Shown here: positions 1 through 64,000 of the stretch, piece by piece
How positions within the stretch are numbered: the first letter of the stretch is position 1
Layout of the letters: the number at the start of each line of letters is the position of its first letter
From: Stegostoma tigrinum
Lineage: Eukaryota
Length of the DNA: 64,000 bases
Assembly: GCF_030684315.1 (NCBI RefSeq)
Contig: NC_081374.1
Coordinates: 17,719,265-17,783,264 of the forward strand
Reading direction: 5' to 3'
The notes under the pieces: generated by a model
What the model saw: only the letters and a program-made list of their open reading frames with translations
Database searches by the model: none
What the model was told of the DNA's origin: nothing
Position numbers and translations under genes: made by a program

Positions 1-1640
1 GTTTAGCTCTGTTGTCCATGCTTGAATTAAGGCTGTAATAAGACCACAAGCTGAGTGGCCCTGGCAGAATCCAAACTAAGCATTGATGAATAGGTTATTG
101 TTGAGCAAGTACTGGTCAGTTGCACTGTTGATGATCCCTTCCAGCACTTTACTGATGATCAAGAGTAGGTTGTAAAGATGGTAATTGGCTGGGTTGGATT
201 TGTCCTGCTTTTTGTGTACGTAACTTGTCTGGGCAATTTTTGACATTGTTGGGTAGATGTCAGTGTTGTAACTATATTGAAACTGCGTGGGATGCAGCTT
301 GTGGAACAGAAGCTTTCAATCTTACTGCTGCAGTGTTGTCAGGGCCTGTAGTCTTTGTAGCATCCAGTCAATTCAGTCATTTCTTGCTGCCATGTGGAGT
401 GAATTGTTTGAAGCCTAGTATCTGTGGTGCAGGGACTTCAGGAGAAGAATGAGATGGATCATCCACTCAGCACTTCTGGCTGAAAATTGTTACAAATCCC
501 TTGCCACGTCTCTTACACTGTAACAGGAGAAGATAAGGTAGATAAAGATTGGAATTATAGAACTAGGGCCATAGTCTGAGGATTAGGGCCAGACCATTCA
601 GGAGAGAGTCTAAGAAGCACTTCGACACACACAAGGTGGTAGATGTTTGGAATCCTTTTCCACAAAAGGCAGTGGATGCTAGATCAGGAGCTAATTTTTA
701 AATCTGATTGCTTAACAAAAATTTATCGAAGGTGTTAATGGGTATGCGTAAAGGCAGGTATATTGAGTTAGGCCACTGATCACTCATGGTCTCCTTAAAA
801 GATGGAACAGACTCAGTGGGCTGAATAGTTTACTCCTATTCCTATGTTCCTATGTGCTGGGTGCTGCGTCACTGAGGATGGGATATTTGTGTAGCTGCCT
901 CATGTTTGGTGATCCACCACCGTTCATGTCTTGGTGTGGCAGGTCTTGAGAGTTTGAATCTTTTGGCTGTGAAATCACTTAGTCCTGTGCATCATTTTAA
1001 TGCTTACATTGTTTGGCATGCAAGTAATCCTGTATTTTAGCTTCACCAGAGTGACGCCTTATTTTTAGATATGCCTGGTGCTGCTTGTGGCATGTCTTTT
1101 GCACTGATTAATAAAAGGTCCACTGGCTTGATGGGAATAATAGTGAAGGATATGCCGAGCCATAAGGTTCCAGCTTGTGGCTGAAATATAATTCTGCTGC
1201 TATTGATGACCTCAATGATGACTAGTTTTAATTTGCTTGATCAGTTCGAAGTCTCTTCAGTTTAGCACAAAGGTAAAGCTGGGTAAGCAGCAAGAGGTTT
1301 CCTTGCCCATCTAGACCTGATGACTAGAGACTTCTTGGGGTGTAAAGTCAATGTTGAGGACTCCTCGGGCAGTTCTGAGCTATGTGTATACCACTGTGTC
1401 ACCATCTGTGCCCTGTCTGTCCTGTTGTTGGAGCTGGATATACCCAGGAATGGTGATGGTAGTGTCTGAGATTTTGTAAGGTATTACTATATCACAATGT
1501 TGCTTGACTAGTCCATGGGAGAGTTCTCCCAGTTTTGACCCGGGCCCCATATATTTGTAAGGAGGACTTTGCAGGGCCAACGAGTCTGGTTTTGCCATTG
1601 TTTCTGGCCCCTAGGTTAATGTCAGGTGATTTGTCCAGTT
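1..1640 (-). mobile_element. Degenerate non-LTR retrotransposon fragment (CR1/L2-group) covering the APE endonuclease region, interrupted by a CR1 3' fragment at ~520-855
   Basis: Minus ORF 1380..1598 (SKLGELSHGLVKQHCDIVI...DTTITIPGY...QDR..DGDTVVY) resembles the N-terminus of a LINE apurinic endonuclease. Surrounding sequence is decayed with stops; boundaries are approximate. Confidence 0.55.
520..855 (+). mobile_element. CR1/HER1-like LINE 3' fragment
   Basis: CR1-like C-terminal coding remnant (actagggccatagtctgagg...ttcaggagagag...gtttggaatcc) ending in a cctatt/cctatgttcctatg microsatellite tail. Confidence 0.6.
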
Positions 1641-1674
1641 TCATTCCTTTTGTTAGCACTATTGATACAATGGA

Positions 1675-1960
1675 TTTCTAGGTCATTTCAGAGGCCAGTT
1701 ACCCATTGCTGTTGGTCTGGAGTCACATGTAGGTCAGAATAAGTAAGGACAGCAGATTTCCTTTCCTAAATAACATCAGTAAACCAGATGGAGTTTTCTG
1801 ACAATTGTTAGTGCTTACGTTTAGAGCAGTTTTGTTTTAAATCCGGATTTTTAATTGAATTTGAATTTTATCATGTGCCATTATGGGATAGAAAGCCATG
1901 TCCCCAGATTAACCTAGACCTTAGTATTAGAAATCCAGTGGCATTGCCAGGATGCCACTG
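1675..1960 (-). mobile_element. tRNA-derived SINE, same family as 41662-42019, degenerate
   Basis: Reverse complement matches 41662-42019 (cattgctgttggtctggagtcacatgtaggtcag vs ctggcctatatgtgactccagacccacagcaatg). Confidence 0.6.
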
Positions 1961-2688
1961 ACTTCCCCATGAATTTCCTTGCATCCTTCACAGACATCAA
2001 CTATACATCTTGTGTGGGCACAAACACTACTTCTGGGAACAAAAACTCTCCCAATTTTGGGAGAGAATATATATTGAAGGGGAAAAGTTTTAGTGAAATG
2101 TGTTTTGTGTTGATTAGTAAGCTTGATTGGTTTGTAGCCCAGTGGAGCAACTGTGTACGTAAACAATAATGTAAAGACTTGCAGCAAAGCATGAAAGGAA
2201 CATTTCCAGGGTCAATTAAATATGGGTTAGAAGACCACACACACTGTGCTCTGGCTATAACCTCCTCCCATCCATGGTGCTTGTGTTTATGCAAAGTCAT
2301 TGCATTGTGTGTATTCCTCCTCTCAGTCATATTTCTTTTTGTGAAGATACTTGAACTTTTTTATTTCCTCTGTGCCTCAGTAAATGGGAAATTGCAACAA
2401 GCAAATAACAATGCACCAGCTGTGGGTTTTTAAAAAAGCAGGTTGGGTATTGGTGGGACAGCCACATCCTTCAAGTCACCTTCCATTAATACGCCAGATT
2501 TCAAATGGACTAACTCCAGGAAAACGTGCACTTCTGCTCTGAGGTCTCTATGATGTCAGGCTGTGGTCCTGTTCAAATGGAATGAAAACCAGAAAAACAG
2601 GCTTTGCTGGAACGTAGCAGCCAGTGTAATTTTTAAGAAGACTTAGGCTGTGGATGAGAGTTTGCTCGCTGAGCTGGAAGGTTCGTTT

Positions 2689-2728
2689 TCAGATGTTTCG
2701 TCACCATTCTAGGTAACATCATCAGTGA
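2689..2728 (-). ncRNA. Second hammerhead motif copy (inverted arm), GAAACGTC changed to GAAACATC
   Basis: Reverse complement of 2814-2853 with a single CpG-type transition in stem III. Confidence 0.6.
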
Positions 2729-2813
2729 GCCTCCGACGAAGCGCTGGTGTTATGTCCCGCTTTCTATTTTATGAATAGAAAGCGGGACAAAACACCAGCG
2801 CTTCGTCGGAGGC

Positions 2814-2853
2814 TCACTGATGATGTTACCTAGAATGGTGACGAAACGTCTGA
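2814..2853 (+). ncRNA. Minimal hammerhead ribozyme motif (PLE type)
   Basis: tca-CTGATGA-t-GTTACC(tagaat)GGTGAC-GAAA-CGTC-tga: intact core, 6-bp stem II, 3-bp stem I, loop-less palindromic stem III. Confidence 0.8.
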
Positions 2854-3367
2854 AAACGAACCTTCCAGCTCAGCGAGCAAACTCTCATCCAGAACTTCAA
2901 CCTGAGCTACAAATCTTCTCAAACTCACTTAGGCTGTGCAAGGAATAAAGAATAACATAGAGCTAATAACCACACAGACATGTGATTGTATGGACACTTT
3001 TACTTGGCGGGGTGACACAGGCAAATCTTTCTCGTTTTCCAACTACCAAGTCATTGAATCTTTCCATCAGGCAGAAAAAAAAATCTCCTTTTAAAATGGA
3101 GAAGCACACTTTTTCTGCACCCTGATTGCCTAATAATAGAGGTGGGAAGGGGAAAGAAGTGGCCCATGCTGTGGCTGTCCAGATTTAAGACTGAGTTGAG
3201 GAGAAACTTCCCAGTTTGGGAACAATCCCAAAGCATTTTCACTTTAAAGTCAGATTAACACATGACTGAGATAATGGGAACTGCAGATGCTGGAGAATTC
3301 CAAGATAATAAAATGTGAGGCTGGATGAACACAGCAGGCCAAGCAGCATCTCAGGAGCACAAAAGCT

Positions 3368-3395
3368 GACGTTTCGGGCCTAGACCCTTCATCAG
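3368..3395 (-). ncRNA. Minimal hammerhead ribozyme core in the pLTR (intact)
   Basis: Minus strand reads CTGATGA-a-GGGT(ctag)GCCC-GAAA-CGTC. Only ~2 bp of stem I are evident. Confidence 0.65.
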
Positions 3396-3514
3396 AGAGG
3401 GGGATGGGGAGAGGGAACTGGAATAAATAGGGAGAGAGGGGGAGGCGGACCGAAGATGGAGAGTAAAGAAGGTAGGTGGAGAGAGTATAGGTGGGGAGGT
3501 AGGGAGGGGATAGG

Positions 3515-4498
3515 TCAGTCCAGGGAAGACGGACAGGTCAAGGAGGTGGGATGAGCTAAGTAGGTAGATGGGGGTGCGGCTTGGGGTGGGAGGAAGGGAT
3601 GGGTGAGAGGCAGAGACAGGTTGGACTGGTTTTGGGATGCAGTGGGTGGGGGTGGGGGGTGGGGGGAAGAGCTGGGCTGGTTGTGTGGTGCAGTTGGGGG
3701 AGGGGACGAACTGGGCTGGTTTACGGATGCAGTAGGGGAAGGGGAGATTTTGAAACTGGTGAAGTCCACATTGATACCATATGGCTGCAGGGTTCCCAGG
3801 CGGAATATGAGTTGCTGTTCCTGCAACCTTCGGGTGGCATCATTGTGGCAGTGCAGGAGGCCCATGACGGACATGTCATCTAGAGAATGGGAGGGGGAGT
3901 GGAAATGGTTTGCGACTGGGAGGTGCAGTTGTTTGTTGCGAACTGAGCGGAGGTGTTCTGCAAAGCGGTCCCCAAGCCTCCGCTTGGTTTCCCCAATGTA
4001 GAGGAAGCCGCACCGGGTACAGTGGATGCAGTATACCACATTGGCAGAAGTGCAGGTGAACCTCTGCTTAATGTGGAATGTCATCTTGGGGCCTGGGATA
4101 GGGGTGAGGGAGGAGGTGTGGGGGCAAGTGTAGCATTTCCTGCGGTTGCAGGGGAAGGTGCCGGGTGTGGTGGGGTTGGAGGGCAGTGTGGAGCGAACAA
4201 GGGAGTCACGGAGAGAGTGGTCTCTCCGGAAAGCAGACAGGGGAGGGGATGGAAACATGTCTTGGGTGGTGGGGTCGGATTGTAAATGGCAGAAGTGTCG
4301 GAGGATGATGCGTTGTATCCGGAGGTTGGTAGGGTGGTGTGTGAGAACGAGGGGGATCCTCTTAGGGCGGTTGTGGCGGGGGCGGGGTGTGAGGGATATG
4401 TTGCGGGAGCAGAGGTCCTTTGCAGGTCTGGGAGAGGGAGGCTGTGAGCTGGGGCAGGCTGGATTGCAGTGCCTGGAGGTGCCGGCGCATGGCTGCAA
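3515..4498 (-). CDS. PLE ORF C-terminal part: RT-thumb/linker, Cys/Zn motif and GIY-YIG endonuclease (5' truncated, no RT core)
   Basis: NVVYCIHCTRCGFLYIGETKRRLGDRFAEH...VANHF...RRLQEQQLIFRLGTLQPYGIN matches the PLE GIY-YIG pattern (VY..YIG, R, H, E, GxN). The N-terminal ~30 aa come from the junction spacer. Confidence 0.8.
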   Translation of the reverse strand: MQPCAGTSRHCNPACPSSQPPSPRPAKDLCSRNISLTPRPRHNRPKRIPLVLTHHPTNLRIQRIILRHFCHLQSDPTTQDMFPSPPLSAFRRDHSLRDSLVRSTLPSNPTTPGTFPCNRRKCYTCPHTSSLTPIPGPKMTFHIKQRFTCTSANVVYCIHCTRCGFLYIGETKRRLGDRFAEHLRSVRNKQLHLPVANHFHSPSHSLDDMSVMGLLHCHNDATRRLQEQQLIFRLGTLQPYGINVDFTSFKISPSPTASVNQPSSSPPPTAPHNQPSSSPHPPPPPTASQNQSNLSLPLTHPFLPPQAAPPSTYLAHPTSLTCPSSLD

Positions 4499-4641
4499 GT
4501 GTCTGTTTCAGGACTTGCAGGGAGAAACGATTCTGAAGGGGCAAAGGTCCTTTGCAGGTCTGGGAGAGGGAGGCTCTGTGCTGGGGCAGGCCACCCACCC
4601 CGCCCCCGCCACAACCGCCCTAAGAGGATCCCCCTCGTTCT

Positions 4642-5405
4642 CACACCACCCTACCAACCTCCGGATACAACGCATCATCCTCCGACGCTTCCGCCATTTA
4701 CAATCCGACCCCACCACCCAAGACATTTTTCCATCCCCTCCCCTGTCTGCTTTCCGGAGAGACCACTCTCTCCGTGACTCCCTTGTTCGCTCCACACTGC
4801 CCTCCAACCCCACCACACCCGGCACCTTCCCCTGCAACCGCAGGAAATGCTACACTTGCCCCCACACCACCTCCCTCACCCCTATCCCAGGCCCCAAGAT
4901 GACATTCCACATTAAGCAGAGGTTCACCTGCACATCTGCCAATGTGGTATACTGCATCCACTGTACCCGGTGCGGCTTCCTCTACATTGGGGAAACCGAG
5001 CGGAGGCTTGGGGACGGCTTTGCAGAACACCTCCGCTCAGTTCGCAACAAACAACTGCACCTCCCAGTCGCAAACCATTTCCACTCCCCCTCCCATTCTC
5101 TAGATGACATGTCCATCATGGGCCTCCTGCACTGCCACAATGATGCCACCCGAAGGTTGCAGGAACAGCAACTCATGTTCCGCCTGGGAACCCTGCAGCC
5201 ATATGGTATCAATGTGGACTTCACCAGTTTCAAAATCTCCCCTTCCCCTACTGCATCCCTAAACCAGCCCAGTTCGTCCCCTCCCCCCACTGCACCACAC
5301 AACCAGCCCAGCTCTTCCTCTCTCTCTCTCTCTCTCTCTCCCCCCCCCCCCCCCCCTCCACCCACTGCATCCCAAAACCAGTCCAACCTGTCTCTGCCTC
5401 CCTAA
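4642..5405 (+). CDS. Inverted second copy of the PLE GIY-YIG endonuclease region (part of listed ORF 4146..5405)
   Basis: Same protein as 3515..4498 with ~9 substitutions. A 2-bp (ac) deletion near 4643 shifts the frame upstream, so the first ~165 aa of the 419-aa ORF are antisense or out-of-frame readthrough. Confidence 0.75.
5318..5356 (+). repeat. (CT)n plus poly-C tract
   Basis: Directly visible; absent from the left arm (3645-3668). Confidence 0.9.
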
Positions 5406-5629
5406 CCGGTTCTTCCTCTCACCCATCCCTTCCTCCCACCCCAAGCCGCACCCCCATCTACCTACTTAGCTCATCCCACCTCCTTGACCTGTCCGTCTTC
5501 CCTGGACTGACCTATCCCCTCCCTACCTCCCCACCTATACTCTCTCCACCTATCTTCTTTTCTCTCCATCTTCGGTCCGCCTCCCCCTCTCTCCCTATTT
5601 ATTCCAGTTCCCTCTCCCCATCCCCCTCT

Positions 5630-5657
5630 CTGATGAAGGGTCTAGGCCCAAAACGTC
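5630..5657 (+). ncRNA. Hammerhead core in the inverted pLTR, mutated GAAA>AAAA (5650)
   Basis: CTGATGA-a-GGGTCTAGGCCC-AAAA-CGTC; the conserved G12 is lost. Confidence 0.5.
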
Positions 5658-7089
5658 AGCTTTTGTGCTCCTGAGATGCTGCTTGGCCTGCTGTGTTCAT
5701 CCAGCCTCACATTTTATTATCTTAACACATGACTGGGTGTGTTAGCAGACAGTTGTTTAATCAAATGTCCAGATAACAACATTATGAAGATATGGCTTGA
5801 AATTGAGATATTAATATTGGGAGCAGACATATTGTTGCTTTCATTTGTCCTCAAATAGATTCATACTTCCTTTGAAATCAAGATAAATTGAAATTGTTGT
5901 TAATATGCCCTCATTCTAAACCTAGAGATTAGTTAGAACTTAATTTTCTTTTTTAAAAAAAACCATTTTACAGGATGTGGGTGTCACAGGCTAGACCAGC
6001 AGTTGTTGGCCATCCCATTCCAAAAAACCCTTCACAAGTGAAATTGGCTTCCTGATAACTGTTGACACATTTCCTGATGGTGAAGGTTATCAAAATATCA
6101 TTTTTTTAAAAAAAAAATTGATTATCAGAAGGTCCAGTCCATAGCTGGTCAGTTTATCAGTATCTCCTGAGTTGTGCTGGTGTTGAATTAGCTTCCATTT
6201 CTTTATTAGGCATAGTTTAATTTTAGGCTACTTTCAGTCCTGTCTCTGTGGGTATTAAGAGTTTGAAATCTACCGGTTATCTAGGCAGGATGATTAACCA
6301 TCATGTTCATGAAGCCACATGTGCACCAAACTGATTTTTAAGAGATTCTATGTACAGAATTAGATACTTTTTATAACCTTCTACAGTAAGTCTGAAAATC
6401 AGCACTGTTCTGCGATTTGTAACTACAAGTATTTTCCCACATTATTTTCCACATAAGTACTAATGGTTTAGAAAGCTCCTTTTAATTCTGAAGGATAATC
6501 CAATGATTAAACTGTCAAATTCAACCTCTAATGAAAAATTACTGTCACCTTAATTACCTTTTCTGACAAGAGACTGATGCTGGGTTATGAGCAGATCAGC
6601 AGAAAATTACACAAATGACCTCTGAGAAACTTGCAGTGTTAAGACCGGGCCCTGGGTGAAGTTCCCCCATTAACTATGGTTCCAGATGTCTACTCCATTC
6701 CTGTCTGAGGAAGGATGCACTTGCTCCTGTTTATTCACCCACCAGCTTTGCACACCAAGATGAATTTGCAAAGGATCACTTCTTCTTTTAGGGATACCTT
6801 CCTCCCAGGCCATATGAATTTGTGGTTTAAAATGAGCTAATTTAACTAGGTTTTATTACTGACTGTGAGAAGTAACAATATCACATGCACACATCAGAAC
6901 GAGTGCAAAAAATGTTAAAGGACATAAGGTTCATTGATTGTGAAGCTTATAGAATGGAAGGTTGATAAGTCATGAAGTCATTTTTCGGATTCTTGGCTTT
7001 GTTTGAAATTTTTTTGTCCAGCTTTTTTGGCTGGATTTCTGGCTCGTGGATTACTAGCATTCAGAACAAGATGATCCTTTGACCTGAGA

Positions 7090-7197
7090 AGGTAGGAACT
7101 GCAGATGCTGGAGAATCTGAGATAACCAGGTGTAGAGCTGGATGAACACAGCAGGCCAAGCAGCATCAGAGGAGCAGGAAGGCTGACGTTTCGGACT
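7090..7197 (-). mobile_element. Solo pLTR 3' end of a Neptune-type PLE
   Basis: ggaactgcagatgctggagaatctgagataac...gctggatgaacacagcaggccaagcagcatc...gctgacgtttcgg matches 3275-3377. Confidence 0.8.
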
Positions 7198-7350
7198 TTA
7201 TGGGTGTGACCTTCATTACCTATTAATGCTTGAAAACAGGCGACGTTTACCTCAGCTCATCACTGCACGCAGATCAGGGTTGAGCTGGTTTTTAACTTTG
7301 TTCTTGTGTGACTGTCCCTCTCAAACATACAAAACATGTTCCTCGTCTAG

Positions 7351-7526
7351 AGATAGTAAGGACTGCCCATGCTGGAGTCAGAGATAGCAGAGTGTGGAGC
7401 TGGACAAACACAGCAGGCCAGGCAACATCAGAAGAACAGGATGAAGAAGGGTCCCAATGTGAAACGTCAGCTTTCCTGTTCCTCTGCTGCCTGGCCTGTT
7501 GTGTTCATCCAGCTCCACACTGTTTA
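7351..7526. mobile_element. Older mini fold-back PLE pLTR insertion
   Basis: gtgtggagctggacaaacacagcaggccaggc is inverted against gcctggcctgttgtgttcatccagctccacac. Left-only tail agatagtaaggactgc... Degenerate TSD atgttcctcgtctag (7336-7350) / atgtccttcatctag (7527-7541), 12/15 identical. Confidence 0.7.
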
Positions 7527-7849
7527 ATGTCCTTCATCTAGGCTGTTACCATTTTCCCTCACCGTGTTCACAGCCTAAAGTAACTTCCAAGGTTCCCGTT
7601 TAGTTCATAGTACATTTTAAGTTCCTTTGAACTTCTTGGTACCTTTGTTGGGTATGTCTCACCTGACAGCCACTGAAATATTTTGGCTGTATCGGTTCTC
7701 TTTTTTTTTAAAAAGTAAAGCTGAAATTAAATTGTGATTTTTGTCCAAAGGTGATCTAGGGTTATGACTAGATTTGCCATGCTGAAATATAAATTCCTTT
7801 TATAATAGCTTTATTCCTTATTTAGTTTGCGGACAGCAATCAGTTAAGT

Positions 7850-7985
7850 TTGGTTTCAGTGACCCTTCCTTAGGAACTGCTCTGAGGAAGGATCTTGACC
7901 CTGTAACATTACCTCTGATTGCACTCTGCAGATGCTGCCAGACCTGCTGAGCCTTTCCAGCAATTTCCAGTATTTGCAGTTCAGT
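7850..7985 (+). mobile_element. Degenerate PLE pLTR fragment with a short central inversion
   Basis: gacccttccttag / ctgaggaaggatc inversion, then cagatgctgccagacctgctgagc..ttccagca shared with 8525-8622 and 58440-58670. Confidence 0.55.
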
Positions 7986-8524
7986 TCATTTGTAAACGGA
8001 ATAATGAATCCTTTTTAATATATGTACTTACAAAAATGGTTAATTTTCATGTTTTTCACACACTTGGAAATATTTAGACTATCAGGAGGTAATCCTTAGT
8101 TTGTTCTTCTATTAAGTGGTTATTTGGATTCCATTTGTGTATGTTTGAAAGTAATTGCCTGAACTTATTAGGGGTTTGCAAATTATTTTAAAAAATTGTT
8201 GACCACTCTTACATTCAATTCCAGACCACCTCTGGTGAACACTTGGACAGGCCAGCAAACTGTGCAGAAACACTTGCATATTTTGAAGAGAGGTGGTCCC
8301 TTTTATTACTTTAAAACTGTAACCTTTTGAGTTCATACATGAACTCAAACTACTTTGTGCCATGTATCAAGGGTCAACAGTAGTCTGTTACACTCCATGC
8401 GTGCTCACATTCTCCCACTCTGAAGTAAGCTCTGTTGGTATAACAAGAGCTTCTCATGATGCTAAGGCTCCTGAAGAAGAATAATATGATTAGTACTGGA
8501 GAGATTTTCCCAAGCATTAACATC

Positions 8525-8622
8525 GTTCTGAGAAAGGGTCACCGGACCTGAAACGTTAACTGTTTTTTCCATCACAGATGCTGCCAGACCTGCTGAGCTT
8601 TTCCAGCACATTTGTTTTTTGT
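8525..8622 (+). mobile_element. PLE pLTR fragment with a decayed hammerhead motif
   Basis: ttctgagaaagggtcaccggacctgaaacgttaac...cagatgctgccagacctgctgagcttttccagc. Confidence 0.6.
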
Positions 8623-9384
8623 TAACATTATTGTCGGATTTAGAATCAGAAATGTGACGCCAGATTAGGTTAAAATTGACAGTTTCAGGCCTTTCTAAAG
8701 CCGATCTAACAGGAAGTACTGTTTCATGCTCTGTATTTTATTGGATAGTGTGTAGTTTGTTACAAGTTTCGTCTGTATAGTTGTGTTCTGTTTAATGTTT
8801 ATCTAGGCTCTGTTGCATCAACCTGGAAGTAATTGAAGTTTATGAAAGGTATTGCATAGTTACAAATAATTTTTGGAAAAAAAGATATATTCTGATACCC
8901 CTAATGTAGTAAGGAGAAAAATGTCCTTAAATTTACAATCACCTTGTACCTTGTTATAGATGCAGCAATAAAATTTTTGCTAAGACGGTATGTTTTTTGT
9001 AAATTGTAACCATAATTAATATTGCCACATTGCACTTTGATACCAAAAGGCTATAGAAAAATTATATTGACGGTGATGCTTTTAAGTGATGTGATATGAG
9101 ATTTGGTAATTCTTGATTAATCCTGAAATTAAAAAGTGCTAGCTGTAACAGTTGGGTAATTACAAGACTGTTTTGTGTTATGCAATTCGTTGCATGACCC
9201 AACAAGCAACGTTCTATTCAAATAAATCTTCTGTTTAGCAGGAGGTAATATCCAGTTGTGCTACTGAGTGGTATTTACTATCCTGGTGTGTCTCTTGTGT
9301 GAGAAAATGTTATGTGGTGTTATATCCAGATGTACCTTTTTGGGCATTGAAAAAGCAGAGAGGAAGTTTTGAACTACAGCCCTC

Positions 9385-9752
9385 TCTCTCCACTGATGCA
9401 CAATAGCAGCAGTGTGTATGATTCACAGGATGCATTGCAGCCACTTATCAAGGCTCCTTTTGACAGCACCTTTCTTGAGATCCCATTATCTTTAGCAACT
9501 GGAAGGATAAGGGCCTCAGATACAAGTTCCCCTTCAAATCATGCACCAACCTGACTTGGAACCATATTGCTGTTTCTTTATTGTAGCTGGATCAAGATCC
9601 TGAAACTTTTCTCCCTGACAGCAATTTGGGTGTGCTACATCATGTGGATAGTAGCTATTCTGGAGGTTGGCATTACCACCTTAATGGCAGTTTAGGATTG
9701 GGCAACAAATAACTGCCCTAGCCAGCAATGCCCACACCTCATGAACAAGAAG
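9385..9752 (+). mobile_element. LINE 3' fragment (CR1/L2-group) with the gggcaacaaataactg..gccagcaatgcccacac tail
   Basis: Homologous to 33690-34050 and to the tail of the SINE at 41940-42005. Confidence 0.55.
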
Positions 9753-11789
9753 GATAAAGTCTACACCAAGTACTGATATATGGAAGTAGGGTGGAAGTAA
9801 TTTCACTTTTGGTCTCCCCCTTTCATGGCAGTCGTGGTCCTCTCCATCAGTTAGAGAAACAGAGGCACTTGGAGTTCCCAGGTCTTTTGGCTGGTATTTA
9901 TTGACAATTGGAGGCCTCTGAGGACCATATCTGATGCCATAGGCTTCTTTGGCATAGTGGTAATGCCTCGCTCTCAATTAGCATTGGTTTCATAACTACC
10001 CCAGACACCTAAGCACATGTTCTAGGCTGCAAATGCTGCACAGTCAGATGCCACATTTCAACTACAATACTAAAATGCAACCCCATTTGCCCTTTTCAGT
10101 TTGACATAAGAGAACAAATAATACTGTTTTGAAGAAGGGCACGGGGATCCTCCTTACTGTCACTACATTGATATTGCAATAAGAGATCATTGCTGGGACC
10201 TTGCTGTGTGCAAATGGGTTGTCAGTTTTTTTTCCTCACTATAGCAATGACTACACTTAAAAAGAAATTTAAATTGGGTGTAGGGTGCCTACGGACTCCT
10301 TTTAAAAGTTACTTATTAAATCAGGTATTTCTATTGCCTTGTTAATGGTGGTTGGCTGCTGCTCCTTGCCCCCACCCCTCCTCCCTCAGTGTGGACTTTG
10401 TAGTAGAAGATCCTCAGGCCTAGGGTCACTGAAGCCCAAAAGAGGTGGAACTGACTTCTAAGTCCGTTTTTTTGAAATGGGGGCAGGCAGGGAGTTTAAG
10501 AATACCAGCCATGAGACCAGCACTGCCTCTGGGATAACTAAACCCAGTTTTATTTGTAAAAGTGTGACTGGAAGTAAGAGAACTGTGTTGCGCTAGGTAA
10601 CAATTCCTTTATACGTGACAAGTAAAGACAGTAGTTCTTCACATATGGTGATTACATCCTTGGAGTCACTGTCTATTCACTTTGTCTTGAGGTTCCTGTA
10701 GAGAGCAATATGGATTTTGACAGCAAAGAGGTTTTCGCCATTATTCACCTGTGCTTTAGATCAGATTGATTTGAGTCAGCTTATTGCTTCCCTTTCCCGT
10801 GCACTCAGATGTAGCAGTTGGAATGCAAAATAATTTTCTGCGGGGCTGTTGTTAAAGGAGCACGTTGTGGATTTATTCTGGGACTGATTGGATATTTTCA
10901 GGGATCAAGACAGTGCTGCATTACCATGCAGTCTTCCAGGAACTGGCTGCCTCCATAAAGACCCTAGCTGGGTTTCCGATGGTCCATAGCCTTGGCCAGC
11001 AGCCCCACTGGCAGGGGCAGCTCCTGATTAATCAGAACTTGAGGCTACCTCAGAATGGTGATGCCTTCGAGCAATCCTTTTTATAACTTTTGATGTTAGA
11101 GGCCAAAAGCTGGCCAAGCCATCAGATTGGAGGGGAAACCCACTTGGAGGAGCTGTTTTAGGCAGAGCCTTCCATACTTGTGCTTTTCCTTTGGGCTTGG
11201 ACACTTCTCATGGGTACTCTGGATCTGTCATACAGACCCCTTGATGGAATTGGTGGGTGCCACACTCCATCTGGAGATCACTCCTATGCCAGGAGGAGCT
11301 TTCTGGGTTTTCCTTGTCTGCCTGACTTGACATGATCTGCTACTTGCTGTTGCTGGCCAAGAGGCCACTGTCGATGCTCACCTTCCTCTGCAAGGTTGCT
11401 GGCAAGTGGCAGCACCTTTTTGTGGTATTGTACCGATCTTTTTTTTATTTTCCTGACCTCGCTCCCACTTCTGCTCGCAAACTCCCCACTGTGGGATGCT
11501 GAAGATGCCCCTCTGTGAGCTTTATTTGAAGGAGGAATAATCCTGAATTATTTTTAAAATTTTCGTTTTGAATATGGTTGTAAATATGAAATGACCCAGG
11601 CCATTAGAGCTCAAGTGTAACAAGAGGCTTTTTACTGTGCTGTTTATTCTGCTAATTGAAAGTATTATTTCTTCCCCATTCAACATCTCTCACTGCTTTC
11701 AATATATTTACTTCACAGAATGAATGTTGCAAAACAAATGCATTTATCTTTGCTGAGCTCCGTCCCTACCACTCCAATGCCTAGGGTCA

Positions 11790-12565
11790 CCTATCTTCAG
11801 ATTTTCATTGATGACCTTCCCTCCTCCGTAACATTAGAACTGGGGATGTTCAGTACTGTTGGTGACTCTTCACCTACTGAATTAGTTTGTGCCAATAAGC
11901 AACATATTGGATCTGGGTAACATTCAGACCTTGGCTGATAAGTGGCAAGCATTAGTCATGCCACAAGTGCTAGGCAATGACCACTTCGAGCAAGAATCTA
12001 ACAATTTCCCACGTCATTCAATGGTAGTTTCATTGAATGTTCTGGAGATGACTAATGATCAGAAACTGAACTGGACCAGCCATCTAAAAGTAGTACATAC
12101 GAGGTCAGGCCTGAGGCTAGGAATTCCGCAGTATGTAAGTCCTTCTCCTAATCACTAACGGCACACCCCCCCCCCCCCCCCCCCCCCCCCAACCCACAAA
12201 GAAAAGTCAGCCATGTGTTGGAATACTCCACTTGTCTGGATGAGTGTGGTTCCAACAGCACGCGAGAAGCTTGACATCGGCCAAGAGAAAATCAGCTGTT
12301 TGACTTGCCTCCCTTAAACACACACGCTCCCTCCTCCTCCTCCACCTCTGCTTCCAAAGCCCACATCACCCTGATTTGAAACTGTATACTGTTCCTTAAT
12401 CCTCACAGGGTGAACAATTTGGAACTCCCTTTCTAACAGCGTTGTGACGGTGCCTACAGCAGATTGGCCACACCAATTCAAGACATTGATTCACCACCAT
12501 CTTCTGCAGTGCAACAGATGTTTGTCCAGTTAGTGACACCCGTGTTCACAAGAAAGAATGTTTTC
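11790..12565 (+). mobile_element. Degenerate LINE RT/3' fragment (same family as 33330-34055) with an internal poly-C tract at ~12166-12190
   Basis: IFIDDLPSSVTLELGMF and LGNIQTLADKWQ in ORFs 11720 and 11889 are RT C-terminal remnants; DQKLNWTSH motif. Confidence 0.6.
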
Positions 12566-14759
12566 TTTTTAAAAAAAGGGGGATTTGACTAAGTAGATTA
12601 TGAAGTCCATGATGGGCCAAATGGCTCCCTTTCTGTGTTGTTTGTATCTTTCATATTTACTGGAGGAGCTTTGCTACTGTTTAACAATCACTTTGAAACT
12701 TTGTAGGTGGTTTTGGTCATTTAGCTGAGAGATAGGGTATGGGGTACTGTCTGCATTAAGGCAGTCTGTTTACATTGGTGTAGTGACATCCATGATGGAA
12801 ACACTTACAACAGGGTGTTAATCATGTGTGCCAATTATTTGGCATTGGATTTCATGATTTTGTTGTCAGCTATACGTGAGCGTGTGAGTGAGCCTGTGTG
12901 TGGATTATTAACCTACTTCAGAGCACTGAAGGCAACCAACTAAAGTGCAAAATCTAACCTTCAGTAGTAGGAAGGTCAGAACCTCCTTGTGTGTTTAACC
13001 CTTAGTGGTTGTGTTTAAATGGAAATTGAATAATTAGTTGGAGAGAAAATGGCAGGGAAAAGAGGAGGTCATGAGCTGGTTGACTCTTCAAAGGAGCTGC
13101 ATGACCTCCTTTTCAGGTTGCTATTCTGGAATTCAGTTCTTAAGATTTGTCTTCTGTGTGTAGACTTGCGTTCAAGTTCCATCCCATCGTTAGTGTTTTT
13201 GGTCCTGGTTTAATTGTTCATTCAAGTGAAATTCTTTTGAGAGTCTAGATGTTCATTTGGTTCCTTTATAATGCGAATTACGGATGTTGCAGCCCGCTGG
13301 ACACTTCATGATTTCAGGGATCATTCTTCTGAGAGAAAAACGAGCAAATCAGTGTTTATAGATTAAAATGGAATTTAATTATTTCCATGACTTTTTTCGT
13401 ATCGATCTCATTATTTCCTGTCTTTTACAAAGAACAATTGGTAACAAATATAAAAGGCAGAGGTGTTGTAACATATTTACATTACTTACAGGCGATAAGG
13501 TTCATTTGAACAGAGATTGTATATTTGATTGCATTACAGGATGTTTGTTCTTTTAACGTGGGTGAGTTGCTTAGCACAACACACGCTCCTGCACTGATGC
13601 TCGTAATAGGACAAGTAGGATTGTACCTTTCTCCAACCTACCTAAGAGATCTGGTTAAAGCAGAGATTAAGTGTGCAGTCACCCGCATTCTGCAGTAATT
13701 ATAACTCCTTTTTGCTTTACTGTTACAAGTTGCACCATCCGGTTGAGGCATGTTAATTGAACATCCAGAAACCAAAGTGGAAAGTTTCTATTGTGGTAAT
13801 TTTTGTGGGTTTACTCAAACATTTACACTTTTTTTGATTTGCTTTTAGCTTTGAGAAACTAAAATGGAGTAAAAATTGGATGAAACCCAATTTCTATGGA
13901 AGGACCTTGCCACTTTAAACAGATGGAAAGCCCCAACTTAAAACAGCTGCAGCTCTAACTGTACAGCATATAAACATTTTTGTCTGTACAATTTATTTCT
14001 ACATACAGTCCTTTGGAAAATGTGTAGGGCAACATTTTTCTTAAAAACCAATTTTATGTTTATAACCCTTGTTTCTAGAGCAAACTCATTTAATATCTCA
14101 CTGGGAAAGTGAAGGCACGCGATGCCAGATATTCATCTTTTTAAAAAGTGGACGATAGCAGGAAATTTATTAACTTCTGGATCTAAGTGTCCCTAGCCAT
14201 GCCCTACAACCCTTCGTAAATTTGATCAAATGTTTTACTTGTAGCTTACCTTTACATGAAGCTGAGCTCTAATCAGAAGTGTTTCTAAAAATGAGTGCAC
14301 CACATGTATTCTATCACTCTGATAGGATGGTACCCTGTTTTCTGTTCTGATTAATCTGAGAACTTGGCATTCCTCCACTTCTCGCCTGTCTAGGTCTCTG
14401 ACATCCTTTTGATGTGTGTTTGTATAAATGCTGTGCAGCTCTGTCAACCACCTAAAAGGTTTTGGCCACCTCCTGATGTCTGCTTTGATTCAAAATGCTT
14501 TCACCTCAGGCCTGTATGCAGCACCTAGTGTCACTCTCTTGAATGTTAAAGACACTATATGCCATGATTTCTTCTGTTCAGCAAATTAGGTTGAAATTAG
14601 AACAGATGGCACTACCTGATATGCACTTATCTGAAACGTTGTGTGAGCAACGATGGGTGGGGAAAAGGCCAGTTGATCAGATAAGTCGTCCACACTGTCT
14701 GAATGACTGGAGAGACTATGCACTTCCTCTACCCTCCTTCCACCCCAACTGGCGGTTGT

Positions 14760-14945
14760 TGTTTTCTTTTCATTTTATTCACAGGATGTGGGTATTGTTT
14801 GCTAGGCCAGCATTTATTGGCTATCCTTGGTTGTCCAGAGGATAGTTATGAGTCACCAACACTGCTGTGTATCTGGAGTCACACATGGGCCAGGCCAGGT
14901 AAAGACAGTAGTTTTCCTTCTCTCTACGGCATTAGCTAACTAGAT
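14760..14945 (-). mobile_element. 3' half of a tRNA-SINE (41662 family)
   Basis: ttattcacaggatgtgggt...gctaggccagcatttattg...tctggagtcacacatgggccaggccaggtaaag is the reverse complement of 41870-42005. Confidence 0.6.
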
Positions 14946-15127
14946 TCTCAAGAGAGATGAAATATTGTCCATGAACACAGGATGTCTTCACCTAAAGTTG
15001 GCATAGTATTCCTGAAAATTGTGACTTTCTCACACTATTGTTGGTGAGGGCTTGCTGTGTGAAAACAGAGCTTTTTTGTTATAATTGTCACTGCACGACT
15101 TGAAAAAACTGGTTTAAATATGACCAT

Positions 15128-15251
15128 TTCTGAAGAAGGGTCCCAACCCGAAACGTTAACTTTCCTGCTCCTCTGATGCTGCCCGACCTGCTGTGCTCCT
15201 CCAGCTCCACGCTGTTATCTCTGACTCTGGCATCAGCAGCTCTAACTATCT
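15128..15251 (+). mobile_element. Solo PLE pLTR end with an intact hammerhead core at 15130-15157
   Basis: CTGAAGA-a-GGGT(ccca)ACCC-GAAA-CGTT, followed by pLTR sequence and tail (ctctgactctggcatcagcagctctaactatct). Confidence 0.75.
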
Positions 15252-15794
15252 TTAAATACAGTGCATTGTGTATGCAGCATTGTGTATTATTGACAGAAAT
15301 AACTTGCAAAATAAAAGGCTAACTTCAGTGAAGAAAACAGGCTTCTTGCTTACAAAGAGGTATTTTCAAAAAACATGATAGTACATTACAGGTACAGTGT
15401 AAGCTCTTCAACTACTGTACCTGTGCAGGTGACGTACTGTCGTGTGCAGTGCAGCAGAAAGTTTTTAATTATGCTCACAAACATTCCTCTATTTTTAGTA
15501 TATGTACAAACAGCAGAGCATTTCTTTTAAATTTAAGACCAGATATACTTGAGTGCTTCACCAAAAAGCTGTTTAGAGAAAAAAAAACAATGATCTTTGC
15601 TGGCAGGACACAGATGCAGTGGCACCAACACTGTCAGCACATTTAGGGGCCTTGCTAATGATGCATCTCAAAGGTCCAAGTGGCTTAAAGGTGTGAAATG
15701 CAAAAGGACATTAAAATTGGGAATGGGAGGAGGTGACATAAAAAGGCAATATTTTAAAGAGTACAAAGACTTGAAAAAACGAGATGTAAAACTA

Positions 15795-16386
15795 GAGACA
15801 ACACGGTGTGGAGCTGGATGAATAAATAGAGGGAGGAAGGGTGGAGTTGGGGAAAGGTAGGTGGGGTGATGTTAGGTGGATGCAGGCAGGGAGTGGTGGG
15901 GATTAGTCAGTGGGTGTAGCAGATACTTGAGGAAGAAGATGGACAGGTCGTGTTGATGCAAGGAGTCAGGGATGAGAGGGAGGTTGGATGTGGGATGAGG
16001 CCAGAGTGCGGAGATTTTCACCAGTTTTCCATCTTCTTCCCCACCCGTCCAGCCAACCAATTCCACTACCAACCCCTACCCTTATCCACCTATCACCACC
16101 CCACCTACCTTTCCCCATCCCCACCCATGCTCCCTACTGCCTCCTTGACCCGACACAACCTCCTCGTCTTCTCTCCCACGTATCTGCCCTACCCATCCCA
16201 CTGACTAGTCCCTACCTGCATCTGTCTGCTTTTCCCCAGCCCACCCCTCCTCCCTCTATTTATTTCTGAGCTCTCTTCCCTCTTCCCCCACCGAGGGAAG
16301 AAGGGTCCTGACCTGAAATGTCAACTTTCGTCTTCCTCTGATTCTGCCTGGCCTACCTGCGTTTCTCCAGCTCCTCACTGTGTTGC
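15795..16386. mobile_element. Degenerate fold-back Neptune-type pLTR insertion
   Basis: G-rich left half (aataaatagagggaggaaggg...tgcaggcagggag) mirrors the C-rich right half (ccctacctgcatc...ctcctccctctatttattt); ends caacacggtgtggagctgga / tccagctcctcactgtgttg. Confidence 0.65.
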
Positions 16387-18469
16387 CCGCGTTCTTAATT
16401 AGATGTAAAGCACTTTGGAATGTCCCAGGAAAGTGCCTATTTAAATGCAAATCCTGTTTAATTTGGAGGTTGGTACATTCAACCTCATATCGTACTGAAT
16501 ATGAGAGCTGTTGCAGTATGGGACGAAGCATCTTGTGCCCTGTGTCTAGACTGACCGTCTGAAAGAGCAGCTCAATGAGTGCCACTCCTTGTTTTTTTTC
16601 TGTCAGCCTTCTTTTTACGCTTTTTTAGATAACAACCCAAATTCCCTTTTTAAAGCTACAATGGATCTGGCCTCCTCCACACTTCATCAGGGCAGTTTAT
16701 TTCGGATCTTTAAAGAAAAGTTTATCCTTGTGCCACCATTGTTTATTTTTATTTTAAATTGCCGTTTCCCTTAACTCAACATCCTCTGGTTCATTCTCCT
16801 TCTAACAATGGGATCACTTTATCCCTACCTAATCTGTCCCAACCGTCCATGATTTTCAAATTTTGTCTTACCCTCATTGTAAAGAAATACATATATCAGG
16901 TAGCCCTGGCTGTTCTGATGCCACGGACTTGGCTCCGGCTGCACTCCCCAGAAGATTCATCACTTTGATCAGTATTTGGAACTGAATACTGCCTGGAGAC
17001 TCTCTCTTGTATGACCTGCCTATTTATTTTTTGACTGCGTGGTGGTTACCCACACCTTCTCCCTTTGTGTACTCTTGAACTTTGGAATGACCATCTCAAA
17101 AACCATGCTGACCTTGCACTGCAGTGATCCCAGCTGTTTGCTTGTGGTCTGAAATTTGGAGCTTGAGCAGTAGTAGCTGTTCATATTTCCTGCATGTTCA
17201 TTTAACACAGACGCAGGAAATCTGAGTTCCCACAGGGAACAGGATGTGTCCACCAGGGGCTGGAGCTGCGATGCCATTGCTCTCTGATAGATAACAAAAC
17301 TTACATTTCAAAGCAATATGGAATTTGCTTTTAAATCAAAGGGGCAGCCCTTGCTTTGCAAGAGTTAGTGCCTGTCTATGATGTGTGTGAATGTTGACTG
17401 CATTATTATTGATCTATCTGCAGCCTAAAAGTTAATGTCTATAGAGCCTGTATTTGCAGACCCTGAGAAACCATGACCTAGTGCTATTCACTGATAGTTT
17501 TTGAAAGCAAATGGATTGCTAGACATGCCTTTTCATTGGAATAATTTTCATACATCAAAATCGAACTGTGAAGTTGTACAGCATTTTTAATCAACATTAG
17601 ACCATGCTGCAAAATCAGTACTGAATACTACTGTAAGAGGACATCCGGTCTTGGTTAACAGAAGATTAACAGGCTTTATGAAACATAACTGTGTGAGGAA
17701 TGATGAGAGGGCAGCTTCTTAAACCTTACTGATTTGAGCTCTAGTTCCGTGTGTTCAGGTGTCTCATTAGTACAGCTCCATAAGCAGGTGCCCAGATACT
17801 ATTCCTAGAGAAAAGGTACAGTCAATCCTTTACTCCACTGATACTGATTAACACAAATGTCAATTAAATGGAGTTAGGATATGTTACTTGCACTGCTTAT
17901 ACATCACTTAATTGAATCAAACATTAAGGGTGCTTTTACTTCACTTCTGTTATTAAACAAAATTGAATTTCCTTTCTGTGCTGATTAGACAGTGATATAT
18001 TCAAGGGAGGATGTCGAGTCATCCTAAAAAACAGGTAGAAGTTGCAATTTGGTCACAAAATTCTACTTGCGAATAGGAATTGGTGGTAATGGCAATGGTT
18101 TGATCCGATCAAAGATGAACTCTGTTCTCAAAGATAGGATGGACATTCTAATAGAACTGTGCAGATATTTTAAGATTTAACGAGGTGTCATGCCCTTTTA
18201 TTTCAATCTTACAATGTCCCTGGGCCATTTAAGTCATAACTTTTCAAACTGGAATTTACTGTATTTATTTGTGTATATTAATTTTTTAAAAATGTTCTAA
18301 TCTTCTGTTAGTAACTGACATTTATTTTATAGAAGCTTCCACAACAAAAGTCGGAATAGTTTGAAAATCAGGACCTTTTGGCAATTTGAGGATTTGATCT
18401 TTAGATTCTAGTACTCTTTTTAAAGGCATTAATCATCAGCTTTGTGAATAATAAATAACCATGAGAGAG

Positions 18470-18835
18470 GATTTGACCCAGGCTAGGTTTGTTTTTCTTG
18501 GAAGAGATGTAGCTGAGGGATGATGTAATTGTGTGCACAATCTTGAAGGGCTTAGATAGACGGGAAAGTCCTGTTTTCCCCTGGCAGAGAGGTCCATTTC
18601 CAGGATTGAAGATTTAGTGGATTAGAGTAGAACAGAGAAAATTCATTTTCACCGTAAAGAATGTGGGTGTCTGAAAATAGCTGTCCAATTTGGTGTTTGA
18701 GACAAAAACCCTCAACTCTTTTAAAACCTGGATCTGTAACTGAAGCACATTGTCCAAGAAGGCTACAGACACGGTGCTATAAAGTGGGATTGGAATTGAT
18801 TCAGCCGGTGCAGACTCAATGGACTGAAAGGTCTC
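18470..18835 (+). mobile_element. CR1-like LINE 3' fragment
   Basis: aggctaggtttgtttttcttggaagag..agctgagggatgat... (LGLFSLE.R.LRGD remnant) followed by a 3' UTR. Confidence 0.5.
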
Positions 18836-19747
18836 TGAGTAAATGTCCCGTTCCATGCAATTTTTTAAAATGCCGCTGAATCATTTCAGTTTAAGTAAAC
18901 ATTATTAGAAAAACGTTAGAACCATAGAATGGTTACAGCATGGTAAGACGCCATACAGCACACTGTATCTGCGTTGTGCCTATCCTGATTATTCTGTGCT
19001 TTTCTAAGCAATAATATTCACATCTCTCAATATTGTTTCTTGTAACTTGCCTATCATCGAGGTCATGGCCTATCCTTCGTACTTTTTTGGAGTAATGATA
19101 AATTGCTCATAGACCTCCAATCCCCTGGTACTTTACCTGTATCTAGTGAGGATCAGAAAATGATCCCCCACTATTTCCTTGCTGGCATCCTTCAATGTTT
19201 TAGGATCTAATTCATCCAGTTCTGGTAATTTCTGCAGCTTCAAAGAAGTCAGTTCCTCCAGTGCTTCCCTTCTCTAATTCATATTTTGTCTAATATTTTG
19301 CAACCCTTCTAACCAGATCATCAGCATCATTTGTGAAGGCAGAAATGAAGTACTCGTTAAGTACTTGACCACATCTCCTGCATCTATGCACAAGTTAGCA
19401 TGTGCATCACCACTAAGCTAATACCCTTTGTTTAATAATCCTCTTAATGTATTGATAAAAATATCTTTGACTTTTCCTTGATTTTATCAGGCAATGCCCT
19501 TGCAAATCATCTTTGTTTTCCTAATTTCCTTTTCACTTCCCCCTTGTACTTTGTACAATCCTGTAATCTTCCTAAAGTATTACTTTTCTGAGATGGTCAT
19601 AAGCTTCATTTTTTGTTTGTTTTTTGTTTTGTTTTACCATGTATGCTTCTGGTTAACCAGAGGCCTCACCTTTCTTTTTGGAGATTTGTTTACACAGTAC
19701 AAATAGTGTCACATTTGAACACCTCTCACTGATTTACCACTGACTTT

Positions 19748-20722
19748 TGTTATTAAGTTGTCTAGAACAATCATGAGTTGGAAGACGGGAAACTAAAACC
19801 TGTTTGCTTTTCTGAAAAAAAGGTAAAAGGATGTGTGGTTCCTTTTAAGAGGTAACGTGCATCTCTAAGCTTAGGGACTTGTACCAAGTAAAAAAGAGAT
19901 GTCTGTGTAGGTTAAGATGTAGAGCCAGTTCTGAAATTGAAACCTGGAGCAATGCCAAAGATTTACAAACCTTACACTTTTTTTGATGTTTTGGCAACCA
20001 GCTAAAATCAGCCAATTAATTTAAACCAAGCACTTGGCGATTGAAAGCCAATTGAATTTAAATCTGACGGTTTTGACAACCTCCGATCAATGCTGCTGTA
20101 AGAAATTGATATGTCATCCAAGTTATATAAGGAGAGGATTGTTGAAAATCGGTGTGAGCGTCAGTGATCTGAAAAATAAGCATCTGGCTTTCACAAGAAA
20201 TCACTAAGCTCTCTAAGAAAGCACCATCTATCCATGAAAAATACAGCAGCACTCCTAGCTACGAGTTCTCACAGAAGACTTCACCGAGAAAACGTCCTGG
20301 ATCTGCTGAAGAAAGGCGTTTATAACTTGAACAGCAGAAGAAAGGCGTGTAGACTTTGAAAAACTAAGTTTTAATTTATTTTCTTCTTAGTTGGGATTAT
20401 ATCAATTGGAGCTGTTTATTGGAACAGCATGCCGGTAGAGTTCAGTTCATGAATAATTCGTAGTTAGGGGAGAATTGTTCGGTTTGTCGATACTTCTGTT
20501 AATTTGTTCACTATTAGAGTTAAATAAAGAAATTGTTACTTGTAAAGTGAATATGAGGGATTTTCTTTCATTTTAGTCACTTTTTAAAACAGATTATAAA
20601 GGCAAGGCGAGTCTGTGTTTTGGGTTTAATTATGAGAAGGGAACCTGTACTCCTGCCATAACAGATTGGGGTCTTGTGTTTTGGTTTAATTATCAGAGGG
20701 GTTCAAGCTCCTCTTTGTAACA
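19748..20722 (+). mobile_element. Candidate solo LTR (TG...CA) with a duplicated terminal ~55 bp, inserted in a decayed minus-strand CR1
   Basis: Starts tgttat (19748) and ends ataaca (20658-20663, 6-bp inverted termini). aataaa at ~20523. Second imperfect end copy 20671-20722 ends gtaaca. Flanks cttt/tttt. Confidence 0.45.
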
Positions 20723-21419
20723 TTTTCCATCAGGTAGAGTTATCTATTCCACTTTTGCTAGTTCATCTGTGTTGTAAAGTTTGCCTTCCCCAAACTTAAG
20801 AATTTTTACTCTTATTCTGTCCCTTTTTTGCATAATAATACTTAATCTAACTGTTATGATCGCAGTCTCCAAAATGGTCACCCACTGCTGCTTCATCCAC
20901 CTGTCTGATTTTCCCCCCCCGCCGCCCAGGACTAAATCTTGAATTGCATCTCCTCTTGTTGTGCTTGTTGCAGGCTGGCTGAAAAAAACTCTTTAAATGC
21001 AGTTCCAGAATTTTGAGCCCCATGTACCTTTCACAATGAGGTGATATTTGGTATTTAAAGTCCACAATAATTACCTTGCTGCTAAGAAATTTTGGTAACA
21101 TGTATTTTCTCCTGCATCTTTACCTCTATTTGAGGATTTCTAGTGCATGCCCTTCTGTGTGACTGTTTCTTAGCTCAACATACACGGCCTCACTTGATGT
21201 TTCATTTAATACATCATCCTTCCTTTATAGTTATGATTGATTGCTGTGTTGCCTTTCGGGGACCTTCTCTATCCTTCCTATATCCAGGGACATTGAGTGC
21301 CACCATTGTCACATTTCAACCTAAGTTCCTTTCATAGTAATGGATATGATGCTGATATGTCTGCTCCCTCATTTCATTGGCTTTACCTGCATTTACATGT
21401 TCACTTTTACAACCTGAGA

Positions 21420-22150
21420 AAATCAAAGGAAGAGGCCATGCAGCCCATTGCTTCTGCTCTGGCTGAATAAACTAGCCCTTCCCTCCATCTGATATCCCGT
21501 TCCAATCTTCAGGTGTTGACTCATGTTCGTTCTTGCTCAACCACCAAACCAGGCAGCAAACTCTAGATGACCCACTGTCCTCAGGGTGAAAAATAGTAGG
21601 AACTGCCGATTGCTGGAGTTTGAGATAACCAGATTTAGAGCTTGATGAACACAGCAGGCCAGGTAGCATCGGAGGAGCAGACAGGCTGACGTTTTGGATC
21701 TGGACCCTTCCTCACGGGGAGGAAAAAAATGAAGGGTCCAGACCCAGTACGTCAGCTTTCCTGCTGCTCTGCTGTCTGGCCTGCTATCTTTATCTTCTGT
21801 TCCTTTTCGTCCTTCTACCCTAACTCCGTGACACCTGAAAATTGACTACTTCTTTAGGGGGAACATGGGCAACATAGAATCACATATGTTTTCCCTGTCT
21901 GCTCTACCCAAATCACCAAATATTTTGTACACCTCAATCAAGTCACCACTCCTCCACTGCACCCCCCCCCCCGCCACCCTCCGTCACTTCTGTTCTAAGG
22001 AAAACAGCTCCAATCTGTCCAATCTTTCCTCATAGCTGCAAATTTCTATTCCTGCCAATTTTCTTGTAAATCTCCTTTGTACTGTCTCTAGCGCAATTAC
22101 ACCCTTCCTGGAACGTGGTAACGAGAACTGTTGAAAGGAACTCCAGCTCG
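21420..22150 (-). mobile_element. CR1-like LINE 3' fragment interrupted by a PLE mini-hairpin
   Basis: Minus-strand remnant of the CR1 LEYCVQFWSP..RKD..ALERVQRRFT region at 22030-22150; CR1 3' UTR at 21430. Confidence 0.55.
21592..21795. mobile_element. Mini fold-back PLE pLTR insertion
   Basis: gctgacgttttggatctggacccttc is inverted against gaagggtccagacccagtacgtcagc; left-only tail atagtaggaactgccgattgctggag. Confidence 0.7.
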
Positions 22151-24069
22151 TCCTGTGCAGTGCTTTCTATAGTTCCCGCATTGTATCCCTGCTCAATACT
22201 GCCAAATTCCTGTGCTATACACTTCTTTCCTTTTTTCTTTGTCTTCCACTTGCTAAATTTCTGCATCTTGTCCCCTGCTGTTCTCCCCAGTTCCTGTCAG
22301 TCTAGTTCAAAATCATCCCAGCAGCTCTCACAAGTTTCCCTGCAAGGATACTTATTCTTGCCCTGTTCAAGTGTTGACCTAGGTGTAAGTACAGGTCTCA
22401 TCCACCCCAGAAACTGCCACCCATTCTACACCAACTTTTCAATCACTTGTTCACTTGCTCAATTCTCCCGTTCCATGCGAACTAGACGTGGGATTGGGAT
22501 GGTGTTTAAGGGAAAACCAGGAAAGAAAAGAATAGAAGGTTAAAATGATGGGGTTGGCTGAAGTGGTGTGGATGAAAATTCATGTGGAGCTTTGAAATGC
22601 CAACATTGACGAGCTGGGCTGAATTCCCTGTTTTTATGAATGATTTAATGTGCTTTGAATATCTCTAAAGTGTATGTGACCAATATTATTTCCTTGTTTT
22701 GATTTACTGGATTTGTGATCCACTTCAGTGTATCTTTTTGAGTTTCACGTTTGGGGAAAACACTTGAATTGAATAGGTTTGCTGATGACTTTTACCAGCA
22801 TTTTCTGCAGTATGTGCTCCTGAAAAGATGTCTTGGCAGGTCTTGAACAAATCAATGAGTTTATCACATGGAAAAGTTAACTACTGTTGTTAACAGCAAG
22901 ATTAAAACAATTTAGAAAAAAAAAACAAAACTCCATTCCTAGCATCGTTGAGTCGGAAGTTTAATTTGAAACTGCTAATATTTGTAAGAAAATCTTTTTG
23001 GTGGAGAAGTAAAGTGAGTGGGTGCTGATGTAACGTTTTTGATTTGAAGGGGAGCAGGTGGATCCTTTGTCAAACCGAAGCTGTGCTACTCACCCTGCAT
23101 GCTTTCAGAGAGCAGCTTTTGTTCCTCTTTCTAAAAACTGAACACAAGCACATCTGTTGCGCACAGGACACAGAATATTGAAGATTTATCTAAACAGGAG
23201 GCAGATTCTTTGTTGGCTGAGGCTTAATTGATATTCAAAGCAGTAAAAAATTAAGTTACTTTGCTCCAGTTTTGTCAAAGAAAGCAGCAGGGGAACCCAG
23301 ACTGCAGCTGGCCTACTCCTTCCCACTTTGGAATTGGCCAAAGGAGCATAGGCAGTTTGCTCAGTGCGCTGCTAAAGAATGATACGTTTATGGTTCACAT
23401 TTTTAATTTGAAATCAAGTACAAACATTTCATCCATCATTATAAAGTATTAAGTTGAAAATGATGAGTGCAAATTTCTAATCAATCACATCAACTTTGTT
23501 TTATATCCCTTTTTTTGCCACTTCAAAAGTAGAAACCATAATAACACAGTTTGAGAAATGAATTGTAATTCAGCCCTTCCCGAGTTTCCAGTCTCTTCAC
23601 CATAAGCCGAGACAAGGAAAAGGAAGTATCTGGAAAGGCAGAGTGCAAGTTTTCTCTTGGTTCTGCGTGAGATTAAACATTCCTCAGGACTAAATTGGTG
23701 TTTAGACACAAGTTATTTTATCCTAGATTTGTACTAAAATGCACCTGTTATGTATGCACAAATTCCTGTGCAAACTTTGCATTCATCTGTCCTTACCTCA
23801 AACCTGAAATTTCAAGCTGTTTGATAAATTAAAGCAAAAGTAAGTTGCTTAGCAATTGCCCCATTGCATTTTCTTGACTTCTTTTTAAATTCCAGTCACA
23901 CTCCTCTCCTTTTGTTGTTCTATGCTTACATTTACTTTTTCATCTACCTGCATCATAGTATTTGATGCCTGAAATATGCTGGATACTTTAATTGTGCAAT
24001 TTTGGATCAGAAATTGAAATCCAAACCGTCTTGTCAAGAGAAATCTAAAAGTTCTGTTACCTTATTTGA

Positions 24070-24735
24070 AAAGTGGTGTGCCAAATAGGCACAGATTCTG
24101 GACATCACTTTATGACTGATTTTAGGAGAGGGTGCAGAGGGGATCTATCAGACTGGTGCCAAGGTGAAAGATTTAAATTTTGTGGGAAAGACTAGAAAAA
24201 CGGAGTTTGTCCTGCTTAGCATTGAATTGAATTAGCTTTATTGTTACATGTACTCATTTGAGTACAGTGAAAAGTTGCCAGTTACAGTACCATCTTGGGT
24301 CCCTTGGTACAATCCTTAACTACCTTTTCATTTCTCTATTCTGTAACTGTTACAGCTATGCACAGTATGAACATAGGTCAGGAAAAAACAAGAAGTGTAA
24401 AAAGACAAACCTGACAGTGAAGGGAAAAGGGAGATTTGACGGTGGCAGTCAAAATCATAAAAGGCTTTTGCTGATTTACTGAGTAAATGGCACAAGGGTT
24501 GCTAAAAAGAGGATGCAGATTGAATCGCAGTGAAATAGAAAAATAAGTTTCATGTTATGAACAGGAATTTGCTCTGCCTGAAAAAAAGAGTCGAAGCATA
24601 TTCGGGAATGACTTTCGAAGAGAATTAGATACATAGATTTGAAAGGCAGAAACTTGTACAGGGCAATGACAGGGGGCTAATTGAGCTGACACTGTCGTGA
24701 TGGGCCGAATGGCTGTGTTTGTGCTGCACTGTGCT
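24070..24735 (+). mobile_element. Decayed CR1 3' fragment with a nested minus-strand Rex1-like 3' end (~24221-24410)
   Basis: ggagagggtgcagagg (ERVQR) and gatgggccgaatggc 3' UTR; the insert begins attgaattgaattagctttattgttacatgtac. Confidence 0.45.
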
Positions 24736-25469
24736 GTTTCTAAATCCTTACGAAGTGAAGTGACAGCTGTCTTTGTTTAGGTTTGGGACACAGACAAATC
24801 ATTTACTGGAATCCTTGGGGACCATATATTCCACAGACTAAATAGTTTTAGGTCCAGATGGCACATTAACTGACTGTGGTTTGTCTATGATTAATAACTA
24901 CCACATAAACACAATAACTAGGTGCGTTGCAACTTTGTGATTCAGCAATGTGGAAAGGGTCAAAAAATTGAGTCTTACCATCATCCTTACTCTACAGTTT
25001 TCCAGTAATTTTCTGGAAAGACGAGTTGGTAATGAGTGGCAAAGGCAAAAGGGCATCTGACTGATGAATCGTCTCCTTTAAGTGAGATTTGCGGATTTAA
25101 AGAACGAGACCAAAACACTGGAGTGCCAGGATGAATTGGAGCCAAATCCGATAAAAAGTAAAAAATAAGAAGGAAATACAGATTGGAATGAGGGGGTGTT
25201 AGGAAAGAGAAACTGTATGAAATACAATATATTAAAATAGAATGTTTAATTTTCAAGGAGGATTGACAAAATGCAGAAATGGGAATGAATGGTTTATATT
25301 GTTCCTCTTCAGTGTAAGAGGCTGATGAGCAGCTTTATATCACTCCATTCATTCCCTCTGCTGTAGAATATTGTACGCCTGCATCTGTATATGCAGATAT
25401 TTTGAATTATCCTGTTCAGACATGATATGAGACAGACCTAGAGTAGGTGGGTTGGAGGGATACTACCAC

Positions 25470-25978
25470 TTGATTTGATTTGACATGAATTATTGTCATG
25501 TGTACTTGAATGCAGTGAAAAATTTTGTTTTTGCATTTTAGGCATATCATAGTATACTAAGTGCATTAGGCTAATAGAATGGAGCAAATAATAGTGTTAC
25601 AACTGCAGTGAAAGTGCAGAAAGAGTAAAATCAACATTTTAGGAGTTTAAAAATTGATCGGTCCTTTCAGAAGTCCAGTAACAGTTTGGGGGAAAAAGCT
25701 GAACATGAATCTGTTGGTATGTGTGTTCAAGCTTTTATGTCTGCTGCCAGGCGGAAGAGGTTGGAAGAGATTATAGTGGGGTTGGGATGGACCTTTGTTT
25801 ATGTTTCCTGTCTTCCGGAGGCGGTGACAAGTAAAGATGGAGCCGATGGATGGAAGGTTGGCTCTAATGATGGACTAGCTTGTTTTCACGTTTCTCTGCA
25901 ATTTCTTATGGTCCTTGGCAGAGTAGTTGCCATACCAAGCTGCAATTAATTCCAATAGAATGCTTTTTCTGGTGTATC
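25470..25978 (-). mobile_element. Rex1/Babar-like LINE 3' fragment
   Basis: Minus translation ..SILLELIAAWYGNYSAKDHKKLQRNVKTS*SIIRANLPSI resembles the Rex1 C-terminus; (ttgat)n tail. Confidence 0.65.
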
Positions 25979-25998
25979 AAGAGGCTAATGAAATTGAT

Positions 25999-26110
25999 TA
26001 GATAATATCTATCTGTACCAAATTGTTAATAAATTGTTCTGGAGCAGGTGGACCTTAAATGTTGGCATCCTGGCTCAGAGGCAGGGACATTACCACAGCA
26101 TCACAAGAGC
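25999..26110 (-). mobile_element. Short tRNA-derived SINE-like repeat (family of 40864-40980)
   Basis: Reverse complement gctcttgtgatgctgtggtaatgtccctgcctctgagccagga...ctgctccaga aligns with 40864-40940. Confidence 0.45.
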
Positions 26111-27404
26111 GAAGAAGCTAATTGTGTTGTTGTAAAAAAAAACATGCATTGTAATTTTCAGCCCTAATTTTCTGTGGTGAACAATTAATGTGGAGATCCA
26201 GCAATCTCTTATGAATAATGGTCCAAGGGTAGGCTACTGTTACATCTGGAAATTTGCAACTTACACCAATCCTTACATTTTCTGACCAACATGAACATTA
26301 ATAATCCACATTTTTTTCATTCCCCGCGCCCCCCAAAAAAAAATCTGGCCTGTTGCCTTCATTTCGATACGGTTCATACGCTGAGTACTTTTTATTTAGA
26401 AAAAGAGGTTAGTGATTGGAGCTACACTTGCCGCAGTCATTTGACTTCAGTGCAAAACAGTACATGCTTTCTCATGCACAAGGAACAGGCAAGTTGTGAA
26501 GGGAGTAAAATATTTTCATTGTGCTTCAACCTGACTGGAGGCTGCATGATTAAATTGAGAGTATCTGGGGGTTTTAAATGAAAGGTCTGGTTTTGGCACA
26601 AGAAGCCACAGGGCAGGGGGTGTCTAGTTTACCTCATGTGCAGTGGGCATCCATGAATTTCAATAGTAACCAAAACATCGTTGATTTTAAAAAAAACTAT
26701 TGCAGCAAACATTAAAATTTGGAATTTCCAAAGAGTTTGCTCAGGAGTGGTAATTTGAGCCTTTGGGTTGGACAATTGTTCCAATCCTCTGTGCTGACAA
26801 ATGATGCACTAATTACAGAAGTTTTAAAAAACAATTAAAGTACATTTCAAAGGAGGAAGTTATAACTGGAATAAAGGAGTTTGGGATTATGCCTTTTTTG
26901 GGGTCATTCTGATATAGACATAACCTCCCTCACTTGGTCATATCGGAAACTTCAGTGCAGCTCTAATCCATGTGTCATTAAGCAATTCATCTCCCCGCTC
27001 AAAGCATTCAATCATAAAGCAACTTAATAAATATCATATCAGTTTACCTTTAATCTACTGCGGTCTTTAATCCACTGAGATTTCTCCGAAACGAAGTCCT
27101 GCCTAGAATAAATAAAGTTTATTACTTGGTTAGATTGTTCTTAGTTCTTTATTTATTGAAAGCTTGTTTAGTATGTAGGCCCCTAAAGCCAAGAACTGTT
27201 AATTTGTTGATCAGTTTAAGCATGGTATGAGAAGAGCCTCCAGGGGCTGTGACTATTTTTAAAAAAAGTACTCTCTAATGTCTCAGAAAAAATGGAGAAA
27301 TGCCTTGGCAGCATTTACTACTGAATCACCCAATCTGAAACATACCATTGTTAGAATCTTTAAAGGAGAATGACAATTACTATCCAGCTGGATGATCAAA
27401 GAAC

Positions 27405-27525
27405 AGGCAGATTCTGATAATGGGTCCATTTCAATGATGTGACATGTCTTATTTCTACAGTTGCTGACTGATCTGAATGTTTACAGCATTTTCTGCTTTT
27501 GGATTTAGATTTCCAGCATCTGCTT
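27405..27525 (+). mobile_element. Old PLE pLTR 3' end
   Basis: ttctgataatgggtcc...ctacagttgctgactgatctg...ttagatttccagcatctgc. Confidence 0.45.
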
Positions 27526-27984
27526 GTTCTTTTTATATTTATTTGGCAAATGATGCCCTTTCTGTTCTTGAGTGAACTTTTATTAAACACTTCCACTTGC
27601 TGCTTATTGTGCAAGTGTATGCAATTATCTTTTGTTCTGTCCACTTCATTGGTCTTCTCTTTGAACTCGCTCAATCCTCAGCACAAAAAAAATCCCCCTG
27701 GATTTAATAGGAAAAGATTGTAACCCGTTTAGTATCTGGTAGGGCGTACACACTCCAGGAGTCAAATCAATTTTGTGCAGCCATTGCAAAATTGATTCAA
27801 ACTGAAAGCTTTGGAGGGGCTTCTGTGCTTGTCTTGGTATTTAAATTTGGATGCTAATGATTCTGTCTTGTAGCAACACAGCTGTTGCGTAGAGTGCTTA
27901 GGGGAACTTTGAAAGAGCTGGAATGCTTCACTTAGCTACAGAATTTTGAATGGACCTACTATAATGTTAATGTTGATCTCTGTG

Positions 27985-28131
27985 TGCACCTTGGCAGCTG
28001 TAACATTGTGTCCTGCACTCTTGTTCTGTCACCCTGATGCATTTGTATGTATGATCTGCCTGTAAAGCACTGAAGATGACACCTTCTTTACTGTTCTGCA
28101 GTTCATGTGACAGTAATAAGTCAAATCAAAG
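27985..28131 (+). mobile_element. Rex1-like 3' end
   Basis: Ends catgtgacagtaataagtcaaatcaaa, the reverse complement of the 47243-47280 and 25470 termini. Confidence 0.55.
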
Positions 28132-28494
28132 TTGAAATCATGAATCCATTTTGAGCCTTGTCACAGTTTGCTCATAAGGTATAGAGAGAATATTTGACGA
28201 TCAGTATTGTTTCAGAAGCCTGGAAGATTTGTGCAGTCATTTAAAACAAATACTGAGATTGATCTTATGCAACTATTCCATGTAAATTCTGGAACTTGTG
28301 CTATGACCTTCAGTAGAGCATTACATTAATATTGAACTCAGTTGATATTGCATTGGAGCATTCCATTTGCAATGCAGACTTTGTGGACAGCAAAGAAAAT
28401 GAAGTGAACCTGAATCTCAAAGCCATCTACGATTCGGTTGCCAGGAGCACCTGCAAGTGTTAGATTTGAGTTTTACCTTGTAGTATGTTTTAAT

Positions 28495-29110
28495 GTCATA
28501 GTCATACAGCACGCATACAGACCCTTCAGTTCAGGTCAACTGTGTTGACCAAGTTTCCCAAACTAAACCAGTCCCACTTGCCTGTGTTTAGTCCGTATAT
28601 ATCTACCTGCATCCACCACTTCCTTTGGTAGGTCATTCCATACACAAACCATCCTCTGCATGAAAAAGTTGCCCCTCAGGTCCCTTTTAGATCTGTGTTC
28701 TCTCACCTTTAAACATATATCCCATTGTTTTCAATATTCCCTCACCCTGGGGAAAAGACCTTTGCTAGTCACCTTATCTATGCTCCTCATGATATTTTAA
28801 ACGTGTAGAAGGTTCCCCACTCAACATCCTATGCTCCAGTGGAAAAAAAACTCCCAGTCTATCCAGCCTCACCCAATAACTCATACCCTCCAATTCTGGC
28901 AACATCTTAGTAAATTTTTTCTGAACCCTTTCCAATTTAATAATATCCTTCCTATAGCAGGATGACTGGAACTGTACACAGTACTCCAGAAGTGGCTTTA
29001 CCAATGTCCTGTTCAACCTCAACATGACATCCCAACTCTCTTCCTCAATGGTCTGAGCCATGAAGGCAAGTGTGCGAAATGCCTCCTTAACTACTCTGTC
29101 TATCTGTGAT
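28495..29110 (-). mobile_element. CR1/HER1 LINE 3' fragment
   Basis: ORF 28774..29061 DVMLRLNRTLVKPLLEYCVQF..CYRKDIIKLERVQKKFTKMLPELEG; (gtcata)n tail. Confidence 0.85.
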
Positions 29111-31314
29111 CTTTCAATATCAAAGTCAGCAACTCGTCATCTCCAATTGGGCACAAGAAACATGATTTTTTTGTTTACACCTTGGGTGACTTTAGTCATT
29201 GCTGAAGTGTACACAAATAGTCTTGGCCATTTTGTTTCTGCTTCCTATAGGAAAGCATTCCATTTATAAGCTGTTCTTCTAAGTCTTCAATTTGATGAGA
29301 AGGAAGTGTGGCTGATAGCAGTGTATTGCCTGCAGAATTGGTAAATGCTTAAAAATATCAGCAATTAGTGCCCACACCTAAAGTAGGCATTAGCCTCTTT
29401 TTTTGCCCCTTGTACTAGTATCAGGTCCAGCACTTGTTTGAGACCTGCACTATAGTTTTGCCTTGCCTGGGGTTTGGGGGTTGGGGGTGGTGGGGAATCA
29501 AGTCTGAATATAACTAGTTCTTGAAATGACTACCTTCTGGGCCATGACCACAAGATACCTTTTCTTAAAAATAAAAGTAGTTATGTACCTGAATGTGGAA
29601 ACAATCTGGCACTAAAGTCCAGCTCCTGTTCTGAGTTGCTCAAGGCTGTTATTAGCTTGGATATTGATGCTGTCTCCCCACCCCAGCTGCCTCACTTCAC
29701 TTGAACTGCTGCGTAGTCAATAGCAACACTGCCTTCATCAACTCTTCACTTCCAGAGAGCATTATTTGTCTTTGCGTTGCTCCTCAAGGAGATGGCTGGT
29801 TTCTTAGGCCTTTCTTGCGCCGAGATGATATTGATCCCACCTTGCCAAAAGCATGAGCTTTTCTTGATCCTAGCTTCCAATTAGCAGAGGAAGGATCTCC
29901 CCACCAGGTGCAATGTTGGATGTAAACCTTGCTAAAGGCTCTTGCATGTATTTAAATTATTCAAAAGGTTTTATTTCTCCTTGCTCTTCAGAATTTGGGT
30001 ACTGGGTGTAATTCCAGTCTTCCCATTCTGTTTGCCTTACCCAATCAAACCATTGTTTGTTACCACACTACAAAACATTACATCATACTGTGTAAAAGTC
30101 AAGGTTTGTGATTTTGAGTATGTTTTCACATTGGACCTTATTTTTAAGGATCAACATCCAAAAATTTCAGAGCAAAGTATAATGCTGGAGTTGTTAGTGA
30201 TTTGATTGATTTGTCGATGCGTAGAAGTGAAAATATGTGTGATACATAAATGAATAAATGTTAATTAATTGGGATTCATATATGTAACTTATTACTGTAA
30301 AATAAATGCTATAATGAATTATTTAGAGTTGTTTCTACTTTGTGAGGATTATTTCATTTTACTTGGGTCCGAATCAAGTTTGCACATCAACCCCTCAAAA
30401 ACTATACCTGGGTAAGAGTTGAGTTTATTGATCTAAAAAGTTGGTTTCAAAAATTCAACTTTTGCATAAATTTCCGAGTTTAGATTTAAGAAAGAGGCCT
30501 ATTGACACTCCATGTTCTCATCTTCAACTTGTAGACAACAGGGTTCCCATTCCTAGCTGGAGTTTCTTTTTTAACTACTGTGTTTTGTTCAAATACACTA
30601 AGATTGGACTTTCCAAGTACTTTCAACAAAATTCAACGTATCAGTTTGGGTGTAAGGTTATTGATTCACATGATTAAAGATTAGACTGATGCATCCAAAT
30701 CCCACTAACAATACTATAGACATTGAAAGCCTGCAAAGTGCAATTTAGGTATTTTATAGCACAGCGCTTTATGTTTGACATCAAAAAGTAGAGAAACTGC
30801 TTTTGACAGATGTGGATAGGGATGGTTGTACTTGGTTTACATACCGTTGTTTAACTGCAACTTCTGTGGATTTGTTTTGCAATGGAATTGTATCCGATGA
30901 GGGGGAGGTTAAAGAGAATTTCTGCCTTACTTTTCCTTATTGTGAAGTCGAATGTGGTGCCAATACAAATCCACACTGAAAGCAGTCATAATTCAGCTGC
31001 TTGATCATTTGAGGGGAAAAAAGTGTTGCAGTTATTAAAATTTTTTAATTTTTTGAGTCTGGTATGACAACTTTAATCACAATAGTAACCCTAAAATTCA
31101 AAATATTTTTTAACATGCGTTTACAATTTGATAAACATAGCATCTAAATTACAAGACTCTTTGAAACCCATGTCAGTCAGTCATTATTATTAAAATGGCG
31201 AGGTCTCTATGGATTGTTTCACTTCTATAGGTGTGGTTTAATTTGAAGTACATTTAATGCTCAAAACATTTCTGCATTTTCTCATTATTGCCCTCATCTC
31301 AAAAATAAACCAAT

Positions 31315-31710
31315 TGTCTCTGAAGATCATGGGTTCAAACCGAACATTAAAGGTTTGAGTAAGTGACCAGTTTTGATGATGTAGTGCAGCACAGTCGAAA
31401 GGTTGTGTTTTGATGAGATGCTAACACCAGAAAGTAGAGGAGCTGATTTTGATAGATTTGTCCAGGCAATGCATACAATTTACATGCTGGTGTTGAACTG
31501 AACATCCCCACCATTACCATTGTTGTATCTATCCTGGAAACAATCTTGGTTTTTTTTTGGTTTTGAATCTTCTTGCTGTTTGTGGAGCTCAGATTGGCTG
31601 CTGAGCTTAGTATGTCAGTCACTACAGTGCAATAGTCACTTAATTGCTGTAAAGCACATTGGAATATAGTGAGGTCATGGAAGATGCTCTGTAAAGGAAG
31701 TTATTTCCTT
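31315..31710 (+). mobile_element. Old SINE (DeuSINE/SacSINE-like) with an L2-type tail
   Basis: tRNA-like gggttcaaac head; tail gctgtaaagcacattggaat..tgaggtcatggaagatgctctgtaaaggaag. Similar to 48190-48600. Confidence 0.35.
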
Positions 31711-32019
31711 GAACCTTATGGAAAAACTCAGTTATTGAGGATAGCTACTAGCAGCCTGGTTCGATATCCGAGAAACCACCCTTGGGTGTGTACGCAGTAT
31801 CATTTTGAATTCCTGATTTGCCATGAAATTTGATAAGCAGAAGTTATTTTGCTTAATAATGCTACAGTTTGATTAATTTGTAATTATAGACGTTTATAGC
31901 AGTTACCCTCCTTCATTTAAAGAATGTTATAAAAGAAAGTTGAGGTTGATTTTTGAATCAGCTTGATTGGCAACACACCTTGGATTTTCTGAGCATACAG
32001 CTGCCTGATTGAGTTCCTG

Positions 32020-32185
32020 TGATGTGGAGGTGCCAGTGTTGGACAGGGGTGGACAAGGTCAAAAGTCACATGACACCAGGTTATCGTCCAACAGGTTTAT
32101 TTGAAAGCATGAGCTTTCGCAGCTCTTCTCCTTCCTCAGATATATAGTGTGGAAGAGGTTGTATGCTGACACAGAATTTATAAGC
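32020..32185 (-). mobile_element. Solo pLTR end of the third PLE family, hammerhead-like motif at 32111-32139
   Basis: gatgtggaggtgccagtgttggac...caccaggttatcgtccaacaggtttatttgaaa matches 43718-43805. Minus strand reads CTGAGGA...GAAAGCTC. Confidence 0.75.
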
Positions 32186-33329
32186 AGCAATTAAGCAGGA
32201 TTGAGTGCTTTCCCCACTATACTGTTAATGTAACTAGGGTTATGGTGTAAATTGGCGATGTACAAAGAGCATCCTGAAGGATCATGTAGCATGGCTTGGT
32301 GAGGGGCAAAGAGGAAAACGAATGTAAAAACACAGCCTATGTCTAACATAAATTAAAATTTACTGTGCATGAGCTGGTTGCATTACCAAATTGTCCTAAA
32401 ATCCCTGCTGATGCAGCACTCTGGAGGTTGCACTTTGGCACTAAGGATGTCACTGGCTGTGGGAAAAGTGCTCCTGGTTGTTGGTTTTTTGTTTTATAGG
32501 AGTTATTGTCCAGGTGCATCTCCCAAAAGCTGAACTAGCACACTAATTCTTTCACTGTCATGTTTTAATGGTTTGTGTGCTCACAGTCTTGTCCAGAAAA
32601 CTTAATCCCATCCACAGTTTACAGACTCTAAACTATTTCTAACATTAACTTAAAGGAGCTGAAAATTAGTCCAGGAAAAACTCTCAGTTGCCAGGACATT
32701 GTCTAATATATCACATTTCTGCTGCTGTAACTTGACTTTTCTTTCCATGCAGGAACATCTGGTTAAACTACACATACCATAGGAATGTGGTTTGACAGTT
32801 GTAACAACTTTCTCCTGGTACTGGAAATGTGTACTTCCTTTAACCCTCGTGAAAGGGTGCTGGTGGGCGATAGTGTATTGATAAAACTTAGAATGTTGAA
32901 AGTAAAATTTAATTTCTCTTTAATATTTTTCACAGCTGTTTCTCTGATCCGATTATTCAAATTTGCATGTGAGCCATTTCTTCTTTTCTTAGTCATGCTT
33001 CTGGGGGCAGATGTATAAAGAGCATTTGTTGATTTTGATGAGAGAAACTGAACACAAACATGGGAGTGATGATGGTATTCTGAAGTCAGGAAATGAAACT
33101 TTCCAAACTTACTCAGTACTGAACCTGTTCTGCACCATCCTGTTCGGCAAAGACTGGTGTGAATTTTTTTTAAAATCCCCAGCGCTCCTTGGTCCTCCAC
33201 TGACCGCCATTTGTAAAGTTGAACTCGACCAGAAATCTCCAAATCTCATTCACTTGTTACCCTTGTGTTTTCATGTTCGGCAGCATCTCAGTTTTTAGCT
33301 TCTCGTACTTGGAGCCCTCTGTGTTTAAA

Positions 33330-34055
33330 TGAAAGAAAATCTGGATGATATCTATCCTTGGACTGACAAATGACGTGTAATATTCATGCCGCACAAATGC
33401 CAGGCAACAAATATCTCCAGCAAGAGATATTCTTAACTGCCACCCCTTGATATTCAAAGGTTTTACCATCACTGAATCCCCTACAGTCAATATTCTTGGG
33501 GCTACCATTGATCAGAAGCTTAACTGGAATCACCATATAATTACAGTGGCTGCATGAACAGGTCAAAGGCCTGGAATACTGTGCCACGTAACTCCCCACT
33601 TGCTTGGATGGGTACAGCTCCAAAAACACCCAAGAATCGTGACACCAGACTCTCAACTTACCACATCCATAAACGTTCATTCCCTATATCACCAATGCTC
33701 CACAGCAGCTGTGTGTGTTACCTACAAGATATGCTGCAGAACCTCACCAAAGATCTTGAGACAGCGACTTCTAAACACGTGGCCACTTCCATCTACAAGG
33801 ATAAGGGGAGCAGATACTTGGGAACACCACCATGTGCAAATTCTCCTCCCAGCCATTCACCATCGTGACTTGGAAATATAACACTCACTGTTGCCTGGCC
33901 AAAATCTTGTAATTCCTTCTTGAATTGCAATATGAGTCAACCTAAAGCATGTAGACTGCAGTGGTTCCAGAAGGCAGCTTACCATCATCTTCTCATAGGC
34001 AATGAATGCTGTCCAGCCAGTGGTGTCCACATTCCACAAGTGGATAACAAAAAAA
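33330..34055 (+). mobile_element. LINE RT C-terminal and 3' end fragment (CR1/L2-group)
   Basis: atatctatccttggactgacaaatgac (IQAWADKW-like); caatattcttggggctaccattgatcagaagcttaactgg (NILGATIDQKLNW); tail ggcaatgaatgctgtccagccag..aaaaaaa. Confidence 0.65.
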
Positions 34056-34744
34056 ACCATCCACTGCTTTGGCTCCTCGCCTCTCTCTATAACTTTTCTC
34101 TAGACTGTCAACCATCTAGTGTCTTCATGCTGCTCACATTCTGCACTATCTGATTTTCTGTTCCTGGACCAAAGAGGCTTGTACCTTTTTTAGTTGTTTA
34201 GGCTTTTTGCTTGGAATTACATTCCTAAGTGTCTCTGTCTCTCTCTTTTGTTCTGTAACATGCTCCACAATTTTCGTTGTCTGACCTATTCATCTCTTTA
34301 ATGTAGTGTCCAATTTTAGTTGAAGCTGCTTCTGCGAGGTTCCTCCAGAGACATTTTTCAGTGTTATATATATGCATGCTGCTGTTCTTTCCATACTTCC
34401 ATACTTCCATGACTCATTAAAGGTGCTTTTTCTCCTTCACTGTCATTACTATGACAGTGTTAGAGTGAAACAATTTCCTCAAATCAAAGTTGGAGCTGTG
34501 ATGTGAATGTCATCTTATTCAGTAGTCAGGCCTTGACTAAACTTTAATTCATTTAGAATCCCTACATTTAGATATCAGAAGAGCATTATCAGACAGAATT
34601 TGGAGCTATTTTAGTGGAGTAAAGCTACCACGTTAATGCGAGATTCTATAGTCAGATGCTAAAGGGGTACTCTTTCAAGACTTTGTTAATTGAGTGATAA
34701 TGCAAAGGTCATCAATATTGTTGCAGGATGTTGGCCCAGACACT

Positions 34745-36160
34745 CTGTTTTATGAACAAAATATTAAAAAAATCTTTATGTACAGGCCCTGAAGCAGGTT
34801 GGTTCTTTACAGTAGCATATGGAGAAACAAATGTTGGAGCTTGACTCTATCAAACAAACAAACCAAGGCATTTCTTTCTTTTACAAGATTATATTCCCAA
34901 TATATTTGGGGAAGGTGTGTGGTGGGGCATCCGACAACTGAACAGATCCCCATTTAACTTTGGCAAAAAGACCTCAGACACTGGCCTTTCCCTATTGCTT
35001 CTTGATGGTGCCTGCCCAAGCTTGAGTACATCCCTCAGCATATAGTCCTGGGTGTTGGAATGTGCCAGTTTGCAACATTTGGTCAAAGTCAAATCCTTGC
35101 TCTGGAAGACAAGCAAGTTTTGGGCAGACCAAAGAGCATCTTTCACTGAATCGATAGTCCTTAAGGTACAGTTGGTGTTTGTCTTGGTGTGTCTCCCAGG
35201 GAACAGAACATAGATTGCCCAGTCCTGTGTCATGGAACGTCTTGGGATGACCCTTGACAAAAACCACTGCATCTATTTCCAGACTTCCTTTGCAAAGGCA
35301 TTTTCCTACTGGAGATGTGTGACAGTCTCTATCCCGCAATGCTGCTTTGAGGGCAGCATGCCTTTTGCAGAGAATCTGATAGTACTTTGTATGATCTCAC
35401 AGGTATGGCCCTTCTCACCACCAGCCAGGTGATGCGTTGGTGCATGTTGGAAAGTTCTGGTGATGAGACATTCTGCTAAATTACTTTGACAGTCTGCTCA
35501 GGGAACCACAGAGGATCCACCCTCTCCTTTTCCCACAGGCTGACTTACCAGCATCTGCAACCAGCTTAAACTCACCTCAGAATCCGAGGTAAAATGAGGC
35601 AAGGGTAAGGCCGTGTTCTTTGGGACCTGGGATGACCAATCCTTTATCCCTTTCACTGTAAGGACAGATTACCTATGGATGCTGGGAGTATGGTTCGGAG
35701 GGACTGGGACGTATGCCAAAACTTGGGAGGAACGTATTGTCAAGGTGAGGCAGAAACTCTGTTGTGGGTAAAAATGTGGTCATAATGTGTGAGGCACTCT
35801 GTTGTTGGACATAGTGCATGTCTGGCCCATTCCCAGAGCCTGTGCCTTGCAGTCACCTAAAACATTTTCAATTGATCTGGAGGTCTACGATGGACCATGT
35901 CCTCTAGCGACGCCATGTGCAAAACTCTGGATGGCAGAATGAAGAACTTACTCAACCTGCCCTCATCCTGATGGCTACCTTTCGTGTGCAGCTGCATCAA
36001 GCTGTGCATAGACCGTCAATACGCAAACACCAGGTGTCACTATATGTACTGAGGTTCTACCTGTCTCTGGTGTCGTGAAGGATGGGAATGGCCATGTTGA
36101 CTTCCAAGTAATTGGACTGTTCTAGATCATCTGTGTTTTGTGGAGAAATTGGCGAAGAAG
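34745..36160 (-). mobile_element. Tx1-clade LINE fragment with an inverted 5' part
   Basis: Minus 34745-35538 encodes EKERVDP..FPEQTVKVI..ETVTHL..AFAKEVW..VKDALWSAQNLLVFQ (C-terminal zinc-knuckle region). Plus 35540-36160 encodes the upstream RT-end region (FFGTWDDQSFIPFTVRTDYL..LGVWFGG..KTWEERIVKVRQK). Confidence 0.75.
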
Positions 36161-36619
36161 CTTTATTTAAAAAAAAAAATGCATTCTACTGGTTTGTGCC
36201 ACAACTGAGATTGCTGTGGTTTCAAGCTCCATTGCAGTCTATCACTTAAAACAAAACAAATGTTGATCATTTTTGCCCACGCCCAACTGAATTGCTGATT
36301 GATTATCTTGATTATGGGGGCACTTGCGAAGGGTGAGGGTTATGGGATGGTATGGGTTTCTGTAATGCTACAACCTTACTGTTTTCCCACTAATTGGAAT
36401 GGGGAGGGGAAAGAGTAATATGTGGGCTTTTTTTTTATCTACAACAAAACCTTAGTGATATTCAATCCAGACTGGGAATGGAGAATAGCATGCTCGTCTT
36501 AAACTGAGCCAAGAGGAACTTTATCAGAAATTCTTGAGGAAGTGAGCAGGTTTCTTTTCATTCTGAATTTCCAAGCAGGCAAAAAGTTGAGTATGAAGGC
36601 TTTTAAAGCTTCGTAAGAT

Positions 36620-37289
36620 GAAAGAATGGAAATAGGCCATTCAGTCCATCAAGTTTTCTCTGCTGTTCAATTGTGCCTGATCTATTTCCCAACCCCATTT
36701 TTCTGCTTTCACCCCATAGTCTTTGATCCTTTTACCAACCAAGAATCCACCTATCTCTGTCTCATATATATTCTCAATGACTTGGCCTCCACAGCGTTCT
36801 ATGACGAGGAATTCCAAAGATTTCCCCACTCTCTGGCTGAAGAAGGTCATCCTCTTCTCAGTGCGGAAGGGCTGTGCCTTCAATCTGAAGGTGAGCCCTC
36901 TGGTCCTAGTCCCCCCTACAAGTTGCAATGCTATCTCCACATCCACTTTATCCAGGTCTCTCAGTTTTCTTGTAAGTTTTCATCAGATCTCCCTCATCTC
37001 TCTCTCAATTCTCATCAAATACAGACTGAGTTCTCAATTACCCCAATGATGACCTTAATTCCCAGGATCGTTTTTGTGAACTACTTCTGGATCCCCTTCA
37101 TGGCCAGCACATCCTTGATTTAGATATGGGACCCAAAACTTTTCTCAACATTCCAAATGTGGTCTGACCAGAACCATCCTCAGCATGACATCCTTACTCT
37201 TGTGGTCTAACCACCTTGAAACGAATATTAACATTGCATTTGTCTCCTTAACTGCCAACTGAGTCTTCATCTTAATCAGAAGAGAACCC
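36620..37289 (-). mobile_element. CR1-like LINE 3' fragment (host of the 37290 PLE)
   Basis: ORF 36641..36946 VGGTRTRGLTFRLKAQPFRTEKRMTFFSQRV is the CR1 ORF2 C-terminus. Confidence 0.75.
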
Positions 37290-37722
37290 TGGATGTGAGT
37301 TTGCACGCTGAGCTGGAAGGTTAGTTTTCAGACAGTTCGTCACCATTCTAGAAAACATCATCAGTGAGCCTCTGATGAAGCACTGGTGTTATGTCCCGCT
37401 TTCTATTTATCGGTTTAGGTTTCCTTGGGTTGGTGATGTCATTTCCTGTTCTTTTTCTCAGGGGATGGTAGATTGATTTGGAGCCAATGTGTTTGTTGAT
37501 GGAGTTCTGGTTGGAATGCCATGCCTCTAGGAATTCTCGTGCGTGTCTCTGTTTGGCTTGTCCTAGGATGGATGTGTTGTCCCAATCAAAGTGGTGTCCT
37601 TCCTCATCTGTATGTAAGGATACGAGTGATAGTGGGTCATGTCGTTTTGTGGCTATTTGATGTTCGTGTATCCTGGTGGCTAGCTTTCTGCCAGTTTGCC
37701 CAATGTAGTGTTTGTCACAGTT
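37290..37722 (-). mobile_element. 5'-truncated Poseidon/Penelope-type PLE: GIY-YIG C-terminal half plus pLTR with a decayed hammerhead
   Basis: Minus translation CDKHYIGQTGRKLATRIHEHQIATKRHDPLSLVSLHTDEEGHHFDWDNTSILGQAKQRHAREFLEAWHSNQNSINKH. 37290-37408 matches 2651-2768. Confidence 0.85.
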
Positions 37723-38389
37723 TTAACATGAATAGTTGTGGCCCCATCACTGACTCCAGAGGATCTCCACAAAAGTCACTGCCATCCTGCAGTACCATGC
37801 TACTAGCTAGCTTTTCTCTCAATGTTTTATTCCCATCTTGAAACATCCAGACATGGTAATATCTTTTCTGTGGATCAAACAGACAAAGCTAAAATCCTAC
37901 TTTATTTGTGAAGATTGCTAGGAAGACTTCTCACTGATTAACAGCCTACTATAGTAGGACTTGTTATCGAGAGTGAATAGCAGTGCCTAATTTACACAGC
38001 TCTCCTGGCACAGTGCATAATTATAGTATTTCCTCCAAGGCATTATTCCTTTCAGGAAGGGTCACTATTCTGCTGAGATGCTTGTCTGCATGCAAAACGT
38101 GAAGCTCAGAACAGTTTATTTCTGCTTCACAAAGCTAAGCCTCAGCAGTTGCAGACATTGTTTACGTACACTCTCTCCATTCAAGGGGAATTTAAAAAGC
38201 TATTAAGGTCCATTCTGTACATGTGCAGCAATTTCTTGCTGTGCGAGGTTAAAATGTTCCTACAGTCAGCTTTAAGCATAACTGTCACGATAACGTTCTG
38301 TGGTCCACTAATGGTTCTAGTCTCACTTGCGGAAAATTAGTAAATTGACAGCGTACCCATTTGTAGGCCTAGGCCTTGACAAGGTTATT

Positions 38390-39726
38390 GAGTCATAGAA
38401 TTGTACAGCACGGAATTCTCCCACGCTGATCAAATAGCTTAAATTAATCTAGTCCCATTTGCCAGCATTTGGCTCATATCTCTCCCAACCTCTCCTATTC
38501 ATAAACCCATCCAGATGTCTTTTAATTGTTGTAATTGTACCAGCCTCCATCACTTCCCCTGGCAGCTCATTCTATTAATACACCACCCTCTGTGTGAAAA
38601 CGTTGCCCCTCTGGTTCCTTTTAAATCTTACCTCACTCTCCCCTGAAACCAGTGTCCTCTGGTCTACCCTGGGGAATAGACCTTGGCTATTCACTCTATC
38701 CATGCTCCTCATGACTTTTGTAAACCTCTGTAAGGCCACCACTCAGCCTCTGATGCTCCAGGGAAATTAGCTCAAGTCTGTTCAGCCCCTCCCTGTACAA
38801 TCTTGGCAACATCCTTAATAAATCTTGAAGTTTTACAACCTCTTTCCTATGGCAGGCAGTCCAGTATTGAATGCAGTATTCCAAAAGTGACCTAACCAAT
38901 GTCCTGTACAGCCACAATGTGACATCCCAACTTCAACACTTGCACCGATCAATAAAGGCAAGCATACCAAACGTTGCTTTCACTATCTTGTCTACCTGCG
39001 ACTCCACTTTCAAGGAACCATGAACTCACATCCCAACATCTTCGGCAACACTCCCCAGGACCTTTACCATCAAATGTATAACTTCTGCCTTGATTTGCCT
39101 TTCCAAAATGAAACACTTCATGTTTATCTAGATTAAGCTCCATTTGCCACTCCTTGTCCCACCTACCCATCTGAGTTCCCATTTACAGAGAACATAGAAC
39201 AGTACAGGCCTTTCGGCCCTTGATATAGCGCTGACCTATTATCCTACCAATCTACCCTGCTTATCCTACATTTACTATCCTCCATGTGCCTATCCAAGAG
39301 TCATTTAAAAGTCTCTAAAGTGTCTGAGTCCACTGCCACTGCGGGCAGTGCATTCCGCACGCTCGCCACTGAGGTAACCTTGTTCGTTGTCCACGACACC
39401 ACCAAATTTGGTGTCATCTGCAAAATTTCCCATATTCACCTTCAAATTATTTATATTAATGATAAAAAGCAGTGGACCCAGTATTGATCCTTGTGGCACA
39501 TTGCTGGTTACAGGCCTCCAGTCAAAAAACAAACTCTCCATCACCATCACCCTCTGTCTCCTACCTTCAAGCCAATTTTGTTTCCAGGTGGCTAGCACTC
39601 CCTGGATTCTATATGATCTAACCTTGCTAATTGTCTACCATGCGGAACCTTGTCAAATGCCTTGCTGAAGTCCGCATAGACAACATCTGCTGTCTGCCTT
39701 TGTCAATCACCTTTGTCACTACTTCA
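38390..39726 (-). mobile_element. CR1/HER1 LINE RT and 3' fragment with a nested CR1 3' piece at ~39186-39369
   Basis: VPQGSILGPLLFIININNL..NFADDTKFGGVVD (39305..39598); WQMELNLDKHEVFHFGK; LYRTLVRSLLEYCIQYW. Confidence 0.85.
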
Positions 39727-39917
39727 TTGGCAAATGATTAGACTATGTATCCAAAGCATGCTTTGAAATGTGTTAAACTGTGGTTGAGAGAAGTCACAAG
39801 AATAACATCATATTAAATTCCAATATAAAATGCTGGGGGCAATAGTTTGATGTTGCAATAAGCTTTGGCCAAGCTACTGTCTGTTTCTGTTCTTCAGCTG
39901 GGTTCCCATGATTTCCT

Positions 39918-40230
39918 TTGGCAGGGTGGCTCAGTGGTTAACACTCTGCCTCCCAGCATGATGGACCCAGGTTCAATTCCAGCTTTGGATGACCGGTTCT
40001 GTGGCGTTTTCACATTCTCCCCGTGTCTGCTTGGGTTTCCTCCCAGTGCTCTGTCTTCCTCCCACAGTCCAAAGATGTGCAGGGTGGGTGGACTGGCCAT
40101 GCTAAATTGCCCGTAGTGTCTAGGGTGGGAAATGTAGGGCGTGGGCTGGCTGGGATTCTCTTCGGAGAATTGGTGTGGACTCAATGGGCCGAATCGTCTG
40201 CTTCCGTGCTGTAGGGATTCTGTGTTGCTA
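39918..40230 (+). mobile_element. HE1-like V-SINE (tRNA head, V-domain, CR1/HER1 tail)
   Basis: A box tggctcagtgg, B box ggttcaattcc, V-domain-like cacattctccccgtgtctgc..gggtttcctcc..ttcctcccacagtccaaagatgtgcagg, tail tgggccgaat..ctgtagggattct. Confidence 0.85.
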
Positions 40231-40863
40231 TGTTCCTGGACCTTTCCTCCTTTTGTGACTGGTACCTATGGTCAGTCTGTTAGAATTCGCTCTTGATGCA
40301 TCATCGAAAGATACACTAAACTGTGTAGGGAATTGTGACTTAGATGAATTGCCATCTTTTACCAAAGGCTATTAATATAGCTGTTTAAAGGATCACAGTT
40401 TTGACTATGCCAGTGATGACCTGTATATAGATTTCCAGTTTTAGTGAATTCCATCTCTTTGAATGATGTGCACCCAAGACGGTTAACGATTATTTTGTTT
40501 CAATCCAGGAAATTCCATCATATGTTGAAGCGCGTTAATACTCCATTTTCCCACCTCATCGTTTCCACCTCTGAATTACTATCCTCCTAATAATGAAAGG
40601 ATCCAGCTATCTAAACATTGCTTTGAACTTTGCTGACTAGAATTCAGAAATTTAAAGTAACTGAAGTAGATGCCAAAAGTATCTCAATAATAGATGTTAA
40701 TTAAAACAAGCTTTTAATGATATGATTGTTGTTTGAGTTTGTCAAGAGGCAAATAAACTCCATTTGAGCTGAAATGTGTATGTAATTGGATTGCAGCCAA
40801 TTATGGAACGGAAATGATTGTGGAACTTTTTAGTGTCAGCTACATACCTGCAACATATCCAAA

Positions 40864-40980
40864 GGGCTCCAGTGGTGCAATGGTATTTCCTACCTCTTGG
40901 TCAGGAGGCCTAGGTTGAAGTTTCTTCGTACTCCAGAGGTGTGTCAAAACATGTTTGAGGAAATTAATTAAAAATATCTA
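40864..40980 (+). mobile_element. Short (~120 bp) tRNA-derived SINE-like repeat
   Basis: tggtgcaatgg A box, ggttgaagt B-box-like, ends aaaatatcta. Degenerate TSD caacatatccaa/caacacgcccaa. Relatives at 62750-62861 and 25999-26110. Confidence 0.5.
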
Positions 40981-41089
40981 CAACACGCCCAATTCTCTAT
41001 CTTTTATGTTTCCTTTCCAACCCTTTTCCTCTGAAATGAATCACTGCTCACAAAAAAGGTCATGTTTGCTTGAAGAATCTGTCCGTGCA

Positions 41090-41535
41090 ATGATCAGATT
41101 TTCAGGGATGTTGCCTGGGCTGGAGTGATTCAGCTATGAGGAGAGACTAAGTAGGGTGGGGTTGCTTACATTAGAGCAGGGAAGGCTGAGGGGGATGACT
41201 TGAGGGATACAAAGTTGAAGAATAGATAAGATAGATAGGGATACACTTTTTCCCTTCATACGGGAGGCACTAACTAGGGAGCATAATATTAAGGTAAAGA
41301 GCAGAGCTTAAAGATTTGAGGGAAAAGAATCCGTTCCCAAAGGTTTGTGGGTACCCAGAACACTCTTCCAAAAAGCGTGATACAGGCACAAACCCTCAAA
41401 ACATTTTAAGAAGTATTTAGATGGGCATTTGAAACAGTATAGGACACAAGGTTATTGGCCAAGTGCTGGAAAATGGCATTTAAACAAATGAATGTTTGAC
41501 TGGCGCAGACACAATGACCTCTATCCATGTTGTAA
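41090..41535 (+). mobile_element. CR1-like LINE 3' fragment
   Basis: agggatgttgcctgggctggagtgattcagctatgaggagagact (RMLPGLE..SYEERL); similar to 63215-63270. Confidence 0.65.
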
Positions 41536-41661
41536 AAGTGGAGTCTAAATTCACTTTCCTGGCATTTTCATCGCAATACTTTTTATGGTTTTTTTACTTT
41601 AAAAAAATGTCCTCAATGATTTTGTTTCTTTTCATGAAGTGTCAGTTGTATTAAAAATTAA

Positions 41662-42019
41662 ATGGCCTAGTGGTATTATCGCTGGACTGTTAATCCAGAG
41701 ACCCAGATAATGTTCTGGGGACCTGGGTTTGAATCCCACCATGGCAGATGGTGGAATAGGAGTTCAATAAAATATCTGGAATTAAGAATCTCAAGATGAC
41801 GTGAATCCATTGCCAATTGTCAGGAAAACCCATCTCGTTCACTAATGTCCTTTTAGAGAAGGAAACTGTCATCCTCACCTGGTCTGGCCTATATGTGACT
41901 CCAGACCCACAGCAATGTGGATGATTTTTAACTGCCCACTGGGCAATTAGGGATGGGCAATAAATGCTGGTTTAGTCAGCGACACCCTCATGCTGTGAAT
42001 AAATGAAGAAAAAAAAAAA
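41662..42019 (+). mobile_element. Near full-length tRNA-derived SINE with a LINE-derived 3' tail and poly-A
   Basis: A box tggcctagtgg, B box ggtttgaatccc, tail gggcaattagggatgggcaataaatgctgg...gaataaatgaagaaaaaaaaaaa. Confidence 0.8.
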
Positions 42020-42914
42020 CTGCAGGTTTTTAAATATACTTTGGGTAATCAATGGCTAAAAGAACTGACACTGGGAATTTAAGACTTGGGGCAGGATTTT
42101 TTGCCCACTTGTGCAGTGTAGGTTTTGGTGCACGAGTTAGGGAAAATAAATGGAACAGTCACACTTGCGAGAGAATTTGTGGAAAACAATTACAATTTTA
42201 CCCCTGAGGTTTAAATACTGACTTCTGAATCTGTCTAATGAGTTGTGGTGATATAATTACCATGTATTTGCTACTCATTATTAGCTAATCTCACCTTATT
42301 TCTACACAGCTCCTGAGTGTCTCCTCCTTTCCCAAGAAACTAGATGGTGCCAATTGCTAGCATCCTTACCTGTCTGGCCTATGTGTGATTTTTGTGGTTT
42401 GTGGTTATCTGAGAGGAGGAACTTCCCACTCACTTCTCTAGACTTTCACAAAGTCCACCTTCACCTTTTTCCTTCATGCTTCCTGAACGCCGTCCTCTTC
42501 CAACCTTCGTCCATGGGCATGAGCATAACCAAACCACCAGCCTCACCATGTCACTGTTGATTTAGCAGGACTTCACTTGATATTAGCTAGATTTCTTTGC
42601 ACAGGGATGTATCCATATCTGCTGTGCCTGTGCTTGATGCATCTTATGGCATTACTTAGTGCTCATTCATTTTGTGCTTACTTGGAGGATTCTGCCAGCC
42701 TCTATAGCTAGAATGGCTCTTTAGTGCAGCTGGTGAGGCAGACAGCTCATCCCAGTTCAGAATACTGAGCGATCAAGTGGAGGTGGTGGATGGCCATCAG
42801 TAGTGATAGCTCATAAGCTGTAGTGTGAGGCATGTGTAGTTTGTGTGAATGATGGCCCTGTGTGTGTGAGAGAGAGAGATAGCATAGAGAAAACGGTGGC
42901 GCTTTCCCTTGTGG

Positions 42915-43135
42915 AGATCAGAAGCTCATTCCCCATCTTCCTGGGCTGCTGTACTTTACTGAGGACACAGCACTGACCTGGGCAATATCACATTCCTGGC
43001 CAGCTGAGACTGATGACCTAACCGCCTCTGCCAGTCGACACAAAAACGTTGACCATCCTGTCCAGCGCCCTATCCACCAGCGTTTCAAGGTCACTGTCAG
43101 TGAAGCAGGCTGCAAGCTGCCCATTCTGGGTCATT
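42915..43135 (-). pseudogene. Relic of a Myb/SANT-like DNA-binding ORF of a PIF/Harbinger transposon
   Basis: Minus frames give LAACFTDSDLETLVDRALDRMVNVF and ECDIAQVSAVSSVKYS, resembling the 'RFSD.DLE.LL..V...W..IA..VSA.S...R' Myb-like pattern; frameshifted. Confidence 0.45.
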
Positions 43136-43717
43136 CCCTTGGGGCTGACCATGCAGCATCAGTGTGCGCAGGGCACTTACTGGCTTGCAGCATCTGAAGT
43201 GCTGCGGAGCCTGGGGTTTAAACCTGCTGCGACTGACATTAATGCTGCAAAGTCCTGGCACAGTGAGTGTGCCTGCCTCTCCTATCTCACAAATCCCATG
43301 AAGTGGGCATTGAAGAGGCCTGGCACATAGTCACTGAGCACAGTGGCTTGAGAAAGTTGAGGTGTCGATGCTTGACTGACTCCCATAATGTCACAAAATG
43401 CCAACTTTCAGGGGCCACATTTTCACATTTGTTTTTTTTTGGCAGTGATATGTTGGTGTGGGTTAGCTTATTTGGGGTGATTTATGCACATTTTAAGTTT
43501 GGACAACAGCTAAATACTGTGGATACTGGAAATGTGAATAAACATGAACAAACAATGTTGTACATACACGACATGTCTGACTGCCAATGTGAAGAACAAA
43601 ACATGAATAATATTTTGGATCTGTGACCTTTCACCAGTACCAAGTTTGAGCAGGTTCAAATGAGATTGCAAGAATATTGAAGTGTAATTTTGACATTTGT
43701 GAAATAGGCATGATATT

Positions 43718-45788
43718 GATGTAGAGGTGCTGGTGTCGGACTGGGGTGGACAAAGTCAGAGGTTATGCAACACCAGGTTATAGTCCAACAGGTTTATTTG
43801 AAATCACAAGCTTTCATAGCCCCTTTATCAGTTGAAGTGAGAGAAGAGCACACAGGCATAGAATTGATAGACCAAGAGATAAAATGATCATGCACATTGT
43901 GTGAGCAGAGTGTTGAATAATAAGTCTCTGCAGGCGATCAAAACTGTCAGATGGTGGGAGTAAAGAGCCAACAGTTGAATAACAAGCAAAGGAATCACCT
44001 GTAATCCAATAAAATGAGGCAGAGAGATAATTATAAAATGTTAAAAATAAGGATGTGTTGAAGACAAACCAAATGACTGGAATGACATGATAAGTATCAA
44101 AGTCACATGCTGAAGGTGTAATATAAGTAATTTGAAACTGTACACACTAAGGTAGAGAGGTCATAACAATTTATCAAGATGGTAGTGTCAACAGGACAAT
44201 AAGGAAGACTTTTCAGATACAGAACAGTATGCTGGGGTCACGTAGCACAATGTGAATACAAAATTACAGTTGAGGCCATCCTCATGGGTACAGAACTTGG
44301 TTATCAGTCTCTGCTTGGCGATTGTGTGTTGTTGTGTATGTGAAAGGCCACCTTGGAGGACAGTTACCTTGATATCAGAGGCTCAACGTCCTTGACTGCT
44401 GAAATGTTCCCTGACTGAGCAGGAACATTTCTGTCTGACAATTGTTGCACTGTGTCCATTCATCTGTTGTTGTAGCGTCTGCATGGTCTTGTTAGTATAC
44501 CATGCTTCAGGGCATTCTTGCCTGCAATATATGAGAGACAACATTGACCGAGTCACATGAGTATCTGCCGTGCACATGGTGGATGGTGTTCTCACGTGTG
44601 ATGGCAGTGTCTGTCGATGTACTGATTATGTCTTGCAGATTTTGCCATGTCAGCATTGTGTGGTATTCTGAGCAATGGTGTCTTGGTAGTTTGCTGCAAA
44701 AGATGGTCTGTTTAAGGTTGGAGTCTGTTTTGAAGGTGAGAAGTGGAGGGTGTAGGCATGATCTTGATGAGATGCTTATTGTCATCCATGACATGTTGAA
44801 AGCAGTGAAGAACATGACATGGTCTTGCTTCTCCAGGGCAGTAGTAGACAATGAAGGGTACTCTCAGTTGTAACCTGTATCTGTAATCTGAAGAGGACAT
44901 TGTGGGTTTTCACTGTGGCACATTGGAACTGGTTATTGATGAGTTGAGCATCGTATCCTGTTATGAGGGTGTCCACCATATTCCTCCTCATCTGAGCAGA
45001 CCCTGTGTATGCACAGGACTTGTCGGCAGGGGATGGCTTCTTTAATATGTTTAGCATGGAAGTTAGAAGTGCAGCATTGCGAGGTTATCCGTGGACTTGC
45101 AGTAGAGTGAGGCACTGAAGAGTCTGTTCTTGTTGGTCGAGAGTGATTTCTGAAGGACAGTCCATGGTAAATCTGATGCTGAGATGAAGCTTGTTGATAT
45201 CACTATGTAGTGGTTTCGGTGATTCCTTGTCATGAGTCCAATGGAAGAAAACGTTGTTGATGTATCAGGTGTGTAGTGTTGGACAGAGGTCCTGTGCAGC
45301 AAAAGTCTTTGCTCGAACTTCTGCATAAAATGTTGGTGTATTAAGGTGCAAATTTGGTGCCCCTGACTGTTCCATGTGTTTGGATGAAGAACTGGTTGTT
45401 GAAGGTGAAGACATTGTGGTCGAGGATGCAGTGGATGCGACTCTGATACCTATTGCATTATTTCCAGTAATTTCTTTTCTCTCTAACACCAGCTTATTTT
45501 GAATTTTTTGTAATTATCTCGCTGTCTCATTTAATCCGATTGCAGGTCATCCCTTTGCTTGTTATTCAGCTGTTGACTTTTTATTTAAATACCTAATATT
45601 TTTGATCACTTGCAGAGGCTTACTATTTGACATAGCACTCACACCATTTGTATGATCTTTTGATATCTCTGCCGGTAAATGCTGTGTCTGTGTGCTTCTG
45701 TCTGACCTCACCTGATGAAGGGGCTATGCTCTGAAAGCTTGTGAGTTCCAATAAACATGTAGGGCTATAACTTGGTGTTGTGTGACTC
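43718..45788 (-). mobile_element. Decayed PLE with RT and GIY-YIG remnants and an inverted pLTR
   Basis: 43761-44060 is inverted against 45484-45787. Minus remnants: TLHT*YINNVFFHWT (YIDD motif, 45253-45264), SLYCKSTDNLAMLHF, HHVHGRYSCDSVNVV, CRQECPEAWY...QQMNGH...VREHFS. Confidence 0.8.
45707..45745 (+). ncRNA. Minimal hammerhead ribozyme motif
   Basis: CTCAC-CTGATGA-a-GGGGC(tat)GCTCT-GAAA-GCTT-GTGAG: 5-bp stem I, stem II, palindromic AAGCTT stem III. Confidence 0.7.
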
Positions 45789-46551
45789 TCAAAATTGATG
45801 CCAGTTTCATATTTAATATCTGGGTTGTGCAAAAGGAGGAAACTTAAGACCAGTATCTTCATGACTATCACACTTTCATTACAAACCAATTGCTCTTGAT
45901 TGTTACAGTGGCTCCACATAAAAGCAATAAGATACAAGGCAGAAAAACAGTGGTGCCTTCATCTGCTTCTCCATTTGATGATCATTTGAGTAGTTAAACT
46001 AAAATGAGAGTGAATTTATTGGTACATTTGAGTGCATGCTTGGATCAGACCTGTGTTCATTCAGTCTCTGCGCATTAGTGAACGTAATGATTTCCACAAG
46101 ATGGTCCCGCAATATCCAGGTTTGAGTGGACCCCTGACCTGCAGAGCTATTTAAAGGACCTTTTTCCTTTTATCTGATGGACTATTTATGGTGAGTGTGG
46201 AATTTCTAGAATGGTGACAGTGACAACTGTACCAAATGACATCATCTGAATGAAAGTCTTACAATGATCCACATGCTGCTATAGTATTGGCCAGTAACAT
46301 GAGCTGCTTGGAGGCAAGGGGCCAGGATGCAGCTTATTCTATGCTAAATGTTTCAAGCTATACAAGATATGTTTGTGGTAAAAGCTCCTGTGTCCTCTGA
46401 TTTGTCATGTTAACAGGAACACTGCTAACACATGAAATCAATAGTTAGCAGTATCGTCTTCGAATATGGGTGGAAGGCATGACCAATGCATTGGAGCCAC
46501 TTAATCAGAGGAGTGGAAAATGCTTGTAATGAGTTGACACCCCCATTAAAT

Positions 46552-46730
46552 TGTCATTTTCTTCAGATTCAACAGGGATTGTTTGATATTCATTGTATTG
46601 TACAATTTACTGTCATTTTCTTCAGATTCAACAGGGATTGTTTGATATTCATTGTATTGTACAATTTACTGTCATTTTCTTCAGATTCAACAGGGATTGT
46701 TTGATATTCATTGTATTGTACAATTTACTG
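46552..46730. repeat. Perfect tandem repeat, 3 x 59 bp
   Basis: Unit tgtcattttcttcagattcaacagggattgtttgatattcattgtattgtacaatttac at 46552, 46611 and 46670. Confidence 0.97.
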
Positions 46731-46844
46731 CCAAAGTGGGGTTATGAGAGCACCACTTTATTTTCAGAAGATAAAACTTAGATCTATTTGCTTTAGTCCA
46801 GCATTTCTGTGCACCCACCCAAAGATATTAGGCTTGATATTTCA

Positions 46845-46975
46845 GACAGCAAAAACTGCAGATGCTCGTGTCAAGACCCTTCTTCAGGACAAGAGTCCCA
46901 ACCCAAAATATCAGCTTTCCTGTTTCTCTGCTGCCTGGCCTGCTACGTTCCTCCAGCTCTACACTGTGTTACCTC
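46845..46975. mobile_element. Internally deleted PLE pLTR mini-hairpin
   Basis: aaaactgcagatgct tail and gacccttcttcag, then the opposite-orientation cagctttcctg..gctgcctggcctgct..ctccagctctacactg. Confidence 0.55.
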
Positions 46976-47242
46976 ATATTTGCTTTGAATCTGTACAGGA
47001 ACTATATAGAAGCTCATAGCAATGGGAAAGTGAAGCACCGCTTCTTTGTTGGGTGTGCACTTGGGAATATCTCATTAGGTTTTGGAACATGTTTGTGATG
47101 AAATGCACAAGTCCAATTAATGCAATTCCTTGAAGGGAATTACAACACGCAAGGCTCTATATTATGGCGAAACTGCTGGAAGAAATGAGGAATCTCAGGT
47201 CTTCCCCGGGACCGAGGCAGTTCTCATTTTCTTGGCGCAGTT

Positions 47243-47530
47243 TTGATTTGATTTGATTTATTACTGTCACATGTACAGAGGGACAGTGAAAAGTGTTGTC
47301 TTATGTGCTTAACAGGCAGATCGTACTATAAAATTGCATCAGGTAAACGGAACAATGTAGCTGCCAAGAGGTGCAGAGAGATCAACATTAACGTTAAAGA
47401 GGTCCGTTCAGAAGTCTGATAACAGCAAGGAAGAAGCTGTTCTTGAATCTGTTTGTACGTGTGTACACACCTTTATATCTTCTCTCTAACAGAAGAGAGT
47501 GGAAACTTGTATAAATGTGGTGGGAGGTAG
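47243..47530 (-). mobile_element. Rex1-like LINE 3' fragment
   Basis: (ttgat)n tail and sequence homologous to 25470-25760 (gtccgttcagaagtctgataacagc..aagctgttcttgaatctg). Confidence 0.6.
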
Positions 47531-48189
47531 GCAGTAGTTCCTGAATGCTTGGTTCCCAGCGGTACTTAAATGACCAACTGCATTCACTGTGTGATGAATT
47601 GGTTGTTTATATATGTAGGCATATACTTTCTTGAGTTTGGATTTCAAACTATTGACAAATGGGTGTTAGATACTTCTGCAAAAAGCTTAAAGGAAACAAT
47701 GTCTGAGTCCTTTCTGTAACTGTCTGTTAAAGTTGTCATGTCATGTTGACCATGAGACACTAAAGGGCTTGCTAAGTGTGGGTTTCGTTTTGTGCTACTT
47801 TTAATCTGTCATAGCCAATAAGCTTTGCCTATCCTTAATTTGCACTTGAGAAAGTAGCAGTGAGGTGCTTTCTTGAACCATTGAGTCTACATGTGCTTAT
47901 TTGACTTTTCAGTGCTTTCACATTTGCTATGCAGTTTGAGGGCAGTTGGAATATGGAGTTGCATGTAAACTAGACTAAAGTAGAGCAGATATCATTTCCT
48001 GAAGGATTTTGATGAACAAGATGGGCTTTTAAGATCATTTGCACATTTCATGTTCTAGTATTAGTAACTAATTCCACTTGCATTTGCCTAGCTGCTGAGT
48101 TGGGGTTTGAGGTTGACTCCAGAGCATTAGCCTGGGCATCTGGAATACTAGAACAGTAACATTACCACTATGCTACTGACCCCTCTGGT

Positions 48190-48600
48190 CTTTCGGTCAG
48201 AAGGCTGTGCTTTCGAACTCTGCTGCAGGACCTGAGCACATAATCTAAGCTACCACTAAAGTGAGCTTGAGGGATTGTTGGAAATGTCTTTCAGCTGAGA
48301 TGCTAAGCCAAGGCGCTATCCACCTGTTCATGCGGATTCTCAAGATTCAATGGCCTTTTGCCAAGAAGAGAGAGAACTAAGTTCTAATAACGTCTGTCCA
48401 ATGTTTATCCTTCAGCCATTGCCACCAAAATAGATTCATTGCCAATTTATCTGAGTGGCACACAAATAGCAATGATGAGAGAACATGTGTAATGTGTTTG
48501 CTTATTATAACACGAGTAACACTTTAACACACAGAATCCATCAACTTACCAGAATTAGCACAATGTGGAAGGTATTACACCAAATATAAATCCTTTCATC
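48190..48600 (+). mobile_element. Old DeuSINE/SacSINE-like SINE
   Basis: gtcagaaggctgtg..ttcgaact..tgagcacataatctaagct...tctttcagctgagatgctaagccaaggc; recalled similarity only. Confidence 0.35.
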
Positions 48601-51600
48601 CATAATTATGTTACACACAATTTGTAGTCTCTTTCAAATCAATAATAATCCTTTCAAAGCACCCCTCTGTATATTTGAAAGTAAACTATTTGGGCTTACT
48701 ACTGCAATTTTTCACTTTTTCTTCTACTCTTTTTAGTGTGTATTCCTCATTCATTCTTGGAGCAGTGTGTGTTTTAAAAATTATTTTTTTGTATGATAAC
48801 ATTATTAATCCAAACCACACTGAACTGAGAAGTACATTAACGTTGTTAAGGAAGACACACAATTCTGTAGTCTGTGCATTTAATGTATTCATTGTTAAGG
48901 TAATACTTCAGGTTGACTTAAGGGTTTGGAGAGGGTATAGGAAGAGTTTGTTACCTTAGTTAGCTGGAGGCTAGTTCGCAATGAAGAATGATCCCTATAG
49001 CCTGGGTTCATTTCCACATCAGCTGAGGTTAGCATGAAAGAGTCTCCTCCTTAACCTCGCCCAAGTCATGGTAACCTTCAGGTTTGTCTCTGAGACATCA
49101 GTCCTGTGGTCCATTAGGACCATTGTGACTTGTGTGAGTAATATATGATGACAGTTACGAAGATGCATTATTTAAATGAAGTTTGAAATGTCTGGCTGCT
49201 TACAGATCAGAGAGGCCACACAACTTGAAACAGTCAATTATGTAGTATGAAATTAATGAAATATAATTAGTCACTTTGATCTGTAGCCCTGGTATCATGA
49301 TCTTGAACAGGAAATTCAATGATGCTATTCCTCCAGTATATTAATGTCTGGGGTGTATGTATGACGATGAAATTTCATCAAATTCCTGCTGTTTGAAAAC
49401 TGTGTTCAGGTCAGCACCTGGTCAATTTTAGTTGCATCTGGTTAAATATTTGTTATAAAAGAAAAATACTGCAGATGCTGATAATCTGAGGGGGTGGGGG
49501 TGGGGGGGGTGGCGAAGGTAAAAAAAAAACTAGCAATGTTCATGGTTGAGCCCACTAACCACACTTGATAGAATATTAGTTCAATGAGCTTTAGTGGTAT
49601 TGCAGTTTTGGCAAATGTTTGCAGTAGATCCTTCAATCTAGGCAACATTTTATTCTGAAGTAAAGTTTTTATTTTGCATACTGGGTTTTGAAAGTTTGGC
49701 TAGCTGAACAGCTTCAAGAACCAGCTTTAAATATCTTGTTAAAGGTAGTGAACTTGTATTTCAGTTGGTGGCAAGGGAAGTTCCAAACGGAACTGAACCA
49801 AGGTTTTGGAATCTGTCTTGGATTACTTGTGCCCGAAACAGCAGTCAATTTTTTTTTACCTGTGTGCTATGAGAAAGCAACTTGCTCAGAAATGTGAATA
49901 ATTAAAAGGAAACCTTGTTTTAACTTGGAAGTCATTTTAATTTCAGCTTTTGTGTAATTTTATCTCAAGAGACCCATATTATATGTTTTTATAATACTGC
50001 ACTCTGATTTTATTTATTCATATCACTATTCAGTTAACAATGAGAGCGCTTCCAATTTTTGGTGTGCTCCTGTTTGTAAGTCCCAGTATTAAGGAGTTTC
50101 CCTCTTCCTGCCATTTCTGACCTTCTCTTTGTAACACCCACACCCTACTTTGTTGACATCATATTTGTACTGAAATACTGGCCACCCAGGCTCCTTTCCT
50201 AAATGGGTCCTCCTTTACAAAATTGCTACCTCACCCTCTTGCTTATAATTTTCACTCTTGATTCATCTCTCCTTGAAAGCTACCACCTTATCTCAAGTTT
50301 CCCTTTCTGCTCCCAAGTTGATTGAATGTTGTGGTCACTCCTGAAATCTCTGCCCATCAATCCTGCAAGTCCATGGTTTGAGTCCTTATTGTTGTGTTTT
50401 CAACTCCTGAAACAGATTGGAAGCAAAGTGTTGGAGGACAACATGACTACATTGATCCATACCTCTCATCTCTCCCCTGGACTTTGAAACATTCTCTGTC
50501 AATGCGATCTCTGTTTGCCATTTCAGTAGCACTTACCCCCACCCTGTCACACTTGGAGCATCTTCCTTACTATCTTCTCTTCCCATTCTGCATCGTTACT
50601 TTTGCAGTCTCCCAACAATCCGCTCTTGTCTTCCTTTGCTCCCTTATCTACATGCTGGGTCTCCTTCCCTGAGACCCTTGTGGATGTGCCTCTCCATGGG
50701 CTGCAGCTGTCCAAGAAGTTGGCTCGGTAACACCTCAAAGAATTTGTGTTAGGGCACAAAAGCTGACTTTGCTTGTCGTGCCCACATGGTACAATTGAAT
50801 TAAAAAAGAAACTTCATGGACTGTGAAGCTGCCACCAGCAAAGATACAGACTGGGAGCACATTGGCAGCCTCTTGTAGACTGGGACAGTTCACCCTATTT
50901 TCTATTGACTTAGAAAATATTGCCAGAATGTTTGATTTCACACCCAGTAAAAGCTGAGGAAGCAAGTCTCCAAGAAAAGATTAATAAACATCTTGTAAGC
51001 TTTAGTAAAAGGGAAGATCAGGCAAAATGAAGAATCATCTGCTGATTCACCATGAGTTTGATTTCACAGCTGCATCCTGTGGTATCCTCGACTTCTCCCC
51101 ACACCACCTTCTCATTTCTCTATCAATGGTTTGCTTCATTGTCATCACGTTCTGGGTCCTCTCCCTTTTGTTTGCTTGGATTTGCTCAAAACCACTTTCT
51201 AGATGGGCTGACGAGAACTGGCAATGAGATGCCAGCAAAATGTTGCCAGACCTGTGTTTTGGTGTCTACACTTCTGGTTTTTGTTAAGTTGTATTGGATG
51301 ACCTGGACTGATTTCTTACGTTCAGTCAGGGGCCTGGGGAATAGCTTTCTGCTTTTTGAGACCTAAGAGCACCATTGTTAACTTATCTGTTCATAGGCTT
51401 TAGGGAATGGAGTCTTATCCTATCAGCAGGAAGTGTAGAATAACAGGGTGTGAGTGTGATCCAATTGCCTACTAACAAAATCAATTATAAATGAGACCAG
51501 TTAATTCACACTAGCCATTGATGGTAAATGCACAACTTTTGAGGAACTGGAGTAGCCTTTTTTAAGAAAACACAGCATTTGGAACACAAGTTTCTATTTC

Positions 51601-54600
51601 CATTAGCACATCTCATTTTGAATTGAACAAGAGATAATCATGAGCTAACTATTCAAATTTCCAACAACTGATTTTCAGGCGTACTGATTTGAACAAACTG
51701 AGTTGTGTGTTTTTTTTTACAGTGATAGCACCCTCTGCTGCTCACAGATGGCATCATCATTCACAAGCAGAATGGTGTGGACTGAGATTATCCAAAGTCA
51801 AACTCCAAGAAAGAGAGTTGTTTAGAATGTGACATTCCAATAATTTGTGGAAAGCTTCTGGTGAAGAGCTCTTCATGGTGGTGGGAGATGGATTCACTTC
51901 AGATTTAGGGTGTTTGCAATTTGTGCATCCAGATCCACTCTTGCTGCAGACAGTCGTCCCAGAGCTGCAACACTTTAAACTACAGTAGCCCTCTGCCTGT
52001 CTAGTACAGTTTGATGTGGATCATGTACATGGTGGTGTCCAGTAACTGCCCCTTGTGGCTGGGTAGCGAGTGGAAGGAAGGTACAGCTTGCCAGAATGAA
52101 TTTCTGATTAGATGCAGCCTCCTGACTAAAACTGAGAGTGATGTTACAGAGTCAAAACTTGTGTAGGTAGCAGTCCTGGTGAATTGTGATGAGAACTTGT
52201 TCGCTGATTTTGTAAATTACTGATCAAATAAATTTCAAGTAGAAATAGATGCTGGTTCCAAGTTTGTTGAAAACTGAGACTGTTGCAGAGGATTAAAGTG
52301 ATCTTGAAACGAGCATGGTAATAAATGCACTGATCCTGTTTTAGGAATCACCTAAAGTCAATTCAGTTGCACCATATCATTGTGTGCTGCTGTGTGGTTT
52401 CGGGTTGATTCTCTGAAGTGAATCTGCTGGGAATTATACAGTGCAAAGTTATCATCATGCAGTTTTGTGTCTGGAGCCAATCTGCTGTGCCAGTGAGCTT
52501 CAATGATTTGCTTTCCCAAGTGCCAAGTCCTGTAAGCAGATAACTGGAGCAAAATAGATTCCTGGCTTTGATACTCCATGCAGCTTGGATATTATTGTTG
52601 TATGCAGACCACACATGCCACTGTGCTGTTTGACTCACTGTTTGTAGTAGTTGATGGATGGCAAAATGGCTTCTTTGTCCGTACCTCCCCAAGGCTCCGG
52701 ACTCTCTCCTGTTGGAAGTCTGCTGTCTGCTTGATTGATGCGGTCGGTAGCTCTTTGTCTACTTCACCCTGGCTGACTGAGCACGAGCAGATTGGGGAAG
52801 AAACCTACTTGTTTCGTGCCACTTGATTTACTATGTTGTGAGAGCCTTCTGCTATAAGGTATTGGTCAACCTCAGCTTGTTTTCTCTCAGTCAGAATGCT
52901 AAATCCTGGTATATGTAGCCCCACTTAGTGTTGCAGATTTCCCCCAACCCAGACGAGGCCACAAATCTTTGCATTCCAGTTTTGCTTTGCACAAATCTGC
53001 CACTCTGCATACCACCCTTCCACCATTTCGGGCTTTGCTGTCTGGCCTGCCCCTTTTGAGGTTATTAACAAACGTAGTGTTTAGTGACTGATTCAGATTC
53101 TACAGCCAATGTTGGGAGCCATGAGGAACTTGTGCCCCAAATCTCAGTCAATCATATGCTTCTTGTCCAGGATATATATACAAATACACTGGATGTCCGC
53201 TGTGCTGTACAGGCACCCATCTCTCGCTAAATAAGCCTATGCCGACCTTTCGTTGAACTGTTAGATTATTTTTTCTGATCAATAAAATGATTGCCAGTGA
53301 TGTATTTATGGATATTGGTGTTGAAATCCCTGCAGACAGACACCGTGCCTAAATCATTTATTTGCAAGCCAAGCTGGCCAGAATAAACAATATAAATGAA
53401 CTCCAAGGGGCTCTTTCAAAGAATCCATTTAGATGAAACTTGGTTATGGGTTCATCAAGCAAACTGGGATTTGGCCAAAGAACATTTTGGCAGCACTGAG
53501 TTTTCCGTGACTATGTTACTTACAAATGTTTAATGCATCAATGCTGCGAAAGAATGAGAGGTTTCTCAGTGTCTGAAAAAAATACAAATTTTGAGTGCCA
53601 TTAGGATTTTATTGACTTGTGATGGTGGGTGTGTGAATTATCACTTCATTTGTGAAGACATACAGTTAAAATTGCAGAATCTTTTCAATTTGAAAGTGTT
53701 TGTATTTATTGGAGTATGGGTGGTGGCAGCCCTTTTCGTGCTAACTTGTTGTTGATCAGCCTGCCTGTAATTTGAGGTACCAAATTTGTCAATCTTTTGA
53801 AGCTGAGAAAAATCCCTGTGAAAGTGAGGATTGCCTTGCACACCACACATCAAAGTTTGGTTGTGGGTGTTCTGCATTTTTAACATGCTGTTGCCATGTG
53901 AAGTCTGCTCTGCATGGTTGTCTTAAATGCCCATGAATCTTTGCAACACAGACTGGGCCATCTGATTGATCCCTTGCCCCAATTTATCAGGTATCAGTTA
54001 GTAAAACAGCCAGTTCTGGAGTTCTACATTATGTTGACTACGAAAGTGATTGGGGAATGTGGTGTCTGAAAAATAGCATTGACATATACACAATTATGTG
54101 ATCTTTTGGGGCTGAAGAATGTAGCTGTGTTTTATATTCCCAATCAACTTATACACTTTTTTCTTTTAATGGATGCCCATAAATCATGTTTTAATACATT
54201 AAAGCCCCAAGCGCTGGAATTCCCATCCTTAAGGTTTCCGCCTCTAGCTGTCTTTCCTTTAAGAAACTCCTTGAAATCTACCATTTTTTTGACAAATCTT
54301 TTGATTTCATGCCCTACTATGGCTCTCTGTCAATTTGCTTTTGCCTGATTTACACAAGTCTAAAGCTGCTGGGTGCGCTGTACAGTGTTCAAGACACTGC
54401 ATAAATGCAAGTTGATGCTATTGGAAAGTACTTAATGCAAGTGATGGGCCTCTTGCTGCCAGCTGTGTAGCCAGTGAAAACCCTGTGTGTTGCCTACTTT
54501 GGGAATGCCAGCCACATTGCCTGCCTCTGGGACCTTGTCAGGGCTCTCTCTTTTTTTTTCCTTTGGACTCTCTGCCTGGCAAGTCCCCTCGACTGTGTGA

Positions 54601-55010
54601 ATACCAGTGAGCAATTTGTTCCTTCATTGGCAGGAAAGTGCTCCATGAGTCTTTCTGTCCTTCTCGCTGCCCGCTCCGCCCTCCCCTTCACCAAATGCAC
54701 CACTAGGAGGGGCATAAACAATGGGCACATCTTTAAATGTTGGTGCCAATTTAACATTGGCTCCTGGGTGTCTCGTGATTTGACCACCTGGCATTTATTT
54801 TGCGGAAAGAGTTGTCTGCTGTGAAAAGAATTGCAAAGAACTGCCCCAGAGATGCTAATTGCCTGAATTTAAAATTTAGCATTGTTGTAAAGATGACAAC
54901 AGTGCTTCATACTGCCCATGAAAGTGAAAGTTTACCTGTGGAGCTTTAGTGCTAACATTGCTGGAAATCGAACTTTATTTCGGGTTTCCAGCTAACATAC
55001 TTTATCATTT

Positions 55011-56305
55011 GAACATAGAACAGTACAGCACAGAACAGGCCCTTCAGCCCACAATGTTGTGCTGACCATTGATCCTCATGTATGCACCCTCAAATTTCTG
55101 TGACCATATACATGTCCAGCAGTCTCTTAAATGACCCCAATGACCTTGCTTCCACAACTGCTGCTGGCAACGCATTCCATGCTCTCAACTCTCTGCGTAA
55201 AGAACCTGCCTCTGACATGCCCTCTATACTTTCCACCAACCAGCTTAAAACTATGACTCCTCGTGCTAGCCATTTCTGCCCTGGGAAATAGTCTCTGGCT
55301 TTCAACTCTATCTATGCCTCTCATTATCTTGTATACCTCAATTAGGTCCCCTCTCCTCCTCCTTTTCTCCAATGAAAAGAGACCGAGCTCAGTCAACCTC
55401 TCTTCATAAGATAAGCCCTCCAGTCCAGGCAGCATCCTGGTAAACCTCCTCTGAACCCTCTCCAAAGCATCCACATCTTTCCTATAATAGGGCGCCCAGA
55501 ACTGGACGCAGTATTCCAAGTGCGGTCTAACCAAAGTTTTATAGAGCTGCAACAAGATCTCACTACTCTTAAACTCAATGCCCCTGTTAATGAGAGCCAA
55601 GACACCATATGCTTTCTTAACAACCCTGTCCACTTGGGTAGCCATTTTAAGGGATCTATGTATCTGCACACCAAGATCCCTCTGTTCCTCCACACTGCCA
55701 AGAATCCTATCCTTAATCCTGTACTCAGCTTTCAAATTCGACCTTCCAAAATGCATCACCTCGCATTTATCCAGGTTGAACTCCATCTGCCACCTCTCAG
55801 CCCATCTCTGCATCCTGTCAATGTCCCGCTGCAGCCTACAACAGCCCTCTACACTGTCAACGACACCTCCGACTTTTGTCGTCTGCAAACTTGCTGACCC
55901 ATCCTTCAATCCCCTCATCCAAGTCATTAATAAAAATTACAAACAGTAGAGGCCCAAGGACAGACCCCTGTGGAACCCCACTCACCACTGACTTCCAGGC
56001 AGAATATTTTCCTTCTACTACCACTCGCTGTCTTCTGTTGGCCAGCCAATTCTGTATCCAAGCAGCTAAGTTCCCCTGTATCCTATTCCTCCTGACCTTC
56101 TGAATGAGCCTACCATGGGGAACCTTATCAAATGCCTTACTGAAGTCCATATACACCACATCCACAACTCGACCCTCATCAACATTTCTAGTCACATCCT
56201 CAAAAAACTCTAAGGTTTGTAAGGCATGACCTACCCCTCACAAAGCCATGTTGACTGTATTTGATCAAGCCATGCTCTTCCAGATGGTCATAAATCTTAT
56301 CCCTC
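55011..56305 (-). mobile_element. Young 5'-truncated CR1/HER1 LINE: RT domain to 3' end, frameshifted
   Basis: [47 protein letters not shown] (55857..56195) continues after a frameshift as [37 protein letters not shown] (55127..55927); gaacatagaaca tail. Confidence 0.93.
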
Positions 56306-58309
56306 CCTTTGGCCGCTCCAATTACTGTTCTATAGTGTATTCAGCGTGCTTTGCTGAAGTTTGCTTCTGTACACCTGAAGTATCTAAATGTAGGTTTACT
56401 GTTATTTAGCAGTATCTAGTGAAGCATCTTTCATAGCAGAGTTCAATGCGAGTGCTGTATTTTTAAAAATACCTGTCTGATGGAGCTGGCCGGTCTACCT
56501 TATTCAAAATATCTATTCAAAAGATTAACAGTTTGCATTTGTATGTGCCGTATCACACAGAACACTGTCTTGAAGTACTTCACAGAAGTACAGAAATGGG
56601 TTTCAAGAAGGAGATTTAAAAAGGGTAACCAGAAACTTTGTAAAATTATACTATATTTTGAAAGGAGTTTAGGAGGATAGAGAAACAGAGGTAGAAGTGC
56701 TTTTGGAGGAAATTCTATCATGTAGGGTTAAGGCTGTACAAAAGGACAAAGTTGGGTATGTGCAGAGTTCTGGGGCTGTAAGAGATGTAGGGCTGGAGGA
56801 GGATATGGAGTGAATGAGCTATGAGGCTTTTGAAGCATTTTAAGCAAGTGCTGAAAATTTGAAATTGGGAAGCCCTGTGTGGGGACACAGGGCAGGTTGT
56901 GATGGTGGAACTTTGATTTTGCTGAAGTACATTGAAATGTTGAAGTCTCGTATTGCGAACAGTATTGTTACAGAAGTGGAAGTATCTGAGCTTTATGACA
57001 GAGGATATGGACTCAGAATTTTGACTAGAAGTTGCAAATATGCCATGGAATGTTAATACTCTTGTTCAAACTGAGGTAATTGGCTGGGATTCAGCGGTTG
57101 GGAGGATGGAATAAATGGCAAGGGTATGGAGTTTGTGATTGGGGGGGGGCAAAGCTACAATTCTGTCTTCCCACGATTTGATTGATAGTTTGTGGCTCAT
57201 CTAGATGTTCTGGCTACAACTTGTAGACTTAAATGACTGTGTGATATTGTTTACATCTTGTTTTCAACTACATCTCTATCATTCTCACTTGTGATTTTCC
57301 TTTACTATTGTAAACCAAGTAGGTCCTTAAACCTAACCTAGTAAAGAAGATGATGGCAGCAAACTACTTCCACCACAAGCTGGTATCAGTTGGTCTTGTG
57401 CCTCACCCCAGCCGTAAACAGGCACCTTTCAAATAAAGAGTATTTCCACCACCTCTCAACTCCTGTTTGTTTTTTTTCATGTTTTAGTTTTCTTCCCTAA
57501 ATTGCCTTGGGCTATTTTCTTCATTAATGGCTTGGTGTATGTACAAAGATAAGTTGGTGGTCGGGTTGATTTAAAAAACAAAGTAGGCTTTCGCCTTGTC
57601 TGGAGCCCTACGTTTTTTTCTCCAACTGGGGAAGGAGCGAGGGAAGAAACTGCTGAAGGGAAAAATTGCCTTCTGTCATTGGCATCCATCAAAATAATTG
57701 TCTGGTTTCTCAAAATAACAAGTGCACTTCATCCCTTGCCTGGTTCTCATTGCTTTCTGACTTCTCCATCACTGACTGTCATCCTTAATCTCCCTCTCTA
57801 GTCCAACTCCTTATCTTCATTCATTCGTGATTCTGCATTGAGGGTTGCCTTTTCTTTTAGTGCTTTGCTGTCACTGAGTGTATTACTTGCTGGATAATGA
57901 TGAAAACTTTTTAAAAAAATGCTTACCACCTTTTACCAGTGGGCGAGTGTTGGTATCTTCTCTTTCCCATCCAATCAGCTGCAGCGTGGTGTTACAACCG
58001 TGCTGTTCAGTGACTACAGTATAAGGTACAGATAGGAGAACTGATGTGAGCAGCAATGGGATGTGGCGCAGGCTGATTTTGAGTCATTTAATAAGATAAC
58101 AGCCCCTAGAAATTACATGTGCATTGTTGGAATCCTAAGGCCAAGATTTTGTGACTGTAATGGTGAAACTGTGAACACTTACCATTCGTCCTTTGTAAAA
58201 CAGACAGCATCCTCTGAAGTCTGCGTGTGTGGTTCACTTGTCAAGTCCTTGCAGGTAGAAATTACATGATGTAACGCAGAACAAAGAATTAAAGAATTGT
58301 GCTTGCTGG

Positions 58310-58672
58310 AAACAAAAAAACAAAAAATGTTGGAGAAACTCATCAGATCTATCAGCACCTGTGGAGACAAATCAGAGTTAATGTTTCGGGTCCAGTGACC
58401 CTTCAGAACGTAATCAGATGAACAAGTTGATAATTAACAGGAACAAAAGCAGAAGTTGCTGGAAAAGTTGAGCAGGCCTGGCAGCATCTGTAAAGGAAAA
58501 TAAATCAGTTAATATTTTGGGTCTAGTGACCCTTCCTCAGAACCAAACCAGAAACGTTAACGCTGATATTTTTTGTCCCCAACAGATGCTGCTAGATCGG
58601 CTGAGCTTTTCCAGTAACTTCTGTTTTTTTTTCCCTGATTTACAGCAATTGCAGTTGTTTTAGTTTTTATTT
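58310..58672. mobile_element. Solo pLTR (58310-58408) next to a mini fold-back pLTR element (58440-58672)
   Basis: cagaagttgctggaaaagttgagcaggcctggcagcatctg is inverted against cagatgctgctagatcggctgagcttttccagtaacttctg; right-only tail ctgatttacagcaattgcagttg... Confidence 0.7.
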
Positions 58673-58727
58673 GGTAATTTAAAGGCTTGCATTTAAATCA
58701 TTGCTTCTTCAGAACACTATTGTTTCT

Positions 58728-59125
58728 GATAGGAACATTGAAGCTAGGAGTAGGAGCATGCCATTCAACCCCTTAAGCCTGCTCTGCAATTCAATATGAT
58801 CATTGATTATAGAGCTGAATATCACAAATCTGCCCCCCCCCCCCCCATTTTCCTTATCACAAAAGCTGTCTCTACTTCCTCCTTGAAAACACAATGTTTT
58901 GGCCTCAACCACTTTCTGAGGCAGTGAATTCCACAGGCTCACCACTCTGGCTGAAGAAATTTCTTCTCTTCCTCAGTTCTAACAGGTTTATCCTTCAACT
59001 ATCACCTCTGGCTCTGATCTCCACCACTATCGGGAACATCCTTCCTGCATCTGTTTAGTTCTATTAGAATTTTGTAGGTTTCTATGAGATTGCTGACTCA
59101 CTTCTAAACTCCTGCTGAGTACAAT
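58728..59125 (-). mobile_element. CR1-like 3' fragment
   Basis: ORF 58709..58945 VSLWNSLPQKVVEAKTL; tail taggaacattgaagctaggagtagg. Confidence 0.7.
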
Positions 59126-60437
59126 CCCTACTTGACACATGCTTTCACCTTTTTTGAAATATTTGTCCCACTGTGCAAATGATTAAAGTTGTGGGACATC
59201 GAATGAGGTGTAATTGGAATTTTAATAGTTTGATTGCAGACCAAGCTTGCTGGCCCTGAATGAGCTAATTTTATGTCGATAGGGTGTCACATTTCTCTCA
59301 CCATGTATATTATAGGTTTTTAAACATCAAAAATGTTATTTTGGTTTCTTTGTAAAGTTTTTGATATTTGAGCTTCCATGTGCACACCGAATTATTTTGC
59401 TGTCTGTAAAAATTATTACAAAATATAGGGATTGAATCAGTGCACTTTAATTCCTGGTTTGGTGTCTGTAAGAATTCCTTGGCCTGACTGCTTAATGTAT
59501 AAACAGTTGCTGGATGCCAGAGATCCCACAGAGCTGGCACTGGGATCAAATTAACCTGGGAGGGGAAAATACACCCCACAGAGATTGTTACATTTTTGTG
59601 GGCAGTGGTGGTGAGTCCTGTTTCTTCAGGCCAATGTTAATGAGCCAAGTTTTAACTAGTTTCGTAGTTTTGACTTTTCTTTTGTCACTCCTCAGGCTCC
59701 AAACATGAGAAACAATGCTTTAAAATGCTACTAACTAACGTAGCTTTGGAAGAAATGATCAGAAGATAATGTACGATGAGGTTTTCAGCAGTAGATGGGG
59801 GGAGATGAATGGAGGTGTATAAAGTAGAAGTATGCAGTCTTTGCAATGGAAGTGATATGAGTTCTGCAGCCTAGCTTGGGATAAAATGAAAGGTTGCTAA
59901 TAGTCTCATTCCATTTCAGGCAAGAAGGAGCCATTAGCAAGGATGAGGTATTAGCGGCAGGAGCCCCAGACAATTAATTACAATTTGCCAATGTTTAGTG
60001 GAAGGAAATTTCTAAGGCTGCATAATGGTCAAGCAATATGACAGCACAGAAAGGTCATGTGCATTACAAAAAAATTGAGTTAAATGTCACCAGTATTTAT
60101 ATGGAACTCAAATCCATGTTTATGGCTGTAACTTGCCGTAAAAATATGGAACTCCGTTAACATCCATTCATAATTCAGGAAAAATAAAATCAGTCATGAC
60201 TGGAAAGAAAGAATTTGCTTTGTTTATGCAGTGCCTCATCACATTTCTCAGAAATATGGCTTCACATACATTTGAGTTGGAGACACGGTATTCTGCCTGC
60301 AATGTTCATTTCAAGTCTTCAGATAAATGTTTTGCAGTTTAGGATTGCTGTTCGGTTAATTTGCACTTTCGGTTGAAGGCTGTTATTGGATTAAGTTCTA
60401 CGAATCCATTTGATGCAATATGCACACTTTTTTAAAG

Positions 60438-60570
60438 GTCCTGTCAACTTCGTGTCTCATTAAAACTGTGGAACTGGAAAAGACAGTGATTTTGAGGTTC
60501 AATGGAGAAAGTGTAAAGAAAGCTAGTGCAGTAATCATCCGTATTTTGCCCTCTGAACCCTGGATACTAT
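60438..60570 (+). other. Candidate internal exon of an unidentified host transcript
   Basis: Acceptor cacttttttaaAG| and donor |GTAAGT; 133 bp; one frame open (VLSTSCLIKTVELEK...SEPWIL). Not recognised as a known protein. Confidence 0.3.
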
Positions 60571-63029
60571 GTAAGTGAAACCGTGCTTGAGCTTTGAAAG
60601 TACTTTTAAGTCTGTATCACTGTCTGAAGCCCAATAGCAGCTCTTGCTCAGTGCTATTGTTAGTTCAGCATAATGCCTCTAGAAATCAACTTTGGTTAAA
60701 GATGCAAGATTCTGATGAAAAACGTTAGTCTGACTCAGCTGTAAAGTTTGAGGACTTATTTGCCACCAGCCTAGAGTATCAAAATTTTCAGATGTAGAGA
60801 ATAACAAGCTCGGATAATCTCTCAAGTCGCTTCATTGCGCGGAAACAGTCATGAGGGCCGTGTTAAATTAGTTTGTTGGTTATTGTTACGACTGTTCCCT
60901 GAGTAGTTCAACTTCTCAATCATTTGTACTTGCAACAAAAGGATTGAATTTCTTTGTGGGATCCGTCATTCTCAGGTTTGACTGGGTTTTATTCCCTCTC
61001 TTTGCACCGCTATTTTGGTTTCATATCACTTTATTTTTTAAAATTACCCTTTTTTTAAAAGCAAAATCTTTAAACTGTATGGACCATCAGAAACAACACC
61101 TGTAGCCCATCTAATTATTTTCCCCTTGTCAATGCAGAAAGGTCTCCTCAATCCTGAGGTGAGGCCATGTGAGACAGGGACAGTGCACATCTTTGGGTAA
61201 TGGGGGACACTGGATCTGGCAAAATGCCTAGTTTTACAGCACTTGAGTTCGAGCCAGAATTGATTCAGATGTCAAGAGACAAAGAAAGTGCTCCTCCTGA
61301 CTGGAGTGCCATTTCTCCTCCTGCGTTCAAGCCAAATTCATTTCTGGTGGCCCAGACAAAATACCTAATGAGTGAAGGAATAGGAGATACAATGGGTATT
61401 AACTGAGAACTGACTTTTTATATTTTCTGGCATTTTTTTAACCACGCAAAAATTTGAGAAAAACAGCAACTAAGGACAGTACCAATGATTGACATTTGTA
61501 TGCGTTCTGCTTACTACCACAGATGATTATTTAAATATGTGGAAGAGAGGACTGTTTTTGGCACATCTGCAGTGCACTTTCACTTTTACCTTGCCCTAAT
61601 TTAGGCGTATAAAGAGATTCCTGCTCCTTTTAACTCTGCTTGACCGAGTGATCACCTATACTCTATCATGGTTTAAATGTGACAGAGATGGTGTGTGGCA
61701 TTAGGAACTTTGTCACTAGTTGTATTTGTTTGTTAATGCTGTGCAGACATTTGAGATCTTGCATTAGGCATAAAAAGGATTTGCTGACTTCAAGTCATTA
61801 ATGAAAAATATTTGAATCCATACACAACCCTTTAATCATTCTTTGTGACTAAACCATGATTTCTTAATATTTATTTTGAAATTACATTGAAGATTACTTT
61901 AAAACTAAATGATCAGGTATTGAACTTATTGCGTGGTATTTCTATGTAAGAGATGCAGTCTCCTGTTAAGCTATAGTCACTAATGGTTATGCCTGTTATA
62001 GTGAGGGTCAGAATTGAGTATTCCAGACACAACTTGAATATTAATTCTCTGGATTATTGTTTTGTCATCATTGAGCCTTTCAAATTGACATGATTTCAAC
62101 TGGAAGATGTCATCCTCAATTCTGTTCCCTGTCATGGAAGTTACTCCTTTAGATCAAGTCAATGAACATCTTGAAAGTTTCAATTGTGCTATAGCTTTCC
62201 ACTGCACAATTAGTGTGAGACAGTTAGCTTTTTAGAAGACAATACCTGTTAACTTGAAGGTTTGTCATCCCATCTACAATCTTTGCACAAAGGAACTCAG
62301 TAGTTAACCCTTTCTATCTTGTTGACTGTCTCACCTATCTCAAATTCTTGCTTTAACAGACTTAGGATATTATTCTTCACCCAAGACACCCAGAATAAAA
62401 GCTTAATGCAAAAGAAAATGCTACTCTGGGTGTGAATGCTATTTTTTTTGTTTTGAGAAGTGTGGGTGTAGGTATATTAGGTAGTGACTGACACGCCATG
62501 TTCACTGGGAGAAAATCTGGCCTAATGTGCAAAGCATAGGCAACAGGCTTTGATGGTGGTGTCTTGGGTTTCTAGATGCTGTCAGCTAACCTACAGTTCA
62601 AATCTATCTTCTGTGAGGAAAGCAGATAAATGGGGATCAGAGAGTGGAAGACCTTAAGCAGTCATCAATTGACTACCTAAGGGCCTTAATTGGTGTTGAA
62701 ATGGACTTTTTATCGAGACCTTGAGCAGTAGCATGGTGAGAAAAAGGGCTGTTGTGACACAGGGTTGTATTCCTTTGATTTGGCAAGGATACCTGGGTTC
62801 AAATCTCACCCACACTAGGAGTGTGTCAAAGCGTACCCAAGCAGGTTGGTTGAAAATATCTAGAGTGGTGAGAACAGGGCAAGCTTCACTTTAGGTCAAC
62901 TCTGCATTTCTCATTCTCATCACTTCTCTAACCACTCTCTGGAAAATCGTACCATTGATCTGTCTAAGCTCATTTTCCAGCACTAGAATTTTCTTGCCCA
63001 ATAGCAAACCCGAAAGCAGCAGTGCATAT

Positions 63030-63535
63030 AGATGAGGTGGATATGAAGGTGTATGGAATACTTTATTTCTTCAAGCTTTGAATAGAAGAACAAGGAGGTT
63101 ATGAATGATCTGTAAATAACATTATTTAGGTTACAGCTGGAGTATTGTGCACAGTTCCAGTTGCCACATGATAGGAAGGATGGGATCGCACTAGAGAGGT
63201 TGTGGAAGTATTTCAATGGGATGTTGCTTGGTCCAGAGTGATTCAGCTATGAATGGAGACTAGGTACACCGCAGTCATTTTCCTTAGAGCAAAGAAAAAC
63301 AAAGGAGGACATTATTACGGTTTATGAAGTTCGGAGGGACAAAAGGCAAGGTAGCTTGGGAGAAACTTCAGCCATTAGCAGAGGAGGTCACTAATCAGGG
63401 GCACAGTTCTAATGTAAATAGCAGGAAGTATTGACAAGATTTGAGGGGTAAAGAAGATCACCCAGAGGTTTGTGGACACCTGCACCCCATGCCTGAAAGA
63501 ATAGCAGCCTGTAGGAAGTATTTAGATGAGCACTT
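63030..63535 (+). mobile_element. CR1-like LINE 3' fragment
   Basis: cagctggagtattgtgcacagttc (QLEYCAQF), aggaaggatgggatcgcactagagagg (RKD.IALER). Confidence 0.65.
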
Positions 63536-63554
63536 TAAACAATGAGTCAAGACT

Positions 63555-63828
63555 CGGGTGGCTCAGTGGTTAATACTGCTGACTCACAGCACCAGGGACA
63601 TGGCTTTAATTCCAGCTTTAGGTGACTGTATAAACTCCACACAGACATTCTCCCCATGTCTGCGTGAGTTTCCTCCAGGTGCTCTGGTTTCCTCTTACAG
63701 CTTCAAAGACGTCCAGGTTAGGTGGATTGGCTGTGGGAAGTATGGGGCCATGAGGATGAATTGTAGGGTTGGTTCTGGGTGGGGTGGTTTTCAGATGTTC
63801 CTTTCCTGCAGGAATTCTATGATTCTAT
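63555..63828 (+). mobile_element. HE1-like V-SINE, diverged
   Basis: gtggctcagtggttaatactgctgactcacagcaccaggga...cattctccccatgtctgcgtgagtttcctcc; tail gaattctatgattctat. Confidence 0.75.
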
Positions 63829-64000
63829 TTTGGAAAATAAGATGAGAATAGCATGATGTTTATTGACTGGCATGTACACAATGGGATAAAAGCTCTCGCT
63901 CTTTGCTATAAACCTCTGTGAACCTGTAATATATGGTTATGGTGTGGGCATTCAATGTTTTGAACTATCTGAAGTTCAGTCTTGATCAGTCAATGGAGCT

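Follow-up and report, generated by a model that had tools for sequence, protein, structure and literature searches.

Within a 64,000-nt stretch of the genome of the shark Stegostoma tigrinum (contig NC_081374.1; the whole stretch is hereafter called the window), a short fold-back unit flanked by two identical 12-mers is found at positions 2641-2938. It is composed as follows.

2641..2652, + strand: left TSD, ACTTAGGCTGTG; its last 2 bases, TG, are microhomology with the element
2653..2768, - strand: tail-less arm, an inverted, 5'-truncated PLE 3' end; its outer end is the family's tail-less end
2769..2773, no strand: junction or loop TTATG, the meeting point of the two 5'-truncated ends
2774..2891, + strand: tailed arm, a sense PLE 3' end (tblastn and translation)
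2892..2926, + strand: PLE tail, 35 nt
2927..2938, + strand: right TSD, ACTTAGGCTGTG (contigs 2897-3254, 0 differences, runs X2 and X4)

When the arms were compared in the window sequence, 2651-2768 and 2774-2891 proved complementary at 116 of 118 positions (mismatches at 2694/2848 and 2752/2790), so that arms and 5-nt loop were re-measured exactly as in the original prediction, and the 35-nt tail announced for the right arm only was recovered at 2892-2926. The predicted flanking repeat also holds: the window contains exactly two instances of ACTTAGGCTGTG (2641-2652 and 2927-2938), a candidate 12-bp TSD (in a chance control, an exact 12-mer repeat with the same geometry was obtained at 10 of 20,000 random window positions). 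The left arm had been said to start at 2651; pairing does start there, but the bases TG (2651-2652) double as the last two of the TSD, and the insert is thus 2653-2926 (274 bp). Element and TSD overlap by 2-3 bases at either junction, and the right junction can be placed only to within about 3 nt, as family contigs run about 3 bases past the tail. The 35-37 unpaired bases at the right end mean that the termini are not flush inverted repeats. The geometry is head-to-head, the element 3' ends of both arms facing the target ends.

On sequence evidence, each arm is the 3' end (pLTR) of an abundant family of Penelope/Poseidon type. Identity to 37289-37410 is 90-91%, in agreement with the predicted match to the 3' end of a GIY-YIG PLE at 37290. 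This reference copy lies outside the unit.

37289..37723, - strand: older single-arm, tail-less family copy with the GIY-YIG C-terminal half

Its outer end is within 1-3 nt of the family's tail-less end (the mirror of 2891). The ORF at 37348-37722 matches shark proteins, the best match being a Stegostoma record (83% over 99% of the query); 22 of 94 candidate proteins matched, several with an upstream RT domain, and PF00078 is carried by the relatives P0004 and P0013. P0001 and the copy at 37289-37728 agree at 82%. Pfam returned no match for the 124-aa fragment (37348-37722), and its only GIY-YIG match was on the ORF of the neighbouring element, below the cut-off (E=0.0011).

The right arm encodes the final 19 codons of this ORF and the stop TAG at 2831-2833, its residues being identical to the C-terminal residues of P0002, and the arm translations correspond to the C-terminus of P0001 and P0002 (shark PLE proteins). 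Each arm carries these final 19 codons and stop, plus an ORF start in another frame; in the right arm this start is ATG 2823, which lies inside the ribozyme and opens an ORF through the tail. The claim that the unit contains no coding domain is therefore correct for RT and EN and incorrect for these terminal codons and ORF starts. Poseidon and Neptune elements are distinguished by a Cys-rich Zn-finger linker between RT and EN (passages of PMC3846280 and PMC8557442). In the 90 aa before EN, there are 0 Cys in P0001, P0011, P0013, and P0014, and 1-2 in P0004, P0005, and P0007 (all counted on relatives, the unit itself having no linker region), and 5 in the same linker of the neighbouring element 3269-5721. 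Few or no linker Cys make the family Poseidon-type, and its neighbour Neptune-type, by the linker diagnostic alone. Five annotated shark host proteins (P0002, P0003, P0006, P0016, and P0019) also end in or contain the EN-terminal sequence of this PLE; these are exonised or mis-annotated pieces.

Two hammerhead cores sit on opposite strands of the unit.

2814..2853, + strand: minimal type I hammerhead (motif scan and published min-HHR features)
2814-16/2851-53, + strand: its stem I, 3 bp
2817-23, + strand: its CUGAUGA, then one extra base before stem II
2825-29/2838-42, + strand: its stem II
2843-46, + strand: its GAAA, then palindromic ACGU; predicted cut after C2850
2689..2728, - strand: degenerate minimal type I hammerhead core, G16.2 changed to A at 2694

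A minimal hammerhead had been proposed in each arm: the right core is indeed intact, but the left one has lost G16.2, the G-to-A change at 2694 being of CpG type and disrupting the stem III ACGU palindrome. At E<=1, Rfam returned no hammerhead over the unit; six matches to mir-515, mir-5681, MIR397, and mir-4875 did fall on it, below gathering score, and were discarded, as any long hairpin would match. The right core shares with the metazoan PLE min-HHRs described in parts of Cervera and de la Pena 2014 (PMC4209133) the extra base between 9 and 10.1, the G10.1-C11.1 pair, the palindromic 15.2-16.2, and a short stem I; the differences are that one of the two cores is mutated and that stem I is just 3 bp. 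Dual opposite-strand min-HHRs, about 100-700 bp apart, are reported in Schistosoma (same source, in part). A read-through transcript of the whole unit is predicted to fold into a single hairpin of -234 kcal/mol, in which the pairing probability of stem II would be 2e-22, versus 0.99-1.0 in a lone arm; at these predicted values, ribozyme activity from the locus is unlikely. Both cores would, according to this predicted fold, lie within duplex, and so would the inner start site. The unit showed no HHR repeated in direct tandem, and a simple motif scan detected no Pol III A/B boxes, a SINE hallmark, on either strand.

Public contigs from four of 24 runs were aligned to 2745-3254, a segment that begins 24 bases before the loop (the left arm has 118) and extends through the right arm and the tail into the right flank. 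Thousands of contigs aligned per run (10,171, 11,434, 15,606, and 17,807), and the family is thus very abundant and common to two further organisms. Four runs of organism A (two samples) contain 91-93% of the sampled words of 1850-3260, versus a fraction of only 0.06-0.07 in runs of organisms B, C, and D, among which B and D were aligned. Runs X2 and X4 come from one study, and either is possibly the source of the assembly. Among the six loose-end rows listed per run, those of organism A cluster at 2891 (99 and 101 contigs) and at about 2923-2929 (144 and 141 contigs at 2923), where they lead into unrelated flanks; these positions are the two outer ends of the unit. In 41 and 36 contigs, again among the rows listed for this organism, 2774 is preceded by the family's normal upstream sequence. 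In both samples, a contig matches the right junction without difference; its share of the tail is only 30 letters, whereas the bar is 31. High contig depth in all four runs marks the right-flank stretch 3170-3220 as part of another repeat.

The loop itself behaves differently from the arm. Summed depth, which is no copy number, amounts to 494 and 746 at 2745-2761 versus 940,214 and 1,507,834 at 2779-2795; the value left of the loop corresponds to about 0.05% of that in the adjacent arm bin and to about 62-65 unique-flank depths, part of it coming from antisense family pieces and other junctions. Six other fold-back junctions were detected (2767>2821, 2769>2832, 2769>2861, 2769>2887, 2763>2903, and, on opposite strands, 2836/2875). 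All differ from TTATG, each is represented by one contig per run among the joints listed, and in two of the six the letters between the sides resemble antisense continuation from 37409 onward. Eight rows skipping to about 2898-2901 (apparently divergent subfamily middles) and two flank rows are left out of this count, and joint sides are just 23-25 letters long, sides under 30 letters being weak. Junction 2769>2861 has a depth of 245.8 in run X4, about 20 times the unique flank, and some fold-back junctions may thus be multi-copy. Among the contigs listed, none crosses TTATG, and none corresponds to an empty site or an orthologue, the flanks being barely covered in organisms B and D. A metagenome scan for the junction pattern gave three contigs from one bacterial-looking locus with a short hairpin; they have no BLAST match to the window and were put down to chance.

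The anatomy of the unit is that of a typical PLE insertion, namely an inverted 5'-truncated copy, a TSD, and, at one end only, a tail of 30-40 bp (passages of PMC8557442 and PMC3846280), and supports the earlier reading of an extreme double-ended PLE truncation. According to the same passages on EN+ PLE insertions (Arkhipova et al. 2013, PMC3846280; Craig et al. 2021, PMC8557442), these also have inverted, head-to-head ends, a pLTR that overlaps the ORF start, and a one-sided tail (31 and 30-40 nt, versus 35 nt in the unit), with a TSD of 8-10 bp versus 12 bp here. Unlike in a typical insertion, both copies are shorter than one pLTR, and the RT/EN and the direct pLTR pair are gone; those passages describe no stub this minimal. 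Similarly, we found no paper on PLE hairpin stubs in sharks in a literature search that was thin on subscription journals and Repbase. The resemblance extends to green anole Poseidon_Ac (PAc), which nicks and extends both strands and uses two internal RT starts, the interval between them being the tail (parts of Frangieh et al. 2024, PMC11167929). As reported there, the ORF starts at hammerhead stem II, as in the shark family; the cut site is 26 nt downstream of the ATG in PAc and 27 nt here; and the PAc RT start at +111 to +118 compares with a tailed end at +104 to +107. In both, there are two 3' ends, separated by the length of the tail. PAc favours 5'-ATT-3' cut sites, whereas the edges of the unit's TSD lack an exact ATT. 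PAc also belongs to another host, has another sequence, which is unaligned with the shark family, and is characterized biochemically, whereas the shark family is known from its sequence alone.

Non-LTR retrozymes offer a second comparison. They are direct tandems with at least two same-strand HHRs and release a monomer circle (passages of PMC7229834 and bioRxiv 10.64898/2026.07.22.740005). Like them, the unit is short, non-coding, HHR-bearing, and PLE-related; unlike them, it has inverted cores and no tandem. Opposite-strand cores, one of them mutated and both predicted to be buried, argue for an abortive insertion, and against a retrozyme or a MITE. The pattern is thus a known one and not new: the unit is a fossil stub of the published PLE insertion type. 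We put the probability that it is an ordinary PLE insertion stub at about 90%, and it is likely the remnant of a single insertion that was cut short, not a new ribozyme element.

Other fold-backs of the window provide a context for this stub. Five further ones with candidate TSDs, 183-2453 bp long, belong to other PLE families.

3269-5721: Neptune-type fold-back, 330 bp from the unit; 14-bp TSD at 3255-3268 and 5722-5735; tail of about 33-35, on the left
7351-7533: mini fold-back, Neptune-like; candidate TSD of 8 bp with 1 mismatch; tail of about 31-40
21595-21835: mini fold-back, Neptune-like, less clean; candidate TSD of 8-9 bp
43722-45791: 2-kb fold-back, other PLE-like family; candidate TSD of 9 bp with 1 mismatch; tail of 36; arms of about 1709 and 387 nt
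58436-58670: mini fold-back, Neptune-like; candidate TSD of 9 bp with 1 mismatch; tail of 33

The short TSDs with a mismatch are each weak on their own. The three smallest units (7351-7533, 21595-21835, and 58436-58670; 183-241 bp) have hammerhead-type cores and a one-sided tail, and are older and more diverged. In 3269-5721, the 1.1-kb arms are identical at 1071 of 1089 positions, with inner ends only 13 nt apart. Between the arms lie about 180-196 nt of non-PLE sequence, which include a 54-nt direct repeat (4406-4458 and 4538-4591); this spacer looks like a captured template. Arm lengths and junctions vary in all fold-backs, as would be the case if each insertion generated the structure afresh. 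The inner ends are offset by 0, 2, 13, 22, 35, and 1322 nt in the six fold-back pairs (15793-16400, whose arms cannot be delimited, being outside this count), and no significant coupling across the six emerged (60 of 720 permutations). The tail-less arm of units 7351 and 58436 extends beyond the tailed arm, by 22-35 nt in the upstream direction.

The window contains additional PLE and repeat sequences. The inverted unit at 15793-16400 is Neptune-like and old, and has a candidate TSD of 11 bp. Single-arm PLE end fragments are found at 15121-15250, 32017-32198, 8524-8621, 7087-7194, and 46887-46980, some of them tailed and TSD-flanked, and many single-arm fragments break off 100-135 nt before the 3' end, level with the hammerhead or slightly upstream of it. 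PLE end pieces at 58316-58404 (beside 58436-58670) and 7838-7967 (near 7880) are possible partial tandems or nested insertions. Minus-strand RT fragments at 55127-56237 and 28774-29136 (RVT_1, E=0.012, on 55127-55936) are presumably CR1/L2-like. Finally, a 59-bp unit is present in three nearly perfect tandem copies at 46552-46733.

How the two arms came to face each other is a separate question, and passages of PMC8557442 and PMC11167929 still call the origin of the PLE inverted copy and tail unresolved. We favour, with some reserve, two-nick priming, in which both nicked target strands would have primed reverse transcription within one abortive insertion. The GIY-YIG endonuclease would cut the two target strands 12 bp apart; the tailed arm would then arise from cDNA primed by one 3'-OH at the family's outer start site, and the tail-less arm from cDNA primed by the other at an inner start site, about 35 nt upstream, with 2-3 bases of microhomology assisting each priming. 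Both cDNAs would stop early, at about 116 and 153 nt, and their ends would be joined at the AT-rich TTATG, with gap filling creating the TSD. The template would probably be one RNA, or else sister transcripts from a single source copy. Devoid of RT/EN, and with its ribozyme cores predicted to be locked in the hairpin, the product would be inert.

A common template is suggested by the variants. Both arms have T at 2885, where 96-97% of family depth is A; they also agree in nine further deviations from the 37290 copy and in the template base at which they stop. A shared rare variant and stop base point to what is probably one template lineage (a single RNA, sister transcripts, fold-back, or conversion at a later time). 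They are not what independent priming on random family RNAs should give, but they would be expected from fold-back copying or later gene conversion. Two templates were considered for mismatch 2790, where the left arm agrees with the 37290 copy, P0001, and P0002, and the right arm with loose-end consensuses of organisms B and D, and were rejected, as one mutation suffices.

The shared variant at 2885 is also what self-priming would give. Under this alternative, which still supposes an abortive PLE insertion, cDNA started at the tailed site would fold back at its AT-rich 3' end and copy itself, and would be cut or halted about 35 nt short prior to joining the other end of the target. The zero inner-end offset, the near-palindromic junction, and the neighbour 3269-5721, with its 1.1-kb arms ending 13 nt apart, are consistent with it, and self-priming from palindromes at inverted junctions is argued for in a passage of PMC3846280; the clustering of offsets lends it no significant support (60 of 720 permutations). 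However, self-priming needs an extra reason for the halt at the family's standard tail-less end. This end is also that of the single-arm copy at 37289, so that the inner end can form without a tailed partner, and of the contig cluster at 2891, and the PAc biochemistry attributes it to a second RT start (PMC11167929, in part). Moreover, self-copying of a tailed cDNA cannot yield a tail-less arm that reaches further upstream, as in units 7351 and 58436. The single-arm tail-less end, the second RT start of PAc, and the upstream-reaching tail-less arms of two units thus lead us to prefer two-nick priming and to regard self-priming as rather unlikely here.

Two further explanations lie outside abortive insertion, and we hold both to be very improbable. 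The 274-bp hairpin could be the founder or a member of a small non-autonomous family, re-mobilised whole from its tail by the PLE RT with its junction intact. It does retain the cis region that holds the RT start sites in PAc, pLTRs can drive integration in trans (passages of PMC11167929 and PMC3846280, respectively), and a depth of about 62-65 unique-flank depths left of the loop leaves room for at most some tens of copies. However, part of this depth comes from antisense family pieces and other junctions, no contig among those listed crosses TTATG, and the metagenome scan yielded just three unrelated bacterial-looking contigs. The unit also lacks a direct tandem HHR, a Pol III A/B box, and flush inverted termini, and its sense ribozyme and inner start site are predicted to be sequestered in the -234 kcal/mol fold. 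The amplifying MITE-like or retrozyme-like unit of the original prediction is therefore not upheld: among the contig junctions listed, the letters vary and differ from TTATG, only about 0.05% of arm depth continues past the loop instead of near-identical copies with a fixed internal structure, and retrozyme and MITE features are missing. An assembly fold-back artefact, or the later rearrangement of a longer insertion, is just as improbable. Palindromes are difficult to assemble (PMC8557442, in part), and the contigs listed give no read-level support across the loop, but the arms differ at two positions, one of CpG type, an exact 12-bp TSD bounds the unit, and the tail is one-sided. Likewise, both outer ends are the family's two natural ends, the same anatomy recurs elsewhere in the window, and 91-93% of the sampled words of 1850-3260 are present in runs of two samples.

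As a single locus, the stub is of minor importance, and its value is that of a test object for how the PLE inverted copy and tail are formed. Should the hairpin instead belong to a non-autonomous family, it would be the equivalent of a retrozyme built as an inverted repeat, with a ribozyme silenced by its own perfect duplex. If many short, TSD-bounded, two-armed stubs exist in the shark genome, their inner-end offsets and arm-shared variants would separate two-nick priming from self-priming. Finally, PLE stub hairpins could, if transcribed, feed small-RNA silencing of the family.

What the first reader, a model, noticed from the sequence alone, without database searches (positions are those of the whole stretch)
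2641..58672. Shared rule across unrelated PLE families: the inverted arm starts ~33-40 nt inside the 3' end, with ~2-nt microhomology to the target
Seen: a tail on one side only in 2892-2926 (35 nt), 3269-3301 (33 nt), ~43718-43760 (~40 nt), ~7351-7385 and ~58635-58672. In the two youngest copies the TSD overlaps the tail-less arm by 2 nt (tg 2651-2652; tt 5722-5723). The solo copy at 37290 ends at the same tail-less tggatg boundary. Known: Penelope pLTRs have a short 3' tail extension. Inference: a fixed internal second priming site, conserved across sequence-unrelated families. This would be a PLE-specific twin-priming pathway whose register may be set by RNA structure downstream of the hammerhead.
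Basis: partly seen in the sequence, partly recalled or inferred. Interest (0 to 1): 0.72.

Follow-up and report, generated by a model that had tools for sequence, protein, structure and literature searches.

The report
Shark Penelope insertions with one-sided tail
These are ordinary shark Penelope-like retrotransposon insertions made of two mirror-image arms, one ending 32-42 bases short of the other, a published pattern that likely comes from the enzyme starting its copy at either of two internal RNA sites; the proposed 2-base match to the target is not established.

Summary
The anatomy is real. Two young insertions (2651-2926, Poseidon-type; 3269-5723, Neptune-type) have perfect 12- and 14-nt target duplications, 35- and 33-nt tails on one arm only, and a 2-nt overlap at the tail-less arm. 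All 6 scoreable inverted insertions of 9 are one-tailed. Whole-genome contigs show two end clusters 32-35 nt apart in both families; the inner cluster is at least 5 nt wide. This is published: a tail often at one end only (Craig 2021; Arkhipova 2013), and two internal reverse-transcription starts that bound it, with both target strands extended and no primer homology (Frangieh 2024). The microhomology rule is not established: a 2-nt overlap arises by chance at 16-22% of junctions, tailed arms overlap as much, and one well-duplicated tail-less arm has none. The five examples are three lineages. Both arms copy the same RNA stretch, so this is not L1-type twin priming. One modest extension: in all three lineages a predicted 7-8-bp body-tail helix encloses the inner start site. 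The scan noted this insertion pattern before in two other shark genomes.

The parts
2641..2652 (+). Left TSD of element 1 (12 nt; last 2 nt shared with the tail-less arm)
   Evidence: 12/12 identity with 2927-2938
2651..2768 (-). Element 1 tail-less inverted arm (family A, Poseidon-type PLE 3' end)
2774..2891 (+). Element 1 tailed arm, body
2817..2850 (+). Minimal hammerhead-like motif of family A (CTGATGA, helix II, GAAAC-GTC); mirror copy in the other arm
   Evidence: read from the sequence; Rfam gives no hit; motif type as described in PMC4209133
2867..2908 (+). Predicted 7-bp body-tail helix (2867-2873 with 2902-2908) enclosing the inner end at 2891-2895
   Evidence: 36 of 1000 shuffles reach 7 bp
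2892..2926 (+). Tail of element 1 (35 nt; a few nt shorter than the common genome-wide end)
2927..2938 (+). Right TSD of element 1
3255..3268 (+). Left TSD of element 2 (14 nt; last base probably also the element's last base)
3269..3301 (-). Tail of element 2 (33 nt; family B, Neptune-type)
3285..3351 (-). Predicted 8-bp body-tail helix (3351-3344 with 3292-3285) enclosing the inner end at 3302
   Evidence: (20 of 1000 shuffles)
3302..4408 (-). Element 2 tailed arm: pLTR with hammerhead-like motif (3395-3368) and GIY-YIG endonuclease 3' part with CX4CxxC linker
4406..4591 (.). Non-PLE filler between the arms of element 2 with a 54-nt direct repeat
4595..5723 (+). Element 2 tail-less arm, 5'-truncated within about 16-19 nt of the other arm
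5722..5735 (+). Right TSD of element 2 (first 2 nt shared with the arm)
7084..7195 (-). Solo tailed family B copy
7350..7526 (.). Inverted family B insertion, tail 7350-7381 on the left arm; degenerate TSD 7336-7350 / 7527-7541 (12 of 15)
8524..8623 (+). Solo tail-less family C copy with a borderline 7-nt TSD overlapping by 2 nt
15128..15252 (+). Solo tailed family B copy
15794..16400 (.).
21590..21800 (.). Inverted family B insertion, left arm tailed, right arm too decayed to score
32020..32140 (-). Solo tailed family D copy; predicted 8-bp body-tail helix 32093-32086 with 32044-32037
37289..37728 (-). Solo tail-less family A copy with Poseidon-type GIY-YIG endonuclease fragment; no TSD found
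43717..45790 (.). Inverted family D insertion (decayed, Neptune-related): tailed left arm about 1.7 kb, tail-less right arm about 350 nt
46846..46975 (.). Inverted family B insertion: left arm tailed with an internal deletion, right arm tail-less
58284..58418 (-). Solo tailed family C copy
58442..58672 (.). Inverted family C insertion, tail 58634-58672 on the right arm; degenerate TSD 58427-58441 / 58671-58685 (12 of 15)

Best explanation
These are head-to-head double insertions of Penelope-like retrotransposons of two clades, in which one arm ends at an outer site and the other at an inner site 32-42 nt upstream, likely because the element's enzyme cuts both target strands 12-15 nt apart and reverse-transcribes from each cut, starting once at the outer and once at the inner internal RNA site. 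SHOWN here: the arms, one-sided tails, TSDs and two genome-wide end clusters. SHOWN elsewhere (anole Poseidon, in vitro): both strands are cut and extended, reverse transcription starts at two internal sites whose interval is the tail, without homology to the cut DNA. INFERRED: both primings belong to one event (dual priming by a predicted dimer, on two RNAs from one source locus or on one RNA read twice with strand displacement); the two cDNAs are then joined at their truncated 5' ends, sometimes with filler; the two sites are likely placed by a body-tail helix whose loop holds the inner site and which ends 16-18 nt before the outer site. The 1-2-nt overlaps with the target are likely mostly chance plus AT-rich target choice, with perhaps a weak terminal pairing at both ends, not a rule of the inner site.
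For: TSDs and tails. 6 of 6 scoreable inverted insertions (of 9 seen) one-tailed; P 0.006-0.016 if ends were chosen independently. Two end clusters per family in whole-genome contigs of the same organism: A 2891-2895 and 2923+, B 3268-3271 and 3300-3303 (15 of 588 joints shown). A solo tail-less copy with a 7-nt TSD (8524-8623) suggests the inner site can start an insertion by itself (borderline score). PMC11167929: both strands cleaved and extended, two RT starts equal the tail, predicted dimer, AC-rich stem-loop. Both arms of element 1 carry a base at 2885 that 96% of the summed genome-wide contig depth lacks, so they share one source. Body-tail helix of 7, 8 and 8 bp in the best-preserved copy of A, B, D (36, 20, 24 of 1000 shuffles; Fisher P 0.001; second-choice copies P 0.014), with the last 6 nt before each end predicted mostly unpaired (0.72-0.99); 93% of cells paired across 5 B copies, one pair with three both-side changes.
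Against: The in vitro paper saw no difference in start-site use between the two target strands, which does not by itself give strict one-tailed pairs. Near-equal 5' truncation of long arms in element 2 (about 1.1 kb each, within 16-19 nt) and element 1 fits fold-back copying as well; family D arms are very unequal. Whole-fold energies are not better than shuffles (z -1.17 to +0.77), 3 of 9 copies show only a 5-bp helix (563-729 of 1000 shuffles), and covariation is not significant (39 of 500 shuffles). Part of the family B inner cluster may be alignment breaks: the loose-end consensus there ends in tail-like letters, and 4,553 bisulfite reads clipped at 3302 continue into converted tail. Overlaps at both ends are slightly above chance (P 0.049 and 0.023), so some pairing is not excluded.
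Confidence: 0.68

Rival explanations
1. Fold-back (self-priming): one cDNA is made from the outer site, snaps back at its truncated end, is copied back toward its start, stops about 35 nt short where the initiation complex sits, and is joined to the second target strand by end-joining with 0-3 nt of microhomology.
For: Palindromic junctions were read as self-priming in PMC3846280. Arms of elements 1 and 2 stop at nearly the same 5' point and share a rare base. It gives strict one-tailed pairs without further assumptions (6 of 6).
Against: The inner site is a real RT start in vitro with no inverted partner. Solo tail-less copies exist (8623 with a borderline TSD; 37289 without TSD). Element 2 has 186 nt of foreign filler between the arms and family D arms differ by about 1.4 kb.
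Confidence: 0.17
2. The tail is left or removed by endonuclease cutting during resolution of the transposition intermediate, not by where reverse transcription starts.
For: Proposed in PMC8557442; the tail is needed for endonuclease recognition in D. virilis Penelope as cited in PMC11167929.
Against: The later in vitro map puts RT starts on both tail boundaries. The inner end is a spread of at least 5 nt in a predicted RNA loop.
Confidence: 0.08
3. One reading: L1-like twin priming in which the second target strand anneals to a fixed inner RNA site by about 2 nt of microhomology.
For: 2-nt overlaps in the two youngest copies (P 0.024-0.047), also 2 nt at 8623 and 3 nt at 58442; all 7 tail-less ends together P 0.049.
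Against: Tailed ends overlap as much (mean 1.8 against 1.4 nt); the tail-less arm at 15794 has none; three best TSDs give P 0.18; in vitro starts lack homology; L1 twin priming gives non-overlapping pieces whereas here both arms copy the same stretch.
Confidence: 0.07

Closest known systems
Poseidon element of Anolis carolinensis, PAc (Frangieh et al. 2024, PMC11167929)
   Same: Two internal reverse-transcription starts whose interval is the 30-40-nt tail; genomic ends fall on those sites; both target strands extended; hammerhead upstream; first start in an AC-rich stem-loop spread over about 8 nt. Family A here is Poseidon-type with an AC-rich loop at its inner end; the RNA letters in that paper's Fig. 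S1 show a 7-bp inverted pair around an AC-rich segment (read by eye).
   Different: The text read does not treat inverted pairs or say that the two sites are used one each per insertion, tests one Poseidon element only, and reports no primer homology. Here the same two-site geometry appears in Neptune-type families with U-rich loops. Its Fig. S2 (image) and GenBank file could not be read.
Canonical EN+ PLE insertion structure: inverted 5'-truncated copy plus 30-40-bp tail often at one end only (Craig et al. 2021, PMC8557442; Arkhipova et al. 2013, PMC3846280)
   Same: Exactly this anatomy, described for Penelope/Poseidon, Neptune, Nematis and Naiad clades, with 8-10-bp TSDs and a 31-bp optional tail in rotifer.
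   Different: They ascribe the tail to endonuclease resolution and the inversion to self-priming; no body-tail helix or microhomology count at the tail-less end in the passages read.
L1 twin priming and proposed dual priming (Meyer et al. 2010, PMC2837659)
   Same: Both target strands prime cDNA; inverted halves lie inside one TSD.
   Different: Twin priming copies non-overlapping parts of one RNA and leaves an internal deletion, the second primer annealing by microhomology at variable sites; here both arms repeat the same 3' stretch, which matches dual priming instead.

Membership tests
EN+ Penelope-like element | C-terminal GIY-YIG endonuclease with two cysteines between GIY and YIG (CCHH motif) | tested here: met
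   Family B: PF01541 E 6e-4, below the curated cut-off, motif visible in the translation. Family A: 82% to a homologue that carries the motif; the window fragment begins inside the motif.
EN+ Penelope-like element | PLE-type reverse transcriptase in the same ORF | tested here: inconclusive
   Window copies of A and B are truncated below the RT; their 82-93% identical homologues carry RT motifs. Family D holds a decayed RT fragment matching Neptune-type proteins (E 3e-7 to 2e-5). No tree built.
EN+ Penelope-like element | Minimal hammerhead motif in the terminal repeat | tested here: met
   CTGATGA / helix II / GAAAC core read at 2817-2850 and 3395-3368; Rfam 0 hits; cleavage not testable.
EN+ Penelope-like element | Inverted truncated copy, optional 30-40-nt tail, TSD | tested here: met
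Neptune clade (families B, C, D) | CX2-5CxxC motif in the RT-EN linker | tested here: met
   CX4CxxC upstream of the GIY-YIG core in both arms of element 2; feature as given in PMC8557442. Nematis also has it and was not excluded; C and D assigned by similarity only.
Penelope/Poseidon clade (family A) | No CX2-5CxxC linker motif | tested here: met
   Absent in homologues P0006, P0009, P0015; the window copy itself lacks this region; no phylogeny built.
L1-type twin priming | Two inverted pieces that do not overlap in the RNA (internal deletion) | tested here: not met
   Arms overlap fully: 118 of 118 nt in element 1, about 1.1 kb in element 2.
L1-type twin priming | Significant microhomology at the internally primed junction | tested here: inconclusive
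   P 0.049 for 7 ends, 0.18 for the 3 best TSDs; equal or higher at tailed ends.
L1-type twin priming | Both primers act on one RNA molecule | not testable with these tools
   Shared rare base and near-equal truncation are compatible with one RNA, two sibling RNAs or fold-back.

The most novel reading that the evidence does not exclude
Across Poseidon and Neptune clades with unrelated RNA ends, one conserved RNA shape (a 7-9-bp body-tail helix with the inner start in its loop and the outer start 16-18 nt past it) seats the two active sites of a dimeric PLE enzyme on ONE RNA, so that each strand of the staggered cut is assigned one start site; the same RNA is copied twice, giving obligatory one-tailed palindromes with matched truncation points.
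Probability: 0.25. Interest if true: 0.55.

Novelty: already known. Interest (0 to 1): 0.2.

Why it matters
As found, it extends a published mechanism (two internal starts bounding the tail) to more families and adds little. If the novel case held, it would explain why the tail sits at one end only and how PLE palindromes form, steps that the in vitro paper leaves open, and would give a clade-spanning RNA element to mutate in an existing assay. These shark families are abundant enough (about 149,000 contigs laid on 630 bases in one run) for a decisive genome-wide count.

Tried and rejected
No whole genome is held, so paired ends could not be counted genome-wide. Motif scans for more copies gave one chance bacterial match in metagenome contigs and none in prokaryote or viral contigs. 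Rfam found no family. No RNA holder listed. Bisulfite read depth (run X15) was rejected as a tail/body measure because conversion breaks alignments; summed contig depth (tail about 1.15 M against 2.1-4.2 M in the body for family A) is no copy number and was used only as a rough sign. A fixed distance from the hammerhead was rejected (41 to about 76 nt). A shared sequence repeat at the two ends as a general rule was rejected: present in B (TATCT-like, up to 6 nt) and weakly in C, not in register in A, absent in D. Dropped before the asymmetry count: 15794-16400 (possible tail remnant), 21590-21800 (decayed arm), 7850-7990 (very short left arm). TSDs with scores 6-7 are borderline (29 and 10 of 400 random pairs reach 6 and 7); 7 of 15 candidates had no credible TSD. 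Overlap values for old copies were read by eye. Literature searches found no paper on obligatory pairing of the two sites, on PLE twin priming with microhomology, or on a cross-clade body-tail helix; the library lacks most subscription papers, and Arkhipova 2006, Evgen'ev and Arkhipova 2005 and Pyatkov 2004 were not read.
Full report
WHAT IS THERE. The window is carpet-shark-like DNA: the closest named homologues of its PLE proteins come from Stegostoma, Rhincodon, Hemiscyllium and Chiloscyllium. Self-comparison and profile searches show four PLE end families. A (2651-2926, 37289-37728) is Poseidon-type: homologues lack the linker zinc motif. B (3269-5723, 7084, 7350, 15128, 15794, 21590, 46846) is Neptune-type, with CX4CxxC ahead of the GIY-YIG core. 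C (8524, 58284, 58442, 7880) is a relative of B (70% over 44 nt; alignment). D (32020, 43717-45790) is decayed and matches Neptune-type proteins. A and B carry a minimal hammerhead core read from the sequence, of the type described in PMC4209133 (passages); Rfam has no hit.

TAILS AND TSDs. Element 1: arms 2651-2768 and 2774-2891, tail 2892-2926 (35 nt), perfect 12-nt TSD, 2-nt overlap at the tail-less arm. Element 2: arms 3302-4389/4408 and 4595-5723, tail 3269-3301 (33 nt), perfect 14-nt TSD, 2-nt overlap. Tails at 7350-7381, 43717-43758 and 58634-58672 are on one arm only. Of 9 inverted insertions seen, 6 could be scored and all 6 are one-tailed (elements 1, 2, 7350, 43717, 46846, 58442); independent choice of ends would give this with P 0.006-0.016. 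Three were dropped (15794, 21590, 7850). Solo copies: 4 tailed (7084, 15128, 32020, 58284), 2 tail-less (8623, 37289).

GENOME-WIDE ENDS. Four runs were laid on 2790-3419: two contig sets of the same organism, one bisulfite read set, one contig set of a related organism. In the 15 of 588 joints shown, family A ends fall at 2891 (30 contigs in X1), 2892 (12), 2893 (13), 2894 (16), 2895 (8) and at 2923 (99; the alignment breaks there because the window copy is slightly shorter than the common end, as 2,050 clipped reads show). Family B ends fall at 3268-3271 and 3300-3303 (3320 is probably subfamily divergence). Loose ends at 3303 number 984, 974 and 137 contigs in X1, X2 and X13, with low agreement (0.39-0.43) as expected of mixed flanks, but their consensus ends in tail-like letters, so some are alignment breaks; 1,400 more loose ends were not shown.

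MICROHOMOLOGY. Overlap of a TSD with an arm is the sum of two chance extensions; 2 nt or more occurs at 16-22% of junctions, and at two of two with P 0.024-0.047. Over all ends with any TSD candidate, tail-less ends gave 2,2,0,2,3,0,1 (P 0.049) and tailed ends 0,1,1,2,5 (P 0.023) (old copies read by eye; 4 of the 7 tail-less cases rest on borderline TSDs). With the three TSDs clearly above the null (elements 1, 2 and 15794) the tail-less values are 2, 2, 0 (P 0.18). The tailed end of element 2 probably overlaps by 1 nt, since 3268 is the commonest outer end genome-wide. So a weak terminal match at both ends is possible; a rule peculiar to the inner site is not shown.

RNA SHAPE. Folding from the hammerhead to the tail end puts, in the best-preserved copy of each lineage, a perfect helix between body and tail: 7 bp (A), 8 bp (B), 8 bp (D), reached by 36, 20 and 24 of 1000 dinucleotide shuffles (Fisher P 0.001; with second-choice B and D copies 0.014). 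Its 3' strand starts 10-18 nt after the inner end and stops 16-18 nt before the outer end; both ends are predicted mostly unpaired. Against: total fold energies are no better than shuffles, 3 of 9 copies keep only 5 bp, and across 5 B copies the pairing is 93% but covariation is not significant (39 of 500 shuffles); two D copies keep 16 predicted pairs. The RNA letters in Fig. S1 of the anole paper show, by eye, a 7-bp inverted pair around an AC-rich segment and a second AC-rich run 11-17 nt after it; I could not map the published start sites onto these letters because the figures are not held. Distance from the hammerhead is not fixed (41 to about 76 nt).

WHAT IS KNOWN. PMC11167929 (main text and start of Methods read; passages; supplement PDFs give figure lettering only) shows for an anole Poseidon: both target strands cut and extended; reverse transcription starting at two internal sites not homologous to the cut DNA; the 30-40-bp tail equal to the interval; genomic copy ends on those sites; an AC-rich stem-loop; a predicted dimer; hammerhead cleavage dispensable; no strand difference in start-site use. 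PMC8557442 (passages) states that the tail is often at one end only across clades and ascribes it to endonuclease resolution. PMC3846280 (passages and Discussion) describes a 31-bp optional tail on one inverted pLTR and reads the palindromes as self-priming. PMC2837659 (passages) defines L1 twin priming (inverted pieces with an internal deletion) and dual priming (two RNAs). Searches found nothing on obligatory pairing or a cross-clade helix; older subscription papers were not read and may cover these. Two earlier notes of this scan report the same insertion pattern in other sharks.

MECHANISM. Most likely (0.68): dual target-primed reverse transcription from both strands of a staggered cut, one from each internal start, the cDNAs joined at their truncated 5' ends. 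Both arms of element 1 share a base that 96% of genome-wide depth lacks, and the arms of element 2 stop within 16-19 nt of each other after about 1.1 kb, so the two templates are one RNA or sibling RNAs; fold-back copying (0.17) explains these points too. Endonuclease trimming (0.08) and microhomology-driven L1-type twin priming (0.07) fit worse.

VERDICT. Real, correctly located, already known in its core; the microhomology rule is unproven; the strict pairing and the shared helix are small, testable extensions. Interest 0.2.

Noticed in passing
window 4406-4591: A 186-nt GC-rich non-PLE filler with a 54-nt direct repeat (4406-4459, 4538-4591) sits between the two arms of element 2, probably captured by a template jump; source not identified.
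   Followed up: no
window 3268-3303 (laid contigs): Contigs join an outer family B end to an inner one on opposite strands (3268 to 3300: 26 contigs; 3270 to 3303: 41 contigs in X1). These may be convergent neighbours or true tail-to-tail fusions; the letters between were not given.
   Followed up: no
window 3269-3310, 7350-7390, 15215-15252: In family B the inner and outer ends share a short motif (TATCT-like, up to 6 nt in register), and family C has T-rich look-alikes at both ends, as if the tail arose by duplicating the element's end; not seen in register in A or D.
   Followed up: partly
window 2641-5735: The two youngest insertions, of different PLE clades, lie only about 330 nt apart.
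   Followed up: no
window 58284-58672: A tailed family C copy lies about 25 nt from an inverted family C insertion, a possible nested or serial insertion.
   Followed up: partly
window 46552-46733: Three near-perfect tandem copies of a 59-nt unit.
   Followed up: no
window 55127-56237, 28604-29136, 38538-39687: Fragments of a LINE-type reverse transcriptase ORF (CR1-like by recalled motifs; weak RVT_1 hit).
   Followed up: no
proteins P0007, P0008, P0013, P0024, P0025: Family A endonuclease sequence appears inside predicted isoforms of shark host genes (CUE domain protein 2, MAP3K7, EYA3-like, WBP2-like): exonised PLE pieces or gene-model errors.
   Followed up: no

Follow-up and report, generated by a model that had tools for sequence, protein, structure and literature searches.

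The typical insertion of a Penelope-like element (PLE) comprises an inverted 5'-truncated copy, a tail, and a TSD, as laid out in the available text of Craig et al. 2021 (PMC8557442) and Arkhipova et al. 2013 (PMC3846280). The canonical EN+ unit in those sources is a head-to-head inverted repeat with a TSD, a one-sided tail of 30–40 bp, a hammerhead-bearing pLTR, plus, at the C terminus, a GIY-YIG endonuclease with a CCHH motif. How PLEs build inverted insertions is stated as open in the available part of Craig et al. and by Frangieh et al. 2024 (PMC11167929). The latter reported that a purified anole PLE (Anolis Poseidon PAc) nicks and extends both strands in vitro and starts reverse transcription at two sites bounding the tail; a dimer was predicted.

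We analyzed a 64-kb window (the whole stretch of Stegostoma tigrinum DNA under study) and found that positions 3255–5735 are one old, decayed, non-coding insertion of a Neptune-type Penelope-like retroelement, ∼2.5 kb long (Table 1). Sequence analysis recovered the canonical parts named above: a 14-bp TSD, head-to-head arms forming an inverted 5'-truncated copy, and a 33-nt tail confined to the left arm, together with an element-derived centre. The locus differs from the canonical unit in that the two arms, at 1.1 kb, are long and extend into the ORF, in that it has neither a full-length copy nor a tandem pLTR, and in that its centre consists of two stretches from the 5' part of the ORF. For the Penelope-like family the layout is unexceptional, and the centre is the mechanistically informative part. 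The rarity implied by the original prediction is not supported, since the layout is typical in the two sources (available text of PMC8557442 and PMC3846280) and recurs within the window, where we found six further candidate palindromes.

Table 1. Features of the PLE insertion, with positions counted in the window
Feature	Positions	Strand	Remarks
Left TSD copy	3255..3268	+	exact match to 5722-5735
33-nt PLE tail, left arm only	3269..3301	-	no counterpart on right arm
Left arm: element's 3' 1.1 kb (end of thumb region, linker, endonuclease, 3' UTR, pLTR)	3302..4408	-	
Left minimal hammerhead, core intact	3368..3395	-	motif scan
Left GIY-YIG endonuclease domain and CCHH motif; R, H, E, N retained	3770..4039	-	
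Left CX4CX2C linker motif, Neptune/Nematis type	4124..4150	-	definition from available text of PMC8557442
Centre piece X2, 132 nt, codons ∼86-130 of family ORF (N-terminal domain)	4409..4540	-, left-arm sense	
Centre piece X1, 51 nt, second copy of X2's 3' end	4541..4591	-	
4-nt filler or slippage copy of right arm's first four bases	4592..4595	+	
Right arm, without tail; 2-nt frameshift 4642; (CT)n expansion ∼5317-5340	4596..5723	+	
Right GIY-YIG domain; conserved Arg to Gly (5016), Lys to Glu (4998)	4944..5213	+	
Right minimal hammerhead, GAAA core G to A (5650)	5630..5657	+	
Right TSD copy	5722..5735	+	exact match to 3255-3268

The inverted part of an L1 twin-priming insertion does not repeat the 3' end, because the second primer begins within the RNA. 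In the Stegostoma insertion, by contrast, the same 3' 1.1 kb is present in each arm, and poly(A) is absent. L1 twin priming and template switching, as described in the available text of PMC10191854 and bioRxiv 10.1101/2024.08.27.596794, share with the events we propose below the use of the second target strand as a primer and a switch of template by the RT within one insertion. The Anolis element is similar in having two termini one tail-length apart and in being able to use either target strand as primer (PMC11167929). It differs in belonging to the Poseidon clade, without a Cys linker, and the available text of PMC11167929 does not report template jumps or finished insertions.

The assignment to Neptune-type PLEs is supported by the linker motif and the homologues. 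Motif inspection found the predicted Cys-rich linker and GIY-YIG domain in each arm: a CX4CX2C linker, which fits the Neptune pattern CX2-5CxxC ahead of a C-terminal endonuclease, and a CxxC between the GIY and YIG equivalents, with both His of the CCHH motif kept. The locus has no RT by which to place it in a clade tree, and Nematis has the linker too. Penelope/Poseidon elements have no linker Zn-finger (cf. the available text of PMC8557442), whereas here the linker is present, and Naiad/Chlamys, with an N-terminal endonuclease and no canonical hammerhead, is disfavored by the C-terminal position of the endonuclease with the hammerhead downstream. The target is a mixed 14-mer and not a microsatellite; the microsatellite bias hypothesized for the linker is, in the available text of PMC8557442, a tendency and not a strict criterion. 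Both Neptune and Poseidon occur in vertebrates according to the available part of a survey listing (10.64898/2026.07.22.740005).

A PLE profile matched the left arm at positions 678–893 (268 bits) and the right arm at positions 700–893 (237 bits), and Pfam GIY-YIG scored the left frame only, below the cut-off (19.7 vs. 22.6 bits). The nearest homologues were shark and ray RT+GIY-YIG ORFs (54%–93% identity), with the left arm 93% identical to a Stegostoma RT+GIY-YIG protein. Both frames at the locus are 5'-truncated and contain no RT; in the 89%–93% identical homologues P0001 and P0002 it is present upstream of the endonuclease (profile positions 447–893). The claim of two open GIY-YIG frames stands in part: both are stop-free over the domain, but neither has an RT or a natural start, and the right one also carries the frameshift and has lost an endonuclease Arg that is invariant in nine of nine long homologues. 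Three metagenome loci showed 27%–35% identity.

A motif scan found a left hammerhead core made up of CUGAUGA, stem II, GAAA, and GUC. Stem II forms in the predicted fold, the energy of which is no better than that of shuffles (z 0.36). In the right copy the core reads AAAA instead of GAAA; the G of GAAA is the catalytic base in the hammerhead, and judging by sequence the right copy is likely inactive. None of the 19 Rfam matches at E ≤ 5 was a hammerhead; they were miRNA-type hairpins below the gathering score, mostly on neighbouring palindromes, and we therefore base the ribozyme call on the core motif and the fold. A hammerhead-containing pLTR had been proposed for each arm; the left core is intact, but the right core is mutated and Rfam is silent. 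By its motifs the pLTR appears to carry the minimal hammerhead of EN+ PLEs. It shares with metazoan PLE minimal hammerheads (Cervera and de la Pena 2014, available text of PMC4209133) the core boxes, the absence of stem III, the extra base before stem II, and a palindromic ACGU at positions 15–16. Unlike in that description, stem II is 4–5 bp and stem I ∼2 bp at the Stegostoma locus, and the copies are inverted, not tandem, with one core mutated.

The outward-facing, near-identical arms and their 14-bp TSD are real. A 14-mer search found exactly two occurrences of the TSD in the window (the chance of a match of at least 14 nt in a 100 × 100 search is ∼6e-5); the last two T of the right arm are common to it. 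Alignment confirmed the tail as present on the left arm and absent from the right. Older relatives at 7.1, 7.4, 15.1, and 21.6 kb of the window share the tail's end point, and contig comparison placed family termini at 3268–3270 and 3300–3303. Loose-ended records (312 at 3303 in run X1; nine at 3268 in run X9) indicate that both ends are family-wide termini. Contigs of two samples covered the left flank, the TSD, and 22 nt of the tail with 0 differences, 22 letters being fewer than the 31-letter bridging threshold. Among the contigs listed, none spans the whole insertion, and the central junctions are not among the listed joints. No empty site turned up, left-flank cover being nil in run X9 and limited to traces in run X10. 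A Class II terminal-inverted-repeat element (MITE or Foldback) does not fit, since the tail offsets the arms and these consist of PLE coding and pLTR sequence.

The arms were 98.4% alike (17 substitutions in 1086 aligned columns, three of them in a poly-C tract), with three indels of 2, 24, and 18 nt. At 29 of the 37 variable sites listed, both carry the same family allele; 15 of the 29 are minority alleles, two at ≤2%, which points to one source. This sharing and the single TSD pair around both arms support the single insertion event claimed originally. Site 3464, split 50:50 in the family, differs between the arms. Eight of nine coding differences are non-synonymous (random expectation 0.76), four falling on the left arm and five on the right, and as far as the sequence tells the arm differences look like neutral decay since insertion. 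For ADAR marks in the template the numbers are too small for a call: A-to-G on the sense strand accounts for four of 13 polarised differences. The continuous 5' breakpoints are separated by 16–19 nt (4408 vs. the equivalent of 4389–4392), in keeping with the predicted truncation within ∼20 nt of one point; the left arm extends to 4408 and not just to 4389 as first proposed, and in run X9 the family sequence goes on beyond 4408. In an alternative alignment the right arm starts at 4591–4592 with a small insertion.

Between the arms, the centre (∼185 nt) adds to the predicted head-to-head joining of two cDNAs, an account that was incomplete: the left side continues through two further element-derived pieces. 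The 132-nt piece is 93% identical to residues 87–130 of homologue P0052 (E 2.6e-15), one of five (P0052–P0056) that match the N-terminus of the PLE profile, and scores 5.1 bits against the profile compared with a best of 1.6 in 200 shuffles. The 51-nt piece differs from it at three positions, forming a direct repeat of period 132, and, once a 1-nt overlap at 4408 is assigned to the arm, a common end nucleotide can be read for the two. Both run in the sense of the left cDNA, and their joints have ≤1 nt of overlap. We found no usable microhomology at 4592–4595 and no pairing able to prime snap-back at 4592–4596. The centre sequence is multi-copy in the contig data, and in runs X9 and X10 records start at 4408 and go on into other sequence, as for ordinary ORF copies. 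An exact 31-mer from the centre had 0 metagenome matches, and BLAST/phmmer of the centre against 50 homologous proteins gave nothing significant. We rejected an origin as foreign DNA or satellite on the profile and homologue matches to the family ORF, and splicing at 4408 on the lack of an AG acceptor in the family sequence in run X9. A + strand ORF at 4134–5405 was considered as a chimeric gene and rejected, because it crosses the antisense arm and the centre and is in frame only via the frameshift; we treated it as chance in GC-rich sequence.

With moderate confidence, we propose that both target ends primed reverse transcription and that the left copy then jumped template twice before joining. 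The element endonuclease would cleave the target strands at points 14 nt from each other. Priming by the top-strand end would begin at the outer start site, which would account for the tail, and priming by the bottom-strand end at the inner site. The two cDNAs would extend for ∼1.13 kb (1140 and 1126–1130 nt), where an RNA 5' end common to both, or a stall, may have stopped them. Next, the left RT would enter the ORF at codon 130, no less than 1.7 kb upstream, copy 132 nt, land at the same nucleotide again, and copy at least 51 nt, after which end-joining with a 4-nt filler would close the centre and both arms would decay neutrally. Priming from both target ends, as originally predicted, is the best reading given the both-strand extension and the two tail-bounding start sites of the anole PLE (PMC11167929), but the breakpoints also fit a fold-back. 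The sense-consistent centre and the lack of snap-back pairing count for dual priming with jumps, as do the unequal arms (∼1.7 vs. ∼0.35 kb) of a palindrome of another PLE family at 43.7–45.8 kb. Against it count the 16–19 nt offset after 1.1 kb and the ∼5-nt offset at a palindrome at 2651–2891, since independent cDNAs need a shared stop to end so close; a G-quadruplex-like run at 4351–4387 was rejected as the cause because it is one of five on the cDNA strand and not specific. The allele difference at 3464, the restriction of independent contig support to the left junction, and the source of the in vitro data, a Poseidon-clade element with no finished insertion recovered (PMC11167929), also count against it.

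A fold-back is less likely: a single end would have primed on the RNA and, once both jumps were made, the growing strand would have turned back on itself near 4390 and used the left arm as a DNA template for the right one. The close breakpoints here, those at the 2651–2891 palindrome (arms stopping within ∼5 nt of each other), and the single haplotype in both arms suit such a switch, a variant of which (antisense RNA primed on itself) was already proposed in the available text of Arkhipova et al. 2013 (PMC3846280). It needs a second mechanism to stop at the tail boundary, whereas the in vitro start sites explain that stop directly; its landing skips the last-made 183 nt, nothing at 4592–4596 offers priming complementarity, and the 43.7–45.8 kb arms are unequal. 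Later repair is improbable: a near-perfect palindrome would have broken at its centre (hairpin or cruciform cleavage) and been patched with same-family cDNA, the right arm losing 12–19 nt. Palindromes with short or no spacer do break more readily (available text of PMC7999016), and a patch would account for the matched breakpoints and the repeat-stabilising centre, but the same family, left-arm sense, and repeated landing point are simpler within the original event.

The differences between the centre pieces (3/51; P ∼0.03 at the arms' divergence) may reflect an older duplication in the source copy. They exceed the rate predicted from the arms and, with the multi-copy centre, speak for a pre-built non-autonomous source that already had the deletion and the 132-nt duplication, with no jump at the locus. 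We give this even less credence, as a deletion and a duplication with a common end point would be a coincidence unless made by one process, and the records starting at 4408 continue like ordinary ORF copies. Two independent insertions at one spot, or an assembly fold-back artefact, are very improbable: the family is extremely abundant (summed contig depth 1e6–3e7 vs. 12 on the flank, which is not copy number) and no listed contig spans the locus, but the single TSD pair, the one-sided tail, the third sequence in the centre, the private mutations on each arm alongside shared rare alleles, and the left junction identical in two samples all speak against them.

Elsewhere in the window, a Pfam scan of 116 of the 448 ORFs of at least 50 aa gave one match, a LINE-type RT at 55.9–56.2 kb, and a crude exon scan found no host exon, giving one weak candidate. 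If the locus were read through, the fold predicts 1075 arm-to-arm pairs, consistent with the >1-kb RNA stem suggested originally as a possible ADAR or endo-siRNA substrate; the cruciform suggested with it is unlikely across a centre of ∼185–200 nt (available text of PMC7999016). To the host, the locus is most probably inert.

One locus cannot settle the PLE insertion mechanism. In slowly evolving shark genomes, however, the family is present in great abundance, and a genome-wide tally of three read-outs, namely arm haplotypes, paired breakpoints, and centre composition, can tell dual priming and fold-back apart. Tail-to-tail joints between a tailed and a tail-less end occur family-wide (23–44 contigs per joint and run). 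We raise one speculative reading: the centre could be what a Penelope-like RT left behind in vivo when it entered the template twice in succession at one point, at ORF codon 130 (either a defined RNA 3' end or a third internal start). This would amount to telomerase-like repeat addition by telomerase's sister clade, and the family's tail-to-tail joints would be an alternative resolution product of dual target priming. If this is true, tail-to-tail joints would settle dual priming versus fold-back from genomes alone.

The palindrome at 3255–5735 is an inverted repeat, as the original prediction had it. Its two outward-facing arms, 3302–4389 (minus strand) and 4596–5723 (plus strand), differ across 1086 aligned columns by 17 substitutions (three within a poly-C tract) and by three indels (2, 24, and 18 nt); the longest perfect run between them is 141 bp. 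Both arms point their element 3′ ends outward. The expected target-site duplication (TSD) was found as an exact 14-mer at 3255 and 5722, its only two copies in the 64-kb window (chance expectation for a match as long, ∼6e-5 in a 100 × 100 search), and 33 additional bases (the tail, 3269–3301) separate the left arm from the TSD. The left arm has its inner limit at 4408, and therefore the continuous arms stop 16–19 nt apart in element coordinates, within the ∼20 nt originally noted. Family sequence runs on past 4408 in contigs of sequencing run X9.

The left frame matches RT + GIY-YIG proteins of sharks and rays (93% for Stegostoma, 89% for Rhincodon; 50 matches among 415 candidates), which points to a carpet shark as the likely host. 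A Penelope-like element (PLE) profile built from nine long homologues scored 268 bits on the left arm (positions 678–893) and 237 bits on the right (700–893). The anticipated Cys-rich linker and GIY-YIG domain are present in both arms as CX4CX2C and as CxxC within GIY-YIG, both of which PMC8557442 lists for Neptune and Nematis elements. The RT and the natural start are missing from both. The right arm further has a 2-nt frameshift at 4642 and a Gly in place of an Arg invariant in 9/9 homologues. Hammerheads were assigned from motif and fold, after the minimal form in PMC4209133; the right GAAA box is mutated (G replaced by A), and none of 19 Rfam matches was a hammerhead.

The centre, ∼185 nt separating the two arms, occurs once in the window; contigs of the runs show this sequence to be multi-copy in the genome and also present in organisms B and C. 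One minus-strand frame of it gives a 44-residue peptide matching residues 87–130 of four shark proteins (best match 93%, E 2.6e-15). Six matches had E ≤ 0.001, one unrelated; the other five align to the N-terminus of the PLE profile, against which the centre itself scored 5.1 bits at positions 77–114 (best of 200 shuffles, 1.6). Two of the matched shark proteins (P0054 and P0055, annotated "mucin-2-like" or "uncharacterized") open with a PLE N-terminal domain, continue in low-complexity sequence, and look like mis-annotated retroelement ORFs. A plus-strand frame, 4134–5405, is stop-free for 423 codons: it starts in the left arm, read antisense, crosses the centre, and reaches the endonuclease domain of the right arm. 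The mirror frame is interrupted by one stop, at 4508–4510.

In left-arm sense the order is centre piece X1, centre piece X2, left arm, with at least 564 profile positions skipped. Piece X1 repeats the final 51 nt of piece X2 with three differences, and the two share an end nucleotide if the single common base at 4408 is assigned to the arm. Overlaps at the centre joints are at most 1 nt, and a 4-nt filler stands ahead of the right arm. Most simply, the RT that was extending the left cDNA would have jumped template twice; the three differences (P ∼ 0.03) would also allow for two RNA molecules, or for a duplication that is older. Element class and insertion layout are already known, template jumps have been proposed for other inserts (PMC3846280), and template switching is described in L1 (PMC10191854; bioRxiv 10.1101/2024.08.27.596794). 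No account of a repeated landing site turned up in a search of the Penelope template-jump and twin-priming literature that took in a minority of the subscription papers.

We aligned contigs of four runs to 2945–4660; 37 arm positions were among the 40 variants listed. Among these variants, the arms share an allele at 29/37 arm positions, 15 of the 29 being minority alleles in run X1 and two at ≤2% (3556 and 3558). At the eight differing sites listed, the right arm carries the other listed letter; the family frequency of that letter is ≥96% at six of them, 50% at 3464, and 79% at the remaining one, a CpG site. In five more coding differences the right arm is derived, as polarised by outgroup proteins, and 8/9 coding differences are non-synonymous (0.76 expected at random). 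The arms are thus far closer than random family copies, the comparison by which the original prediction could have been refuted, and these comparisons point to one source followed by neutral decay. Site 3464 counts against full identity at insertion; chance, or two RNAs from a single subfamily, can explain it. The arm distance of 1.3% corresponds to ∼9.5 million generations (5–16 million) at 7e-10 per generation, a rate from another species (PMC10587355), and gene conversion would make the insertion older. CpG decay accounts for 2/13 polarised arm differences (3302–5723) despite ∼31 CpG per arm; four of the 13 are A-to-G on the sense strand. Both counts are too small to carry an interpretation.

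We lean modestly toward dual target priming with template jumps. A staggered cut duplicating 14 bp would leave two 3′ ends facing into the gap; if both primed cDNA, an element 3′ end would lie at each side of the insert because of this geometry, as is observed. Purified PLE protein nicks and extends both strands and starts synthesis at two sites bounding the tail, and a dimer is predicted (PMC11167929). Both insert termini recur across the family, with 312 loose-ended records at 3303 in run X1 and nine at 3268 in run X9. The predicted head-to-head joining of two cDNAs would fit the element 3′ ends on both sides but is incomplete: pieces X1 and X2 and the 4-nt filler intervene. The weak point of dual priming is the matched stop (cDNA length to the first break, 1140 nt versus 1126–1130 nt), and it would take an RNA 5′ end common to both cDNAs, stalling, or concerted synthesis to produce it. 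Fold-back accounts for that match, yet it does not explain why copying halts precisely at the tail boundary, and priming complementarity is absent; we regard it as less likely. Later repair of the centre seems improbable, a pre-built source copy slightly more so, and two insertions or an artefact very improbable.

Among the 15 family joints listed, two are tail-to-tail, linking a tailed to a tail-less end on opposite strands: 3268–3300 (27 contigs in run X1, 23 in run X2) and 3270–3303 (44 and 39), each at approximately single-locus depth. None of the 15 is tail/tail or tail-less/tail-less. These joints would fit dual priming resolved without target melting. They would also fit concatemers, re-insertion beside a copy that was already there, or, the family being very abundant, neighbours by chance. 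Separately, ∼540 records per run start 1 nt ahead of the hammerhead core (loose ends at 3396), and joints 3398–3268 and 3367–3268 link the tail end to the start of the hammerhead-bearing terminal repeat (pLTR) in tandem, indicating many solo or tandem pLTR units with the 5′ end fixed at the ribozyme.

Self-comparison of the window gave 13 inverted pairs within 3 kb, and from these seven candidate head-to-head palindromes including 3255–5735. Three align to the pLTR of this locus at 71%–79%, motif or profile places two in other PLE families, and the one at 58.4 kb was counted by resemblance only. Exact TSDs of at least 12 nt were found at 2/8 intervals tested. The nearest palindrome has 118-nt arms, 98% alike, each with a hammerhead core; a longer single copy lies at 37289–37722. 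The palindrome at 43715–45800 retains RT-thumb and endonuclease remnants in its longer arm. Single pLTR copies occur at 7087–7218 and 15120–15251. An adjacent inverted 5′-truncated copy and a 30- to 40-bp tail are both typical (PMC8557442); such units carry 8- to 10-bp TSDs, head-to-head being the most frequent arrangement (PMC3846280).

Centre pieces, further palindromes, and RT fragment in the window
Feature	Position	Strand or sense	Description
Centre piece X1	4591–4541	left-arm sense	51 nt
Centre piece X2	4540–4409	left-arm sense	132 nt
Palindrome	2641–2938		another PLE family, 316 bp away; 12-bp TSD, ∼35-nt tail on right, 5-nt loop
Palindrome	7336–7556		short, older; head-to-head
Palindrome	15793–16400		short, older; head-to-head
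Palindrome	21591–21794		short, older; head-to-head
Palindrome	43715–45800		old PLE; arms ∼1.7 kb and 0.35 kb; possible 7-bp TSD
Palindrome	58314–58650		short, older; looks like two tandem arms and one inverted arm
RT fragment	55860–56237	−	Pfam RVT_1, E 2e-15; no PLE profile match

No host exon was found; the 116 ORFs scanned of 448 gave one Pfam match, the RT fragment, which is likely a LINE. A cruciform across the ∼200-nt centre is unlikely because, according to one review, a 52-bp spacer shows no frequent fork stalling in eukaryotes (PMC7999016). T exceeds A in 30/32 two-kb bins of the window (skew 0.07), a weak hint that it may be part of a long intron read on the plus strand. Transcription through the locus would yield the >1-kb RNA stem originally proposed, with ∼1075 pairs predicted for either strand (fold computed for the plus strand).
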